64,000 bases of DNA from an uncultured Acidobacteriota bacterium (GCA_963789135.1 CAWBJJ010000002.1:355701-419700); one strand, 5' to 3'; shown: positions 1-64,000, numbered from the stretch's first letter. A program made the numbers and translations. Notes: generated by a model from the letters alone, not told the origin.

Positions 1-1516
1 GATGCTCACCCTGGTCCTCGCCGGGAACTACGCGATGTTGTTCCTGGGGTGGGAGCTGGTCGGGCCTCTGCTCCTACCTGCTGATCGGGTTCTGGTTCAC
101 CCGCCCCACCGCCGCAGCTGCGGCCAAGAAGGCCTTCATCGTCAATCGGATCGGGGACGTCGGGTTCATGGTCGGCCTGATGCTGGTCTTCACCACGTTC
201 GGCACTCTGTCCTACTCCGGTGTCTTCGAGAATGCCGGGTCGGAGCTGAGCACCGGGATGGCCACTGCCATCGGCCTTCTTGTTCCTGGTGGGCGCCGCC
301 GGCAAGTCGGCGCAGATCCCGCTCTATGTCTGGCTGCCCGACGCCATGGAGGGCCCCACTCCGGTCTCAGCCCTCATCCATGCCGCCACCATGGTCACCG
401 CCGGGGTCTACGTCATCGCCCGCTCTGCGCCGATCTACGACCTGTCGCGGTCGCCCAGGTCACCGTGGCCACCGTCGGGCGCTCTGACCGCGATCTGGGC
501 AGCATCGATCGCCCTTGCCCAACGCGACATCAAGAAGGTTCTCGCCTACTCCACGATCTCCCAGCTCGGCTTCATGTTCCTGGCGGTCGGGACCACGGCC
601 TACATCGCCGGGATCTTCCACCTGATGACCCACGCCTTCTTCAAGGCGCTCCTCTTCCTGGGGGCCGGCTCGGTGATCCACGGGATGAGCGACGAGCAGG
701 ACATGCACCGCATGGGCGGCCTGTTCAGGAAGATGCCGGTGACTGCGATCACGATGGCGATCGGGTCTGTGGCCCTGGCCGGGCTGCCCCCACTCGCCGG
801 GTTCTGGTCGAAGGACGAGATCCTGGCCGCCGGGTTCGCCCACGGCGGTTGGTATTACGCCTTGTGGCTGATCGGCCTGGTAACCGCTCTGATCACCGCC
901 TTCTACATCGCCCGGCTCTGGGTGCTGGTTTTCCTCGGTGAGCCACGCTGGGAGCAGGGCAAACACCCCCACGAGTCGCCGCGGATCATGACCATCCCCC
1001 TGATGGTCCTGGCCGGGCTCTCGGTGGTCGGCGGGTTGATCAACACCCCGTTTCGGCTCACCCTGGAGCAGTTCCTCGAGCCCAGCTTCGAAGGAGTGAC
1101 CATGGAGCACCCACCCGAGGACATCGACCGTGATCCTGATCCTGGCCGGGCTGTCGGTGCTGGCAGCCTCGGCTGGGGCCGCCGCGGGTGGCTGGCCTAC
1201 AACCGCCCGCCGGAGCGGTGGCGCCGCTTCGAGGAGGCTTTCCAGCCCCTGTGGGGAACCTGGGAGGCTGCCTACAGGGTCGACGACCTCTACGGGGCGG
1301 CACTGGTCGCTCCCGGGAAGAGGGCAGCCGAATTGGCAGCGTTCGGGTTCGACCTCCCGGTGATCGACGGTGCGGTCAACGGCGTCGGCCGGTTGGTCAG
1401 GACCAGCGGAGACTGGGCCCGCTCACTGCAGACCGGATTCGTCCGCAACTACGGGGTGATGTTCCTCGGCGGCGCCCTCATCGTGGTGCTGTGGATGGTG
1501 GTGGGGGAGCTCATGA
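1..1516 (+). CDS. nuoL: NADH-quinone oxidoreductase subunit L, copy 1 (5'-truncated by the window, several frameshifts)
   Basis: Motifs FLGWELVG, GKSAQIPLYVWLPDAMEGPTPVSALIHAATMVTAG, DIKKVLAYSTISQLG, HAFFKALLFL and C-terminal LQTGFVRNY. The likely true stop is TGA 1514-1516, which assumes one extra G in the run at 1503-1507. Confidence 0.92.
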
Positions 1517-1668
1517 ATTGTCGGCCGACTTCGCCCCTCAGCAACCCTCAGGGCACCTCGGACTTCGTGCCTCGGGTCAATGGACCTCGGGGCGAACAGA
1601 CGCCGGTCGGCCGCGGCTTCCGCCGCGTGGAGGGTTCCATTGCGGCGACCGGAGATCGCTCATGCTGA
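1513..1668 (+). other. Connector mini-ORF (51 aa, MNCRPTSP...GDRSC) spanning the hairpin insert between nuoL1 and nuoM1
   Basis: ATG 1513 overlaps TGA 1514-1516, and TGA 1666-1668 overlaps the nuoM ATG at 1662. As assembled it is in frame with nuoL, so it depends on the inferred indel. Confidence 0.45.
1522..1640. repeat. Palindromic intergenic element (REP/MITE-like), with a second copy inverted at ~50910-50965
   Basis: Inverted arms CGGCCGAC 1522-1529 / GTCGGCCG 1606-1613 and TTCGCCCC 1530-1537 / GGGGCGAA 1589-1596. Bases 1585-1613 match the reverse complement of 50938-50965 with 1 substitution and 1 indel. Confidence 0.75.
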
Positions 1669-3194
1669 CCGCTCTGGTTCTCATCCCGGTCGGCCGCAGC
1701 CCTCGCCGTCGCCCTGATCCCCTCGCGACGACGGGAGATCCATCTCCCGGTCGGTGTCGCCCTCTCCATCATCCCCCTGGCCCTCGCCGGCTACCTGTTC
1801 TGGGTGTTCGAGCCGTCGGCCGGCTACCAGTTCGTCGAGCAGGTCGTCTGGTACCAGCCGTGGGGGATCAGCTGGTACCTGGGCGTGGACGGGATCTCAC
1901 TGCCGATGGTCGTACTCAGCACCCTGCTGGTGCCGATCGCCCTCGGGGCATCGACCGCGATCAAGGTGCGGACCAAGGAGTTCGTGGTCTACACCCTGCT
2001 CCTCGAGGCCGGTCTGATCGGCGCCTTCCTGGCGCTCGACCTCTTCCTGTTCTTCGTGTTCTTCGAGGTGATCCTGATCCCGATGTACTTCATCATCGGG
2101 ATCTGGGGCGGGGAGCGTCGCATCTACGCCGCGGTCAAGTTCTTCATCTACACCGCCTTCGGGTCAGCCTGATGATGGCCGCGATCATCGCCCTCGCCTT
2201 CAACCACGCCTCGCAGTTCGGGGTGCCGTCGTTTGCCCTCCCCGACCTGATGAACCTCGATCTGGGGCGGTCCGCCGAGATCTGGCTGTTCGCGGCGTTC
2301 GCCCTCGCCTTCGCCATCAAGGTCCCGTTGTTTCCCACTCCACACGTGGCTCCCCGACGCCCACGTCGAGGCGCCAACCGCGGGCTCGGTGCTGCTGGCC
2401 GGAGTGCTGCTGAAGTTGGGCACCTATGGGCTGCTCCGGTTCAACCTCTCCCTGTTCCCCGAGGCATCGGTGGACGCGGTGCAGATCATGGCGATCCTCG
2501 CCGTCAGTCGGGATCATCTACGGCGCCGTCGTGGCCATCGTCCAGCCCGACCTCAAGAAACTGGTCGCCTACTCCTCGGTCAGCCACCTTGGCTTCATCG
2601 TCTTCGGGACCTTCGCCCTGACCTCAGGGGGCCTACAGGGGGCGGTCATCCAGAACGTGAACCACGGCCTGACCACTGGCGCACTGTTCCTATTGGTTGG
2701 GATGATCTACGAGCGGCGCCACACCAAGGCGATCGCCGACTTCGGGGGCCTGCAGAAGGTGATGCCCCTGTTCGCGGGGTTCTTCTTGTTCATGGCCTTC
2801 GCCTCGATCGGCCTGCCCGGGCTGAATGGGTTCGTCGGAGAGTTCCTCGTGCTGATCGGGAGTTATGTGACACTCCCCGCTCTCGCGGTGATCGCCGCCT
2901 TCGGAGTGCTCCTGGCCGCCGTCTATCTGTTGTGGGCCTACGAGCGCGTTTTCACCGGAGTGCCCGACAAGCCGGACAACCTGGCCCTCACCGATCTCTC
3001 GGTGCGGGAGATCGCCCTTCTCGCCCCGCTGGCGGTCCTGGTGTCTGGTCATCGGTCTCTATCCCGGTCTGCTGCTCGACAAGATCACTCCGTCCACCGA
3101 GGCGGTCCTGGATCGCATCGAGGCGGCCACCGGTTACGCGACGCCGGCCCCCGGTCGGTTGGCCGACGTCGTCGTCGTGGAGGCAGGCGAGTGA
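1662..3194 (+). CDS. nuoM: NADH-quinone oxidoreductase subunit M, copy 1 (frameshifted)
   Basis: [56 protein letters not shown] and [12 protein letters not shown] pieced together across frames. Confidence 0.92.
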
Positions 3195-4629
3195 TCGCAA
3201 CTCCCGAGATCCTCTGGCTGTCGATCCTCCCCGAGCTCGTCCTTGCCGTCGGGGCCGCCCTGGTGTTGCTGGTCGAGGTGCAGTGGAAGCCGAGAGCCCG
3301 CGTGTTGGGCGTGGTTGCCGCGGCCGAGCCTGATGATGGCGGCCGGCTTCACAATTTGGCAGTGGGTCGACACCGGCACCGGCGAGCTCGCCTTCTCCGA
3401 GATGATCGTTCTCGACGGCTTCGCAGTCTTCGCCCGCATCGTCCTGTTGGCGGCCACCGCGCTCGGCTTGCTGGCCGGGTGGCGTTTCATCGAGGGACTT
3501 GGACGCCGGGGAGCGGAGGCGCTCGCCCTGACACTCCTGGCAACGACCGGATTCTCGATCATGGTCGCCTCCAACAACCTGGTGATGATGTTCCTCGGCC
3601 TGGAGGTGGGGTCGATCGCCCTGTATGTCCTGGCCGGCATGACTCGTGAGCGATCGGAGTCAGACGAGGCCGCGATCAAGTACTTCCTGCTCGGGTCGTT
3701 CGCCTCGGCGGTCTTCGTTTACGGAGTGGCCCTCCTCTATGCCGGGACCGGGACCTTCTCCATCGTGGACATTCGCGATTTGTTGGCCGGATCGACCATC
3801 GCCAGCCCCGCTGTGATCTACATCGGGGTCGGGCTCGTGGTGGCAGGCCTCGGGTTCAAGGTGTCGGCCGCCCCGTTCCACAGCTGGGCGCCGGACGTGT
3901 ACCAGGGTGCGCCTGCGGGGATCGTCGGCTACATGGCGGCGGTCGCCAAGATCGCCGGCTTCGCCGCCCTGACCCGGGTGCTTCTCGCCGGGGTCGGCGG
4001 ACTCGACGCCACCTGGCTCCCGGTGGTGGCTGCGATCGCCACGCTGTCGATGCTCGTGGGCTCAGTCGTGGCACTGGTCCAGGGTGACGTGCGGCGGATG
4101 CTGGCGTACTCGGGCGTAGCCCACGCCGGGTTCATCATGACCGGGGTCGTGGGCGGGGCCAGCGACGGGGTTCTCTTCTATCTCGCGGCATACTCGATCC
4201 AGTTGGTGGGTGCTTTTGCCGTGGTTGCCGCAGTGAGCGGCCCAGACGGGGCTCGATCGTCGATCGACGATTATCGAGGTTTGGGACGTCGAAGCCCGGT
4301 GCTCGCGGGGTCGTTCACAGTCCTGCTCCTGGCGATGGGCGGGATACCTCTCACCTCCGGATTCGTCGCAAAGTTCGGCGTGCTCTCCGATGCCTGGGCG
4401 ACCAGTTACCAGTGGCTGGTCGTCGTGGCGGTGCTGGCCTCGGTGATCGCCCTGGCCTTCTACATCCGGGTCATCGTCGTGATGTACATGGACGACTCTG
4501 ACGAGCTCCTCACTGTCCGTGGTGCTCCCGGTCCGAGTGGTGCTGGGGATCGCGGTCGCCGTCACATTGCTCTGGGGGATCTTTCCGGGGTCGCTACTCG
4601 ACTTCGCAGCCGATGCACTCCCCCTCTAG
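3191..4629 (+). CDS. nuoN: NADH-quinone oxidoreductase subunit N, copy 1 (frameshifted)
   Basis: GTGA overlap with nuoM. Motifs [58 protein letters not shown]. Confidence 0.92.
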
Positions 4630-5779
4630 ATACCTGTTGCTCGGGGCATTGGTCGCGGCCATGGTCCTGGGCTTCGGCGCTCAGGCCCGGGCGGCAGAGA
4701 CCGCTACCTCCGACCTGGTGATCATCTCGGAGGATGACACGGTCGAGGACGACCTCTACGCGGCAGGCCTCAAAGTCGTGGTCGAAGGGGTCATCGAGGG
4801 CGACCTGATCGCCTTCGCCGCCGAGGAGGTTGTCATCAGCGGCGAGGTCCGGGGGAGTGTCATCGCGGCGACGCCTTCGGTCGTCGTTTCCGGACGGGTA
4901 GGGGGGTCGGTTCGAGCCACCGGGTCCCGGGTGGAAGTGACGGGATCGGTGGGCCGCGACGTGGTGGCCGCCGTATTCGCCGTCACTTTGAGCCCGGACT
5001 CGACGGTGACCGGTGACGTCTGGCTTTGGGCGTTCAGGGCGACAATATCCGGGTCGATCGGGGGAGATCTCGAGGGCACCCTGCGCACGATGGACCTGGA
5101 GGGCGAGGTAGAGGGTGACGTGGAGATAACGGCAACCCGGCTCAGGGTGACCGGGCCGCTCACCGTTGGCGGGGATCTCGGCTACCGGTCGCCTCGAGAG
5201 GCGACCGGCCTCGACGAGGCGACAGTCGATGGGGCGGTGGTTCACGAGACCCCGCTCCCGCCGAACATCCGGGTCCGGGCGCTAGGACTGCTCGCCAGAT
5301 TCCTCATCGTGATCGGATTGACTGCGGCGGCGCTTCTCGTGGCCTGGGGATGGCCGGACCGCACCGCACGAGCCGGCGACCGTGGATCGAAACGGCCCCT
5401 GGGCGCCTACTGGCGTGGCGCGCTGATCGTCTTCATGCCGCTGCTGATCACGGGTGTCGCTGCACTCGTGTTGTTGCTCGCCCCGGCGACCGCAAGCCTT
5501 CCCCTGCTCGCGATCTTCGCGCCCTTGGTCCTCCTGGCCGCAACCGTCGTGCTCGTTCTCTGTCTGGTGGCCGGAGCCCCAGCGGTTTTGGCGTTGGGCC
5601 GGGCTCTCCCCGGGAGACGAGGGATCTACGGAGCGATCGTCCTCGGCTCGGTGCTCGCAGGCGTGCTCTGGCTTCTTCCCTTGGTCGGGTGGCTCGTGCC
5701 GGTCTTGTTGCTGCCATTCGGTCTCGGCGCCTGGATCCTGGGCTGGCGTGAAGTGCCGGCCAATGAGGCCACTCCGTAA
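4613..5779 (+). CDS. Secreted/membrane protein with a bactofilin-like (polymer-forming) beta-helix repeat and a C-terminal multi-TM domain
   Basis: Signal peptide ending AQARA, repeated V-x-I-x-G-x-V-x-G-D units, then about 4-5 hydrophobic helices. Confidence 0.75.
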   Translation: MHSPSRYLLLGALVAAMVLGFGAQARAAETATSDLVIISEDDTVEDDLYAAGLKVVVEGVIEGDLIAFAAEEVVISGEVRGSVIAATPSVVVSGRVGGSVRATGSRVEVTGSVGRDVVAAVFAVTLSPDSTVTGDVWLWAFRATISGSIGGDLEGTLRTMDLEGEVEGDVEITATRLRVTGPLTVGGDLGYRSPREATGLDEATVDGAVVHETPLPPNIRVRALGLLARFLIVIGLTAAALLVAWGWPDRTARAGDRGSKRPLGAYWRGALIVFMPLLITGVAALVLLLAPATASLPLLAIFAPLVLLAATVVLVLCLVAGAPAVLALGRALPGRRGIYGAIVLGSVLAGVLWLLPLVGWLVPVLLLPFGLGAWILGWREVPANEATP

Positions 5780-5811
5780 GACTTGACTTACCGTAAGTAA
5801 TAACTTACGAT
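5776..5811 (+). promoter_or_regulatory. Housekeeping promoter for a leaderless arsR mRNA, overlapped by two palindromic operators
   Basis: TTGACT 5783-5788, 17 bp spacer, TACGAT 5806-5811, ATG at 5818 with no SD. Palindromes GTAAG-N6-CTTAC at 5776-5791 and CGTAAGT-N4-ACTTACG at 5792-5809. Confidence 0.75.
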
Positions 5812-5817
5812 AGGACG

Positions 5818-6120
5818 ATGCTGGCCGCAGATCAGTTCGACGCCTTGGGCGACTCCACCCGACGCCAGGTGCTGGGGCTGGTCCTCGAGAGACCTCGCTC
5901 AGTGGGCGAGATCGCGTCGAGGCTTCCCGTGAGTCGGCCTGCCGTTTCCCAGCATCTGAAGGTGTTGGAGAGATCGGGCTTGGTCGCCCATCGCGCCCTC
6001 GGAACCCGCCGCATCTACTCACCCTCCCCGTCCGGGCTCGGTGAGTTGAGGAAGGCCATCGAGCAGATGTGGGACGAGACGCTGGCCCGGTTCGCCGCGG
6101 CCACCGAACAGGAGGAATGA
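5818..6120 (+). CDS. ArsR/SmtB-family transcriptional regulator
   Basis: FDALGDSTRRQVL...SVGEIA...SRPAVSQHLKVLERSGLV winged HTH. Confidence 0.92.
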   Translation: MLAADQFDALGDSTRRQVLGLVLERPRSVGEIASRLPVSRPAVSQHLKVLERSGLVAHRALGTRRIYSPSPSGLGELRKAIEQMWDETLARFAAATEQEE

Positions 6121-6572
6121 TGACCACAGAAACGATTCCCTCGGTGCTGCGGGAGGTGGAAGTGAAGGTCTCACCGGAACGCGCCTTCGAGGTGTTCACC
6201 CGTCGGATGGGCGATTGGTGGCCGCTCGAGGCCTACTCGATCGCCGAGGAGCGGGCTGTCGGTGTCAGGGTGGAGGAGTTCGTCGGCGGCAAGGTCTTCG
6301 AGGTGGTGGAGGACGGGAAAGAGTGGGAATGGGCCGAGATCCTTGTTTGGGACCCGCCGCAACGCCTGGTGATGGCCTGGCACCCGACCGAGGAGCGGGT
6401 GACCTCGACCGAGGTCGAAGTCCGTTTCTCCGCAATCGAGGGCGGCACCCGGGTCGAACTCGAGCACCGCGGCTGGGAGCAGCTCGGCGACCGGGCGGCG
6501 GAGGCACGAGGCGACTACGAGCAAGGGTGGCAGCCGGTCCTCGGCCTGTTCCAGGCCGACGCGGATTCGTAG
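6117..6572 (+). CDS. SRPBCC (AHSA1/START-like) domain protein
   Basis: ATGA overlap with arsR. Motifs PERAFEVFT...WW, WDPPQRLVMAW, TRVELEHRGWE, YEQGW. ArsR-SRPBCC is a common gene pair. Confidence 0.88.
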   Translation: MMTTETIPSVLREVEVKVSPERAFEVFTRRMGDWWPLEAYSIAEERAVGVRVEEFVGGKVFEVVEDGKEWEWAEILVWDPPQRLVMAWHPTEERVTSTEVEVRFSAIEGGTRVELEHRGWEQLGDRAAEARGDYEQGWQPVLGLFQADADS

Positions 6573-6583
6573 GCCCGCGAACA

Positions 6584-6620
6584 GCAGCAGGGCCCACCGG
6601 GGGAGAGTGGGCCCTGCTGC
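6584..6620. terminator. Hairpin between convergent genes (likely bidirectional terminator)
   Basis: 14-bp perfect stem GCAGCAGGGCCCAC / GTGGGCCCTGCTGC. Confidence 0.75.
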
Positions 6621-6632
6621 GGTTGTCGGGTT

Positions 6633-6704
6633 TCAGAAGATGTATATGAGGAGGGCGACGATGAGCAGGATGCCCACGATCGTCCAGATCAGTCCGCTTC
6701 GCAT
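6633..6704 (-). CDS. 23-aa single-TM small protein MRSGLIWTIVGILLIVALLIYIF (not in the ORF track)
   Basis: SD GAAAGGA upstream, its own SigF-type promoter, and a terminator hairpin right after the stop. Confidence 0.7.
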   Translation of the reverse strand: MRSGLIWTIVGILLIVALLIYIF

Positions 6705-6735
6705 GATTGGTCCTTTCTCAATGTCGCCGCACTAA

Positions 6736-6788
6736 TTACCCATGGGATGGCGGCCGAAACGCGTTTCGTGGCCGCCAATGTCGGGTAT
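6736..6788. promoter_or_regulatory. Back-to-back divergent SigF/SigB-type promoters
   Basis: Minus strand GTTT-N15-GGGTAA (6760 to 6736) and plus strand GTTT-N16-GGGTAT (6763-6788). Confidence 0.75.
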
Positions 6789-6821
6789 TTCTCGCAGTCC
6801 ATGCGTATCGAGGAGCAATCA

Positions 6822-6962
6822 ATGGTCTGTGAGCACGAGCCCTGCACCTGCTACATCGCAGACGGCGGGCTGTACTGCAGTGAGAACTGTCGCGACGGCT
6901 CAGAGATGGGTGCCTTCTGCGGTTGCGGGCACGCCGTTTGTGAGTCGAGCCCGGTCGGTTGA
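6822..6962 (+). CDS. Metallothionein-like Cys/His-rich peptide (46 aa)
   Basis: MVCEHEPCTC...GLYCSENC...FCGCGHAVC has 8 Cys and 2 His, with the CxHxxCxC / YCSxxC pattern of bacterial BmtA/SmtA-type metallothioneins. SD AGGAG at 6811-6815. Confidence 0.72.
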   Translation: MVCEHEPCTCYIADGGLYCSENCRDGSEMGAFCGCGHAVCESSPVG

Positions 6963-6965
6963 GGC

Positions 6966-9329
6966 TCAGGCCTCGACGGTCACCGAGCCGTCAAAGGCCT
7001 TCGCCAGCCCGACATGGCCGTCCGGAACGGTGATCGTGCCGGCGTCGATCAGGCTCTCCGATGAGGTGCCGATGAAGACCTGGATGTCGCCTGGTTCGAC
7101 TACGTACCGCAGCTCTCGGTCGTAGAACCCGACCTGGGCGATGGGGACTTGGAACCTGACCGTTCGAGACTCTCCGACCGGGACGCTCACCCGGGCGAAC
7201 CCTTTCAGCTCGAGCACCGGGCGGGTGACGCTGGCCACCGGGTCTCTCACATATAGCTGGACGACCTCGTCGCCATCGTGACGGCCGATGTTGGACAGGC
7301 GGGCCAACACTTCGATGGCTTCGTTTCCGGTTTCGGCGCGATAAGTCGAGCTCTTCACCGACAGCTCGAAGCTGGTGTAGCTCAACCCGTGACCGAACGG
7401 GTACAGAGGGCTGACCGGGCCATCGACGTAATCGCCCTTCCAATGCGACCTGCCCCCGGAGACCTTGTGACCGTAGAAGACCGGCACTTGACCCGCGGAC
7501 CGAGGGTGAGAGACCGGCAGCTTTCCTCCGGGGTTGAACTCTCCGGTGAGGACGTCGACGATCGCCCCTGCCCCCTCCTCGCCGGGTAGCCATGCGGCGA
7601 TGACCGCGGCAGCGCCATGATGGGCCCGAGCGCTCCCGGTTGGCCTGCCTGTCACCAGCACCAGAATCACTGGAGTGCCCGTGGCCAAGACCTCCCGTAC
7701 CAGGTCTTCCTGGACACCCGGCAGGTCGAGCGACATCCGATCCCTGCCTTCGCCACTGGTGCAGTCATCGGTGAGCCCGGCCTTGTCCCCCATGACCATG
7801 ATCGCCACATCGGAGGCGGCGGCGAGCGTGACCGCCTCGTCGAAGCCTTCCTTCGATGTGCCGCTCACGTCACATCCACCGGCGTAGGCCACTTTTGCCT
7901 GAAACCGCGACTGCAACTCCTCGAACACCGTGGGTACCTCTTTGGTCCAAGCGACCAGCCCGCTCAGGTCCGCAGTCGGTATCGAGAACACGTTCTCGCT
8001 GCTCTGCATCTCCAGCAGGGCTTCGATGTGGGCCGGATAGGTGTAATCGCCGAACAGATTCCGGGCATCGTGCGAGTTCGGCCCGATGACCGCGATGGAG
8101 GTCACGTCGGCCCGGAGCGGGAGGATCCCGTCGTTCTTGAGCAGGACGATGCTCTTTCGTGCGATGTCGCGTGCCAACGCCCGATCGGCATGCGCAAGAT
8201 CGAGCCCTGATATCGACTCTGGGTCGACGTACGGTCTTTCGAACAACCCCAGCTCGAACTTCGACCGTAAGACTCGCCGCACCGCTCTGTCGATCGTGTC
8301 GTGTCCCACGAGTCCCTCCTCGGCGGCGTCGAGCAGCGGGCCCCCGTAACAATCGGTGCTGGGGAGCTCGACGTCGATGCCCGCTGATAGCGCCAGCGCC
8401 GCGGCCTCCGCTCCGTCACGTGCCAGGTGGTGGTAACTGGCGAGCTGGCGCACCGAGAAATAGTCGGACACCACCGATCCCTCGAACCCCCAGGTGTCTC
8501 TCAGTGTGCCGGTTAGCAAATCCCCGTCGGCGGCGCACGGGATCCCGTCGAGCTCCAGATATGCGTTCATCACCGATTGCAGCCCCGCGGTTTTGACCGC
8601 GGCCTCGAAGGGGTGCAGGTAGATCTCGCGCAACTCTCTTGCCGGGATTCGTGCCGGAGCCCAGTTCAAGCCCCCGTCGGAGGCGCTGTACCCGACGAAG
8701 TGCTTGGCGGTGGCAATCACTCCCTCCTGGAGGTCGCTGCCCTGGAGACCGCGCACGAAGGCCACGCCCATCTTGGCAACCAGGTAGGGGTCTTCGCCGA
8801 ACGTCTCCTCGAGGCGGCCCCATCGAGGATCGCGACCGATGTCGAGCACCGGCGACAGCCCTTGATGGGCACCCATGGCCCTCATCTCTCGGCGCACGAC
8901 ATCGGCCATCGCTTCCGCGAGAGCCGGATCCCAGGTGCTCGCAACCCCGATCGCCTGGGGGAACACCGTCGATTCGGCTGCCATCAGACCGGAGCAGATC
9001 TCCTCGTGGACGATGGCCGGAATCCCCAGCCTCGTCTCGTTGACCAGGTACGCCTGAATCGAATTGGCGACCCGGGCCGCGGTGGCCGGGGCGAAGTTGC
9101 TGGCCCCGGAGACACGAGTCACGTGGCCGATTCCGGTGGACAGGAGCTCCTTTGCCTTCTCCACCGAGAACGAGTCAGACTCGAGCAGCTGGAAGACCCA
9201 GACGCTCCCCAGCTGGGCGGCCTTCTCTTCGAGGGTCATCCGATTCAGCAGGTCCTCGACCCGCTCCTCCACGCTTCGGCGGGGATCCCGATACACCGGC
9301 TCGGTGCCGTCGGCGGTCAACGCAGTCAT
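6966..9329 (-). CDS. GH3 beta-glucosidase/beta-xylosidase (BglX-like)
   Basis: RLGIPAIVHEE, RDPRWGRLEETFGEDP, ATAKHF, VVSDY nucleophile, LYPFGHGLSYT and a C-terminal FnIII-like domain. Start ATG overlaps the permease stop. Confidence 0.93.
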   Translation of the reverse strand: MTALTADGTEPVYRDPRRSVEERVEDLLNRMTLEEKAAQLGSVWVFQLLESDSFSVEKAKELLSTGIGHVTRVSGASNFAPATAARVANSIQAYLVNETRLGIPAIVHEEICSGLMAAESTVFPQAIGVASTWDPALAEAMADVVRREMRAMGAHQGLSPVLDIGRDPRWGRLEETFGEDPYLVAKMGVAFVRGLQGSDLQEGVIATAKHFVGYSASDGGLNWAPARIPARELREIYLHPFEAAVKTAGLQSVMNAYLELDGIPCAADGDLLTGTLRDTWGFEGSVVSDYFSVRQLASYHHLARDGAEAAALALSAGIDVELPSTDCYGGPLLDAAEEGLVGHDTIDRAVRRVLRSKFELGLFERPYVDPESISGLDLAHADRALARDIARKSIVLLKNDGILPLRADVTSIAVIGPNSHDARNLFGDYTYPAHIEALLEMQSSENVFSIPTADLSGLVAWTKEVPTVFEELQSRFQAKVAYAGGCDVSGTSKEGFDEAVTLAAASDVAIMVMGDKAGLTDDCTSGEGRDRMSLDLPGVQEDLVREVLATGTPVILVLVTGRPTGSARAHHGAAAVIAAWLPGEEGAGAIVDVLTGEFNPGGKLPVSHPRSAGQVPVFYGHKVSGGRSHWKGDYVDGPVSPLYPFGHGLSYTSFELSVKSSTYRAETGNEAIEVLARLSNIGRHDGDEVVQLYVRDPVASVTRPVLELKGFARVSVPVGESRTVRFQVPIAQVGFYDRELRYVVEPGDIQVFIGTSSESLIDAGTITVPDGHVGLAKAFDGSVTVEA

Positions 9330-10186
9330 CCCTTGACTCCTCCTGCGGTGAGACCGCTGACTATTTGCTTCTGGGCGATGAAGTAGAAGACCAGGGCCGG
9401 AATCATGGCCAGTGTGGTGTAGGCAAGGATCATCGCCGTGTCGGTCACATATTGGGCCGAGATGTTGTTGATGCCGAGGGGCAGAGACCACTGCCCAGGA
9501 TCGATGAGGATCAGCAGCGGGAGCAGGAACGCGTTCCAGCTCCCGACGATCGTGAGCACCGCGATCGTGCTCAGCACCGGTCGGGACAAGGGGAGCATGA
9601 CCGACCAATAGAAGCGCAGCGGTCCGCAGCCGTCGATGGAGGCTGCGTCCTCTAGATCACGGGGGATGCTGCGGAAGAAGGGGCGCAATATCACGATCGA
9701 GAGCGGGAGCCCGAATGCGGCTTGGGGGAGGGCTATCCCCAGTGGATTGTTGAGCAGCCCGGTCTGCCGCAGCGTGATGAAGAGGGGGAGGATCGCCACT
9801 GCGACCGGAAATAGCAGACCCAGCGTGAACAATGCGAAAACCAGCTCCCGTCCCCGGAACTTGTACCGCGCGATGACGAAAGCGGCCAGTGAGGCGGCGG
9901 GAAGGACCAGCGCCGTGGTGATCAGGGCGATGAGGACACTGTTCTTGACCCACCCGTAGAAGCTGGGGTCGGTCAGCGCCGTGTGGTAGTTGGTCCAGAC
10001 CCAGGGGTTGGGCAGCCCGACTGGATCCGCGGCGAGTTGGGCGTTGCTCCGGAACCCGCCGATGACCGAGAAGCTCAGCGGGACGATGATCACCAGTAGA
10101 ACGACGCTCGCGATGAGATAAAGAAGGCCGCGTCCGAAATCGAACTTTCGGGAGGCGTTCCTGGCGGGAGCCGTCGCCGCGGTCAT
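9326..10186 (-). CDS. Carbohydrate ABC transporter permease (MalG-type)
   Basis: EAA loop DLEDAASIDGC, WNAFLLPLI, multiple TMs. Confidence 0.93.
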   Translation of the reverse strand: MTAATAPARNASRKFDFGRGLLYLIASVVLLVIIVPLSFSVIGGFRSNAQLAADPVGLPNPWVWTNYHTALTDPSFYGWVKNSVLIALITTALVLPAASLAAFVIARYKFRGRELVFALFTLGLLFPVAVAILPLFITLRQTGLLNNPLGIALPQAAFGLPLSIVILRPFFRSIPRDLEDAASIDGCGPLRFYWSVMLPLSRPVLSTIAVLTIVGSWNAFLLPLLILIDPGQWSLPLGINNISAQYVTDTAMILAYTTLAMIPALVFYFIAQKQIVSGLTAGGVKG

Positions 10187-11187
10187 GTGCTCAGGGCTCC
10201 CTCCAGGTCGCGGCGGAGGACGAAGCGCTGATAGAGCAGGGCGACGATCAGGGACAGCCCAAAGACGATCACCGAAACCGCACTGGCGTATCCGAACTGG
10301 CCGCGTCGGAATCCCCAGTCGACCAGATAGGTGGCCATGGTCGCGGTGGCATTGACCGGCCCACCCTTGGTGGTGACCCACACCAGGTCGAACAACTGCA
10401 ATGCGCCGATGATGGACAGAAACATCGACACCCGGATCGTGGGCCCGAGCAGGGGGAGAGTGACATGGCGGAAGCCATCCCAGAACGAGGCTCCGTCGAT
10501 GGCGGCGGCCTCTTCGAGCTCGGTCGGGATCAGCTGGAGGCCGGCCAGGATCAGAACCATGTGGAACCCGAAGTACTTCCAGGAGATGACGAAGAACAAG
10601 CTGTAAAGGGCGATCTTGGGGTCCGCAAGCCACTCCCGGGTCAGCCCATCCGCGCCCGCAGAGCCGAGGAGGACGTCGAAGAGCCCATCCGGTCGATAGA
10701 TCTGGCGCCAGACCACCCCGGTCACCACCTCGGAGAGGATGAACGGCGCGAAGTACATCGTCCGGAACACGCCTCGTCCTTTCAGGTTGCGGCTCAACAA
10801 CACCGCGAGGGCGACAGCGAAAGGTATCTGCAAGAGCAGGGACAGACCGATGATGATCCCGTTGTGGGTGATCGCTTCGATGAAGAGCGGGTCGTTGAAT
10901 GCGTCTTTGAAGTTCTGGAGGCCAACCCAATCCGTGAGCGGCTCCAGCCCGTTCCAGTCGTATCCACTGAATCGGATGCTCTGAGTGATCGGGTAGAGGA
11001 CGAAGACCGTGTAGAGAACGAGGGCGGGCAGCAGGAAGGCGAGGATCACCGGCCAGGGCGCGGTCCCCGGCGCGCGTCTGACTTGTCGATTGGCGCGCGT
11101 CACCTTCGTTGGTTTCTCCCTGGTCAGCGTCGGCCGGCCGGTCGGTGGAGGGCCGCCAGTTCGGCGGCCCTCCACGACTTTGCTCAC
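10183..11187 (-). CDS. Carbohydrate ABC transporter permease (MalF-type)
   Basis: WVGLQNF, ELEEAAAIDGA, TKGGP, FGYASA. Confidence 0.93.
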   Translation of the reverse strand: MSKVVEGRRTGGPPPTGRPTLTREKPTKVTRANRQVRRAPGTAPWPVILAFLLPALVLYTVFVLYPITQSIRFSGYDWNGLEPLTDWVGLQNFKDAFNDPLFIEAITHNGIIIGLSLLLQIPFAVALAVLLSRNLKGRGVFRTMYFAPFILSEVVTGVVWRQIYRPDGLFDVLLGSAGADGLTREWLADPKIALYSLFFVISWKYFGFHMVLILAGLQLIPTELEEAAAIDGASFWDGFRHVTLPLLGPTIRVSMFLSIIGALQLFDLVWVTTKGGPVNATATMATYLVDWGFRRGQFGYASAVSVIVFGLSLIVALLYQRFVLRRDLEGALST

Positions 11188-11201
11188 GATACGACCGGCG
11201 A

Positions 11202-12575
11202 CTACCCCGCCGCCGACGTTATGGCCTCGGTCACTTGCTCCGGCGTGGCGGTCCCTGCAAACAGGGTGGCCACCGCGTCGTTGACCGCAGCCCCGAGTTC
11301 CGGCGAGAAGTACTGGTCGAGGTAGAGCTGGACGAAGGTCGCCTGACCTAGCCCTTCCAGCACTGCCTGCTGCAACGGATCGGTGACTGCGACTTCGGCG
11401 CCCGCCGTGACCGGGAGGACTGTCCCGGTCTCGCCGACCCGAATCGCCTGATCGACTGCAGTGATGTACTCCAGGAACTGAACAGCCTCTGGCGGGGCAT
11501 CCTTGCCGACGGCAAACCCGTCGCCACCACCGAACCCGTCGGTGGCAACTCCGGCGCCGCCTTCAACCGCCGGGAATGGGAACCATCCGAACTCACCGGG
11601 GAGCCGGGTCTCGATTGGGTCCTCGGGCACTCCGATCCCAGATTGGTTCGCATAGGCACCCGGCCCCCACTGCCCCATGAGGCTGATCGCGGCTTGTCCG
11701 GTTCCGATAGTCCCAGACTCGCCGTCGGGGGCATCCCAGGGCGCGGCCAGGAAGCCGGACTGGAAGGGCTCCATGTCGATCAGTCGCTGCAGTTGGTTGC
11801 CGGCCTCGACGAATTCGGGTGTGTTGAAGTCGAGGGTCTCTGTCACTTCGGCCATCGCCGCCTCGCCACCCTCCCGGATCATGAGATACGAGTAGTAGAA
11901 GTGAGCGGGCCATTTGTCCCCGGCGCCGACCGCGATCGGAGTGATACCGGCGTCCTTCAGGGCCTGCACGTCCTCGAGGAACTCGTCCCACGTGGCCGGA
12001 GGAGCATCGATGCCTGCCTGGGCGAACAGGTCCTTGTTGTACCAGAACCCGACCATGCCCAGGTTGAAGGGGACGCCGTACTGGACGTCGTCCACGTTGT
12101 AGAGCCCCACGGCACCCTCGTTCAGGTTGCCGATGAAGCCGGAAGACAGGTCGGTGATGTCCTGCACCAAGCCGGCATCCACCTGTTCCCTCAGCCCGCC
12201 ACCGCCCCAGGACTGGAAGAGGTCTGGCACCTCGCCCGCCTGGAGATTGGTCTGTAGCGCCGCCTTGAACGCCTCGTTCTCCATGACCGTGATGTTGATC
12301 GTGACGTTGGGATTGGCCTCCATGAACTCGTTGGCCATGTCCTGCCACACCGTCATCATCGGGTCGGTGTTCTGGATGTGCCACCACTCGATGGTGACCG
12401 GCTCGGCCGTCGGCGCCGCGGTCGTCGACTCCCCGGGAGCCGGGGCCGCGGTCGTGGTCGCGCCTTCGTCTGGGGCTGCCGTCGTGCTGCTGGCGTCGCC
12501 TCCGCCACCGCAAGCGGCGACGATGAACGCCAACACGGCGAGCAACACCAGTGATCTGTTCATTCTCCGATACAT
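11202..12575 (-). CDS. Carbohydrate ABC transporter substrate-binding lipoprotein
   Basis: Lipobox VAAC, Thr/Ala linker, PDLFQSWGG, YNKDLFAQAG, PATWDEF. SD AAGGAGGAGG. Confidence 0.93.
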   Translation of the reverse strand: MYRRMNRSLVLLAVLAFIVAACGGGGDASSTTAAPDEGATTTAAPAPGESTTAAPTAEPVTIEWWHIQNTDPMMTVWQDMANEFMEANPNVTINITVMENEAFKAALQTNLQAGEVPDLFQSWGGGGLREQVDAGLVQDITDLSSGFIGNLNEGAVGLYNVDDVQYGVPFNLGMVGFWYNKDLFAQAGIDAPPATWDEFLEDVQALKDAGITPIAVGAGDKWPAHFYYSYLMIREGGEAAMAEVTETLDFNTPEFVEAGNQLQRLIDMEPFQSGFLAAPWDAPDGESGTIGTGQAAISLMGQWGPGAYANQSGIGVPEDPIETRLPGEFGWFPFPAVEGGAGVATDGFGGGDGFAVGKDAPPEAVQFLEYITAVDQAIRVGETGTVLPVTAGAEVAVTDPLQQAVLEGLGQATFVQLYLDQYFSPELGAAVNDAVATLFAGTATPEQVTEAITSAAG

Positions 12576-12628
12576 GTGCCTCCTCCTTGCCGCGCTAGCA
12601 CGCGGGCTCTCCGGTTCGGTCCAGCCGG

Positions 12629-12650
12629 TGGTTGAAAACGATTTCAACCA
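12629..12650. promoter_or_regulatory. LacI-family operator upstream of the ABC operon
   Basis: Palindrome TGGTTGAAAACGATTTCAACCA with a central CG, typical of LacI sites. Confidence 0.75.
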
Positions 12651-12700
12651 CCCGTTCTCTTCATGGGGACATGGGTTTCTTGATTCCTCCTCGGGTGTGT

Positions 12701-13702
12701 CTATTGGTTGAGGGCCCGGCAGGAACGCCGGATCACCAACTCGGTGGGAAGCGTGAGGTGCGTGGGCTCAATCTCGGGGTCGTCGATGAGGGCGACGAGC
12801 AACTCGGCCGCCTCGTAACCCATCTGCTGGATCGACTGGTCGATGGTGGTCAGGGGAGGCGTGGATAGAGCCGACTCCGGGATGTTGTCGAAGCCGATCA
12901 CCGAGAGATCGTCAGGGATGGAGAGCCCTAGTTCCCGTGCCACCTCCATGATCTCGATGGCTGACATGTCGTTGGCAGCGAACACCGCCGTCGGTGGCTC
13001 GGCCAATTCGAGGAGCTCATGGGCCGGCGCCTCGGTCGCTTCCTTGGTATATGAGCCGACCCGGACCAGGTTGGGGTCGTACGGGATCCCTGCCTGCTCC
13101 AGTGCGCGGCGGTATCCCTGCTCGCGGAGCCGGGCCGACTCCAGGTCAGGACGACCGGCGATGAATCCGATCCGTCGATGGCCGAGCCCGATGAGGTATT
13201 CGGTCGCCTTGACCGCCCCTTCGAGGTTCTGGGAGGCCACTGTGGGCAGGCCCGACATCCCGGCATGAGGGTCGACAGCAACGACCGGCGCCGCACTCGT
13301 CACCTCGGTCACGGTGGGGGTCACCAGGATGGTGCCGTCGGCCAGGGTCCCATTGAGCCGGGATAGATACTTGCGCTCCCAACCGACCTGCTCCCGGAGA
13401 TGCCCGCCTCCCGAGTAGACGAAAAGCTCCCACCCGGTCCAATGGATTGCCCTGGCCGCGCCCTTCAACAACTCGGCGCTGAAGGGCTCGAGGTCGGGCA
13501 CGATGATCCCCAAGACGTTGGTCCGCCGGCTGCGAAGGCTCCTTGCAACGAGGCTGGACTCATAGCCGAGGTCGTCGATGACCGCCTTCACCCGGCCCTG
13601 GGTCTCGGCGGCGACCCCGTAGCGGCCGTTGACGACCCGGGAAACGGTGGCGATGGAGACACCGGCCTGCTCCGCTACGTCTCCGATGGTGACCCGCGTC
13701 AT
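12701..13702 (-). CDS. LacI-family transcriptional regulator
   Basis: VTIGDVAEQAGVSIATVSRVVNG HTH, GHRRIGFI, PTAVFAAND, SVIGFDN, PPLTTI. Confidence 0.95.
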   Translation of the reverse strand: MTRVTIGDVAEQAGVSIATVSRVVNGRYGVAAETQGRVKAVIDDLGYESSLVARSLRSRRTNVLGIIVPDLEPFSAELLKGAARAIHWTGWELFVYSGGGHLREQVGWERKYLSRLNGTLADGTILVTPTVTEVTSAAPVVAVDPHAGMSGLPTVASQNLEGAVKATEYLIGLGHRRIGFIAGRPDLESARLREQGYRRALEQAGIPYDPNLVRVGSYTKEATEAPAHELLELAEPPTAVFAANDMSAIEIMEVARELGLSIPDDLSVIGFDNIPESALSTPPLTTIDQSIQQMGYEAAELLVALIDDPEIEPTHLTLPTELVIRRSCRALNQ

Positions 13703-13721
13703 CCTCGCGATAGCTCCGTCC

Positions 13722-13759
13722 TGAAAACGATTCCGACATCGTTGTCGATAACGATTACA
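13722..13759. promoter_or_regulatory. Three abutting LacI-type operator-like sites upstream of lacI
   Basis: TGAAAACGATTCCG, CGACATCGTTGTCG and GATAACGATTACA repeat at ~12 bp spacing. The first shares TGAAAACGATT with the 12629 site. Confidence 0.6.
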
Positions 13760-13815
13760 GAACTTAGGGCGTGTGAGGATGTCATGACGGCCAGAAACAG
13801 AATTTCTCGCGGCGC

Positions 13816-15319
<1,504 letters not shown>

Positions 15320-15373
15320 GCCTGCCGGGTCGTCATGAGCGGGACGGTAACGGCGATACCGGCTCTTGCATCC

Positions 15374-15400
15374 GGTTTCAAGGTGGGCCGCAACGGGTAA
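15374..15400 (+). promoter_or_regulatory. SigF/SigB-type promoter for the CBS gene
   Basis: GGTTT-N16-GGGTAA, 24 bp before the ATG, with SD AAGGAGG. Confidence 0.75.
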
Positions 15401-15424
15401 CCGAGGCAACAAGGAGGAATTCGA

Positions 15425-15850
15425 ATGCCTGAGACCATCAACGAAGTCATGACCACCAACCCGTGGACCGTCACCGACCGGGCCACCATCGAGCGAGGCT
15501 GCCCGGTGATGCGGGACGCCGACATCGGAGATGTGATCGTGCTCGACCCCGATGGAGAGGTGCACGGGAATCGTCACCGACCGCGATGTGGTGGTGCGAG
15601 CCGTGGCCAAGGGAGTCGACACCAACGTCGAAGCCGGTGGGCGACGATCTGTGAGAACGGCATCGTGACCATCGGGTCCGAGGACACGATCGAGGCAGCA
15701 CTCGACCTGATGCGAGACCACAAGGTGCGACGGCTCCCGGTCGTCGACGATCGCCGTTTGGTGGGGATCGTGACTCTGGGTGACCTGGCGATGGACCTCC
15801 AACCCAGTTCCACCCTGGCCGACATCAGCCAGGCACCGCCCAACAACTGA
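15425..15850 (+). CDS. CBS-domain protein (Hrp1/YhcV-like; compensating internal indels)
   Basis: EVMTTNP, MRDADIGDVIV, GIVTDRD (alternate frame), MRDHKVRRLPVV, GIVTLGDLA. Confidence 0.88.
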   Translation: MPETINEVMTTNPWTVTDRATIERGCPVMRDADIGDVIVLDPDGEVHGNRHRPRCGGASRGQGSRHQRRSRWATICENGIVTIGSEDTIEAALDLMRDHKVRRLPVVDDRRLVGIVTLGDLAMDLQPSSTLADISQAPPNN

Positions 15851-15913
15851 TCCCCACCTGCCGCGCTGTGCGTCGGGCGTCTACGGCGTCGACTCCAATA
15901 TCGTTGGCGCCAG

Positions 15914-16922
15914 ATGCCCCAGCTGACCGACGTCTACAAGCGACCGATCCACGACCTGCGGATCTCGGTCACTGATCGCTGCAACTTCCGCTGCACCTAT
16001 TGCATGCCGAAAGAGGTGTTCGGCAAGGACTACGAGTTCCTGCCCCGAGATCACCTCCTGTGCGTTCGACGAGATCACCGAGTTGGTGAGGACGTTCGTC
16101 GACCGTGGGGTGGAAAAGGTGAGGATCACCGGCGGCGAGCCTCTGCTCCGCAAAGGCATCGAGAAGATGATCGGGATGATCCGCTCGGTGGACGGCGTTC
16201 AGGACCTGACCCTGACCACCAACGCCTCGTTCCTGGCGAGGAAGGCGCCAGAGCCTTGCCGGCGCCGGCCTGGACCGGGTGACGGTGAGCCTCGATGCCC
16301 TCGACGACCCCACGTTCCAGGGCATGAACGATGTCGGCTTCCCGGTCGTCCGCGGTCCTCGAGGGGATCGAGGCCGCTGCCGAGGCCGGGTTGGGCCCGA
16401 TCAAGGTCAACGCAGTGGTGCAACGCGGGGTCAACGACCACGCGGTGCTCGACATGGCCCGCCACTTTCGAGGCACCGGCCACATCCCCCGGTTCATCGA
16501 GTACATGGATGTGGGCAACACCAACGGCTGGCGCCTCGATGACGTCGTTCCCGCTGAGGAGATGATCTCGTCGATCGACGCGGTGTACCCCTTGGAGCCG
16601 GTGGCGCCCAACTACCCGGGCGAGGTGGCCAACCGGTTTCGCTATCTCGACGGACAGGGTGAGGTCGGGGTGATCGCTTCGGTGACCCAGCCATTCTGCG
16701 GTTCCTGCACCCGGGCCCGGATCTCGGCGGAAGGGACCCTTTACACGTGTCTCTTCGCCACCTCGGGGACCAGCCTCCGCGACATCCTGCGAAAGGGAGA
16801 GGACCCGGGCCCGGCGATCGACGCGGTGTGGTCGAGCGCGTACCGACCGCTATTCAGAGATGAGGTCGGCGCAGACCGTGACCATCGGCACCCGGGTCGA
16901 GATGAGTTACATCGGGGGCTGA
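15914..16922 (+). CDS. moaA: GTP 3',8-cyclase MoaA (frameshifted)
   Basis: [19 protein letters not shown] radical-SAM motif, [34 protein letters not shown]-terminal EMSYIGG. Confidence 0.93.
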
Positions 16923-17617
16923 GTCTCGGCGCCGGCCGGCGTCGTGGCCCGTTCCGGCACCGCTCGGGCGCCCGAAGCCACCCGGTAGCCGGCCCAGATC
17001 AGGGTCACCGCGGCAAGGAGTGAGACAGCGAAGGCGCTGCTCTCTCCCAGGGCGAGACCCGTGCCACCCGAGGCGGCGGCAAAAGTCCCGGCCACGATCA
17101 GCAGGTTGCCCCACACGATCTTGCGGTTCGATTTCCAGAATCTGAAGATCGAGACCAGAGCGAGCAGCGATCAGGATCGTCGACCCGGCCGCGCCGCCGA
17201 TGATGGCGAACAGCCGGGGCCCGAATCCGGACGCGAAGATGTCGTGAGGCACCCCGGACTCGGGCAGGGGATTGGCAAAGGGGACGGTCGCGGTCAGGGT
17301 CGTCGAGATCGCGGTGAATGCCCCGAGGATGATGGTCATCACATGACCTGAGCGCCGCCCGACGACGAGAAACATCGATCCCAGGGCAAGATAGGGGATG
17401 TTGAGGATCGCCCCGAAGAGGTAGAAGGCCCGGTAGACAGGGCCGGTCCAGCCGTAGGTCAGACCGATGAAGAAGGCCCAGGTCGCCACGGCGAACATCG
17501 TCATCCCTACCCCGTAGGCCGCGATGTGGGGCCGGGGGCGCTTGCGATAGCCGAGCCAGAGATCCGAGCGAAGACCGTGGCGGCGACGGCGGCAAGCAAC
17601 GCCAGGATCGAGTCCAT
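16907..17617 (-). CDS. Conserved multi-TM membrane protein (frameshifted)
   Basis: About 6 hydrophobic helices, GWTGPVYRAFYLFGAILNIPYLALGS, GNLLIVAG. Confidence 0.65.
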
Positions 17618-17627
17618 CGGGATAAGG

Positions 17628-18689
17628 CTAGGTGTCCGCCGCGACCGGCCCGGTCGTGGCGGCACGAGCAAAGACTCGGGCGTCAGTCGCCCTGACCCGA
17701 CACGCGCTCGCCGGGTTTGTAGAGCGGACGGGGGCCGATCCGGGCGCGGACTCTGATCCCTCCGTGGAGGGCAAGGGTGACGAGCTGGTCGTGGCCGAAG
17801 AACTCGCTCCCGGCGACCACGGCGTTCGCCGTCTCGCCCAGAGAGATCTGGATGTTCTCGGGCCGGACGATCACCGAGACCTCTCCCGTCAGGTCGGTGT
17901 CGAACCCGCCCGAGCGGGGTGTCGACCCGACCGTTGCGGGCGGTGGCCGAGATCACGTCGGCGTCACCCGAGGAACTCGGCGATCCAGGGGTCTGCCGGG
18001 TTCGGAGTAGAGGTGAGCCGGCGTGTCCGCCTGGAGGACCCGACCATCTCGCATCACGGCGACGATGTCCGAGGTTGCCAGGGCCTCCTCCTGGTCGTGG
18101 GTCACGAACACCGCAGTGGTCCGGGCTTCGGTGAGGATCACCCGGAGCTCTCGCCGCACCCGGTCACGGAGGCTGGCGTCGAGGTTGGAGAACGGCTCGT
18201 CGAGCAGGATCACCTCTGGCTCAGGGGCGAGGGCTCGGGCCAGGGCCACCCGTCTGTTGCTGGCCGCCTGACAGCTCGTGGGGCATGCGGGCCTCGAGGC
18301 CGTTGAGCCCGACCAACTCGAGCACCTCGGAGACCCGTGCTGCGGTCGGTCACCCTTGGGCAGTCCGTAACCGACGTTCGCTGACACGGTCATGTGGGGG
18401 AACAGGGCGTAGTCCTGAAACACCATGCCCACCCGTCTCTTTTCCGGCGGCACGAACACCCCGCTTCCCAGCACCGTCCGACCATGGATCTCGACCGGTC
18501 CCCCCTCCACTTTCGAACCCGGCGATGACTCGGAGCGCAGTCGTCTTCCCGCACCCGGATCGGCCCGAGGAGGGTCACCACGCCACCCTCCCAGACGTCG
18601 AGGCTGAACCGGTCGAGCGCCACCGCGTCGCCAAACGACTTGGTCAGCTCGCGCGCCCTGATGGCGAGGCGGTCAGTCGCTGAGGTCAC
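17628..18689 (-). CDS. Fe(III)-type ABC transporter ATP-binding protein (frameshifted)
   Basis: Walker A region [49 protein letters not shown]-like C-terminus. Confidence 0.88.
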
Positions 18690-20266
18690 GGCTCATCACC
18701 AGGAAGAGTGGCACGATCGATACCAGGAGCAGCACCAGGCCTGCCGCCGAGGCCCGGGTGAGGAAGCCCTCGGCTGTGGAGCTCCAGATGCGCACTGCCA
18801 GGGTCTCGAAACCGTTGGGTCGCAGGAGAAGGGTCGCCGGCAACTCCTTCATGGCGCTGAGGAACACGAGCGCGCCGCCTGCCACCAGGCCCGGCATCGC
18901 CAGGGGCAGGGTGATCCTGAACATCGTCCGCATCGGCCCCACCCCCAGCCCACGCGAGGCGTCCTCGAGGTCGGGACTGGCTCGACGCAGGGAGTCCTGC
19001 ACCGACCCCACTGCTTGGGGGAGGAACACGGCGAGATAGATGATGAGCAGGAAGATCAGTGACTGATAGAGGGGCCTCGCCCATTGCAGCGCGAACCCGA
19101 CGGCGGCCACTCCCACCGTGATGTGTGGCAGTGAGTAGCTGCCCCAGACCACCGATTCCACCCACCCGGACAGACGACCCGATCGCCTGGCGATGACCAT
19201 CGCCACCGGGAGGGCAGCCACCGCGGTGATCAACCCCGCAACCACAGCGACGCCCAGGGTCCGACCGGCCTCGACCCAGAGCGTCTCGCTCCGAGGGCCT
19301 GGCCGACGCTCGAGGCCGCGGCTGATGGTCACCGCCATCACCAGGATCGGCACACCGAGCGCCACCAGCCCGTAGCCGGCGAGTAGCCCGACGGATAGGG
19401 CACGCCGCCAGCCCGGCGAGGTGAACCAGTGTTCGGGGGCGGGCCGGGCGCTTCGAGAACAACTGGGCTCTTCCCCGCGAGTCGCCCGCTCCCCGGCCAC
19501 GATTATCACGGCGACGACCATCAGCAGCAGTGAGAGCGTGGCCGACGGCGGCCCTGTCGATCTGGCCGCGATACAGGGTGTAGATCGCCCGGGTGAAGGT
19601 GTCGTACCTGAGCAGTGATACTGCACCGAAGTCGGAGATCGCGTACAGGCCGACCAGCAGGCCGGCCGAGACGATCGCGGGACGCAGTTGGGGCAGGGTC
19701 ACCGTCCGTAACACCTTCCACCGGGATGCGCCGAGCCCGGTGCCGGCCTCTTCGGTGGCCGGATCGATTCTCCGCAGGCCCGGGATGAGGGTGAGGTGGG
19801 CCAGCGGGGCGGTGAATAGTGACAGGACCAGCCAGGACCCGACGAATCCATAGGGCGTCGGGATGTCCACCAGCACACCGTTGGGCCCGGTCGCTGCGAT
19901 CAGGCTCGAGCGCGGCCACGTACGACGGGCACGACCAGCGGCAAGGGCGGCGAGCGTCATCCAGCCGTTGCGGAAACGGAGGTCGGTCCTGGTCGTGAGC
20001 CAGGCCGTCCCGAGCCCGATCACCAGAGGAGGTCGCGGTGACGGCGACCGTGAGCAGCGAGGGTGCTGGCGAACAGCGAGGCGAGGCGGCCCGACCGGGA
20101 TCACCAGGGTCGACCCATCGTCCGAGCACCTGGAGCAGGAGGCTGATCGGAGGTATCAGGGCGGGGAGGAGAGCGACCAGTGCCGCGATAGTCCATCCAC
20201 ACCCCAGGCCGCGCTCCCCGAGGTGCGGGCCCGGGGCGCATCGACCGCGATCGGCGGGAGGGTCAA
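18673..20266 (-). CDS. Fe(III) ABC transporter permease (FbpB/FutB-like, frameshifted)
   Basis: Two EAA loops (TEEAGTGLGA, LEDASRGLG), SDFGAVSLLRYDTFT, MKELPATLLLRP. Confidence 0.88.
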
Positions 20267-20267
20267 T

Positions 20268-21263
20268 TCAGACCAGGCCGGCCTCGGCGACGAGGCGGGT
20301 CGCGTCGTCGAGGACCCCTGCCAGCTCGCTGAGGTCGATTTCCGGGGCGACGATCTCGGAGAGAGGTGGTGTTCCACTCGGCGGTTCGACTCCTCGCCAC
20401 CAGCGGGTACTCGAAGGTCTCGGTTGCGAAGAAGCGTTGCGCGTCCTCGGAGAGCAGGAAGTCGACGAGCGCCTGAGCTTCCTCCGGCTGGTCGCTGCCG
20501 GACAGGATCCCTGCTCCGGCGGGCATGATCAGCGAACCGGCGTCGCCCGCTGGTATGAAGTAGTTCTCGGCAGCCCTGACCCAATCCTTCGGCGCGCAGC
20601 CGGAGCAGGTAGTAGTGGTTGACCAGGCCCCCCTCCAACTCGCCGCTGTCGGTCGCCTCGACGATCGGGCGCGTTCCCCTCGAAGTCGACCGGATCGTTG
20701 GCAGCGAGGGCTTCCAACCAAGCCCTGGTGCCCTCCTCGCCCCGCTCGAGGATCATCGCGGACACGAAGGCGAGAAACGATGCGTTGGTTGGCGCCACTC
20801 CGAGCTGACCTGCCCATTGCGGAGCTGTCATGTCGTCGATCGTCTCAGGAAGCTCCAGTTGGTCCGCTTTGTTGTAGACGACGACTCGAACCCGCCCTGA
20901 GGTGCCCACCCAGGCCCCGTCGTCGTCATGGAACCGGTCCTCGACAAGGTCCAGGGTCGCATCGGGAAGGGTTGCGAACAGGGGTGCCACCACGCCGAGC
21001 GAGGCAGGGTCCTGGGCAAAGAAGACGTCCGCATCGGTCGAGTCGCCCTCGGCCAACAGGGTGGCGGCCAACTCGCTGGACCCGGCGTAGCGGATGTCGA
21101 CCTCGATGGAGGTCTGCTCGGTGAAGTCGGCGAGCAACGGTCCCACCAGCTCCTCGGCGCGGCCGGAGTAGACCGTGAGCGGCCCCTGGTCGCTCTCTTG
21201 GTCCCCGCCGCATGCCGCGACGAGCAGGACGACCGCGACGGCCGGGACGATGGCACGGTGCAC
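20268..21263 (-). CDS. Fe(III) ABC substrate-binding lipoprotein (FbpA/FutA-like, frameshifted)
   Basis: Lipobox VAAC, LTVYSGRAEELV, ADVFFAQD, and the iron-binding GLVNHYY motif. Confidence 0.88.
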
Positions 21264-21335
21264 CAGGTCTCCTCGAAATTCGTTAGCTACCGAACGATCT
21301 CAAGGTATTGCCACTACGGTCGTAGTGCAAATGGT

Positions 21336-21500
21336 TCAGCCCTTGTAGCCCGAGGCGCGCGCTGCGGCTCCCTGGCGCTCCGCCTTGTTACGGGCACGTT
21401 TGCGGCTTTCGGCATCGCCTGCCGTGTAGTGATACTTCTTCCCCGACTTGCCCCACTGGTAAAAGGGGCCGGATCGATCTGATCCTCGATGAACCGGCAT
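21336..21500 (-). CDS. 54-aa basic small protein MPVHRGSDRSGPFYQWGKSGKKYHY...
   Basis: SD GGAGGT at 21506-21511 and its own SigF-type promoter. Confidence 0.75.
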   Translation of the reverse strand: MPVHRGSDRSGPFYQWGKSGKKYHYTAGDAESRKRARNKAERQGAAARASGYKG

Positions 21501-21528
21501 CGCAGACCTCCGAAAGATTGCCCGGTGG

Positions 21529-21553
21529 ATACCCGCCCCACGGCAGGCGAAAC
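21529..21553 (-). promoter_or_regulatory. SigF/SigB-type promoter
   Basis: Minus strand GTTT-N15-GGGTAT. Confidence 0.72.
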
Positions 21554-21570
21554 ATCTGACCGGAAGCAGT

Positions 21571-21936
21571 TCAGGTGCCGGCGGCAAACGAGAGGCGCAC
21601 CCCGGGGCCGGAGGTCAACTCGTAGTCGGCGGTCACCGAGGAAAAGACCGCACGTTCCAGCGACTCCAGCCAACCCTGTGGTGGCCACTCGCCAGGGCCG
21701 GGATCGGCGTCTATCGCGACCTCGAATCCCTGTTCCAAGGAGAGCTCGCAAGTCAGGGAGGTGGATCCTCCGTCCCGGATGAGGAGGGCAGCAGCCTCGT
21801 TCACTGCCAGTCTGGCCTCCTCGACCCGGTCGAATCCGAGCCCGAGGCCGCTGGCAGCCCCCGCGGTGACCGCGCGCACGACTCCCAAGGCTTCGCGGCG
21901 CGCTGGGACGACCAGCCTGATGGCGAATGAGGGCAT
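21571..21936 (-). CDS. Degenerate RsbW-like anti-sigma (HATPase-fold) protein
   Basis: LVVPARREALGVVR...VEEARLAVNEAA N-box, with no clear GxGL G2 box. Confidence 0.7.
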   Translation of the reverse strand: MPSFAIRLVVPARREALGVVRAVTAGAASGLGLGFDRVEEARLAVNEAAALLIRDGGSTSLTCELSLEQGFEVAIDADPGPGEWPPQGWLESLERAVFSSVTADYELTSGPGVRLSFAAGT

Positions 21937-21997
21937 ACCCCTATGATATGGGTCCCCGCTCTTCCCGCTGCCGGGTTACGCCATCCAGGACTCATGT

Positions 21998-22375
21998 TTG
22001 ACGACGCCACTGCAACCGACCCCGGGCAGTTACCAACTGACCGTCCCCTCCGAGCCGGACCAGATCGCAACGGTTCGACTCTTTGTCGGATCGGTAGCCA
22101 GGCTGTCGGGCCTCGACGAAGACACCATCGAGGACGCCAAGCTCGCCGCTTCTGAATTGGCGACAGCCATCGTGGCGGCGGGAGTCGATCCGACGATCAC
22201 CGTGAATGCTGTGCCCCGACGCGGCTCGGTCGCTCTCGTTATCACGCCCTGGCGAGAGGGAATGGGTGAAGAAGAGGACTTTGGCGCGTTGGAGATCGTG
22301 GGTGCGCTGTTCACCTCCACAACGACCGAAGGCTCGGTGCACATCGACATAGCGGCCTCCGCCGAAGATGCCTGA
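21998..22375 (+). CDS. RsbW/UsfX-like anti-sigma factor
   Basis: LTVPSEPDQIATVR...IEDAKLAASELAT. Overlaps the sigma gene start. Confidence 0.78.
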   Translation: MTTPLQPTPGSYQLTVPSEPDQIATVRLFVGSVARLSGLDEDTIEDAKLAASELATAIVAAGVDPTITVNAVPRRGSVALVITPWREGMGEEEDFGALEIVGALFTSTTTEGSVHIDIAASAEDA

Positions 22376-23132
22376 CCTTCCTGCAGACCTCGACCACCTG
22401 TTCGAGAACAGGGAAGATCCGGACGTCAAACGGGAGCTCGTCGAGACTTTCGACGGCCTTGCACAGCGCCTGGCGAGGAGGTTCCGGGGCCGGGGCGTCG
22501 CCCTCGACGATCTGGTGCAGGTCGCCCGGTATGGGCTGTTGAAGGCGATCGATCGGTTCGACCCGGAGCGAGAGGTCCTGTTCACCACCTACGCCGGCCG
22601 CACCATCGTGGGAGAGATCAAGCACTACTTCCGTGATCAGGCGTGGTCGGTGCGAGTGCCCCGCTCGCTGCAGAACCTGTGGCTGGAGGTGTCCCGGGTC
22701 GTCGAGGAGTTGACCCACGCTCTGGGCAGGTCGCCCACGATCACCGAGATCGCCGAGCAACTCGAGGTCGACGAGGAGTCCGTGCTCGAAGCGCTCGATG
22801 CCGGAGGGGCCTACACGGCGGCTTCGCTCGATCGGCCCATCGACGAGAGCGGCGAGGTGGCCGTTGTCGACCAGATCGGGGAGCCGGACCCCGGTTTCGA
22901 CAGTGCAGCCAGCCGAGGCGAGATGGAGTCCCATCTCAAAGACCTTCCAGAAAGGGAGCGTCGGGTCCTATATCTCCGCTTCTTCGAGGGCCGGACTCAG
23001 GCAGAGATCGCCGACGACATCGGGGTGTCGCAGGTTCATGTTTCGCGGATTCTGACTCGCACCCTCATTCAGCTGCGCGATGCCCTCGACAGCGATTTCG
23101 TGCCCGAGGACGACGGTGATCCCGAACAATGA
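22368..23132 (+). CDS. SigB/SigF/SigG-family RNA polymerase sigma factor
   Basis: DDLVQVARYGLLKAIDRFDP, GEIKHYFRDQAWSVRVPR, GRSPT, LYLRFFEGRTQAEIA, SQVHVSRIL. Confidence 0.95.
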   Translation: MPDLPADLDHLFENREDPDVKRELVETFDGLAQRLARRFRGRGVALDDLVQVARYGLLKAIDRFDPEREVLFTTYAGRTIVGEIKHYFRDQAWSVRVPRSLQNLWLEVSRVVEELTHALGRSPTITEIAEQLEVDEESVLEALDAGGAYTAASLDRPIDESGEVAVVDQIGEPDPGFDSAASRGEMESHLKDLPERERRVLYLRFFEGRTQAEIADDIGVSQVHVSRILTRTLIQLRDALDSDFVPEDDGDPEQ

Positions 23133-23242
23133 TCGTGGCTACGTGCTTTCGCTGGCGGCCGAAGCGGGTAACCACACGGTGTGGCCAGGCGAGGCAGGTG
23201 GTCGTCGGGTCACCCAACGAGCAAGATGGCGAGGTTGCGCCC

Positions 23243-23648
23243 ATGGCTACTGGCGAACGAGTGAGCCGCTCACTACCAGACCAACCCGAAACGAGGATCG
23301 ACCTGTCTGTACCCGGTGTCGATTCACACCTCGGGGTGATCCGTACGGTGGTGGGCCGGGCGGCGATGATCGCCGAGTTCACTTTCGATGGGATCGAAGA
23401 CTTCGCCCTGGCGATACACGAGGCCGCAGCCCTGCTCCTTACCAGCAGCTCCGGACCGGGTCATGATGAGCCTGTGGAGCGACGGGACTGTCCTCTTCGT
23501 GGAGTTGCGCGCCGACGGAGGTGATGGAACATGGCCTGCCCACGACCTCGAGGAAGACATTCGTTGGAACCTGCTCAACGCCTTGTGTGACCGGGTATGG
23601 CTGCTCGAGAACCAGGTCGGGATCGGGCTCTCCCAATCGAAGCGATGA
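23243..23648 (+). CDS. Degenerate RsbW-like anti-sigma protein (frameshifted), paralog of 21571-21936
   Basis: LSVPGVDSHLGVIR...FTFDGIEDFALAIHEAA...TWP...LLNALCDRV. Confidence 0.7.
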
Positions 23649-23670
23649 CCTAATCGACCGTGGGACGTCG

Positions 23671-24402
23671 TCAGGCGGTGAGGATGCATCGCATCTTCTC
23701 CAGGGTGCTGGAGAGGATCCGCGACACATTCATCTGTGACATGCCAACCACTTCGGCGATCTCCCGCTGGTTCATCTCGCAATAGAAGCGGAGATAGAGG
23801 ATCTGCCTCTCACGCGGCGAGCGGTCGGCAAGCACCGGGGCCAGATGCGTCGATCTCGTCGAACAGTTCGACTTCGGGGTCGAGGTGCGCCGAGGCGGTC
23901 GATGGGGCCAATGCCGTCATCCAGCCCGTCGAGACTCTCGGCGCGGAATGCCGATCCCAACGAGGCGGCCTCGGCGACGTCCTCGGAGGTGCATCCGATG
24001 CGATCGGCTATCTCTTCGAGAGTCGGCGAGCGGCCGAGTGCCTGCGACAGTTCTTCGTTGGCTTGCCGGCTCAGGACCCACAGGTCCTTGAGGCGCCTCG
24101 GCACTCCAACCCCCCACGCCGAATCGCGGAAATAGCGCTTCAACTCTCCGAGGATGGTGGGCACGGCAAAGCTGGTGAACCGCTTCCCCATGGTGGGATC
24201 GAAGCGGTCGATTGCATGCAGGAGGGCCAACAGAGCGACCTGGCTCAGATCATCGACGTCCTGGCCACGGTTGGAATATCGCCTCGCGAGGCTGCTTGGC
24301 GAGCGGCAGATACAAGTTCACCAATTCCTCCCGGGCGCCCTCGTCGGGAAGCCTGGTGAACAGTTCGGTGTTCTCGGCGAACTTGGCACTCTCGTCGAAC
24401 AT
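23671..24402 (-). CDS. Second SigB/SigF-family sigma factor (frameshifted)
   Basis: DVDDLSQVALLALLHAIDRFDP, FAVPTILGELKRYFRD, GRSPTLEEIA, LYLRFY...NQREIA...SQMNVSRIL. Confidence 0.9.
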
Positions 24403-24507
24403 GGGGCATTGCTCTACCCCGAAGAGACCAGAGATTCATCCCTGAGTGGACCTCCACGAGGTGACCCGGTCCGGCGAGGTCCCGTTCCTAGACTCCGAGC
24501 CCGGACC

Positions 24508-25444
24508 ATGAGCAGCGACTCGACCCCGGGAGTTTCAACACGAGGCCCTCCTCTATCCGGGGGAGTCGGCGTTCATCGAAGTCGTGCTGCCGTTCGTCCA
24601 GGCAGGCCTGGACAACGAGGAGCGGTCCTGGTGGTCACCTCGCCACCGAAGATCGAGTCTTTGAAGCACGCACTCGGCAAGCGGGCCGCAGCGGTCGCCT
24701 TTCAGGACATGGATCGAGTGGGCGCCAACCCGGCACTGATCATCCCGGCGTGGCGCCGGTTCGTCGATGACAGAGGCAAAGGCACAACCGGGATACGTGG
24801 CGTGGGCGAGCCGATCTCGGCGGCGCGGTCCGGAGCCGAGCTCGTCGAATGTCAGCTCCACGAGGCCCTGCTCAATGTGGCTTTTGCGGAAGTCGACGGC
24901 TTCCGGCTCGCGTGCCCTTACGACACTGAGAGGCTTGCCCCACGCTGTCATCGAGGAGGCGACCCGCAGTCATCCGTATCTCACCCGACACGGCGTTACC
25001 GAGGCCAGCCCAACGGTACACCCCGGAGGTCTCCGATTTTCGGAGCCCGCTTCCGACTCCGCCCGCCGGAGCCGAGACCGTGATGTTTGGAGCGGGTGAC
25101 CACCGGGCAGTGCGCAGGTGGCTGGCGAGCCGGCTCTCCGAGCACGGGATGACACCGGCCCGGAGAGAGGAGATGGTGCTTGCGGTCCATGAGGCCGTCG
25201 TCAACAGCATGACGCATGGTGCTGGGAAGTGGGTGGGTGCGTCTGTGGCGCGAAGAGCAGAAGATGGTCTGTGATGTCGAGGACCTGGGATGGATCGACG
25301 ACCCGATGATCGGGCGCAATCAGCCCGACGTCATCGCAATCCAAGGGCCGCGGCTTGTGGCTCGCCAACCATCTTTGTGACCTGGTTCAGATCCGGTCCC
25401 TGTATTCAGGAACCGTGGTCCGGCTTCACAAAGCGCTGACCTGA
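24508..25444 (+). CDS. MEDS-domain + HATPase anti-sigma regulator (PrsR/RsbA-like, frameshifted)
   Basis: FQHEALLY, VGANPALIIPAW, RGVGEPI, ECQLHEALLNVAF, LACPYD; then LAVHEAVVNS..HG and GRGLWLANHLCDLVQIRS. Confidence 0.85.
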
Positions 25445-25499
25445 CCCCCGCCCTGGCGCAATTTCTCACCTCGAGGGCAGGAAATCGGAGGTGAGGCAT

Positions 25500-25525
25500 G
25501 TTTTCCAGCGGCTGCGGATGGGTAT
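25500..25525 (+). promoter_or_regulatory. SigF/SigB-type promoter
   Basis: GTTT-N16-GGGTAT upstream of the HATPase-STAS-ANTAR genes. Confidence 0.68.
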
Positions 25526-25661
25526 CCCACCTTTCATGGATCCCAGATTCGGCCTGACGAGGTCGAGCGTCGCCGTGTGGCGCCATGAAATCGAGCCGGC
25601 GCTCTGATGGCGGTCAAGGGAGCTGCCCATCATTGAGGGTGGCGTTTCGAACTCGAAACTC

Positions 25662-26027
25662 ATGCGAGATTTTCCTCCTGAGCCGGCGTCCGTTCCCGCT
25701 GCCAGGCACTTCGTCGTCGAGGTATCCGGTGCCCTGGACCTCGAGACCGGCTTTCGGCTGTCGGCGCTCACCTCGGAGTTGGTCAGCAATGCCATCCTCC
25801 ATGCCCGTACCCCGTTCACGGTCAGCGTTTCTCTCGACCCGGAGTCGATCCGGGTCTCGGTGGCCGACGGGAGCACGGCGGCGCCGGTGCCACGCAGGTC
25901 TGGACCGGATCACCCGACGGGTCGCGGATTGCGCATCGTCGAGGCGCTTTCCGACGACTGGGGGATCATCCGGCGTCGGGAGGGAAAAGCGGTCTGGTTC
26001 GAACTGAGGAACACAAGTCGGCAGTAA
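25662..26027 (+). CDS. Anti-sigma-factor-type HATPase_c_2 protein
   Basis: SVPAARHFV, SELVSNAILHA, VSVADGS, GRGLRIVEALSDDWG, GKAVWFEL. Confidence 0.9.
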   Translation: MRDFPPEPASVPAARHFVVEVSGALDLETGFRLSALTSELVSNAILHARTPFTVSVSLDPESIRVSVADGSTAAPVPRRSGPDHPTGRGLRIVEALSDDWGIIRRREGKAVWFELRNTSRQ

Positions 26028-26548
26028 TGGTCGGGTGGAGGGAACCGTCGGCTGAGATTGCTCCTGGGGACCGTTACTATTTGAGCGGCCCCAGACCCTG
26101 GCCCGAGCACACCGACCCGGACCCGTCGGCAGCAATCGTCAAGGGAGCGTCCCTGAATGATCTGTCTGTCGTGTCTGCAGTGTCGATCGAGCCGGTGCTC
26201 CGAGTGAGGTCCGGAGGCCTTCTCATCGTGGCGCGGGGTGAGCCTCATTCCACGCTTGCCCTCTCCGGTGAGCTCGATCTCTCGGGTGTGGCCCGGTTAC
26301 AGACGGCCATCTCCAGCCTCGATCCTGGTGAGCTTCACCACACGATCGATATGCGCGAGGTGGAGTTCATCGACCTCGCCGGCCTGGTAGCGGTATCGGA
26401 GTCGGTGGCCGAACTTCGAGCCATGGGCGCCAGCGTGGATCTGATGCTTTCCGACGCAGTCTCCTGGCTCCTGGCGACATTGGATGCGGCAGGGTGCCCC
26501 GTAACTCTCGTGGGCGAGGCCAGCCAGCCGCCTGCCTTTCCGGGGTAG
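26027..26548 (+). CDS. STAS-domain protein (anti-anti-sigma-like; start uncertain)
   Basis: LALSGELDLSG...IDMREVEFIDLAGL. Leu sits where the phospho-Ser normally is. Confidence 0.72.
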   Translation: MVGWREPSAEIAPGDRYYLSGPRPWPEHTDPDPSAAIVKGASLNDLSVVSAVSIEPVLRVRSGGLLIVARGEPHSTLALSGELDLSGVARLQTAISSLDPGELHHTIDMREVEFIDLAGLVAVSESVAELRAMGASVDLMLSDAVSWLLATLDAAGCPVTLVGEASQPPAFPG

Positions 26549-26567
26549 CCTCACTGAACGTTTGGGG

Positions 26568-27291
26568 GTGAGCTCTGGAGTCTCGTGAGCAACGGCTCGT
26601 TCGGGCATTTGTCGAGTTATCCGACATGTTGGTCGGAGACTTCGACGTCTCGGACCTGCTCTACACGCTCGTGGAGCATTGTCTCGAGCTCTTCGATGTC
26701 GAAGCGGTAGGCCTTCTCCTGGTCGACGATGCAGGTGAGCTCGAAGCCATCGCCCACTCAGCGCCTGAGGTTCGTTTCATCGAGCTCCTGGAGGTCAACC
26801 GAAAGGAAGGCCCGTGTTTCGACGCCTTTCAATCGGGGGAGCAGGTGATCAGCGCCGATCTCGAGGCTGACATCGACCGTTGGCCCGTGGTCGCTTCCGA
26901 GTGCTTGCGCGTGGGATACCGCTCCGCACACGGAGTTCCACTCCAAATTCGGGAGCAGAGGATCGGGGCGATGAACCTCTTCAGGGTGAATCCAGGATCG
27001 CTCCCCGAGGACGATCACGACACATTGCGTGCCCTCGCCGAGATCGCGACGATCTCGGTCCTTCACGATCGGGAGCTCAGCGACGCCCGGCGAATCACCG
27101 ATCAGCTTCAGGTCGCGCTCAGCACGAGAGTTGTGATCGAGCAGGCGAAAGGCATGGTCGCGGGTGGCGTCGAGCTCGACCTGGATGAGTCATTTCGCCG
27201 ATTGCGTCGTTACGCACGTAATCACGGGTTCCGCCTCGACGAGGTCGCCCGACGGGTGGTCTCGGGAGAGTTGGGCCCCGGCGACCTGTGA
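26568..27291 (+). CDS. GAF-ANTAR RNA-binding antitermination regulator
   Basis: AFVELSDMLVGDFDV, EGPCFDAF, IGAMNLF, QLQVALSTRVVIEQAKG, FRRLRRYARNHG. Start is approximate because of a frameshift. Confidence 0.92.
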
Positions 27292-27312
27292 CGGATTTCA
27301 CCCGGCAATAGA

Positions 27313-27342
27313 GAAGGGGGCAGGGAAACCCCTGCCCCCTTC
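27313..27342. terminator. Hairpin between convergent genes
   Basis: 13-bp stem GAAGGGGGCAGGG / CCCTGCCCCCTTC. Confidence 0.75.
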
Positions 27343-27360
27343 AGTTGGCCGGTTGTGGCC

Positions 27361-27548
27361 TCAACCTCCGCTCGAAGAGGTGGTATCAGCCACTGACGTG
27401 GTGGTACTCGGCTTCCGATGGTTGTCGACGGGAGATCGGTGCCCAGCGTCGTCGACGTCCCGTCGTTGTCGTCGGTGCATGCCGTCAAGGACAGCCCGAG
27501 CACCAGCGCTGCGATGCCGGCACCGATGCGCTTGTCGAGCCGACTCAC
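27361..27548 (-). CDS. Small Thr/Ser-rich lipoprotein (one frameshift)
   Basis: Signal peptide with lipobox LTAC, tail STTTSVADTTSSSGG, and a GTGA overlap with csbD. Confidence 0.62.
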
Positions 27549-27799
27549 GCCGCCATCCGCCTGATCGCATCCAGTATCGAATCACTGGCCTCGCCGGTCT
27601 TTTCCTTGATCGTCCCGACCAGCTGCTCCAGGCTGCCTCGCCCCTGATCCATCTCGTCGTCGGTCAGGTCGCCCCAGTGCTCCCGAATGGACCCTTTGAA
27701 CTGCTGCCAGGCACCCTCGTCCTGCATCTTCTGCGCCCAGTCGGACAGCTCCTGGTCCATGTCGCGCTGATCCACCTCGTTCATTTCACGGTCAGTCAT
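27545..27799 (-). CDS. csbD: CsbD-family general stress protein
   Basis: EGAWQQFKGSIREHWGDLTDDE...EQLVGTIKEKTGE; SD AAGGAGG. Confidence 0.9.
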   Translation of the reverse strand: MTDREMNEVDQRDMDQELSDWAQKMQDEGAWQQFKGSIREHWGDLTDDEMDQGRGSLEQLVGTIKEKTGEASDSILDAIRRMAA

Positions 27800-27850
27800 T
27801 GCAAATACCTCCTTGGCGATTGCGTGCCGTGGATTCTCGGCATGGGATGC

Positions 27851-27876
27851 GTTCCCCGCCCACGTCCCCTTGAAAC
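27851..27876 (-). promoter_or_regulatory. SigF/SigB-type promoter for csbD
   Basis: Minus strand GTTT-N16-GGGAAC. Confidence 0.65.
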
Positions 27877-27955
27877 GGCCGGACGGCCCGCCATACCCGG
27901 TTGTCGGAGCCTCGGCTATTATCTGCGCTCCTTCAACTGACTGGCTCAGGGCTAC

Positions 27956-28267
27956 ATGACAGCGTTCGCTTATAGCGTCGACAGACGCGACTCACACGTG
28001 ACCCTTCACCTGACGGGTGAAGTCGATCTCGCCGCTGCCCCCGGGCTCGAGAGCGCCCTCGACACCGTCATCGACGACTCCGACGAGGTCGTGCTCGACA
28101 TAGCCGATGTCACGTTCCTCGACTCGAGCGGGCTCCGAGTTCTGGTGGCGGCCCACAATCGGTGCTCGGAGACCGGCAAGAGCCTGACCCTGGTCAACCC
28201 TTCAGCGGCTGTGTCCCGAATCCTGGAGATCACCGGTTTGGGCAAGACTCTCCTGCTTGACAGTTAG
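27956..28267 (+). CDS. STAS anti-anti-sigma factor (RsbV/SpoIIAA-like)
   Basis: LTGEVDLAAAP, VTFLDSSGLRVL (phospho-Ser retained), RILEITGL. Confidence 0.92.
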   Translation: MTAFAYSVDRRDSHVTLHLTGEVDLAAAPGLESALDTVIDDSDEVVLDIADVTFLDSSGLRVLVAAHNRCSETGKSLTLVNPSAAVSRILEITGLGKTLLLDS

Positions 28268-30062
28268 AGCGCCGGTCTCGGTGACCCGGACCAGGAGGAT
28301 CGAGGCGTCGTCCGCCCTTGCCCGTTCCGGTTGAACCGCGACCAACTCGTCGGCCAGAGCTCCCAGATCATCCGTGTGCGCCACCACCCGCGCCGCCAAC
28401 TCGTAGATCGACTCATACAGGTCACGCCCCGGCTCCTCGATGAGCCCGTCGGTGAACATGATCAGAAGGTCACCTGCTCCGAGAGACACTGAGGCCTCGC
28501 TTCGCAGTCCATCCGGGGAGATCCCTATCGGAGTGTCGGTCCCCTTGTCCATCAGCTCGATGGCGCCGTTGGCCCGGCAGAGGATGGCGGGGACATGGCC
28601 GGCCCGGCTGTACCGCATGCCACCAGTGGCAGCCGAGATCAACGCATAGAAGATCGTGATCAACTCGGTGGTCTGAATCGTCTGATCGATGATCTCCAAC
28701 TGGCGGGCAGGTCCTCCCGAGCCGGCGTGAGCCAACCCTCTCAGCATGTTCCGCATCTCAGCCATGTGGGCCACGGACTGTGGCCCGTGTCCGGCTACGT
28801 CGCCGACGACGAGAGCGAGGTCGCCGTTGCCGTCGAAGAAGGCGTCATACCAGTCACCACCGGCACCGGCCCGTGTCGCCGAAGGCACATACCTGACCTC
28901 CATGTCCAGGCCTTCGACTTGGGGAAGCGACTCCGCGCCGAACCAGCGAAGGAGGCCATCGACCAGGTCACGGTGCTCAGCCAGGGCACGAGCATCGTTC
29001 CCGACTCGCGGTGATGGCACTCCAGGCGGCGAGGATGGAAAGCACGAACAGGGAGCCGACCAGGACAATGGTGAGTGTCACTGCCCTCCGCGCCTCGGCG
29101 ATCCCGTCGACGGCACTGTCCCTGACTGCATCGTTGAGCTGCACTGCGGAGTCGTGGATCAGGTCGATCTCGGCGGTGGCGATCGCAAACCACGATTGTG
29201 GGGTCGCGTCTCCTCGCTCACCCGAGACGATCCGCTCCAGCATCCCCACCACCGCGCCCGCCTCCGCCGAGTCGGTCAGCCCGGCGATATGGGTCCGCTC
29301 CTCCTCGGTTAGGAGTGCCTGGGCGGCGCGCAGGTTGACGTCCACCTCGCGGGCGAGAATGGAGAGCTGAATCTCCTGCTGTCTGGTGATCTCTTCCGAT
29401 GAGGCGAGCAGCCGGGCAACCACAGCGCGCCTCGTTGCCAGGGAGGAGGATGCATCGAGCAGCGCGAGGACTGCCCTTCTCATCCGGACGTCTTCAGCAT
29501 CCGTGGTGAGCAATGCGACGTCGGACAGGGTCTGGTGAATGGGCTCGACGAGCGCCGAGTAGAGGTCGACCGGAGCCTCGGCCTCGGCATTGGTGACGGC
29601 CGACCTCACCTCGCCTAGCGGGGCGAGGGTTGCGGCGACCCCGCTGAGAGCGCCCTGCTCTTCTTGCCGGAGGGCGCCACCACTGACCACCCAGGTGTCT
29701 GAGAACTCTTCTGCGACTTCATCGGTGGCAGGGAAGGTCGCCTCGTAGTCGGCCTGGTCACTGGGATCGCCACTGGCGAGATAGAGCTCGCCAAGGCCGC
29801 GCTCTCTCTGCAGGGCGGCCAGGAGGGCGATCGAGCTGTCGGAGATCCTGGTTATCTCCACCGATCGCCGCGAATCGCGGGCCTCGGCCAGTGAGCTTCG
29901 CACCAGGACCACAACGGTGATTCCGAGCCCGACCACCACGAGCAGGGCAAGCGCGGCCACGATCGCGGGCGAACCGATTCGCTCGACCCGACGCGACGCC
30001 CCCGGTGCGGGTGCGCCCGTGCTCACGGTTTCGGGGAGGGAGGAATGGCGCCATGTTGCCAT
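28202..30062 (-). CDS. Membrane NIT-type sensor fused to a SpoIIE/PP2C phosphatase (frameshift near 29000; true stop may be ~28264)
   Basis: TM, LQRERG helical sensor, TM, then GGDWYD, VVGDVAGHG, AGHVP, FTDGLIE, DDASIL. Confidence 0.8.
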
Positions 30063-30119
30063 TCGTCGTCAACGAGCGAAAGGCGCAGCCATGAACCTCA
30101 GATCAGGGTGCGGCTCTGG

Positions 30120-30599
30120 TCAGCGGCTGTCATTGAAGGTGACCAAAGGGACGTAGAACCAGGCCCAGCCGAGGATCAACGCCACGAGGACCGTCGCCAG
30201 CGCCACGGCGAAGCCGGCGAGCAGGATCGACATGACCAGGTAGACCGCGGCGATCAGTGCTACCGCGAACACCACCGTTCCCGCGATCCCGATCCGGATC
30301 GTGATCTGCAGGTGTCGGGCGGAGTGGCGTCTCACGCCGCTGAAGGGCGCCCGAATTCGCTGATGGGCACTGGGTGCGATGAGGAGGATCGATGCCACGG
30401 CCGACCCGAAGAAGGCTATGAAGAAGGCCGTTTTCTCCGGGTTGCTCAGCTCTTGAAACGACTGCTGGAACGGGAGGATGAGCAAGAAAGCGAACAGGAC
30501 CTGGACGCCGGGAAGGGTGGTGCGCAACCCCTCCATGAATGCCCGAAATGCGTCATCTACCTCGTTTTCGGCCATGTTCCGCCGGCTGTCGCTCATCAC
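30120..30599 (-). CDS. DUF6328-family membrane protein
   Basis: GLRTTLPGVQVLFAFLLILPFQQSF, LLIAPSAHQRI, four TMs. Confidence 0.8.
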   Translation of the reverse strand: MMSDSRRNMAENEVDDAFRAFMEGLRTTLPGVQVLFAFLLILPFQQSFQELSNPEKTAFFIAFFGSAVASILLIAPSAHQRIRAPFSGVRRHSARHLQITIRIGIAGTVVFAVALIAAVYLVMSILLAGFAVALATVLVALILGWAWFYVPLVTFNDSR

Positions 30600-30684
30600 C
30601 TGCGCCCTTCGCCCGGCGCAACAGTAGGCGACGGGTGAACCCGGGGCCTGATGCGCTCTTGTACCCGTTCTGAACGAGTCTGAT

Positions 30685-30762
30685 CAGCTCCTCGTTTGGA
30701 GGCTCCTCCGCCTTGCCCTTGCCCAGTTCCTCGTTTGGAGGCTCCTCCGCCTTGCCCTTGCC
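30685..30762. repeat. 39-bp tandem duplication (2 copies, 1 mismatch)
   Basis: CAG(C/T)TCCTCGTTTGGAGGCTCCTCCGCCTTGCCCTTGCC at 30685-30723 and 30724-30762. Confidence 0.9.
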
Positions 30763-30773
30763 CATCGGCTTTG

Positions 30774-30977
30774 TCAGCCCTCGAGCGTCGGCGGCGTCAA
30801 CGTGGTCTCGGTGCCCGATTCCGGCTGGCCGAAGACCACGAACAGGAGGGCGAATGCCGCGATCACCAGCATCACGATCACCCATGTCTTCCAGGAGGAC
30901 CCGATCCGCCTCTCCTCGATGGGATCTGCCTGAATGTGGTCCATTTCCTGAGCGGACTCGAAACCGCTGGGGTACAT
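30774..30977 (-). CDS. 67-aa single-TM small protein
   Basis: SD GGAGGA, hydrophobic segment WVIVMLVIAAFALLFVVF, SigF-type promoter upstream. Confidence 0.7.
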   Translation of the reverse strand: MYPSGFESAQEMDHIQADPIEERRIGSSWKTWVIVMLVIAAFALLFVVFGQPESGTETTLTPPTLEG

Positions 30978-31017
30978 GATCTTCCTCCAGGTTGGGATCC
31001 TTCCCCTGACTTCAGCC

Positions 31018-31044
31018 CTACCCGGCTCGCCTGTGGCTGAAACC
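31018..31044 (-). promoter_or_regulatory. SigF/SigB-type promoter
   Basis: Minus strand GGTTT-N16-GGGTAG. Confidence 0.72.
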
Positions 31045-31053
31045 TCTGCCCGG

Positions 31054-32136
31054 TCAGCGGATCAGGAGCGGGATCTCGATCTCTTCGGGGATCAGCCCGC
31101 CGTGATAGCAACGAAGCCTCTTGTCGAATCCCGGAGGCAGGATCACCTTGCCGGCGGGCGGGACGACCAGGTTCTCGCCGAGCCGACGTCGGGCGATATC
31201 GGTCATCCCGGGCCCGACGAGGCCGGTGGGATCGACCCTGGTCCCGCCGGTGCTCGCGATCAGCTCGTCGATGAGAGAAGGCAGGCCCCAGGCGAGAACC
31301 CCCCGGGGGTCACCGGCGAATCGCACCCCGTCGAAGGCGGGGTCCCTGACCAGGATCTTGTCCTCTTCCCGGTACTCGACCAGGCCGTGGTCGGCGGTCC
31401 CGATCAGGGCGACGTTCGAGGGCAATCGCCGCTGGAGTTCGTCCCACAGGACGCCGGCCTCCCGAATCGCTCTGGCGAACTCATCAGACAGGAGACCGTG
31501 TACGTGACCTGCGAAGTCGACCGGCCAGAAATACGTGAATATGAGTCGGCCGGGACGGCTTGCCAGCTGCACCGTCGCCTCGACCATATCCCGGTCATCC
31601 CAGGCGCTCTCGAAGCGGGCACCGCGATAGAGGAGACGTGAGAGGGGGCTGCCCTGGAAAGGCCCGGGCTGGACCGTTATCGCCTCGACGCCTGCAGTCA
31701 CCAGTCGCTCCCAGAGATTGGGGCCGGGAAGCACTGAGGCATAGTCGTGGGCCACAGGGAGCCCGGCCAGGTCGACCCATTTCAAGGTGTTCACGACACC
31801 GCCTGCCTCCTCGATCCACGCCAGGTGTGAGACCAGGCCGTGGGCCGCCGGTGGCAATCCGGTGGCCACGGTGGCTAGAGAGACGCTGGTCGTGCTGGGG
31901 AACGGGGCGTGCAGCGTCCCCCTGTTGGCCGACAGCAACGATCCTGCATCCGGGTGAGACAACTGGGCGACGCCCAGCCCGTCGAAGAGGACCAGGACGT
32001 AGGTGTCGGCCTCGGGGATCACTGCCGCGAGGTCCGACCGCAGCCCCGGTGCAGGGGCGGCGCCCGAGAGTCGTCCCTCGATCTCGGCGACGAGGTTGAC
32101 CAGGCCTCCACCGGCATAGTCGGGGCTCTCGAACAC
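31054..32136 (-). CDS. Alkaline phosphatase-superfamily nucleotide pyrophosphatase/phosphodiesterase
   Basis: LVLFDGLG, PFPSTT...TGLPPAAHG, DFAGHVHG, TADHG, HGGLIPEE. Confidence 0.88.
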   Translation of the reverse strand: MFESPDYAGGGLVNLVAEIEGRLSGAAPAPGLRSDLAAVIPEADTYVLVLFDGLGVAQLSHPDAGSLLSANRGTLHAPFPSTTSVSLATVATGLPPAAHGLVSHLAWIEEAGGVVNTLKWVDLAGLPVAHDYASVLPGPNLWERLVTAGVEAITVQPGPFQGSPLSRLLYRGARFESAWDDRDMVEATVQLASRPGRLIFTYFWPVDFAGHVHGLLSDEFARAIREAGVLWDELQRRLPSNVALIGTADHGLVEYREEDKILVRDPAFDGVRFAGDPRGVLAWGLPSLIDELIASTGGTRVDPTGLVGPGMTDIARRRLGENLVVPPAGKVILPPGFDKRLRCYHGGLIPEEIEIPLLIR

Positions 32137-32256
32137 CGGAGCAGGCTATTGCCTGGGCCGGATCGGCTGCCAAATCGGCCGGTTTCTCGGTGACTTCGGG
32201 CTTCCGGATGCCCTGCGTATACTCGCCGCCGGGTCGAATCCCCGACAGAAAAAGGC

Positions 32257-32622
32257 ATGACTCCGTACTTCGAGAGCTATCTGACGGTCGGCGCCTTCGC
32301 CGCTCTGGGAGCGATCCTGGTGATGGTGATGCTCGGTGTGGCATCGGTGCTCCGGCCCACCAACCCCACCACGGCCAAAGAGCTCACCTATGAGTGCGGG
32401 GTCGATCCGGTCGGGTCTGGCTGGAACCAGACCTACGTCCGGTACTACGTCTACGGGCTTCTCTTCGTGATCTTCGACGTGGAGGCGGTCTTCATCTTTC
32501 CCTGGGCCATCGTCCTCGAGCGTCTCGGCACCTTCGGCCTGGTCGAGATGTTCATCTTTATCGACATCCTCATCCTTGGACTGGTGTACGCCATCCGCAA
32601 GGGAGTCATGAGGTGGGAGTAG
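32257..32622 (+). CDS. nuoA: NADH-quinone oxidoreductase subunit A
   Basis: [31 protein letters not shown]. Confidence 0.96.
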
Positions 32623-33110
32623 CCCAGAAGTTCGGCATGCCGAAGCCGGTCACCTGGCTGCTGAACTGGTCGAGGAGCTATTCGCTCTGGTTGTTTCAGT
32701 TCGGTTTGGCATGTTGTGCCATCGAGTTGATGGCAGCGTCCGGCCCCAGGTACGACTTCATGAGGTTTGGCATCATCCCGTTGCCGGCCTCCCCCAGGCA
32801 GGCCGATCTCATGGTGGTGGCGGGCACTGTCACCGACAAGATGGCCCCCTCCGTGAAGCGCCTCTACGACCAGATGCCAGATCCAAAGTACGTCATCTCG
32901 ATGGGCTCATGCGCCAATTGCGGTGGGCCGTATTGGGACTCTTATTCGGTGACCAAGGGGGTCGATCAGGTGATCCCGGTGGACGTCTACGTGCCGGGTT
33001 GCCCGCCACGACCTGAAGCGTTGATGGACGGGATCGTTCTCCTCCAGAAGAAGATCCGGGGCGAAGAGATCAAAGCGAAGTGGAACCAGCGTGACCTCGA
33101 GCCCGTCTGA
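32613..33110 (+). CDS. nuoB: NADH-quinone oxidoreductase subunit B
   Basis: [45 protein letters not shown]. Confidence 0.96.
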
Positions 33111-33696
33111 GACCGAGACCACTCCTCATCCGCTCCAGGAGTACGCCGACCGGGTAGCGGGTGTCGTCGGCGGAACCGCCGAGATCATGTTCGACACCAT
33201 CAAGGTGAAGGTGCCCGCCGAGCAGTGGCCCGATGCCCATGAGCGAGCAAGGGATGAGTTGGGCCTCGTTTTCTTCTCCTGGTTGTCGGCAGTTGACTGG
33301 GCAGAAGAGGTAGCGGTTGGCGATCCCCCTGGTGGGGACGTGAGCGACCATTTCGAGATGCTCTCCACTCTGGGCGACGTCAGCGAGGGTCGCCGGGTCA
33401 CGTTCAGCACTGAGATCTCGAAGAGCTCGCCCTCCATCGCCAGCCTGGTGCAGGTTTTCGTCGGCGCCAACTGGCACGAGCGGGAGGCGGCCGAGATGTT
33501 CGGGATCGACTTCGTCGGGCACCCCGACCTTTCCCACCTCTACCTGCCCGACGCTTTTATCGGCAACCCGCTCCGAAAGAGCTATCCGCTATTGAGCCGG
33601 GAAGTGAAGCCATGGCCGGGGACCGTCGACGTGGAAGGCATGCCCGGCAGCCCGGCGGAGCCGACCGAGCCGTCTGAAGAGAACCCGGAGGCCTGA
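33091..33696 (+). CDS. nuoC: NADH-quinone oxidoreductase subunit C
   Basis: [37 protein letters not shown]. Confidence 0.95.
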
Positions 33697-33697
33697 G

Positions 33698-34888
33698 TTG
33701 GTCGTCGACCAGGACCTGGTCCGTCACCTCTCGGAGGCCGCGGTGTCGGTTGAGTTGGAGACGCCGGACATGACGCTGAACATCGGCCCCCAGCACCCCT
33801 CGACACACGGTGTGCTCCGCCTGGTGGCCAGGGTCGACGGGGAACGGGCATATGACGTCCATCCGGTCATCGGTTACATGCACCGCGGATACGAGAAGCT
33901 CTCCGAAGTGCGGACATACCCCCAAATCACCACGCTGGTCAACCGCATCGACTGGGTTTCCGGATACGCCAACGAGGTCCCGTTCGTCATCGCGGCAGAG
34001 AAGCTGATGGGACTCGAGGTCCCTGAGCGGGCGCAGTACATCCGCCTGATCCTCACCGAGATCGCTCGCATCTCCTCCCATCTCATCTTCATGGCCTCGT
34101 ACCCGCTCGAGTTGGGTGCTGCGACCCCGTTGTTCTTCGCGCTTCGGGAGCGGGAGCGGATGCTCGACCTGTTGGAGGGAGTCACCGGAGGCCGATTCCA
34201 TCCCAATTTCAACCGGATCGGCGGGGTAAAGCCCGCCTACGGGTCGGGGTCTCAGACCAGGAAGCTGCCCCAGGACCTGCCGGCGGGATTCCTCGCCGAG
34301 ACCAGGGAGGCAGTCGACCAGGTGCTCATTGTCGTCGACGAGATCGAAGACCTGGTCGCCGGGAACGAGATCATCCTGGCCAGGACCAAGGGCATAGGAA
34401 TCCTTCCGCCCGAAGTCGCGGTGGCATACGGGGTGTCCGGGCCCAATCTCCGGGCGTCGGGGATTGCCTTCGACCTCCGTCGCGCCGAGAGCTATCTGCC
34501 CTATGACCGGTTCGACTTCGAGATCCCGGTGGGGGAGAACGGTGACTGTTGGGACCGGTGGTGGGTCCGGCTCGCCGAGATCCGACAGTCGGCTCGCATC
34601 ATCCAACAGGCGGTCGATGGGATCCCGTCCGGCCCGCTCCAGGCCAAGGTCCCCAAGGTGATAAAGGTCCCCAAGGGCCAGACCTATGTGCGGGCCGAGA
34701 ACCCCAAGGGGGAGATGGGGTACTACCTGGTGTCGGAGGGAGGGCAAGGCCCGTACCGGCTCAAGATCCGCTCCGCCAGCTTCTCCAACCTCTCGATCCT
34801 GCCCTGGATCCTCGAAGGGGTGCTGGTCCCGGACATCATCGCCATCATGGGGAGCCTCGACTTCGTGCTCGGAGACGTGGACAGATGA
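33698..34888 (+). CDS. nuoD: NADH-quinone oxidoreductase subunit D
   Basis: LNIGPQHPSTHGVLRL, IGYMHRGYEK, ENPKGEMG, GSLDFVLGDVDR. No NiFe CxxC motifs. Confidence 0.96.
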   Translation: MVVDQDLVRHLSEAAVSVELETPDMTLNIGPQHPSTHGVLRLVARVDGERAYDVHPVIGYMHRGYEKLSEVRTYPQITTLVNRIDWVSGYANEVPFVIAAEKLMGLEVPERAQYIRLILTEIARISSHLIFMASYPLELGAATPLFFALRERERMLDLLEGVTGGRFHPNFNRIGGVKPAYGSGSQTRKLPQDLPAGFLAETREAVDQVLIVVDEIEDLVAGNEIILARTKGIGILPPEVAVAYGVSGPNLRASGIAFDLRRAESYLPYDRFDFEIPVGENGDCWDRWWVRLAEIRQSARIIQQAVDGIPSGPLQAKVPKVIKVPKGQTYVRAENPKGEMGYYLVSEGGQGPYRLKIRSASFSNLSILPWILEGVLVPDIIAIMGSLDFVLGDVDR

Positions 34889-35010
34889 GAGGAACGTCAA
34901 TCGTCAATCGTCAATCGTCGATCGTCAGCACGGGCACGAATCTGGCGTTTTGCGTTTTGCGTTTTGCGTTTTGCGGGTCGCTCAGGAAGGACTCGATGTG
35001 TCCTTCCTGA
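34885..35010 (+). other. Connector mini-ORF (41 aa, MRGTSIVNRQSS...KDSMCPS) at the nuoD-nuoH junction
   Basis: ATGA overlap with the nuoD stop. Its stop at 35008-35010 lies 13 nt into nuoH (GTG 34998). Confidence 0.55.
34895..34975. repeat. Heptamer tandem repeats: (CGTCAAT)x3 plus 2 variants, and (GCGTTTT)x4
   Basis: Read directly at 34895-34929 and 34945-34975. Confidence 0.92.
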
Positions 35011-36002
35011 GCGATCTCTTCTCCAACTTCTGGGTCTCCCTGGCGGGGAAACTGCTGCTCGTCGCGCTGATGATCCCGCTGGTCGGGATGGTCATCGGGT
35101 TCGCCGAGATGAAGCTCTCCGCGAAGATGCAGGCCCGGGTCGGCCCTTATTTCGCGGGAGGTCGCTGGGGGTGGGCCCAGCTCATCGCCGACGGCGTCAA
35201 GTTCTTCCAGAAAGAGGACCTGATCCCCGAGGAGGCGGACCGGCCGGTCTTCAAGTTCGCGCCGGTTCTCGTCCTGGTCGGCACCGTGGCGCTCCTGGTG
35301 GTGATCCCTTTCGGCCCGGGGCTGATCTTCCGTGACCTTTCGGTAGGGGTGTTCTATGCCCTGGCGATCTCATCGCTGAGCACCATCGGGATCCTGATGG
35401 CGGGCTGGTCCTCGGCCAACAAGTACTCGCTGATGGGTGGGTTGCGCGCCGCCGGCCAGCTCATCGCGTATGAGTTGCCCCTGGTGCTGGCGGTGATCGG
35501 CTCGGTGATGTTGGCGGGGACCATGAGCATGACCGGCATCGTCGAGGCTCAGATCGAGGCCGGTTACCCGTTCGTCGTCATCCAGTTCATCGGGTTTGCG
35601 GTGTTCATGATCGCCGCCCTCGCCGAGCTGACCCGGATCCCCTTCGACATGCCAATCGCCGAGTCGGAGTTGGTCATGGGCTACCTGACCGAGTACTCCG
35701 GGTTCCGCTTTCTCTTCTTCTTCCTGGCCGAGTTCGCAAACATGTTCACCCTCTCGGCGATCGCAGTCACGCTGTTCCTCGGCGGGTACTGGCTCCCTGG
35801 CGTCCCTGAAGATGTTCTCGCCTACGCCGGCCCGGTGATCCTGGTTGGGAAGACCTTCATCCTCGTTTTCGTGATGATCTGGTTCCGGTGGACCTTCCCC
35901 CGCTTCCGCGAGGACCAGTTGCAAGGTCTCGCCTGGAAATGGCTGGTGCCGATCGCGCTGGCCAACATCCTGCTCACCGGCGCATTCATGGTGTTCACGT
36001 GA
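34998..36002 (+). CDS. nuoH: NADH-quinone oxidoreductase subunit H
   Basis: [69 protein letters not shown]. Confidence 0.96.
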
Positions 36003-36496
36003 CCGATACCGCGACGCGCCGCATCCCCGGAATCGGGATGCTCAAGGGCCTCTGGGTGACGATCTACACGATGTTCCGAACCATCTTCCGGCCAGGGAAG
36101 TACCTCGCCACGGTGAACTACCCGGTGGTCAAGGAGACCCTGGTTCCCCGGGCCAGGGGTGTGATCGCGCTGGATCAGGAAGCGTGCACCGTGTGCATGC
36201 TCTGCGCCCGCTCCTGCCCGGACTGGTGCATCTACATCGAGGGCCACAAAGAGGAGCAAGCGCCGGCCACTCCTGGAGGCAGGATCAAAGTCCGCGCCAC
36301 TCTCGACCGCTTCGACATCGACTACGCCCTCTGCATGTACTGCGGGATATGTGTCGAGGTTTGCCCGTTCGATGCCCTGTTCTGGTCGCCGGAGTACGAA
36401 TACTCGGAGACCCGGATGGGCGAGATGATGCATGACATGGACCGTCTCCAGGACTGGCTGACCACGGTCCCCGACGCCCCGGAGCTCGAAAAGTGA
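35999..36496 (+). CDS. nuoI: NADH-quinone oxidoreductase subunit I
   Basis: Two CxxCxxCxxxCP motifs ([24 protein letters not shown]). Confidence 0.96.
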
Positions 36497-37044
36497 GTTT
36501 CGCCGATTGGGCGTCCGAACCGGTGAACTGGGTGTTCGCAGTCGTCGGGGTCGCCGTTCTCTACTCCGCCTGGCGTGTGGTGACGGCGAAGAACGTGGTC
36601 CATGCTGCGCTGTTCCTGGTGGGAGCCCTCGCCGGCACGGCGGCCGTGTTCCTGATCCTGTCCGCCGAGTTCGTTGCCTGGGTACTGGTGCTGGTCTACA
36701 TCGGAGCAGTGATCGTTCTATTCCTCTTCGGGATCATGATCACCAGGGCCCCGACCGGCCAGGACCAAGGGCTCGACAGCGACCAGAAGATCTGGCCCGC
36801 CTTGCTCTCCATCGCCACCTTCCTGATTCTCTCCTGGGCGTCGATACAGGCCTTTGGAACCCAGACGATCACCAACCCCGGTCAGGAGACCCCGACGGAA
36901 GTGCTCGGCGAGGCGTTGCTCGGCCGATTCGTGATCCCCTTCGAGGTGGTCTCGTTCATCCTCCTCGCTGCGCTCATCGGGGGGATCACTATCGCCAGGC
37001 GCGACTTGACCCCCATCGAGGAAGAAGAGAGGAGCGCGGTATGA
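36493..37044 (+). CDS. nuoJ: NADH-quinone oxidoreductase subunit J
   Basis: [40 protein letters not shown]. Confidence 0.96.
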
Positions 37045-37163
37045 GAGCTCGCTCGCTGCGCTCGCTCATCGTCCATCGCAAATCGCAAATCGCACAGCGC
37101 AAGACGATCTGCGTTCAGCGGTTTGCGGGAGCACCTTTCACCGGAGGTCGGCGGTGCTCCTGA
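37041..37163 (+). other. Connector mini-ORF (40 aa, [21 protein letters not shown]...RRCS) with ATCGCAA-type heptamers at the nuoJ-nuoK junction
   Basis: ATGA overlap with the nuoJ stop. Its stop at 37161-37163 overlaps nuoK (GTG 37154). Heptamers ATCGTCC ATCGCAA ATCGCAA ATCGCAC AGCGCAA at 37068-37102. Confidence 0.55.
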
Positions 37164-37459
37164 ACCAGTTCTTGATCCTCGCTGCTGCTCTCTTCGCTCT
37201 CGGCATCTACGGCCTCCTCGTCAGGCGAAACCTGGTGCTGATCCTCCTTTCGGTGGAGTTGATGCTGGCCGCGGTCAACATCAACCTGATCGCCTTCGAG
37301 TCGGTGCTGCGCTCCAGCCAGGCTGTCGGTCAGGTCTTCTCGGTGTTCGTCATCACCGTTGCCGCCGCCGAGGTCGGGATCGGCCTGGCGATAGTCCTCA
37401 TGGTCTTCCGCAACCGGAAGTCAGCCAATGTCGACGAGCTCAACCTGATGAGGTGGTGA
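37154..37459 (+). CDS. nuoK: NADH-quinone oxidoreductase subunit K
   Basis: RRNLVLILLSVELML, GQVF, VAAAEVGIGLAI. Confidence 0.96.
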   Translation: MLLNQFLILAAALFALGIYGLLVRRNLVLILLSVELMLAAVNINLIAFESVLRSSQAVGQVFSVFVITVAAAEVGIGLAIVLMVFRNRKSANVDELNLMRW

Positions 37460-37533
37460 TGAGGCGTCGCTTCGCTCGCCGTTGTGCATGTCGCGTGTCA
37501 CGTGTCACGTGTCACTTGGAGATCACATCGTGA
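37459..37533 (+). other. Connector mini-ORF (24 aa, MRRRFARRCACRVSRVTCHLEITS) with (CGTGTCA)x3 at the nuoK-nuoL junction
   Basis: TGATG overlap with the nuoK stop and GTGA overlap with the nuoL start (37530). Repeats at 37487-37514. Confidence 0.55.
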
Positions 37534-39557
37534 TCTCCGTCCTTGCCACCGAAGCCGAGCACACCGTCGAGGCGGGGATCACCGGCGGGTTCTGGCCGGA
37601 CACCGCTGGGATCATGCTCATCCTCCCGTTCGTCGCCTTCCTCCTGATCCTGGCGTTCGGCAAGCGACTCAAGAACAACGGTGCGGAGATCGCGATTGGC
37701 GCCCTGGCCATCAACAGCGTCTGGGCCACGGTCCTCTTCGTGATGAACATGACGCAGGGTGTCCTCGCCGAGACCACGTTCGAGATCGGACGCATCGGCA
37801 GCGGATTGATCTTCGAGTTGGGGTGGGTGGTCGACGGGCTCTCGATCATGATGTACTTCCTGGTCAGCGTCGTGGGGCTGATCGTCTTCATCTACGCCGC
37901 CGGCTACATGAAGGGGGATGTCAGGGTGGACTGGTTCTTCGCCGCCTTCTCGTTGTTCGCCGGATCGATGCTGATCCTGGTGGGGGCGCCCAACCTGATC
38001 CAGCTCATCATCGGTTGGGAGGGGGTTGGCCTCGCCTCCTACCTGCTCATTGGCTTCTACTGGGAGGACATGGCGAACGTGAATGCCGGCAACAAGGCGT
38101 TCATGACGAACAAGGTCGCCGACGTCGGCCTGATCCTGGGCGCGGTGATCCTCGGCGTTTCAGTCGGCACCTTCGATTTTCTCGAGATAAATGAGTTGGC
38201 TGCCGACCACTCGGAAGCCCTCGGCGCAGTAGCGGTCGTCGCCGGGGCGCTGCTGTTCTTCGGGGCGATGGGGAAGAGCGCACAATTCCCGCTCCACATC
38301 TGGCTTCCCGATGCCATGGCTGGACCGACCCCGGTCTCCGCCCTGATGCACGCGGCCACGATGGTCACCGCCGGCATCTACCTCATGGGCCGAATGTTCC
38401 CGCTGTTCGAGTACCTGGCTGCCGACCTCAGGCCATGGATGGTCGCAATCGGGACGATCACCCTCTTTGCTCTGGGATTCCTGGCACTGGTGACAGACGA
38501 CATCAAGAGGGTCCTCGCTTACTCGACTGTCTCCCAGTTGGGGTACATGATGACCGCGATAGCGGCAGGGGGATACACCGCCGGGCTCTTCCACCTGTTC
38601 ACGCATGCCTTCTTCAAGGCCCTGCTCTTCCTCGGTGCCGGCTCGGTGATCCATGCTGTCCACTCCAACAACATGAGTGACATGGGCGGGCTCCGCAAGT
38701 CCATGCCCAGGACCTATTGGACCTTTCTCATCGGCTCGCTGTCACTGGCCGGGATCATCCCCCTCGCCGGGTTCTGGTCCAAGGACGAGATCCTGGTGAC
38801 CCTGGGCGTCGAGGGATACACCGTGGTGATGTGGATCGCCATCGCCGGGGCCTTCGTCACCGCCTTCTACATGACCCGGGCCGTTGCCCTCACCTTCTTC
38901 GGCGAGTACAAGGGCCATGGACACCCCCACGAGTCTCCAAGGATCATGACCGGCGCCTTGATCGCCCTCGCCGTGCCTTCGGCGCTGTTCGGGCTTTTCA
39001 ACATCCCGGGGGTGGAGTGGCCGGTGATCGGGAACTTCGGCGAATGGCTGGCGGTCCGGGCCGTGCCGATGGGCGACCACCACGCGGAAGCGATCAACTT
39101 CGCCCTGGTCGGGAGCGGGCTGTTCGCGGCTCTGGCCGGCATTTTCCTCGGCTGGCGGGTTTGGGGCAGGGACCGGGACACACAGGCCGAGCGAGACCGG
39201 TTCGAGATCCCTGTTTTCTATCCCCTGTTGCGCCGCAAGTACTACATCGACGACGCAGCCGACGGGGTTGTTGCCGCCACGATGGGCCCGTTCGCCCGCT
39301 CCATCAACTGGGTCAACGACTACGTGATCGACGCCGTCGTCAACGGCGCCGCCTTCGCCACCAAATCGCTTGGCGCGTTTGTCTATGGCGTGGTCGACCA
39401 ACGCGGTGTCGACGGTGTGGTCCATGGCTTGTCTGCCGGCGTCGACGGCGCCGGCTCGGCGGTCCGGCGGTGGCAGACCGGCAGAGTGCAGCAGTACGCG
39501 GCCTCCTTCGTGGGAGGGGTCTTGGTGCTGATCGTCCTTTTCGTGTTCGTGATATAG
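37530..39557 (+). CDS. nuoL: NADH-quinone oxidoreductase subunit L, copy 2
   Basis: IGWEGVGLASYLLIGF, GKSAQFPLHIWLPDAMAGPTP, HAFFKALLFL, QTGRVQQYA. Intact ORF with SD GGAG. Confidence 0.96.
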   Translation: MISVLATEAEHTVEAGITGGFWPDTAGIMLILPFVAFLLILAFGKRLKNNGAEIAIGALAINSVWATVLFVMNMTQGVLAETTFEIGRIGSGLIFELGWVVDGLSIMMYFLVSVVGLIVFIYAAGYMKGDVRVDWFFAAFSLFAGSMLILVGAPNLIQLIIGWEGVGLASYLLIGFYWEDMANVNAGNKAFMTNKVADVGLILGAVILGVSVGTFDFLEINELAADHSEALGAVAVVAGALLFFGAMGKSAQFPLHIWLPDAMAGPTPVSALMHAATMVTAGIYLMGRMFPLFEYLAADLRPWMVAIGTITLFALGFLALVTDDIKRVLAYSTVSQLGYMMTAIAAGGYTAGLFHLFTHAFFKALLFLGAGSVIHAVHSNNMSDMGGLRKSMPRTYWTFLIGSLSLAGIIPLAGFWSKDEILVTLGVEGYTVVMWIAIAGAFVTAFYMTRAVALTFFGEYKGHGHPHESPRIMTGALIALAVPSALFGLFNIPGVEWPVIGNFGEWLAVRAVPMGDHHAEAINFALVGSGLFAALAGIFLGWRVWGRDRDTQAERDRFEIPVFYPLLRRKYYIDDAADGVVAATMGPFARSINWVNDYVIDAVVNGAAFATKSLGAFVYGVVDQRGVDGVVHGLSAGVDGAGSAVRRWQTGRVQQYAASFVGGVLVLIVLFVFVI

Positions 39558-39572
39558 GAGAGGCTGAAGGAG

Positions 39573-41189
39573 ATGGAATTGTTCGAGACCTGGGCGCTCA
39601 CTCTGATCGTGTTCCTGCCCCTGGCGGGCGCGCTGCTGCTCGGATTCATTCCGAAAGAGAGGGAAGGGGCCATCAAGGCCGCAGGGCTCCTGTTCACCGT
39701 CCTGGCCTTCATCGCCTCCCTCGTGGTCATCAGCCAATTCGACTTCGCCAATCCGACTTACAACACGTATCAGTTCGAGGTCAACCAGCCCTGGATCAGT
39801 GCGATAAACGCCAACTATCACCTCGGGGTGGACGGCATCAGCCTCCCGCTCCTGGTCCTCTCCACGTTCATCATGGTTCTGGCGGTCATCTACAGCTGGA
39901 ACCACTGGGAGGAGCCCAAGAACCCCAAGCTCTTCCTCATCCTGATGCTCATCCTGGGAACCGGTCTCAACGGCACTTTCGTTGCTCTCGATCTCGTCTT
40001 GTTCTTCATCTTCTTCGAGGTAGTGCTGGTCCCGATGTACTTCATGATCGGGATCTGGGGCGATCGCTCGATGCGGACCATCCCCGGATTCGGCCGCGAG
40101 GTCCAGACCAGGCTCTACGCGTCGATCAAGTTCTTCCTGTTCACTCTCTTCGGGTCGGCGTTCATGCTCCTCGGCTTCCTGGCCCTCTATTTCCAGTCCG
40201 GGGAGTTCGGGGAGCGCACCTTCGATATCCCGCAATTGACCGACCTGGGTGCGTCGGGCGCCTTTACGGGTAGCGGCTTCGCCTTCTGGGTTTTTGGAGC
40301 CATGTTCCTCGGATTCGCAGTGAAGGTCCCGATGTGGCCATTCCACACCTGGCTGCCCGATGCCCACACCGCGGCGCCAACGGTGGGATCGGTCCTGCTC
40401 GCTGCGATCATGCTGAAGCTCGGTTCCTACGGTTTCATCAGAATTTCGATCCCGATCCTCCCCGAGGAGGCTGCGAACTGGGCACCGGCGATCGCGATCC
40501 TCGCCGTGATCGGGATCATCTACGGATCGCTGGCTTGCCTCGCCCAGACCGACATGAAGCGGCTGATCGCCTTCTCATCGGTGGGTCACATGGGGTTCGT
40601 CATGCTCGGGATCGCGACGATGTCCGATGTCGGGATCAACGCAGCGATCATCGGGATGGTGGCCCATGGCCTGATCACCGGCCTGCTCTTCTTCCTCGCT
40701 GGATCGATGTCACACCGCTACCACACCCGGGAGATGTCCCGTCTCGGGGGCAACATCAAGCTGATGCCGGTGATGGGTGGGATTCTGGCCTTTACCGCGA
40801 TGGCTTCCCTGGGTTTGCCCGGGCTCGCCGGATTCTGGGGGGAGTTCATGTCGTTGGTCGGGGCATATAACCCGCTCCCCGGGCTCTCCCTCGGCGTGTT
40901 CCGGACGGCCATGGTCATAGGAGCGATCGGCACCGTGCTCACCGCTGGCTACATGCTCTATCTCCTGCAGCAGGTCAACCTCGGTGAGCCCGGCGAGGAG
41001 TGGAAGGGCCATGAGTTTCACGACGTCGACCGGTTCGAGATGACTGCTTGGGTGCCTCTGATCGTCCTCATCGTGGTCATCGGCTTTTTCCCCAAAGTGA
41101 TCTTCGATTCGACCACCGATGCGGTGACCTCACTGGTGAACACCGTGTTCAACGCCGAGACAACGGCATCGTTGGGGTCGGGCGGCTGA
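39573..41189 (+). CDS. nuoM: NADH-quinone oxidoreductase subunit M, copy 2
   Basis: [44 protein letters not shown]. Confidence 0.96.
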   Translation: MELFETWALTLIVFLPLAGALLLGFIPKEREGAIKAAGLLFTVLAFIASLVVISQFDFANPTYNTYQFEVNQPWISAINANYHLGVDGISLPLLVLSTFIMVLAVIYSWNHWEEPKNPKLFLILMLILGTGLNGTFVALDLVLFFIFFEVVLVPMYFMIGIWGDRSMRTIPGFGREVQTRLYASIKFFLFTLFGSAFMLLGFLALYFQSGEFGERTFDIPQLTDLGASGAFTGSGFAFWVFGAMFLGFAVKVPMWPFHTWLPDAHTAAPTVGSVLLAAIMLKLGSYGFIRISIPILPEEAANWAPAIAILAVIGIIYGSLACLAQTDMKRLIAFSSVGHMGFVMLGIATMSDVGINAAIIGMVAHGLITGLLFFLAGSMSHRYHTREMSRLGGNIKLMPVMGGILAFTAMASLGLPGLAGFWGEFMSLVGAYNPLPGLSLGVFRTAMVIGAIGTVLTAGYMLYLLQQVNLGEPGEEWKGHEFHDVDRFEMTAWVPLIVLIVVIGFFPKVIFDSTTDAVTSLVNTVFNAETTASLGSGG

Positions 41190-41193
41190 CCTG

Positions 41194-42678
41194 ATGCCCT
41201 ACGAGATCGACTATCTGGCGCTGGCTCCCGAGTTGGTCGTTATCGCGACCATGCTCGGGGTGTTCACCCTCGATCTCCTCCTACCCCGCTCCAAGAAGTT
41301 CTGGACCGCGACCATGGCCGTCGCGGGCACTGCTCTTGCCGCGGTGCCACTCGTCGTCTTGGCAGTGGAAGGAACCACAGTCTCGATGTTCGATGGGTCA
41401 TACGTGGTTGACGACTTCGCAATCATCCTCAAGGCGGTCTTCATCGTCGCGGCCTACATCGTGATGCTGATGTCCCACCACTACATCGAGTCCGACCGCT
41501 ATTACCAAGGCGAGTACTACTTCCTCCTCCTCGCCTCCGTGCTCGGCTCCCTGGTCATGGCGTCGGCACGGGACCTGATCATCCTCTTCATTGGGCTGGA
41601 ACTGACCACCGGGCCGCTCTACCTCCTGGCCGGGTGGAGAAAGGGCGATGCCAGGTCCAATGAGGCGTCGATGAAGTACTTCATCCTCGGCATCCTTTCC
41701 ACGGCGATATTGCTCTACGGGATGTCCATGCTCTACGGGCTGACTGGCGAGATCACCTTCGCCGGCCTGGCAGGCACGACAGGAGCCTTGGTCGACGAGC
41801 CGATGATGGTGGTGGCGGTCCTGGCGCTGATAGTCGGCTTCGGGTTCAAGACCTCGGCAGTCCCATTCCACCTCTGGGCGCCGGACACCTATGAGGGGGC
41901 ACCGACTCCCATCACCGCCTACCTGTCGGTGAATTCCAAGGCAGCCGGGTTCGTCGGATTCCTCCTGGTCATGTACCAGGCCCTTCCCGATCTCTCCGAG
42001 ATCTGGGCGCCCGCTCTGTGGCTCCTGGCGGCGGCCTCGATGACGATCGGCAACCTGGGAGCGCTTCGACAGACCAACGTGGTCCGGCTGCTCGCCTACT
42101 CGTCGATCGCACAGGCCGGGTTCATGCTGGTCCCCTTCGCCTCAGCAGCGGTCGCCGGAACGGACCTGGCAGAGGCATTCTCGGCAACCCTCGTCTACCT
42201 GGTGATCTACGCAGTGATGAACCTGGGCGCGTTCGCGGTGGTGATTGCCGCTGCTCGGAAGACGCGGTCCGGCGAGATCAAGGCCTGGTCGGGCCTGGCT
42301 CAAGTCGACGTCCGGCTCGGCGCTCTGGTCACCGTGTTCTTCTTCAGCCTTGCCGGCATCCCGCCCCTTGCCGGGTGGTTCGCCAAGTTCGTGATGTTCC
42401 GATCGGCGATAATCGTTGGCGGCACCTCGACGGTGGTGCTGGCCGCGATAGCCGCCGTCAACTCGGTGATCGCCCTCTACTACTACGCCCGGGTGGTCAA
42501 GGCGGTGTGGCTCGATGACCCGATCGGCGATTTCGCTCCGGATGCCGAGGCCGCGCCGGCGGGCTCGTTGCGTCTTGCACTCATCATCTCGCTGGGAGTC
42601 ACCGTGGCAGTTGGGCTGTTCCCGGCCATCGTGACGTTCGTCGGTGACGCCAGCCGAGTCATCGCCAGCGGGGGCTAG
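41194..42678 (+). CDS. nuoN: NADH-quinone oxidoreductase subunit N, copy 2
   Basis: SNEASMKYF, GFKTSAVPFHLWAPDTYEGAP, RLLAYSSIAQAG, AGIPPLAGWFAKF. Confidence 0.96.
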   Translation: MPYEIDYLALAPELVVIATMLGVFTLDLLLPRSKKFWTATMAVAGTALAAVPLVVLAVEGTTVSMFDGSYVVDDFAIILKAVFIVAAYIVMLMSHHYIESDRYYQGEYYFLLLASVLGSLVMASARDLIILFIGLELTTGPLYLLAGWRKGDARSNEASMKYFILGILSTAILLYGMSMLYGLTGEITFAGLAGTTGALVDEPMMVVAVLALIVGFGFKTSAVPFHLWAPDTYEGAPTPITAYLSVNSKAAGFVGFLLVMYQALPDLSEIWAPALWLLAAASMTIGNLGALRQTNVVRLLAYSSIAQAGFMLVPFASAAVAGTDLAEAFSATLVYLVIYAVMNLGAFAVVIAAARKTRSGEIKAWSGLAQVDVRLGALVTVFFFSLAGIPPLAGWFAKFVMFRSAIIVGGTSTVVLAAIAAVNSVIALYYYARVVKAVWLDDPIGDFAPDAEAAPAGSLRLALIISLGVTVAVGLFPAIVTFVGDASRVIASGG

Positions 42679-42719
42679 CTGCGCCGCAAATCGCAAATCG
42701 TTTTGCGTTTCGCGCCAGC
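42678..42719. repeat. Inverted heptamer arrays (CGCAAAT)x2 / (CGTTTYG)x2 forming a hairpin after nuoN (possible terminator)
   Basis: Read directly. Same heptamer family as 34945-34975 and 37075-37102, between convergent genes. Confidence 0.7.
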
Positions 42720-42728
42720 CGCGATGCC

Positions 42729-43794
42729 TCATTCTCTTGGATCGGTCAACCCCAGTTCGGCTTCGATCCTCTGCACGACCGCCCATGAGCCCCGGTCTTG
42801 ATTGCAAAGCACGGCAATGGTTATCCCCTCGTCGACGAACCGGGAAAGCATCGCGGAGACCCCTGGGTCGGCTCCGCCGTGCCCGATGATCGTCACGCTG
42901 TCGTCGACCACGACGAGCTCGATCCCGTACCCGTAACCCTCGGGGGAATCCGGCTCGAACCCATAGGGAGTGAGCATCTTCGCCACCGATTCCGGGCTCA
43001 GGATCTCCCCGCCGGTGAGGGCATCGAGGAATCGCACCAGATCACGGGTCGTGGTGATCATGCCGCCGTCGGACATCCCGCCGGCAGGCACGCTGTAGAT
43101 GTTGGAGCGCCATTCCTCGGGCTCGCTCTCTGTCACCAAGTAGGACGAGGCGAGCCCCTCTGGCTCCAGGTCGAGCTCGGAGATCGAGGTGTCGGCCATC
43201 GCCGCCGGGCGCAGCACCTCCTCGGTCGCCACCTCGTGGAAGGGTCGACTGCTCACCCATTCGATGAGTACGCCGATGAGGATGTAGTTCGCGTCGCAGT
43301 AGGAGAACTTGGCTCCGGGCTCGAACACGGCAGGAAGGTCGGCGAAGAGGGGGAGGAGGTCTTTCGGGCCCCGGGCCCGCGACACCGGGACCTGGTCCCA
43401 GGCCGCGGTGAACGATCCCCAGGTCTCATCGTCGTGGTCGTGGTACCCGGGAACCCCTGAGGTGTGCGAAAGCAGGTGGTGGAGGGTGTGCTGCTCGCCG
43501 ATCGACGCCGGCCGCAACTTGGGCGGGAGGAAGTCGGTCAAGGGCCGGTCCAGCTTCAGGGCTCCCCTCTCTACGAGCCTCATCGCGGTGGCCGCGGTCA
43601 CCATCTTCGTGATGGACGCAACCTGGAACCGGGTGCCTGTCGTTATCGGGACCCGATGCCCGCGATGGGCCAAGCCTGCAGCATGCTCGAAGAGCGTGGC
43701 GTCGCGGCCTGAGGTCACCAGCACCGCGCCTGAGAATTCGCTTCGTACGGCCGCGCTCATCCAGCCAGGAGTGGAGCTGCTCCAGGTCGGTCAT
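42729..43794 (-). CDS. Serine hydrolase (beta-lactamase/AmpC-like family; N-terminal frameshift)
   Basis: FQVASITK (SxxK), LLSHTSG, FSYCDANY, IGHGG. Start MTDLEQL overlaps the GNAT stop. Confidence 0.9.
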
Positions 43795-44375
43795 CGGCTG
43801 CCGCGCATCTCACCCCGGCGAATGGCTCTGAACTCCCGGTCCAGCAACGACCAGAGCGAGTGGTCGACCCAGTTGCCCCGGATCAGCAACTCCTCTCGGA
43901 GGACGCCCTCGCGGGTGAAGCCGAGTTTCTCCGCCACCCGGTCGGAGGCATCGTTGCCCACCGCTACCCGCAACGTGACCTTGTGATAGTCGAGCGCACC
44001 GAACGCCTCGACGAGAAGCCGGTCGACGGCTTCGGTGCAGAAGCCCTTCGAGTGCTCGTCGGTGCGCACCCAATACCCGAACTCGGCGATCTTGCCCAGC
44101 TTGGAGACAGTCCACATGGAAACGTTTCCCAGGTGTCGGTCGGGGTGGTCCTTGAGGCGCAACGAATAGTCCCAGGCCCGGTCCTCCTTCCAGGCCTGTA
44201 TCGACTCCCTGATGAACGCAGTGGTGTCGCCGTGCTCGTAGTCGAGCCTGGCCCAGGGGAGCCATTGGTTGAGCTCGGGAAGGGAGGAGCGGATGGCGTC
44301 GTCGAGGGTCGCCTGATCGCGGCGAGTGAAGCGCTGCAGGATCAAGCGCTCGGTTTCGAGGATTGGCCGTGGCAC
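43791..44375 (-). CDS. RimJ/RimL-type GNAT acetyltransferase
   Basis: LETERLIL, WLPWA, AEFGYWV, NDASDRVAEKLGFTREG. Confidence 0.92.
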   Translation of the reverse strand: MPRPILETERLILQRFTRRDQATLDDAIRSSLPELNQWLPWARLDYEHGDTTAFIRESIQAWKEDRAWDYSLRLKDHPDRHLGNVSMWTVSKLGKIAEFGYWVRTDEHSKGFCTEAVDRLLVEAFGALDYHKVTLRVAVGNDASDRVAEKLGFTREGVLREELLIRGNWVDHSLWSLLDREFRAIRRGEMRGSR

Positions 44376-44412
44376 CGGGTCAGGTTATCGGCGCCCTTAA
44401 CCTGACATCTGA

Positions 44413-44943
44413 ATGTGGGACCGACTGCAGATGAGTGGAGACCCGCCGGAGTTGGGCGGGGAGGCTCTGGCGGCTGTCCTGGCGGCCCTCTACGAGGACG
44501 AGGCGGGGGAAGTCCGCGTGGTGCTCACCAAACGGCCCGACACGATGCCTACGCATGCCGGGCACATCTCATTCCCGGGGGGCCGGACCCACCCCTCCGA
44601 TCGAGGGCCGGTCGACACCGCGCTGCGGGAAGCTCATGAGGAGGTGGGAATCGACCCCGGCTCGGTCGAAGTCCTCGGGTTCCTCCCGCCGATCGACACC
44701 GTCGAGTTCAGGCCGATGGTGGTGCCGGTGGTCGGCCGGCTCGCCCCGCCGGTGCTACTGGTGCCCAGCGAGCGCGAGGTGGCCAAGATCTACACCCCGC
44801 TCCTGTCCGAGCTCGCCGACGGGGACAGATGGTGGAGCATTCCGTGGGGACGATCAACGAGGTCTGGTATTACGACCTCGAATGGCGACACGCTCTGGGG
44901 GGCAACCGCACGAATGGTGCGGTCGCTCGTCGGCCTCCAGTAG
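44413..44943 (+). CDS. Nudix CoA pyrophosphatase (NudL-like)
   Basis: VLTKRP...HAGHISFPGG, TALREAHEEVG, LWGATA. Confidence 0.9.
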   Translation: MWDRLQMSGDPPELGGEALAAVLAALYEDEAGEVRVVLTKRPDTMPTHAGHISFPGGRTHPSDRGPVDTALREAHEEVGIDPGSVEVLGFLPPIDTVEFRPMVVPVVGRLAPPVLLVPSEREVAKIYTPLLSELADGDRWWSIPWGRSTRSGITTSNGDTLWGATARMVRSLVGLQ

Positions 44944-45011
44944 CCAGGCCTGGTTCAAGAATCCGCGCCGATTCTGCCGATCTTTACGAGGTGAGCTCGC
45001 GCGCTCCATCG

Positions 45012-46797
45012 ATGCGCAACAGCGCTTTCCACAGGTATGTGGCGGTGCTGTTCGCCGTGACTTTTCCGCGCAATGGCGGTCATCGAGATCGCCCGCATGG
45101 AGATGTCGTCGCCTATGGCTCCGATTCGCTGGGCCAGCTACACGGTGCTCGCGGTATGGGCGATCTGGCTGACGCAGCGCCGCGAGGCCAACGCCATGAT
45201 GCTGGTGCTCACCACCACCTGGTTCTTCGGGTCGTTGGCCGTGATCGAGGCGCGGTTCGGGGCGCAGATCTCTGCGTTCGATTTCACCACGACGTTCGGG
45301 TTGGTGATGATGCTCGGAGTCCTCGCCGGGACCCTCAGCGCGGGAAGCCGCCTGGTCTGGTCCGGGGCGGTGGGGCTGTCTCATCGCGGTGTGGAGCATC
45401 ACCATGGGGTTTCTCCTCGGCGACTCGCCGGAGACGGTCGCCGTTCGCTCTATCACAGCAGTCGCTGGAGTCATATTCACCACTGCCCTCGTCTCCAAGC
45501 TCTACGACCAGCTCTCGGAGTCGATCTCCCGATACGACCGGGCCGCCCGGCTTCAACATGCGATAGCCACTTGTTCCGAGGCACTCTTGGTGCAGACCGA
45601 CGTCTTCGCCATCTACGAGGCGGTCAAGGCGCTCATGGAAGCCACCGACGCCGACTACTCGTACGTGGCGAGGACGTTGGACGTCGATGGCGTGCCGAGC
45701 TGGGAGATCATCGCCGACGCTCGTCGCAGCTCGAGCATCCACATGGGTGGCTGGAAGAGCGGGGCTTACGCGCCGGAGTCGCTCGACCTATCGGGCCTTG
45801 TCAGAAGGGACGATCGATCGCGGTGCACACCGCTCGCCTCAAGGGGGAGGAGAGGACAGCGTACGAGAAGGATGGGATCGCCTCCGAGGTGATGGTCCCG
45901 ATCTTCGTAGGCGGGCACCTTTCGTGGCTCGATCGGCTTCGTGGCCTGCCTCGAGGACCGCTGCCTGGACCGAGGCCGAGGTCGAGACTCTGTGGCGGGC
46001 CTCACACATGATCGGGGCCTATTGGCGACGTCAGGACGATCAAGAGCAGCTGAAGGCATCGAACGAGTTCAAAGACCGGCTGCTGGCGTCGGTGAGCCAC
46101 GAGATCAGGACGCCGCTCACGGCAATCGTCGGCCTTGCAGAGGAGATCGCGAGCAGCCAGGCCGGGCTGGGCGCGGACGAGCTGGTCGAGCTGAACGGGA
46201 TCATCGCGGTGCAGAGCCGGGAGTTGGCCGAGCTGGTCGAAGATTTGCTCGTCGGCCTCCCGGGCCGAGGCCGGCAACCTGTCCATCAAGCCCGACCGCA
46301 TCGACCTCAGGGAAGAGGTGGAGAGCGTGGTCCGAGGGGTAAGGGAGTCGCACCCGAGCAACAAGACCCTGGTCGTGGAAGGCGACCGGATCGTGGCCTG
46401 GGCCGACGCCCTCAGATGCCGTCAGATCATCCGCAACCTCCTGACAAACGCGGTCAAGTACGGGGGAGACCGAATCGCGGTGATGGTGAGGACCCTGGGG
46501 GACCGGGCCCAGATCCTGGTGGCGGACGACGGCAGCGGTGTCCCACCGGAAGAACAGGAGCTCATCTTCGAGAGGTACTACCGGGGCCGCCAGTCCCCGA
46601 CTCAACCCGGCTCTGTCGGCATCGGTCTCGCGGTGTCCCGGCAGCTCGCCGAGCTGATGGGAGGAACCCTGAGGTACGTGGACGCGTACGGGGAATCCCG
46701 CTTCGAACTGACCCTTCCCACGCAGCCGATCGAGACCTCCCGATCGGCCCCGATGTCCGCCGAGCCCATCGCCAGGATCGTCGCCGGAGTCGTCTGA
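45012..46797 (+). CDS. Multi-TM GAF-domain sensor histidine kinase (frameshifted)
   Basis: About 5 TMs, GAF (SEVMVPIFVGG), H-box SVSHEIRTPL, N-box NLLTNAVKYG, DDGSGV, GIGLAVSR. Confidence 0.85.
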
Positions 46798-46907
46798 ACA
46801 AATAAGGCCCGGATGTCCCCAGGTCCCGATTCGACCATTCAGTTTGGGGAATACAATGGCGAACTCACCGGGGCCTCGAGTAAGGGTGGACCGTCCTGAA
46901 GAAGCGA

Positions 46908-47951
46908 TTGTTGATAGGTGGCGCGTTACTCGCCGTCGCACTCCTCGCCGGAGCTGCCTATCTCACCGCGTCCACTTGGGGTGAGGTGAACCGGGTCACC
47001 ATCGACCGGCCCGACACCTCGGGGAGCGAACAGCCCACCGACAACGAGCCAGTGGTGGAGCAGGCGGAAGGTGCCGAGATCTCGGTTCCCCCCAGCGGCG
47101 ACGGCCTCGACGTCTTCCTCCTTGTCGGTTCCGACTCGCGGGACGACCTCGACGACACCGACGGCTTCGGGAGCTTCGAAGGGCATCGCGCCGATGTCGT
47201 GATGGTCCTACTCCGTCAGCGCGACGGCGAGGACGCCGCAGTGCTCTCTCTGCCCCGTGACCTCTTGGTGGAAGACTTGTGCACGGGAACACAACACAAA
47301 TTGAACGACGCATTGGAAGGCTGTGGGCTTCTCATGAACGGCGCCACCTCGCTGACCATGACAGTCGAGGACTTGATCGGGGTGCCGGTCGACCATTTCG
47401 CCCTGGTCGACCTCGCAGGATTCCAGGAGGCGGTGGACGCGGTGGGCGGTTATGAGATCTGCCTAACCAATGCGGTGCGCGATTCGAAGTCTCATCTCCA
47501 GCTTCCGGCCGGCTGCACGCTGGCCTCGGGCGCCCAGACTCTGGCCTGGCTTCGGTCCCGCAACACCGAGGAGTTGACCGCTGATGGTTGGCGCATCGTC
47601 CCTGGCGTCAACGATCTCACCCGCAACGAGCGCCAGCGCGAGTTCCTTTTGTCCATGATGGGCAGCCTCGGTGACTTCAGCAGCCCTCAGGACATCACTT
47701 CTGTCGCGCAGGTTGTCGCTCCCTACGTCACGGTCGACTCGAACCTGAGCCTTCTCGACGCGGTGGGCCTCGCCTGGACGATGCGCGATCTGGGGTCGGG
47801 CTCAGTCGATGAGCTCGACATCCCGGTTAGCGACGTCACGACAGACTCCGGGGCGGCGGTTCTTGTCCCGTCGGTGGACATCGCCGGTGTGGTGGCTTCT
47901 TACCTGTCGCCCGAGTTCGCCGAAGAGCCCGGCTCTGCCATCGCCGGTTGA
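46908..47951 (+). CDS. LytR-CpsA-Psr (LCP) family protein
   Basis: N-terminal TM, LLVGSDSR, RADVVMV, LSLPRDL, RNERQREFL. True start is probably the leaderless ATG ~46856 after TACAAT. Confidence 0.92.
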   Translation: MLIGGALLAVALLAGAAYLTASTWGEVNRVTIDRPDTSGSEQPTDNEPVVEQAEGAEISVPPSGDGLDVFLLVGSDSRDDLDDTDGFGSFEGHRADVVMVLLRQRDGEDAAVLSLPRDLLVEDLCTGTQHKLNDALEGCGLLMNGATSLTMTVEDLIGVPVDHFALVDLAGFQEAVDAVGGYEICLTNAVRDSKSHLQLPAGCTLASGAQTLAWLRSRNTEELTADGWRIVPGVNDLTRNERQREFLLSMMGSLGDFSSPQDITSVAQVVAPYVTVDSNLSLLDAVGLAWTMRDLGSGSVDELDIPVSDVTTDSGAAVLVPSVDIAGVVASYLSPEFAEEPGSAIAG

Positions 47952-47970
47952 TCGTGCACAGGGGCCGCTG

Positions 47971-48954
47971 ATGTCAGGCCGGAAGAGGGTGTTCTCCGGG
48001 ATGCAGCCCACCGGTGAGCCCCACCTCGGCAATCTGGTCGGCGCCCTCCGGAACTGGGTCAAGATGCAAGACGACTACGACACGATCTATTGCGTGGTCG
48101 ATCTCCACGCCATGACGGTCCCCTACGACCCGGCCGACCTGGCGCGGGATCGGCACGAGCTGGCACGCATGATCCTGGCATCGGGAGTCGATCCTGCACG
48201 GTCCCTGCTCTATTACCAGTCCGAGGTGCCTCAGCACGTCGAGCTGTCGTGGATCCTGGGGACGATCACCGGGCTCGGCCAGTTGGAGCGGATGACGCAG
48301 TTCAAGGAGAAGGCTGATCGCTCCGGGCAGAACCTGGGGATCCTTGCCTACCCGGTGCTCCAGGCCGCCGACATACTGATCCACAAGGTCCATGCCGTTC
48401 CCGTTGGTGACGACCAGGCACAGCACCTAGAACTGACCAGGGATATCGCGGAGCGGTTCAACACACGATTTGGCGACGAGTTCCCCATTCCGGAGCGGAT
48501 CACCCCCGAGATCGGGGCCCGCGTCATGTCACTCACCGAGCCCACCGCCAAGATGTCGAAGTCGGATCCATCGCCCCGATCACGGATCCTGCTCAATGAT
48601 CGACCCGATGAAATCATGAAGAAGGTCAAAGCGGCGGTGACCGACGCGGGGAGCGAGGTCAGCTACGACTGGGAGCAGAAACCGGGGATATCCAACCTCC
48701 TGGAGCTGTTCAGCTTCTTCAGCGAACGATCCATCTCCGAGTTGGTCGACGAATACCGAACCTCGGGCTACGGCGGTTTCAAAGAGGCGGTCGGTGAGGC
48801 CATCGTTACCGGACTGGCACCGATCCAGGAGGCGTACGCCGCGCTCTCCGACTCGGAGGTGCGAGCTGTGATGGAGAACAGCGCATCGGTCGCCCGGGAC
48901 AAGGCCGAGGAATCGATGAAGACGATTCGGGAAAAGGTCGGCCTCTCGACTTAG
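47971..48954 (+). CDS. trpS: Tryptophanyl-tRNA synthetase
   Basis: FSGMQPTGEPHLGN, YPVLQAADIL, VPVGDDQAQHLE, KMSKS. Confidence 0.97.
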   Translation: MSGRKRVFSGMQPTGEPHLGNLVGALRNWVKMQDDYDTIYCVVDLHAMTVPYDPADLARDRHELARMILASGVDPARSLLYYQSEVPQHVELSWILGTITGLGQLERMTQFKEKADRSGQNLGILAYPVLQAADILIHKVHAVPVGDDQAQHLELTRDIAERFNTRFGDEFPIPERITPEIGARVMSLTEPTAKMSKSDPSPRSRILLNDRPDEIMKKVKAAVTDAGSEVSYDWEQKPGISNLLELFSFFSERSISELVDEYRTSGYGGFKEAVGEAIVTGLAPIQEAYAALSDSEVRAVMENSASVARDKAEESMKTIREKVGLST

Positions 48955-49694
48955 GGGATCGTCTCCAGCATCTCGGGTGGCAGGAGCAGGACCAGAGCCG
49001 CGAGGAGATTGAATCCGGAGTGGATGAAGATCGCCGGTCCGAGGCGTCCGCTGCGCAGTGTCACCCAGGCGAGCACACAGCCGACCACGAACAACTGGGG
49101 AAGCACAAGGACGCTGGCCTCCAGCATCCGGCTCGGGTCGAGCCCCAGGACGTGAAACGAGGCAAACACCAGTGCGGTGACGACGATGATCACTCGCCGA
49201 CTCCGGCTCTGCATCGCCTTGAGCAATACCCCTCGGAAGATGAGCTCCTCTGTGACCGGGGCCAGCACCACCGCCACTGCCACCGCAGCCATTCGGGCGC
49301 CTGATGACTGGAGCTCGGCGAGCGCATTGCCAACCTGCTGTGCCGAGTCGCCGTCGGGAAAGAGATAGCGGGAGAGCGGCAGGAAGAGGATTGCCAACAC
49401 CAACTGCAACAGAAGCCCGATGCCGAGGTACAGGGCGTCGCTCCCCTGGACGCTGAAGCCGAGATCGGGATAGCCCTTGCGACGAGCGATCCACCACAGG
49501 ACCCCCAGGTGCCCGATGTACTGGCCTCCCAGGCCCAGCACCAGAAGCAGCTCGTCCTCGCCTCCCGTGGCCATCGTCAGCCAGAAGAAGACCGCCGCTC
49601 CGAGGAACCCGCCCAGGACCACCAGGATGAAGTCGACAATGGACCAGGCCTTGGGCACGGGCGCGCAGCCTACTGACTGGGTGTCGGCTGCCAC
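48951..49694 (-). CDS. CPBP (Abi/CAAX) intramembrane glutamic protease
   Basis: APVTEELIFRG, FASFH, AIFIHSGFN. Confidence 0.92.
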   Translation of the reverse strand: MAADTQSVGCAPVPKAWSIVDFILVVLGGFLGAAVFFWLTMATGGEDELLLVLGLGGQYIGHLGVLWWIARRKGYPDLGFSVQGSDALYLGIGLLLQLVLAILFLPLSRYLFPDGDSAQQVGNALAELQSSGARMAAVAVAVVLAPVTEELIFRGVLLKAMQSRSRRVIIVVTALVFASFHVLGLDPSRMLEASVLVLPQLFVVGCVLAWVTLRSGRLGPAIFIHSGFNLLAALVLLLPPEMLETIP

Positions 49695-49733
49695 TGTTAC
49701 CCTGGCTGAGGAGCGTCGTCGGAGGTTGACACA

Positions 49734-50892
49734 TTGGAAATCGACATCGGGATCGGCAAGTCAGGGCGACAGGCTTTCGGCTTTGACGACATAGCGATCG
49801 TCCCTTCCCGGAGGACCCGGGATCCCGATGATGTCGACATCTCGTGGCAACTCGATGCGTTCAAGTTCCCACTGCCGATGATGGGATCCGCAATGGACAG
49901 CGCGATCAGCCCGGCGACCGCCGTGGAGATCGGCAAGCTGGGCGGTCTAGCGGTTCTCAACCTCGAGGGTCTGTGGACCCGGTACTCCGACCCCCAGCCC
50001 TACTTCGACGAGATTGCCGAGCTCAGCAAAGAGAAGGCGACGCTGCGAATGCAGGAGATCTACCTCGAACCGGTCAATCCGGATCTGATCGGGCAGAGGA
50101 TCTCCGAAATCAAGGCGGCAGGCGTCGTCACCGCAGGGAGCCTGACACCGCAACGGGTTCGCGGCGTGGGCCCCTCATGCCATATCGGCAGGCCTCGATG
50201 TTCTCGTGATTCAGGGGACTGTTGTCTCCGCAGAGCACGTGTCCAGTCGGGAGGAGCCGCTCAACCTCAAGGAGTACATCGCCAAATGCGAGGTGCCGGT
50301 GATCGTCGGTGGTTGCGCCAGCTACTCGACTGCACTGCACCTGATGCGGACCGGAGCCATCGGGGTCCTGGTCGGCGTTGGGCCCGGAGCCGCGTGCACC
50401 ACGAGAGCTGTGCTCGGCGTCGGCGTGCCCCAGGCGACGGCGATCGCCGACGCCGCGGGCGCGCGGATCAGATACCTCGATGAGACAGGGCGCTACGTCC
50501 ATGTGATCGCCGACGGCGGGATGCGCACCGGTGGAGACGTCGCAAAGGCCATCGCTTGTGGCGCCGATGCCGTGATGATCGGCTCACCTCTGGCGTCCGC
50601 GAGCGAAGCGCCGGGGCGGGGATATCACTGGGGCATGGCGACCTTCCATCCCACGCTTCCCCGTGGGGCCCGGGTCGAGGTCGGCGACAGGGGGACTCTC
50701 GCCGAGATCCTCGTTGGCCCGGCCCATGAGAACGACGGAAAGCTCAATCTCTTCGGGGCACTGACCATGTCGATGGCCACGACCGGCTACTCGGATGTGA
50801 AGGAATTCCAGAAGGCCGAGGTGATGATCGCCCCTTCGCTCCAGACCGAGGGCAAGTCGTTGCAACGCAACCAGCGGGTCGGGATGGGATGA
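49734..50892 (+). CDS. guaB3: GuaB3-family IMP dehydrogenase (frameshift ~50160-50190)
   Basis: [52 protein letters not shown]. Confidence 0.92.
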
Positions 50893-50996
50893 CCCCTCGC
50901 GTGAGATCGGGGGCACGGCTCCGCAGAGCGGCAGCCCCGGCCGACCGGCGTCTGTTTGCCCGAGGCGGTTGGAGAAGGATTGCGGCGCCCAGATGA
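50889..50996 (+). other. Connector mini-ORF (35 aa, [35 protein letters not shown]) over an inverted copy of the 1585-1640 element
   Basis: ATGA overlap with the guaB3 stop (50890-50892) and ATGA overlap with the guaA start (50993). Confidence 0.55.
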
Positions 50997-52558
50997 CTGC
51001 TGAGGGTGAGCCGAGGGCAAAGTCGGCCGGCATCGAATCGGTGTTGGTGCTCGACTTCGGAGCCCAATACGCCCAACTGATTGCACGCCGTGTCAGAGAG
51101 GCGCACGTCCATTCCGAGATCGTCCCCCGCGACATCACCGCCGAAGAGATCAAGCGACGCCGTCCCACCGGTCTGATCTTCTCTGGTGGCCCGGCATCGG
51201 TATACGCCAAGGACGCCTATCGCATCGACCCCGAGATCCTGAGCCTGGGCATCCCTGTGCTTGGGTTGTGTTACGGCCATCAACTCCTCGCAGATCTCGC
51301 CGGCGGAGAGGTGGTCAACACGGGGAGCGGCGAGTACGGGAGCACTCAACTCGAAGTGACCGCGAGCTCGGTCCTATTCAATGGGCTCCCTCCTGAGCAG
51401 ACCGTGTGGATGTCCCACCAGGACCAGGTGGTCACCGCACCGGACGGGTTTCGGGTCGTCGCCACCACTCCGGGCTCGGCGGTCGCTGCCATGGAGGACC
51501 GGGAGAATCGCCTCTACGGGGTTCAGTTCCATCCCGAGGTGGCCCACACCCATCGGGGCGAGGAGATCCTCAAGGCCTTCCTCTATGAGGTGTGTGAGGC
51601 CTCACCGACCTGGACCTCGCATTCCATCATCGAGTCCCAGATTGCGGCGATCCGTCAACAGGTCGGGACCGAGAAGGTGGTGTGCGGGCTCTCCGGTGGG
51701 GTCGACTCGGCGGTTGCCGCTGCGCTGGTGCACGCTGCGGTCGGCGATCAACTCACCTGCATCTTCGTAGACCATGGCCTGCTCCGTTCCGGCGAGGCGG
51801 AGCAGGTCGAGGCGACGTTCCGCTCTCATTTCGAGGTCGACTTGATCCACGTCAAGGCGGAGGACCGATTCCTCGAGGCCTTGGCCGGTGTGACCGAGCC
51901 CGAGGAGAAGCGGAAGATCATCGGGGAGACGTTCATCCGCGTCTTCGAGGAAGCGGCCGCCGGCGTCGGCGACGCCGGCTTCCTTGTCCAGGGAACCCTG
52001 TACCCCGATGTCGTGGAATCGGGGTCGGCAACGGCGGCGACCATCAAGACCCATCACAACGTCGGTGGACTGCCCGAAGACATGCGCTTCGAGCTGGTCG
52101 AGCCTTTGCGAGACCTCTTCAAAGACGAGGTGCGGGCAGTCGGCGAGGAGCTCGGCCTGCCCGAGGAGATCGTGTGGCGGCAGCCATTCCCCGGCCCCGG
52201 CCTCGCAGTGCGAGTCATTGGTGAGGTGACCCTGGAGCGGCTAGAGCTGCTCAGGGCCGCCGACCACATCGTCCTGGAGGAGATACGGCGCGCCGGTCTC
52301 TACCGCGAGATCTGGCAGGCGTTCGCGGTACTTCCCGCGATCAAGACGGTAGGAGTTCAGGGAGACGCCCGGACCTATGCGTATCCCCTGATCGTGCGGG
52401 CTGTGACCTCCGACGACGCCATGACCGCAGACTGGGCCCGACTCCCCTACGAGTTGCTGGAGCGCATCTCGAATCGGGTCATCAACGAAGTTCCCGGCAT
52501 CAATCGGGTCGCCTATGACATCTCCTCGAAGCCGCCGGCAACCATCGAGTGGGAGTGA
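50993..52558 (+). CDS. guaA: GMP synthase (glutamine-hydrolyzing)
   Basis: [60 protein letters not shown]. Confidence 0.98.
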
Positions 52559-52577
52559 AATCGGGCCGGACGGTCCA

Positions 52578-52605
52578 TTCAGGGGCCCAGTCGGCCTGCC
52601 GATAA
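52578..52605 (+). promoter_or_regulatory. Sigma-28 (FliA/WhiG)-like promoter before the CheA-like gene
   Basis: TTCA-N16-GCCGATAA. Confidence 0.6.
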
Positions 52606-52631
52606 GTCTTAATCGGCAAGAAGACGTGTAG

Positions 52632-54637
52632 TTGGACCTCAATACCCCCGAGCTGACACGGATTTTCCGCGAGGAACTGGACGAGAGGTCCGGTCGCCTC
52701 GTGGCTGGCGCGCGCGCACTCGCAGAGGGCACACTCGATCCAGCGTGGGTCCCGGACCTGGTGCGGGACGCCCACACCATCAAGGGCTCGGCCGGGCTCC
52801 TCGGATACCAGTCGATCCGCGACGTCGCTTCGCGGCTCGAACAGCTGTGGCGCCTGGTCGCCGACGGGCATGACCACGATCCCGACGTGATGTCCGCGAT
52901 GGAGTCGGCCGCCGGGTCGCTGCTCGCTTCCACCTCGGAGGACCTCGAAGTCGAGCTCGAGTGATCTCGACCGACCGGCTCACCGGAGGGATCGAAGCCA
53001 CCAGCACGGTTCCCGATGCCATCCTCGATCCGGAAGCCGGACCCGGGGAGTCTCGGCGGGCTGCTCTCCGGCGTCTCCGAGTCCCTGCTCGGCGGGGCGA
53101 CCCGGGTGGACACCGGCGACCTCTATCGCCTGATCAATCGGATCGTCGAGGTCGCCCTCGACACCGAGGCCCTCGCCGACCTCGCCCTGGTCTCTTTCGA
53201 AGGCTCCGACCCGTCGGTGATCCGGAAGTCGTGGCGGGGCCAGCTGGAGCGTCTCAGTGGGTCCATCGGTGACATCCAGGACCAGGCTGTCGCGCTGGCG
53301 AATGTCTCGTTCCGGGAGGCGGTTGTCGACCTTCCCCCAGTTCGTCCGATATCTGGGTCGGCGCATGGGCAAGGACGTGCGGTTCGAGATCATCGGGGAC
53401 GACGTCCAGCTCGACCGCCAGATCGTCGATCTGCTTCGCGAGCCGCTGCGCCACCTCCTCGTCAACGCTGTCGACCACGGGATCGAGGAAGCGTGCAGAC
53501 CGGGTGGCAGTTGGCAAGAGCGGCGACTGGAGTGGTGAGGATCGCCGCCAGGGAAGTCGACGAGGGGATCGAGGTCTCGGTGTCCGACGACGGTGCCGGG
53601 ATCGACTGGGACCTGGTGGCGTCGATCGCAGTTCGCAACGAGCTCCCATTCGACCTGTCTCCGCTGCTGTTCCAGCCCGGGTTCTCCACAAACGACACGG
53701 TGACCGATTTCTCGGGCACCGGGGAGGGGCTGGCCGCGGCCCGTGACTCGGTCGAGCGGGTTCACGGCGTCGTCCACATCGAGTCGATCCGGGGGCAGGG
53801 CACCACAGTGACCATGACCCTGCCGATGTCGATGGTGCTCCAGAACGTAGTGGTGGTCGCGGCAGGCGACCTGTTCTGGGGCTTCCCCGAGACTTCAATC
53901 GAGGCGGCGATGCCCCTCTCCCAGGCCGAGATCAAGCAGACCAAGGGCGGGCGCGAGCTCCACTTCGAGAGTGGCGCCATCCCATGCGTCTCGCTGTCTG
54001 CGGCGGTGGGCTCGGGTGAGGACGACGACGAGTCGGAGTTGCTCATCATGAACACCCGGCTCGGCCTGGTCGCCGTGACCGTCGACGAGTTGATCGATCG
54101 TCGCCGGGTCGCGGTGAAGAATCTGGGGCCGATCCTCGAGGGCCCGGGCCATGTGACCGGGGCCGCGCTGCTCGGAGCCGGGGAGGTGCTCGTGGTCCTC
54201 GATCCCAACTTCCTGGGAGTGCTCGCCCGCAGGCGTCCACGCGGTGGTGGGTCGGCGCCCGAGGATCCTCGTCGTGGACGACTCGGCCGGGGTGCGCCAG
54301 TTGCTTTCGGCGACCCTCAACGGAGCCGGCTTCGAAGTCCAGGTGGCGGGCGGTGCCCGCGACGCCGTCATGGCAATGGCCGAAGGCGAGTTCGACGCGA
54401 TGGTCGTCGACTACTCGATGCCCCGTTCCAATGGGGTGGAACTGGTCCGAGCGATGCGGGCGGCCGACGTCCGGGTGCCGATCGTGATGGTCTCCGGAGT
54501 CGCCACCCAGGAGGAGAAGCGCGCCGCCTGGGAGGTTGGAGTCAACGCATATCTCGACAAGTTCGACCTTCGCCAGGGAGTCCTCACGAGTACTCTGCGC
54601 CGCCTTGATCGGCCTCGAGGAAGTGGATACCGCCTGA
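52632..54637 (+). CDS. CheA-like hybrid kinase: Hpt-dimerisation-HATPase-CheW-REC (frameshifted)
   Basis: Hpt RDAHTIKGSAGLLG; REPLRHLLVNAVDHGIE, DDGAGID, FQPGFST; CheW-like VKNLGP...GAALLGAGEVLVVLD; REC LVVDDS...VVDYSMP...YLDK. Confidence 0.87.
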
Positions 54638-54649
54638 GGGCCGCGGACC

Positions 54650-54677
54650 TTCAGAGGGCCCCCGATGTTCCCGATAA
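54650..54677 (+). promoter_or_regulatory. Sigma-28-like promoter before the minimal histidine kinase
   Basis: TTCA-N16-CCCGATAA, 10 nt before ATG 54688. Confidence 0.58.
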
Positions 54678-54687
54678 AACGATCAGG

Positions 54688-55619
54688 ATGTTTGACCAGC
54701 TCTCTGTCACCCAGGTGCTGGCCTATCTCCTTCCGGCGGTGGGCGTGGCATGTGTCATCTGGGCCCTTGCCATCACGCGGCAGGGTCGTCAGCGGGAGCG
54801 CGAGGTGGTCCGGCTCTCCGAGGAGGCGCACCGGATCAAAGACGACTTCGTGGCGATGGTCAGCCACGAGCTGCGGACTCCTCTGACATCGATCGCAGGG
54901 TTCGCCGACACACTCGTCGATTCGTGGCACGAGCTCCCCGACGAGGAAGTCGACGAGTTTCTGTCGATCATCAATCGCCAGGCGATCTACCTGGGGGATC
55001 TCGTCGAGGACGTGCTGGTGATTCCCCGACTCGAGGCGGACCGCCTCCGTTTCCAGTCCGAGCTGTTCGATCTCGGCGACCTGATCGAGGACGTCGCCAA
55101 GATGGTGTTCCCGAACGGCGGCAAGAAGACCTCGTTGGTCTCACTCCCCGACGGAGTGCGGGTCAAGGCCGACCGGCGTCGGGTGCAGCAGGTGATCCGC
55201 AACCTCATGGAAAATGCCCGCAAGTACGGGGGCGACCAGATCATGGTCGAGGGCTTCGTCATGGGCGACCAGTACCTGATCATCATCTCGGACAATGGTC
55301 CCGGCGTCCCCGATGAGGAGACTCAGAAGGTCTTCGAGAACTTCGAGCAGCTGTCCAAGGGTGACGCCCGGGAGGCCACCGGGATCGGGCTCGGCCTTGC
55401 CTATCGCGAGACGGCTGGCCAGGGCCATGGGTGGCGAGGTCTGGTACGAGCGACGGTTCCCCACCGGCGCTCGCTTCTGTTACAGCCTTGCCGCTGCGCA
55501 GGCGCACGGTCGTTGGCGAAGACGGCCGCCCCGAGGTCGCCGACGATCCGAGCCAGGCCGAGGTCGATCTCGGCGAGCCGGCAATCGATCGATCACCGTC
55601 AGAGGACCGGCAGGCCTGA
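54688..55619 (+). CDS. Single-TM HisKA/HATPase sensor kinase with no sensor domain (C-terminal frameshifts)
   Basis: TM, MVSHELRTPLTSI, NLMENARKYG, DNGPGV, GIGLGL. Confidence 0.85.
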
Positions 55620-55754
55620 CGGGTCGGAGCCGTCTTGGAAGAAGCCTGCCGGCTCTTCAGGACCGCATGCGGTCGGAACACGCGGATCGGGATTCCTTCG
55701 TGATGATCACACCGTTGTGATTCAGTCGATGCCCGCCGGTACCATCGCCAGCAG

Positions 55755-57991
55755 ATGCAGGCTGAGTGGTTTCTCGATGACGTTCCGGCCGAGTCCCCGC
55801 TCTTTGCCGACCTCAACCCCACACAGCGAGAAGCGGTAGCGGCAACCGAGGGCCCGGTGCTGGTGGTCGCAGGGGCTGGCTCGGGCAAGACCCGGGTGCT
55901 CACTTATCGCATCGCACATCTGATCCGAGACCTCCGTGTACCGCCGGACTCGATCCTGGCAATCACCTTCACCAACAAAGCGGCCAACGAGATGAAGGGC
56001 CGGGTCGGTGCCCTGGTCGGCGGCGCGGTCCGGTCGATGTGGGTGTCCACCTTCCACTCTGCGTGCGTGCGCAGTCCTTCGGCGCGAGGCTTCCCGGCTC
56101 GGATACAGGTCGGGGTTCTCGATCTACGACGAGGCCGACTCGGTGCGCCTGATCAACCTGGTGCTCAAGGACCTCGAGCTCGATCCCGAAGCGCTTCCCG
56201 CCCAAGGCGATGAAGAATGTGATCTCGAAGGCCAAGAACGAGTTGATCGACTACGAGTCGTTCGCCGACCAGGGCGAGGGCTTCTATCACGAGCAGGTCG
56301 CTGACGTGTACCGGCTCTACCAACAGCGGTTGCTCGAGGCGTCGGCGATGGACTTCGACGATCTGTTGATGGTCACGGTCGAGCTCTTCGGCGCCTTTCC
56401 CGACGTCCTCGCCCAGTACCAGCAGCGCTTCCGATACGTGCTGGTCGACGAGTACCAGGACACCAATCGCGCCCAGTACGTCCTGGTCAAGCAACTCACC
56501 GCCGCCCATCGCAACCTGTGCGTGGTCGGCGACTCCGACCAGTCGATCTACGGTTTCGAGGGCGCGGATATCCGCAACATCACCGATTTCGAGAAGGACT
56601 ACCCCGACGCCCGGGTGATCGTCCTCGATCAGAACTATCGCTCCACGGAGACCATCCTCGACGCCGCCAACTCGATCATCTCCAACAACACCAAGCGCAC
56701 CCCGAAGAACCTGTGGTCGGACAAGGGACGCGGAGTCCCGATCACCCGCTATGAGGCCGAGGACGAGCACGACGAGGCCGGCTATGTCGTCGACGAGATC
56801 GAGCGTCTCAAGACCGCCGGCCACAACCTCTCCGATGTTGCGGTCTTCTATCGGACCAACGCCATGTCTCGCGTGATCGAGGACGTCTTCGTTCGCCGCG
56901 GCATGCCCTACAGCGTGGTCGGGTCGGTGAAGTTCTACGACCGCAAGGAGATCAAGGACGCGGTCGCCTATCTGCGGACGGTGGTCAATCCCCAGGATGA
57001 GGTCTCGGTGAAGCGGATCATCAACGAGCCGCGCCGGGGTATCGGTGACACCACCATCGCCCATGTCGACCGGTTCTCCCAGGCCCAGGGCGATCGGGTT
57101 CTTCGACTGCGTTGCGCCGGGCCGGTGAGATCAGCCAACTGAACGGGAGGGCGGTGGCAGCGATCGGCGAATTCGTGGCGGTGATCGACCGCATCACCGA
57201 GGAGGCGACGGAAGGTGGGCGTCTCGGCCGCAGTGCAATCGGTCCTGGACGACACCGGGATGCTGGCCACTCTCGAGGCGGAGAAGACCATCGAGGCGAT
57301 GGGCAGGGTGGAGAACCTCAAGGAGCTCGTGGGCGTGGCCACCGAGTTCGAGGGTGCCAACGAAGGCGCGGTGATCGGTGACGAGGAGTTCGACTCGCTG
57401 CCCAATCTGCGCCGACTCGAAGTGTTCCTGGAGTCGACTGCGTTGGTCGCCGACATCGACGAGTGGGACGAGGGTGCAGGGGCTGTGACCTTGATGACGT
57501 TGCACACCGCAAAGGGCCTCGAGTTTCCGGCGGTGTTCATGGTCGGGCATGGAGGACGGTGTGTTCCCCCACATGCGGTCGCTGGGTGACCCCTCCGAGT
57601 TGGAGGAGGAGCGTCGCCTCGCCTACGTCGGGATCACGAGGGCACAGGAGAGCCTGTACCTGACCTCTGCGTGGAGCCGGCTGCTGTTCGGCGGCTCCAA
57701 CTACAACCCACCGTCGCGCTTTCTGACCGAGATCCCCGACGCGCCTGATGTCCAAGGCGGGAAAGCGTGAGCGACGAACGTCCTCGGAGAGGGCGGCGGC
57801 AGTCGGGCCGCGAACCACGGTCAGCTTCGGATGAGATCGGCCCCGGAGATCGGGTCCGTCACGACCGTTGGGGGCTGGGAACCGTGCGCGAAGTGGTCGG
57901 CACCGGCGATCGCGCCGAGGCCGAGGTGATGTTCGACACTCAGGGCAAGAAGCGGCTGCTCCTGGCGTGGGCTCCCTTGGAACGGGCGTGA
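55755..57991 (+). CDS. pcrA: ATP-dependent DNA helicase PcrA/UvrD (frameshifted)
   Basis: [70 protein letters not shown], Tudor-like tail. Confidence 0.95.
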
Positions 57992-58440
57992 CCACTTTTC
58001 AGGCGCCCCTCGAGGAGGCGCCGCGGGGCGGGGCGTACGTGACGATTCCGCCGCAGGTGGTCGAGGAGCTCGGAGGAGGCGGCCGGATCCCGGTGGTCGC
58101 CAGCTTCAATGGGGTGGACTATCGGGGAAGCATCGTTCGCATGGGCGACCGGTCTGTGCTCGGGGTGCTCAAGTCGATCCGGGAAGGCCTTGGCAAAGGT
58201 CCCGGCGATGTGCTGGATGTCGAGGTCGAGCGCGACCAGGCAGAGCGGGATGTCGAAGTCCCCAAAGAGCTGACCGCAGCCCTCAAGGCCAATCCGGCGG
58301 CGCGGAAGGCGTTCGAAGCCCTCAGCCACAGCCACCGCCGGGAGCACTCCATATACGTCGCCGAGGCCAAGAAGTCGGAGACCAGGGAACGGCGGGCACT
58401 CAAGACGGTGGACTCGCTGTTGGCCCGGCGCGGGACCTGA
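57988..58440 (+). CDS. DUF1905 + YdeI/OmpD-associated family protein
   Basis: GGGGRIPVVASFNG...VLKSIREGLGKGPGD...VPKELTAAL...LSHSHRREH...AKKSETRERR. Confidence 0.88.
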   Translation: MTTFQAPLEEAPRGGAYVTIPPQVVEELGGGGRIPVVASFNGVDYRGSIVRMGDRSVLGVLKSIREGLGKGPGDVLDVEVERDQAERDVEVPKELTAALKANPAARKAFEALSHSHRREHSIYVAEAKKSETRERRALKTVDSLLARRGT

Positions 58441-58466
58441 CTGGTCAGGGTATTAACTTGTAGACC

Positions 58467-58880
58467 GTGTTCAGAGAGCTGTTCAAGACCTTCCGCCACA
58501 TGTGGCACGAGCCGGAGGGTCGGGGCCTGATCTTGGGCTTCATCGGCATCATCACGGCGGGGACGGTCTTCTACGCGACCTTCGAGGACTGGTCACTGAT
58601 CAGCGCCCTCTACTTCACGGTGGTGATGCTGACGACAGTTGGTTTCGGCGACCTGCATCCGACAACCGACTTCACAAGGGCAGTAACCGTCGTGTTCATC
58701 ATCGTCGGTGTGGCCTTCATCCTCGGATTCCTCAACTTCATAATGAGCCGAACGATGCAACGGCGAGCCGAGGACAAGTACGGCAAGGAGATCAAAATCG
58801 GCGTGTTGCCTGCGGTGGAGGTCAAGCCGGTCGACCAAAGTCCGGGTGCCAACTCAGAAGGTACTGACGATCCAGGCTGA
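58467..58880 (+). CDS. Two-TM potassium channel (KcsA/Ion_trans_2 type)
   Basis: ALYFTVVMLTTVGFGDLHP pore signature between two TMs. Confidence 0.9.
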   Translation: MFRELFKTFRHMWHEPEGRGLILGFIGIITAGTVFYATFEDWSLISALYFTVVMLTTVGFGDLHPTTDFTRAVTVVFIIVGVAFILGFLNFIMSRTMQRRAEDKYGKEIKIGVLPAVEVKPVDQSPGANSEGTDDPG

Positions 58881-60052
58881 GTCGGCACCACAAGTGTTTC
58901 CCTCGAGCGGGCCGACCCCCACATTGCCCCCGCCTAGCTCCAACTGGTCGCCCTCGGTGGCGGTCGCAGCTCCGTCGAAGTCGTACACGGTCACCGGATT
59001 GCTGGTGGCCGAGTACCCGAACGGCCAGACCGGCACCATCCTCTCGGTCGCGCTCGGTTCTGTGAAGTAGATGCAGTTCATCGCGGGGTCGTAGTTGACG
59101 GTGAAGTAGCCCAGAGCAGCCATGCCACCCGCGTTGCGGACGTTGCTGGTGAGGATCTCGACGTCCCCCTCCACGATCGGCCTCGGAGTCCGGCATCGCC
59201 GCAAGGTCGTCCTCGAGTAGCTCGATGAAGGGAAAGAGCAACCACCCTGTCTCCGACCAGCTCGGTGAGGGCGTCGCGGGTCGGGGCGTCGATTTGCTCC
59301 ACGAACAGGTTGATCCGATTTTCCAGCCCTCCGACGGCATACCCCGGCGTGGCCAGCGGCTGGCCGGCGCTGTCGCGGAAGCCCTGGATCAGGTTCGATG
59401 CTTCATCGAGCTCGGCCCGGGAGAACCGGGCACCCCCTGCAACGCACACCGGCTCGCCGGCTGCCAAGGCATCGATGGCATCTTGGTGAACGGAGACGTC
59501 GTCGCCCTTGAACCAGACGGTGAGAACGGCGGTCTCACGGTCCCACCACATCTCGACGAAGGCAGGCTGCTGTTCGACATAGGCCCCGATCGCAGCCTGC
59601 AGTTGCTCAGCAGGGTTGACCGAGGGAGTGCCTCGGAGCTCGGGACATCGGCTGTCGAACTCGGGCTCGTCGAGGAGCGGGTAGTCGATGGCTTCAGGAG
59701 CGGAGGACGGAGCCAGAGCCGATCCGTCGTAGGTGCCGGTTACCTGAATCACGACCGGGTCGCCATCATTGGAGATCATCGCCGGGTCGATCTCGCCGTC
59801 GAGAACGATGCCGGGACAGGGCCCGGTGGTGCCGGGCGGGCACAACTCGACCGATCCGTCGGGTTGGGTGACGGCAGAGGCGGTGATGGTCACGGCGACG
59901 CCTTCTCCGGACGTTGGCACCGGCTCGGTGGTCGAGGGAGGGATGGTGGTTGCCGAGGGCAAGGAGGCGTCCGGGGTGGCTATCGGTACAGGCCCGGCGC
60001 CGCAGGCGGCGACGAGAAGAGCGACTGTGATGATGGCCGCTCGAACCTTCAT
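58854..60052 (-). CDS. Hypothetical lipoprotein (frameshifts ~59180-59240)
   Basis: MKVRAAIITVALLVAAC lipobox, Pro/Thr linker, Cys pairs, C-terminal PVWPFGYSA...LELGGG domain. Confidence 0.65.
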
Positions 60053-60154
60053 GGTTCTATGACGACAGGCAATACAGCATGGTTCCACTCACCGACGCGG
60101 ACAGATCCAAGATCGACCGGGAGAGATTCTTGGGAGGCACCTTCGTCCGTGTGA

Positions 60155-60619
60155 TCACTCGGCCGAGCACACGACCGCCACTGACCAGTCGGCACCGGGG
60201 ACGACCTGATGCTCGGCGCTTGCGGTCACCAACTCGGTACCAGGTTCGATCTGCTCTCGCGTTTGATGAGTCGAAGCGGAGTGGACCATGTCGCTCTCCT
60301 GACCACTCGTGTAGATGTAAATCTCCGATTCACCGCCCATGAGTTGGTACACGATCATTGTCTGGATCCCGTGAAACTCGAGATCCTGGACGTCGCCAAC
60401 GCCTGATGCCGGGTCGAGCGGGAACGCCAGATCCTCGCTGTAGACGGGCTCATCGCTCAGGGTGTGGTCATAGCCGGAGACCCGGCAAACCAGCCTGGTC
60501 GCGGACACGAGAGGTGCCGTCTCACTAGGGACAGCCTCGGTCGGGGAGGGCGACGCACAGGCGGTCGTCAAGAGGCACGAGAGCACCACGCTGATCCAAC
60601 TCCGGCGCGGACGGGTCAA
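60155..60619 (-). CDS. Hypothetical lipoprotein
   Basis: TTGA overlap with the upstream stop; [21 protein letters not shown] lipobox. Confidence 0.6.
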   Translation of the reverse strand: MTRPRRSWISVVLSCLLTTACASPSPTEAVPSETAPLVSATRLVCRVSGYDHTLSDEPVYSEDLAFPLDPASGVGDVQDLEFHGIQTMIVYQLMGGESEIYIYTSGQESDMVHSASTHQTREQIEPGTELVTASAEHQVVPGADWSVAVVCSAE

Positions 60620-61157
60620 CGACTTCCGTTGCGTGCCAGGTTTCTCCACGGGTGCTCGATTGGCAGGTGTTCCCAGAGGAACGCCCGGGCCTCTGCTGCC
60701 AGTTCCGGGATCACTTGGGCGGCGTCCTCGTCGTCCTTGGGCCGGGTGGCCTTGCTCTTGAACAAGAGCTGGAGGTCCGGCGCCAGGTAAGGCACTGCGT
60801 CCGGCGTATGAAAGACCGCCTCCTCCCAGGTCCGGGTGATCATGGGGTCCCGGCGGTACACCCACCTCGCACTGCTGCCAGCGCCGACGGTCAGGTCGAT
60901 CGCCCATCCCAGATCGGGTGAGCGACGGGCCCACACGTTGTTCGAGGCTCTCATGGAAGTCCCATCCGGTCAGCAGAAGTCCGGGCGGCATCCAGGTCAT
61001 CCCGACAGATCCCGACGTCGATGTCATCGTGGTCTCTCCACGATCTCCCGAGGTGCAGCTCCAGGGCGTGACCTCCGCAAAACCACCACCGGAACGGCGC
61101 GTCACGAAACAAGGTGACGGCTTCGCCAACCGTCAGAGGCTCCCAGTTGTCGCTCAG
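60616..61157 (-). CDS. Nucleotidyltransferase of the aminoglycoside-2''-adenylyltransferase-like family (frameshifted)
   Basis: [14 protein letters not shown]...[29 protein letters not shown]...RPKDDED. Confidence 0.75.
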
Positions 61158-62251
61158 GCCTGGTCCACGCTTTCCAGAAGCTCGTGCCAGCTCTTGGTGA
61201 ACTTGTCGACGCCCTCTTCTTCGAGCACGCGGACCACGTCGTCGTAGTCGACTCCGACCTCTCCAAGATGGTCGAGGTCATGGCGGGCGGCCTCGATGTC
61301 GTCGGTGCCGAATTGGGTGGCGAAGGGTCGCCGTGGTCCTGATAGGCGTCGATGGTGGGAAGCGGCATCGTGTTGACCGTGTCCCGGGCCACCAGGTTCT
61401 CGACGTAGATCAGGTCCGGGTACTCGGGGTTCTTGGTCGAGGTCGATGCCCACAACGGCTTCTGGACTCGGGCGCCGGCGGCAGCAAGCTCACGAAATCG
61501 GTCCGACCCGAAACTCTACGAGGAACATCCCATAGGCGACCCGGGCATTGGCCACCGCGGTCACGCCTCGCAGGGCGAGTGCCTCGTCGCTGCCGACCGC
61601 CTCCAGCCGGGGGTCGACCTCGGTGTCGAATCGGGACACGAAGAACGAAGCCACGGAAGCGATCGCCGCGAGGTCCCCTCCCGCGGCAGCGAAGTCCTCG
61701 AGCCCTGAGAGGTAGGCGTCCATGACTTGGCCGTAACTCGTCAGCGAGAAGATCAGGGTCACATTCACGGAGATCCCCTCGCCGATCAGGGCCCGGATCG
61801 CGGGGACTCCTTCGGGTGTCGCCGGCACCTTGACCAGGAGGTTGGGACGACTGATCTGCTTCACCCAGTCCCGGGCCTCGGCCACCGTGGCATCGGTCTC
61901 TCCGGCCAGCGTGGGGGAGACCTCGACCGAGACGAAACCGTCGCTTCCGCCGGTGGCTTCGAACACCGGGGCCAGGACCTCACATCCTCGCTGGATGTCC
62001 GACGCCATCAGGCTCCGCGCCACCTCCTCGGTGGACAGTCCGGTGGACTTCAGATCGCGCAGCTGGGCCTCGTAGTCATCGGATCCGACGATGGCGCCGG
62101 CAAAGATCGTCGGGTTCGAGGTCACCCCGCTCACCGCATCGCGCTCCACACGTCGGGCCAGTTCGCCCGAGTCGAGCATCGAGCGGGAGATCTGATCAGA
62201 CCAAACCGACACCCCGGCTTCGATCAGGCCATGGATCCTCGAGCTCGCCAT
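61154..62251 (-). CDS. tal: Transaldolase (actinobacterial type, frameshifted)
   Basis: [69 protein letters not shown]. Confidence 0.94.
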
Positions 62252-62309
62252 GACCCAATGGTACGGCGGTTTGCAGATACCCCGTCCCAACTAGCCTCTC
62301 GCTCCGCGC

Positions 62310-62721
62310 ATGCCTCGCCGCATCCTCATCGCAAAGCCCGGACTCGACGGCCACGACCGAGGCGCCAAGGTGATCGCGAGGACGCTTCGCGATGCCGGCT
62401 TCGAAGTCATCTACTCCGGGCTGCACCAGACTCCGGCGCAGATCGCAGAGACCGCGGTTCAGGAGGACGTCGACGCCGTGGGGCTCTCATCCCTTTCCGG
62501 CGCACACCGCACTCTCTTCCCCCAGGTGGTCCAGGAGTTGGCGTCACGTGACGCATCGGACATCATCGTGTTTGGTGGCGGTGTGATCCCCGACGCCGAT
62601 ATCCCGGCTCTCGAGGAGGGCGGGTTGGCGCGCGGTGTTCACTCCGGGCGCCCCCCTGGATGAGATCGCGGCGTGGGTCGACGAGAACGTGCCCTCCCGG
62701 TTCGAGAAAGGAACCAATTGA
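62310..62721 (+). CDS. Methylmalonyl-CoA mutase-family cobalamin-binding subunit
   Basis: [14 protein letters not shown] (DxHxxG), [16 protein letters not shown]. Confidence 0.92.
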
Positions 62722-63944
62722 AGATCCATGAGTACCAGGCGAAGGAGCTGATGGCAGCCCACGGCATTCCCGTTCCCATCGGGCGCATGGTCACCACGCC
62801 CGAAGAGGCAGCCGCGGCCGTAGCCCCTCTCATCGAGGAGTCCGGCAACCCGGTGGTTGTGCTCAAGTCCCAGATCCATGCCGGGGGAAGGGGCAAGGGC
62901 ACCTTCGTCGAGCACCCCGAGACCCGTGGGGTGAACGTCGTGACCGAAGGCATCGACGGCGGGCCCGGAAGCGGCGGCCGCCAAGGTCGGCGAGCTGGCC
63001 TCGAAGATGCTGGGCTCGACGCTGGTGACGATCCAGACCGGGGATGAGGGCAAGGTCGTGAACCGGCTCTACCTGGAGCAGGGGATCGACATCGACCGCG
63101 AGCTCTACCTTGCGGTGCTCCTCGACCGCGGGAGTGGGACGGAACATCGTCATGGCTTCGACCCAGGGTGGGATGGAGATCGAGAAGGTGGCTGAGGAGA
63201 CTCCTGAGTTGATCCTGCGGGAAGAGGTCGATCCTGCCATCGGCCTCGCCCAGTTCCAGGCCAACGAGCTGGCCTTCGGCCTGGAGCTCACCGGAGAAGT
63301 CGCCGACAGCTTCGAGACCTTCGTGCGCGACCTCGCCGATCTGGCCATCGAGTTGGACACCGACCTGATCGAGATCAACCCGCTGGTGGTGACCAAGTCG
63401 GGACAAGTGATTGCCCTCGACGGGAAGATGGCGTTCGACGACAACGCACTCTTTCGTCATCACGAGGTGGCGGCGATGCGAGACGAGAGTGAGGAGGACC
63501 CGGCCGAGGTCGCGGCCAAGGACGCCGGGCTCAACTACATCAAGCTCGACGGCACGATCGGCTGCCTGGTCAACGGGGCCGGGCTGGCGATGGCAACCAT
63601 GGACACCATCAAGCACGTCGGTGGGGAGCCGGCCAACTTCCTCGATGTCGGGGGTGGCGCCGACGCCGATCAGGTGGCGACCGGGTTCCAGATAATCACC
63701 AGCGACCCCAACGTGAAGGGGCATCTTCGTCAACATCTTCGGCGGGATCATGCGATGTGACGTCATCGCCACGGGGATCGTCGAGGCCGTGGAGCGAGTA
63801 GGGCTCTCGGTCCCGCTCGTGGTCCGGCTCGAAGGCACCAACGTGGAAAAGGGCCGCCAGATTCTGAACGAATCGGGCCTGGACGTGGTCGCCGCCGAGG
63901 ATCTCAGGGACGGCGCCGAGAAGATCCTGGAGCTCACCCGATGA
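62718..63944 (+). CDS. sucC: Succinyl-CoA synthetase beta subunit (frameshifted)
   Basis: [54 protein letters not shown]. Confidence 0.95.
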
Positions 63945-64000
63945 GCATCCTGGTCGACGAGAGCACAAAGGTCCTGGTCCAGGGCCTGGGGAAGACCGGT
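63941..64000 (+). CDS. sucD: Succinyl-CoA synthetase alpha subunit (5' end only)
   Basis: ATGA overlap with sucC; [15 protein letters not shown]. Confidence 0.88.

Follow-up and report, generated by a model that had tools for sequence, protein, structure and literature searches.

Inserts within operons of uncultured Acidimicrobiia carry connector open reading frames (ORFs) that bridge the stop codon of one gene to the start codon of the next, and this bridging is real and beyond chance. The anatomy of the junctions is established, and their comparison among genomes shows a signature of selection on the connector frame. We define a junction as bridged when an NTG codon lies on the upstream stop, the frame is open across the insert, and a stop codon lies on the downstream start. 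The window (the 64,000-nucleotide stretch of DNA analysed here) and 36 relatives together have 75 nuo junctions whose spacers measure 20-300 nt. Of these, 55 are bridged compared to 13.4 expected from interior shuffles with flanks kept and a random frame, in counts over related genomes, which are not independent. The signature is a countable one, combining a spacer of 1 mod 3, an open frame, and overlaps at both ends, and it spans some 110 junctions of uncultured Acidimicrobiia that look independent. This pattern is as expected for non-conserved ORFs that are kept only for being read.

Anatomy of the inserts

A sequence-only reading of this DNA had described five connectors, each with an ATG on the upstream stop, an open frame, and a stop on the downstream start. 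Four of the five match this geometry exactly, namely those at nuoD/nuoH, nuoJ/nuoK, nuoK/nuoL, and guaB3/guaA (Table 1). Two further points of that description are borne out, in that every downstream gene has its own Shine-Dalgarno (SD) sequence within the insert and the Arg-rich connector peptides show no likeness across junctions; nor do they across genomes.

Table 1. Features of the bridged junctions and related elements in the window.
Feature	Position	Strand	Details
Type A insert, nuoL1/nuoM1	1513..1668	+	~135-nt MITE-like; TGA 1666-68 overlaps nuoM1 ATG 1662
nuoA-B-C-D-H-I-J-K-L-M-N operon	32257..42678	+	11 intact genes; hosts three inserts
Candidate nuoD->nuoH relay ORF	34885..35010	+	ATG 34885 on nuoD stop 34886-88 (ATGA); TGA 35008-10; 41 aa
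nuoD/nuoH paired heptamer arrays	34895..34975	+	(CGTCAAT)x4.7 34895-34927; (GCGTTTT)x4.4 34945-34975 (TRF)
nuoH SD/start hairpin	34978..35014	+	15-bp perfect stem TCGCTCAGGAAGGAC / GTCCTTCCTGAGCGA
Candidate nuoJ->nuoK relay ORF	37041..37163	+	ATG 37041 on nuoJ stop 37042-44; TGA 37161-63; 40 aa
Candidate nuoK->nuoL relay ORF	37456..37533	+	nuoK stop 37457-59; GTG 37456 and ATG 37459 in same frame; TGA 37531-33; 24-25 aa
Contrast palindromic heptad array	42679..42728	+	CGCAAAT repeats, then TTTGCG-type repeats, after nuoN TAG stop
Candidate guaB3->guaA relay ORF	50889..50996	+	ATG 50889 on IMPDH-domain gene stop 50890-92; TGA 50994-96; 35 aa

At nuoD/nuoH, the two heptamer arrays pair with each other to form an imperfect, heptad-periodic hairpin, and RNA folding assigns the whole insert -48.1 kcal/mol (z -3.3). 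The downstream gene starts at GTG 34998, which places the relay TGA 10 nt inside nuoH. In the adjoining hairpin, the SD lies in the 5' arm, the GTG at the edge of the loop and the 3' arm, and the relay stop in the 3' arm. The nuoJ/nuoK insert has the 5' motif CTCGCTGCGCTCGC, an (ATCGCAA)x4 array at 37075-37102, and a hairpin formed by GGAGCACC (37128-35) and GGTGCTCC (37153-60), whose loop contains the SD GGAGG, and nuoK starts at GTG 37154. This region (36686-37166) has zero differences from DNA contigs of run X1. Similarly, the nuoK/nuoL insert carries the motif GTCGCTTCGCTCGC, a (TGTCACG)x3.9 array at 37489-37515, and a hairpin of GGAGATCAC (37518-26) with GTGATCTCC (37530-38); its relay closes as a GTGA overlap with nuoL, which starts at GTG 37530. 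Upstream of guaA (start ATG 50993), where Pfam identifies the partner as an IMPDH-domain gene, the insert carries a type A element core in reverse orientation (hit C2:406628-406665, minus strand). By comparison, the array that follows nuoN lies between convergent genes and has neither an overlapping start nor a relay ORF.

The exception among the five is the nuoL1/nuoM1 junction. The insert and its overlap with nuoM1 are present, and the need for an indel had been flagged in the original description; as assembled, the separate ORF is not. The TGA at 1514-16 is outside the nuoL1 frame, which forms an ORF from 280 to 1668 that passes ATG 1513 and ends at TGA 1666-68. We therefore reject a separate connector here and regard 1513-1668 as a C-terminal extension of nuoL1. 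The genes nuoL1, nuoM1, and nuoN1 carry seven frame changes relative to the nearest relative.

Two classes of insert can be distinguished. One comprises hairpins built from locus-specific heptamer arrays, with a period of 7-8 and inverted pairs located behind a CTCGCTKCGCTCG-like 5' motif; TRF detected period 7-8 arrays only and no long tandem units. The other is the type A element, of which blastn finds eight related copies or cores on both strands of this genome. Type A copies are also found at K/L, I/J, and K1/L1 in several relatives. The element has an inverted pair (CGGCCGAC...GTCGGCCG), and its dispersed copies in both orientations, without transposase coding capacity, resemble those of a MITE. 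In the single pair of empty and filled K/L sites, TGA is present on either side of the type A insert, whereas one copy in genome G009 is flanked instead by a duplication of about 45 nt. A plain target duplication of 4-5 nt, judged by eye, fits K/L but fails at D/H and J/K in the window. A search of the window against Rfam 15 gave no matches at gathering score, and only weak, chance-level hits within 34700-37700.

The inserts are strongly structured, with a median z of -2.1 and 41% below -3, although these scores are less strict than dinucleotide ones because mononucleotide shuffles were used. Hairpins of at least 8 bp that join the SD region to the start occur at 9 of 62 inserted junctions. 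None is present among 261 compact junctions, and the gene starts of this genome have 4 in 1819. A loose genome-wide scan for the motif, allowing two mismatches, gave 164 hits, mostly spurious within genes, and those directly after stops were kept. As for other sequence libraries, contigs from RNA libraries are identical to parts of nuoD, nuoH, and nuoJ, but none crosses an insert, and length variants were not seen; the best DNA holder among sequencing runs has 0.23 of the words.

Frame statistics across genomes

Bridging is frequent at each core nuo junction, with 13/15 at D/H, 11/12 at I/J, 12/12 at J/K, 11/15 at K/L, and 5/9 at M/N, compared to 1/6 for the ordinary L/M spacer. Among 67 core junctions, spacers have residues of 1, 0, and 2 modulo 3 in 51, 9, and 7 cases, respectively, even though the lengths span 22-197 nt and take many different values. 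The relay frame is open across the interior in 61 of these 67, versus 37 and 40 for the other two frames. These two measures are independent of start calls, as is the deletion of one or two nucleotides, which reduces the bridged set to 3 or 4 of 75. The relay stop is at -2 to +13 of the downstream start in 55 of 66 junctions with an open relay frame. Throughout, downstream starts were picked by a heuristic and gene calls came from a home-made caller.

The excess persists when related inserts are merged. Clustering at 70% identity leaves 51 clusters, of which 40 are bridged versus 9.7 expected (binomial p = 7e-20) and 37 have spacers of 1 mod 3 (p = 1e-8). Clusters were formed at 70% and 80%; single linkage at 60% was dropped after it merged 58 of 67 inserts into one cluster. 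The 20 unbridged nuo junctions include three inserts in frame with the downstream gene (K/L of L035 and L064, and D/H of L051), a K/L insert with an early stop (L031), and four M/N cases. All genomes are MAGs, some of which likely contain indel errors, and G011, G027, and G038 were excluded from all counts.

A second set of 76 further named genomes replicates the result, with 31 of 46 Acidimicrobiia-like junctions bridged and residues 1, 0, and 2 represented 33, 5, and 8 times, whereas other phyla in this set yield 0 of 11. A comparison of repeat-bearing and repeat-free spacers, which the sequence-only reading had proposed, agrees. In this genome, co-directional spacers of 50-250 nt that carry period-7/8 arrays are bridged in 5 of 25 cases versus 0.78 expected, and the repeat-free ones in 10 of 377 versus 9.5 expected. 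The bridged cases outside nuo in this test are rpsJ/rplC and secY/adk. The remaining 20 of the 25 co-directional arrays, and all of the convergent ones, lack a relay ORF, and thus this ORF is not intrinsic to the repeats. The spacers of this genome (G000) as a whole exhibit no bias modulo 3; those of 70-119 nt, for instance, fall into residue 0 in 35 cases, residue 1 in 37, and residue 2 in 49. We therefore dropped a genome-wide rule and confine the effect to inserted operon junctions.

Relatives reveal the likely starting point. At D/H, I/J, J/K, and K/L they have stop/start overlaps of -4 or -1, or inserts of many lengths, which indicates that the inserts are real insertions. At guaB3/guaA, inspection by eye shows bridging in G009 and one other relative, in-frame N-terminal extensions in two, and unbridged junctions in three. 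Homologous inserts of the congeners G008 and G007 differ by 3, 9, 24, 24, and 75 nt. All of these differences are divisible by 3 but not by 7, indicating frame conservation rather than switching. Thus, of the earlier idea of a repeat family, insertion at coupled junctions with the frame kept open from stop to start stands, whereas the tuning of expression by repeat number is unsupported.

A candidate relay and its alternatives

The reading that best accounts for these data, and which we consider probable, is that a duplicated NTGA leaves behind relics of a start and a stop codon, that selection keeps the two in one open frame, and that ribosomes cross the insert by a relay of termination and reinitiation. 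Specifically, two repeat families would insert into NTGA-type stop/start overlaps within operons, after which the junction tetranucleotide would be present at both ends of the insert. Its upstream copy would hold the stop of the upstream gene together with a relic start codon, and its downstream copy the start of the downstream gene together with a relic stop. Only inserts and length variants that have both relics in one open frame would persist, a condition that only spacers of 1 mod 3 can satisfy. A ribosome ending the upstream gene would reinitiate at the overlapping NTG, read through the structured insert, terminate atop the downstream start, whose SD lies within the insert, and reinitiate there. 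Such a two-step process would keep genes translationally coupled in nuo, rpsJ-rplC, secY-adk, and guaB3-guaA. Where SD and start are locked in a perfect hairpin, as in this genus, the relay ribosome would also open it. Because the frame is kept open from stop to start, the inserts probably do not prevent ribosomes from moving on to the next gene. We infer co-transcription of the flanking genes from gene order; translation of the connectors, reinitiation, and the manner of insertion are inferences as well.

Alternatively, ribosomes might serve to cover the hairpins, thereby protecting the operon mRNA from RNase cleavage and from premature termination, whether intrinsic or by Rho, while the downstream gene uses its own SD. 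The strong structure of the inserts and the SD within each of them are in keeping with this anti-polarity role, as are similar palindromic arrays that follow operons or separate convergent genes and are potential terminators. However, we consider it distinctly unlikely, given that perfect stems of 8-15 bp enclose both the SD and the start in this genus, contrary to free initiation. The closeness of relay stops to downstream starts also speaks against it, yet a relic TGA predicts this overlap under both models. Selection on translation would be dispensable if the built-in length or composition of the elements merely happened to leave the frame open. Relic start and stop codons do follow directly from a junction duplication, and stop-free tandem heptamers are open in several frames, as the counts for the two other frames illustrate. 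This neutral by-product is nevertheless highly improbable, because three quarters or so of the core spacers (51/67) fall in one residue class over a wide range of lengths, because a single heptamer change shifts the frame but length differences between related inserts are divisible by 3, and because identical repeat types outside operons are unbridged.

Chance was tested and is rejected. GC-rich DNA has rare stops and NTGA is common near starts, so that flank-keeping shuffles already reach 13.4 of 75 and repeat-free spacers sit at expectation, but the observed 55, the cluster-level probability, and the replication in a second genome set with 0 of 11 in other phyla are far from this baseline. 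It is hardly credible that the connectors are functional small proteins. They are open frames with start codons and are rich in Arg, but their peptides are unalike across junctions and genomes, the lone conserved DNA motif occurs in each of the three reading phases (13, 6, and 1 of 20), and the insert is wholly absent from close relatives. A more elaborate proposal, which we regard as possible but unlikely, holds that the array elements are self-contained mobile 'coupling cassettes' that target NTGA overlaps and bring a relay frame and an SD. On this view the SD/start lock would be an inverted copy of the opening codons of the downstream gene, whose own start is matched by the perfect stems of 8-15 bp, and the locus-specific heptamers would arise de novo at every site through some templated process rather than by ordinary transposition.

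Relation to known repeats and coupling

The closest precedent is provided by MIRUs, the mycobacterial interspersed repetitive units reportedly described by Supply et al. in 1997 (Mol Microbiol 26:991). A review (PMC12548453) attributes to them the same stop-to-start ORF logic, and another paper describes them as mostly intergenic and presumably transcribed as parts of polycistronic operons (PMC3635867). Thus, the relay concept is not new, and the present elements appear to be a variant in another class and with other repeats. As with MIRUs, these are repeats inside operons of an actinobacterium, with an ORF that reaches from the upstream stop to the downstream start and overlaps both, as found in 55/75 and 31/46 surveyed junctions and in four of the five window cases. 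In contrast, the host belongs to Acidimicrobiia, and the repeats are inverted pairs of period-7/8 arrays and a MITE-like element; TRF finds no tandem units of tens of bp in the inserts, a comparison of repeat architecture. The locus-specific heptamers and, in this genus, the SD/start hairpins also differ. As far as literature searches show, frame statistics over about 110 junctions are new, and nothing was found on these Acidimicrobiia elements (supplements were outside the search). The signature indicates that MIRU logic is a general way for repeats to reside inside essential operons, including those for complex I, ribosomal proteins, and secY-adk, rather than a mycobacterial oddity.

Cyanobacterial STRR sequences are tandem 7-nt units in intergenic DNA, with a single shared unit per genome. 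Intergenic heptamers are likewise known from other bacteria, such as the TAACTGA repeats of Beggiatoaceae (PMC4679880; see also PMC4692102). The arrays described here are also concentrated in intergenic DNA, but their units vary by locus and form inverted array pairs, whereas STRR and TAACTGA repeats have one shared unit per genome. We know of no relay ORF described for either. REP/BIME elements are comparable as palindromic repeats within and after operons, whereas our inserts have no common palindrome sequence, and the Y1 (RAYT) transposase PF01797 was not found in G000 (76% complete).

Termination-reinitiation coupling at stop/start overlaps is a known mechanism (see PMC6728339 and PMC10666635), and the latter, by its title, makes coupling conditional on overlaps or on very short distances. 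A spacer of 70-110 nt would therefore need a bridge. Both ends of the relay ORF have the ATGA/TGATG geometry of such coupling, the difference being that two consecutive reinitiations would take place here through a non-conserved ORF. In practice, 70-200 nt spacers alone are no proof of an operon boundary, and connector ORFs should not receive protein annotation. A 'ribosome delivery' role, in which a short ORF solely brings a ribosome to a structured start, is noted for uORFs and bicistronic-design cassettes in a review (PMC12548453). Unlike uORFs and bicistronic designs, the connectors are located between two operon genes, derive from repeats, and would be started by reinitiation rather than from a 5' leader. 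Nonetheless, natural SD/start hairpins that a relay ORF would open are similar to bicistronic designs made by engineering.

Connector ORFs in the window

The sequence-only reading had described five repeat-derived connector ORFs that bridge operon junctions, and four of these match its description. At nuoD/H, nuoJ/K, nuoK/L and guaB3/guaA, the upstream TGA is overlapped by an ATG (at nuoK/L by a GTG as well), and a frame of 41, 40, 24-25 and 35 codons, respectively, stays open until a TGA located 1-10 nt inside the downstream gene, whose SD lies within the insert. Pfam confirmation was obtained for Complex1_49kDa, NADHdh, an IMPDH domain and GMP synthase. Such a short ORF, running from an NTG on the upstream stop to a stop on the downstream start, is called a relay ORF here, and its presence at these junctions is confirmed as an observation.

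The fifth connector, at nuoL1/nuoM1, holds in part. An open frame does span the insert and end on the nuoM1 start, but as assembled it is the tail of nuoL1 rather than a separate ORF. When compared by tblastn with the intact proteins of the nearest relative (G009), nuoL1, nuoM1 and nuoN1 carry seven frame changes, in contrast with none in the nuoA-N operon. The cluster, the second one for complex I, is either a decaying paralogous operon or a locally poor assembly; its frame-changing region also takes in some 370 nt before the window starts. Upstream of guaA, the IMPDH-domain gene falls into two overlapping ORFs in different frames, which suggests one more frameshift.

The genome that holds the window (G000, where the window is C2:355701-419700) comprises 2.2 Mb in 11 contigs, with 65% GC and an estimated completeness of 76%. 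Genes were called with a dicodon model trained on this genome, which is crude and assigns start positions heuristically. DNA contigs from run X1, which may be the source sample, agree with the window around nuoJ/K with zero differences, and thus the J/K insert is supported as assembled. Exact RNA-library contig matches were found to pieces of nuoD, nuoH and nuoJ, none of them crossing an insert. In one long region, the gene caller yields many short, low-scoring fragments that may reflect further frameshifts, pseudogenes or atypical composition.

Features of the window and of contig C2 discussed in the text (window coordinates unless prefixed)
Feature	Coordinates	Details
nuoL1/M1/N1 region with frame changes	1-4626	
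nuoL1 frame into nuoM1	1513 to 1666-68	through ATG 1513; TGA overlaps nuoM1 ATG
Type A element	1513-1668	~135 nt, MITE-like; second kind of insert
Fragmented gene calls	13700-31000	
Tandem repeat	30685-30764	39-nt unit, 2.1 copies, 97% matches (TRF)
nuoA-N operon	32257-42678	
Period-7 array	34895-34927	TRF
Period-7 array	34945-34975	TRF
X1 DNA contig match	36686-37166	
Period-7 array	37075-37102	TRF
Period-7 array	37489-37515	TRF
IMPDH-domain gene, first ORF	49734-50483	
IMPDH-domain gene, second ORF	50206-50892	
Heptamer array	C2:13400-13475	CAGCTCC x10.7
Heptamer array	C2:40982-41038	GCTCGGG x8.3

Reading frame of the inserts

The nuo operon was fetched from 36 relatives, with three unpublished genomes excluded. 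In many of these, the genes at D/H, I/J, J/K and K/L overlap (-4 or -1) or lie a few nucleotides apart, and others carry inserts of 22-197 nt at these junctions; L/M, used as a control, has an ordinary SD spacer of 12-16 nt throughout. A junction was scored as bridged if an ATG, GTG or TTG begins at stop-1 or stop+2 and its frame runs uninterrupted to the start of the next gene, with a stop that begins at -2 to +13 of that start. Among 75 junctions with 20-300 nt spacers (three from the window), 55 are bridged, compared to 13.4 expected from dinucleotide shuffles of the interior that leave the flanks intact and drop 0, 1 or 2 nt. The count is 13/15 at DH, 11/12 at IJ, 12/12 at JK, 11/15 at KL and 5/9 at MN, and 1/6 at LM, 1/2 at CD, 1/2 at HI and 0/2 at BC.

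Two further measures are independent of the heuristic start calls. Of 67 core junctions, 51 have a spacer of 1 mod 3 (0 at nine, 2 at seven). The relay frame is open across the interior at 61 of the 67, and the other two frames at 37 and 40. When 1 or 2 nt are taken out of the middle of the real inserts, 3 or 4 of 75 remain bridged. Homologous inserts of the two congeners G008 and G007 differ in length by 24 (DH), 3 (IJ), 24 (JK), 75 (KL) and 9 nt (MN). Because relatives are not independent, inserts were also clustered by identity. At 70%, 40 of 51 clusters are bridged versus 9.7 expected (p 7e-20) and 37 have a 1 mod 3 spacer (p 1e-8); at 80%, 47 of 59 are bridged.

A second set of 80 nuoK loci from named species representatives, four of which duplicate the first set, gave 31 of 46 bridged junctions with 20-300 nt spacers among Acidimicrobiia-like records (mod 3 classes 1, 0 and 2: 33, 5 and 8), and 0 of 11 among records whose titles place them in other phyla (2, 3 and 6). 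The comparison proposed by the sequence-only reading was also run on G000 itself, where co-directional gene pairs with 50-250 nt spacers are bridged in 5 of 25 cases if the spacer holds a period-7/8 array (0.78 expected) and in 10 of 377 if it is repeat-free (9.5 expected). Three of the five lie in nuo (D/H, J/K and K/L), and the others are rpsJ/rplC and secY/adk. Arrays that lack a bridge mostly come after TAA or TAG stops, with one directly after nuoN, and look like operon ends. Spacers across the whole of G000 show no mod-3 bias. The two longest heptamer arrays of G000, both on contig C2, occupy long non-bridged spacers after TAA/TAG stops.

Twenty of the 75 junctions are unbridged. Three inserts (L035 KL, L051 DH and L064 KL) share the frame of the gene that follows, which would be another way to remain translated. 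The frame at L031 KL is cut short by an early stop. Four of the MN junctions, like several short LM and BC spacers, are of the ordinary kind. An overlap is present at most of the 28 guaB3/guaA loci that were compared. Inserted loci, judged by eye, include a bridged 103-nt example in G009, a 15-codon relay ending in GTGA, three loci that lack a bridge from the overlapping start, and two (L174 in G001, L176 in G005) where three GTACCAR heptamers form an in-frame N-terminal extension of GuaA, so that the repeats are part of the protein, in place of a separate relay ORF.

Architecture and origin of the inserts

One kind of insert consists of hairpins from heptamer arrays. Genome-wide in G000, arrays of at least 2.8 copies are intergenic in 31 of 42 cases for period 7 and 17 of 21 for period 8 (8/99 for period 6 and 6/44 for period 9), with different units at each locus. 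Arrays in relatives are inverted pairs, and between the stop and the arrays lies a motif resembling CTCGCTKCGCTCG. The motif occurs at 20 of 61 inserted junctions in the first set and 3 of 37 in the second, versus 30 of 5000 random windows, and is found in each of the three reading phases. Folding energies of inserts in the window are -48.1, -51.4 and -32.4 kcal/mol (z -3.3, -2.1 and -2.1); across 61 inserts, z has a median of -2.1 and falls below -3 in 41% (mononucleotide shuffles). Within the D/H insert, two unlike arrays pair with each other with heptad periodicity. The type A element has eight hits in G000, is found at K/L, I/J and K1/L1 in relatives, and has its core reversed in the guaB3/guaA insert. 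An Rfam search of the window gave no matches, and no Y1 transposase was found in G000 (76% complete).

The ends of the inserts bear on how a relay ORF could arise. At K/L, an empty site with TGATGAGCTTC pairs with a filled one with TGATGA-insert-TGAGCTTC, and the type A copy at K1/L1 of G009 (L067, G009:C2:802000-810000, about 500-760) is flanked by a direct duplication of ~45 nt that extends over the K1 stop and the initial ~14 codons of L1; this far exceeds the usual target-site duplication. In both cases, the true stop stands with a relic start in the upstream copy, and the true start with a relic stop in the downstream one. Junction duplication thus explains the relay geometry. The relic start and stop would share a frame only when insert plus duplication equals 2 mod 3, giving a spacer of 1 mod 3. 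Since duplication accounts for the geometry, the surplus of 1 mod 3 spacers is the mark of selection. Inserts from different junctions of one genome often co-cluster, which fits spread within a genome.

Proposed ribosome passage and initiation

The proposed passage of ribosomes through connector ORFs to the next gene is well supported by comparison between genomes, and tuning of downstream expression by repeat number, also proposed from the sequence, is unsupported. The review PMC12548453 describes the relay concept for mycobacterial interspersed repetitive units (MIRUs), with a reference dated 1997. Literature searches on Acidimicrobiia turned up no elements of this type, and none on MITEs with a link to coupling. 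The concept is therefore already known; on those searches, the novelty lies in the lineage, in how the repeats are built and in the quantitative signature of the frame.

In the window, the SD region forms perfect stems with the first downstream codons at nuoH (15 bp), nuoK (8 bp) and nuoL (9 bp), and an SD/start stem is also present at nuoK1/nuoL1, just upstream of the window. Among 62 inserted junctions, 9 have stems of at least 8 bp, each of them in the window or in one of the congeners G008 and G007; such stems are found at none of 261 compact junctions and at 4 of the 1819 starts in G000. In more distant relatives, the SD lies instead in the loop of a small hairpin. The stems may gate initiation, with a ribosome that finishes the relay ORF opening them.

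Inserts at four or five nuo junctions of L037, L040 and L042 (from G008, G007 and G015) share heptamer units within each genome at no less than 70% identity, with units that differ between genomes; the common units suggest junction-to-junction copying within the operon.
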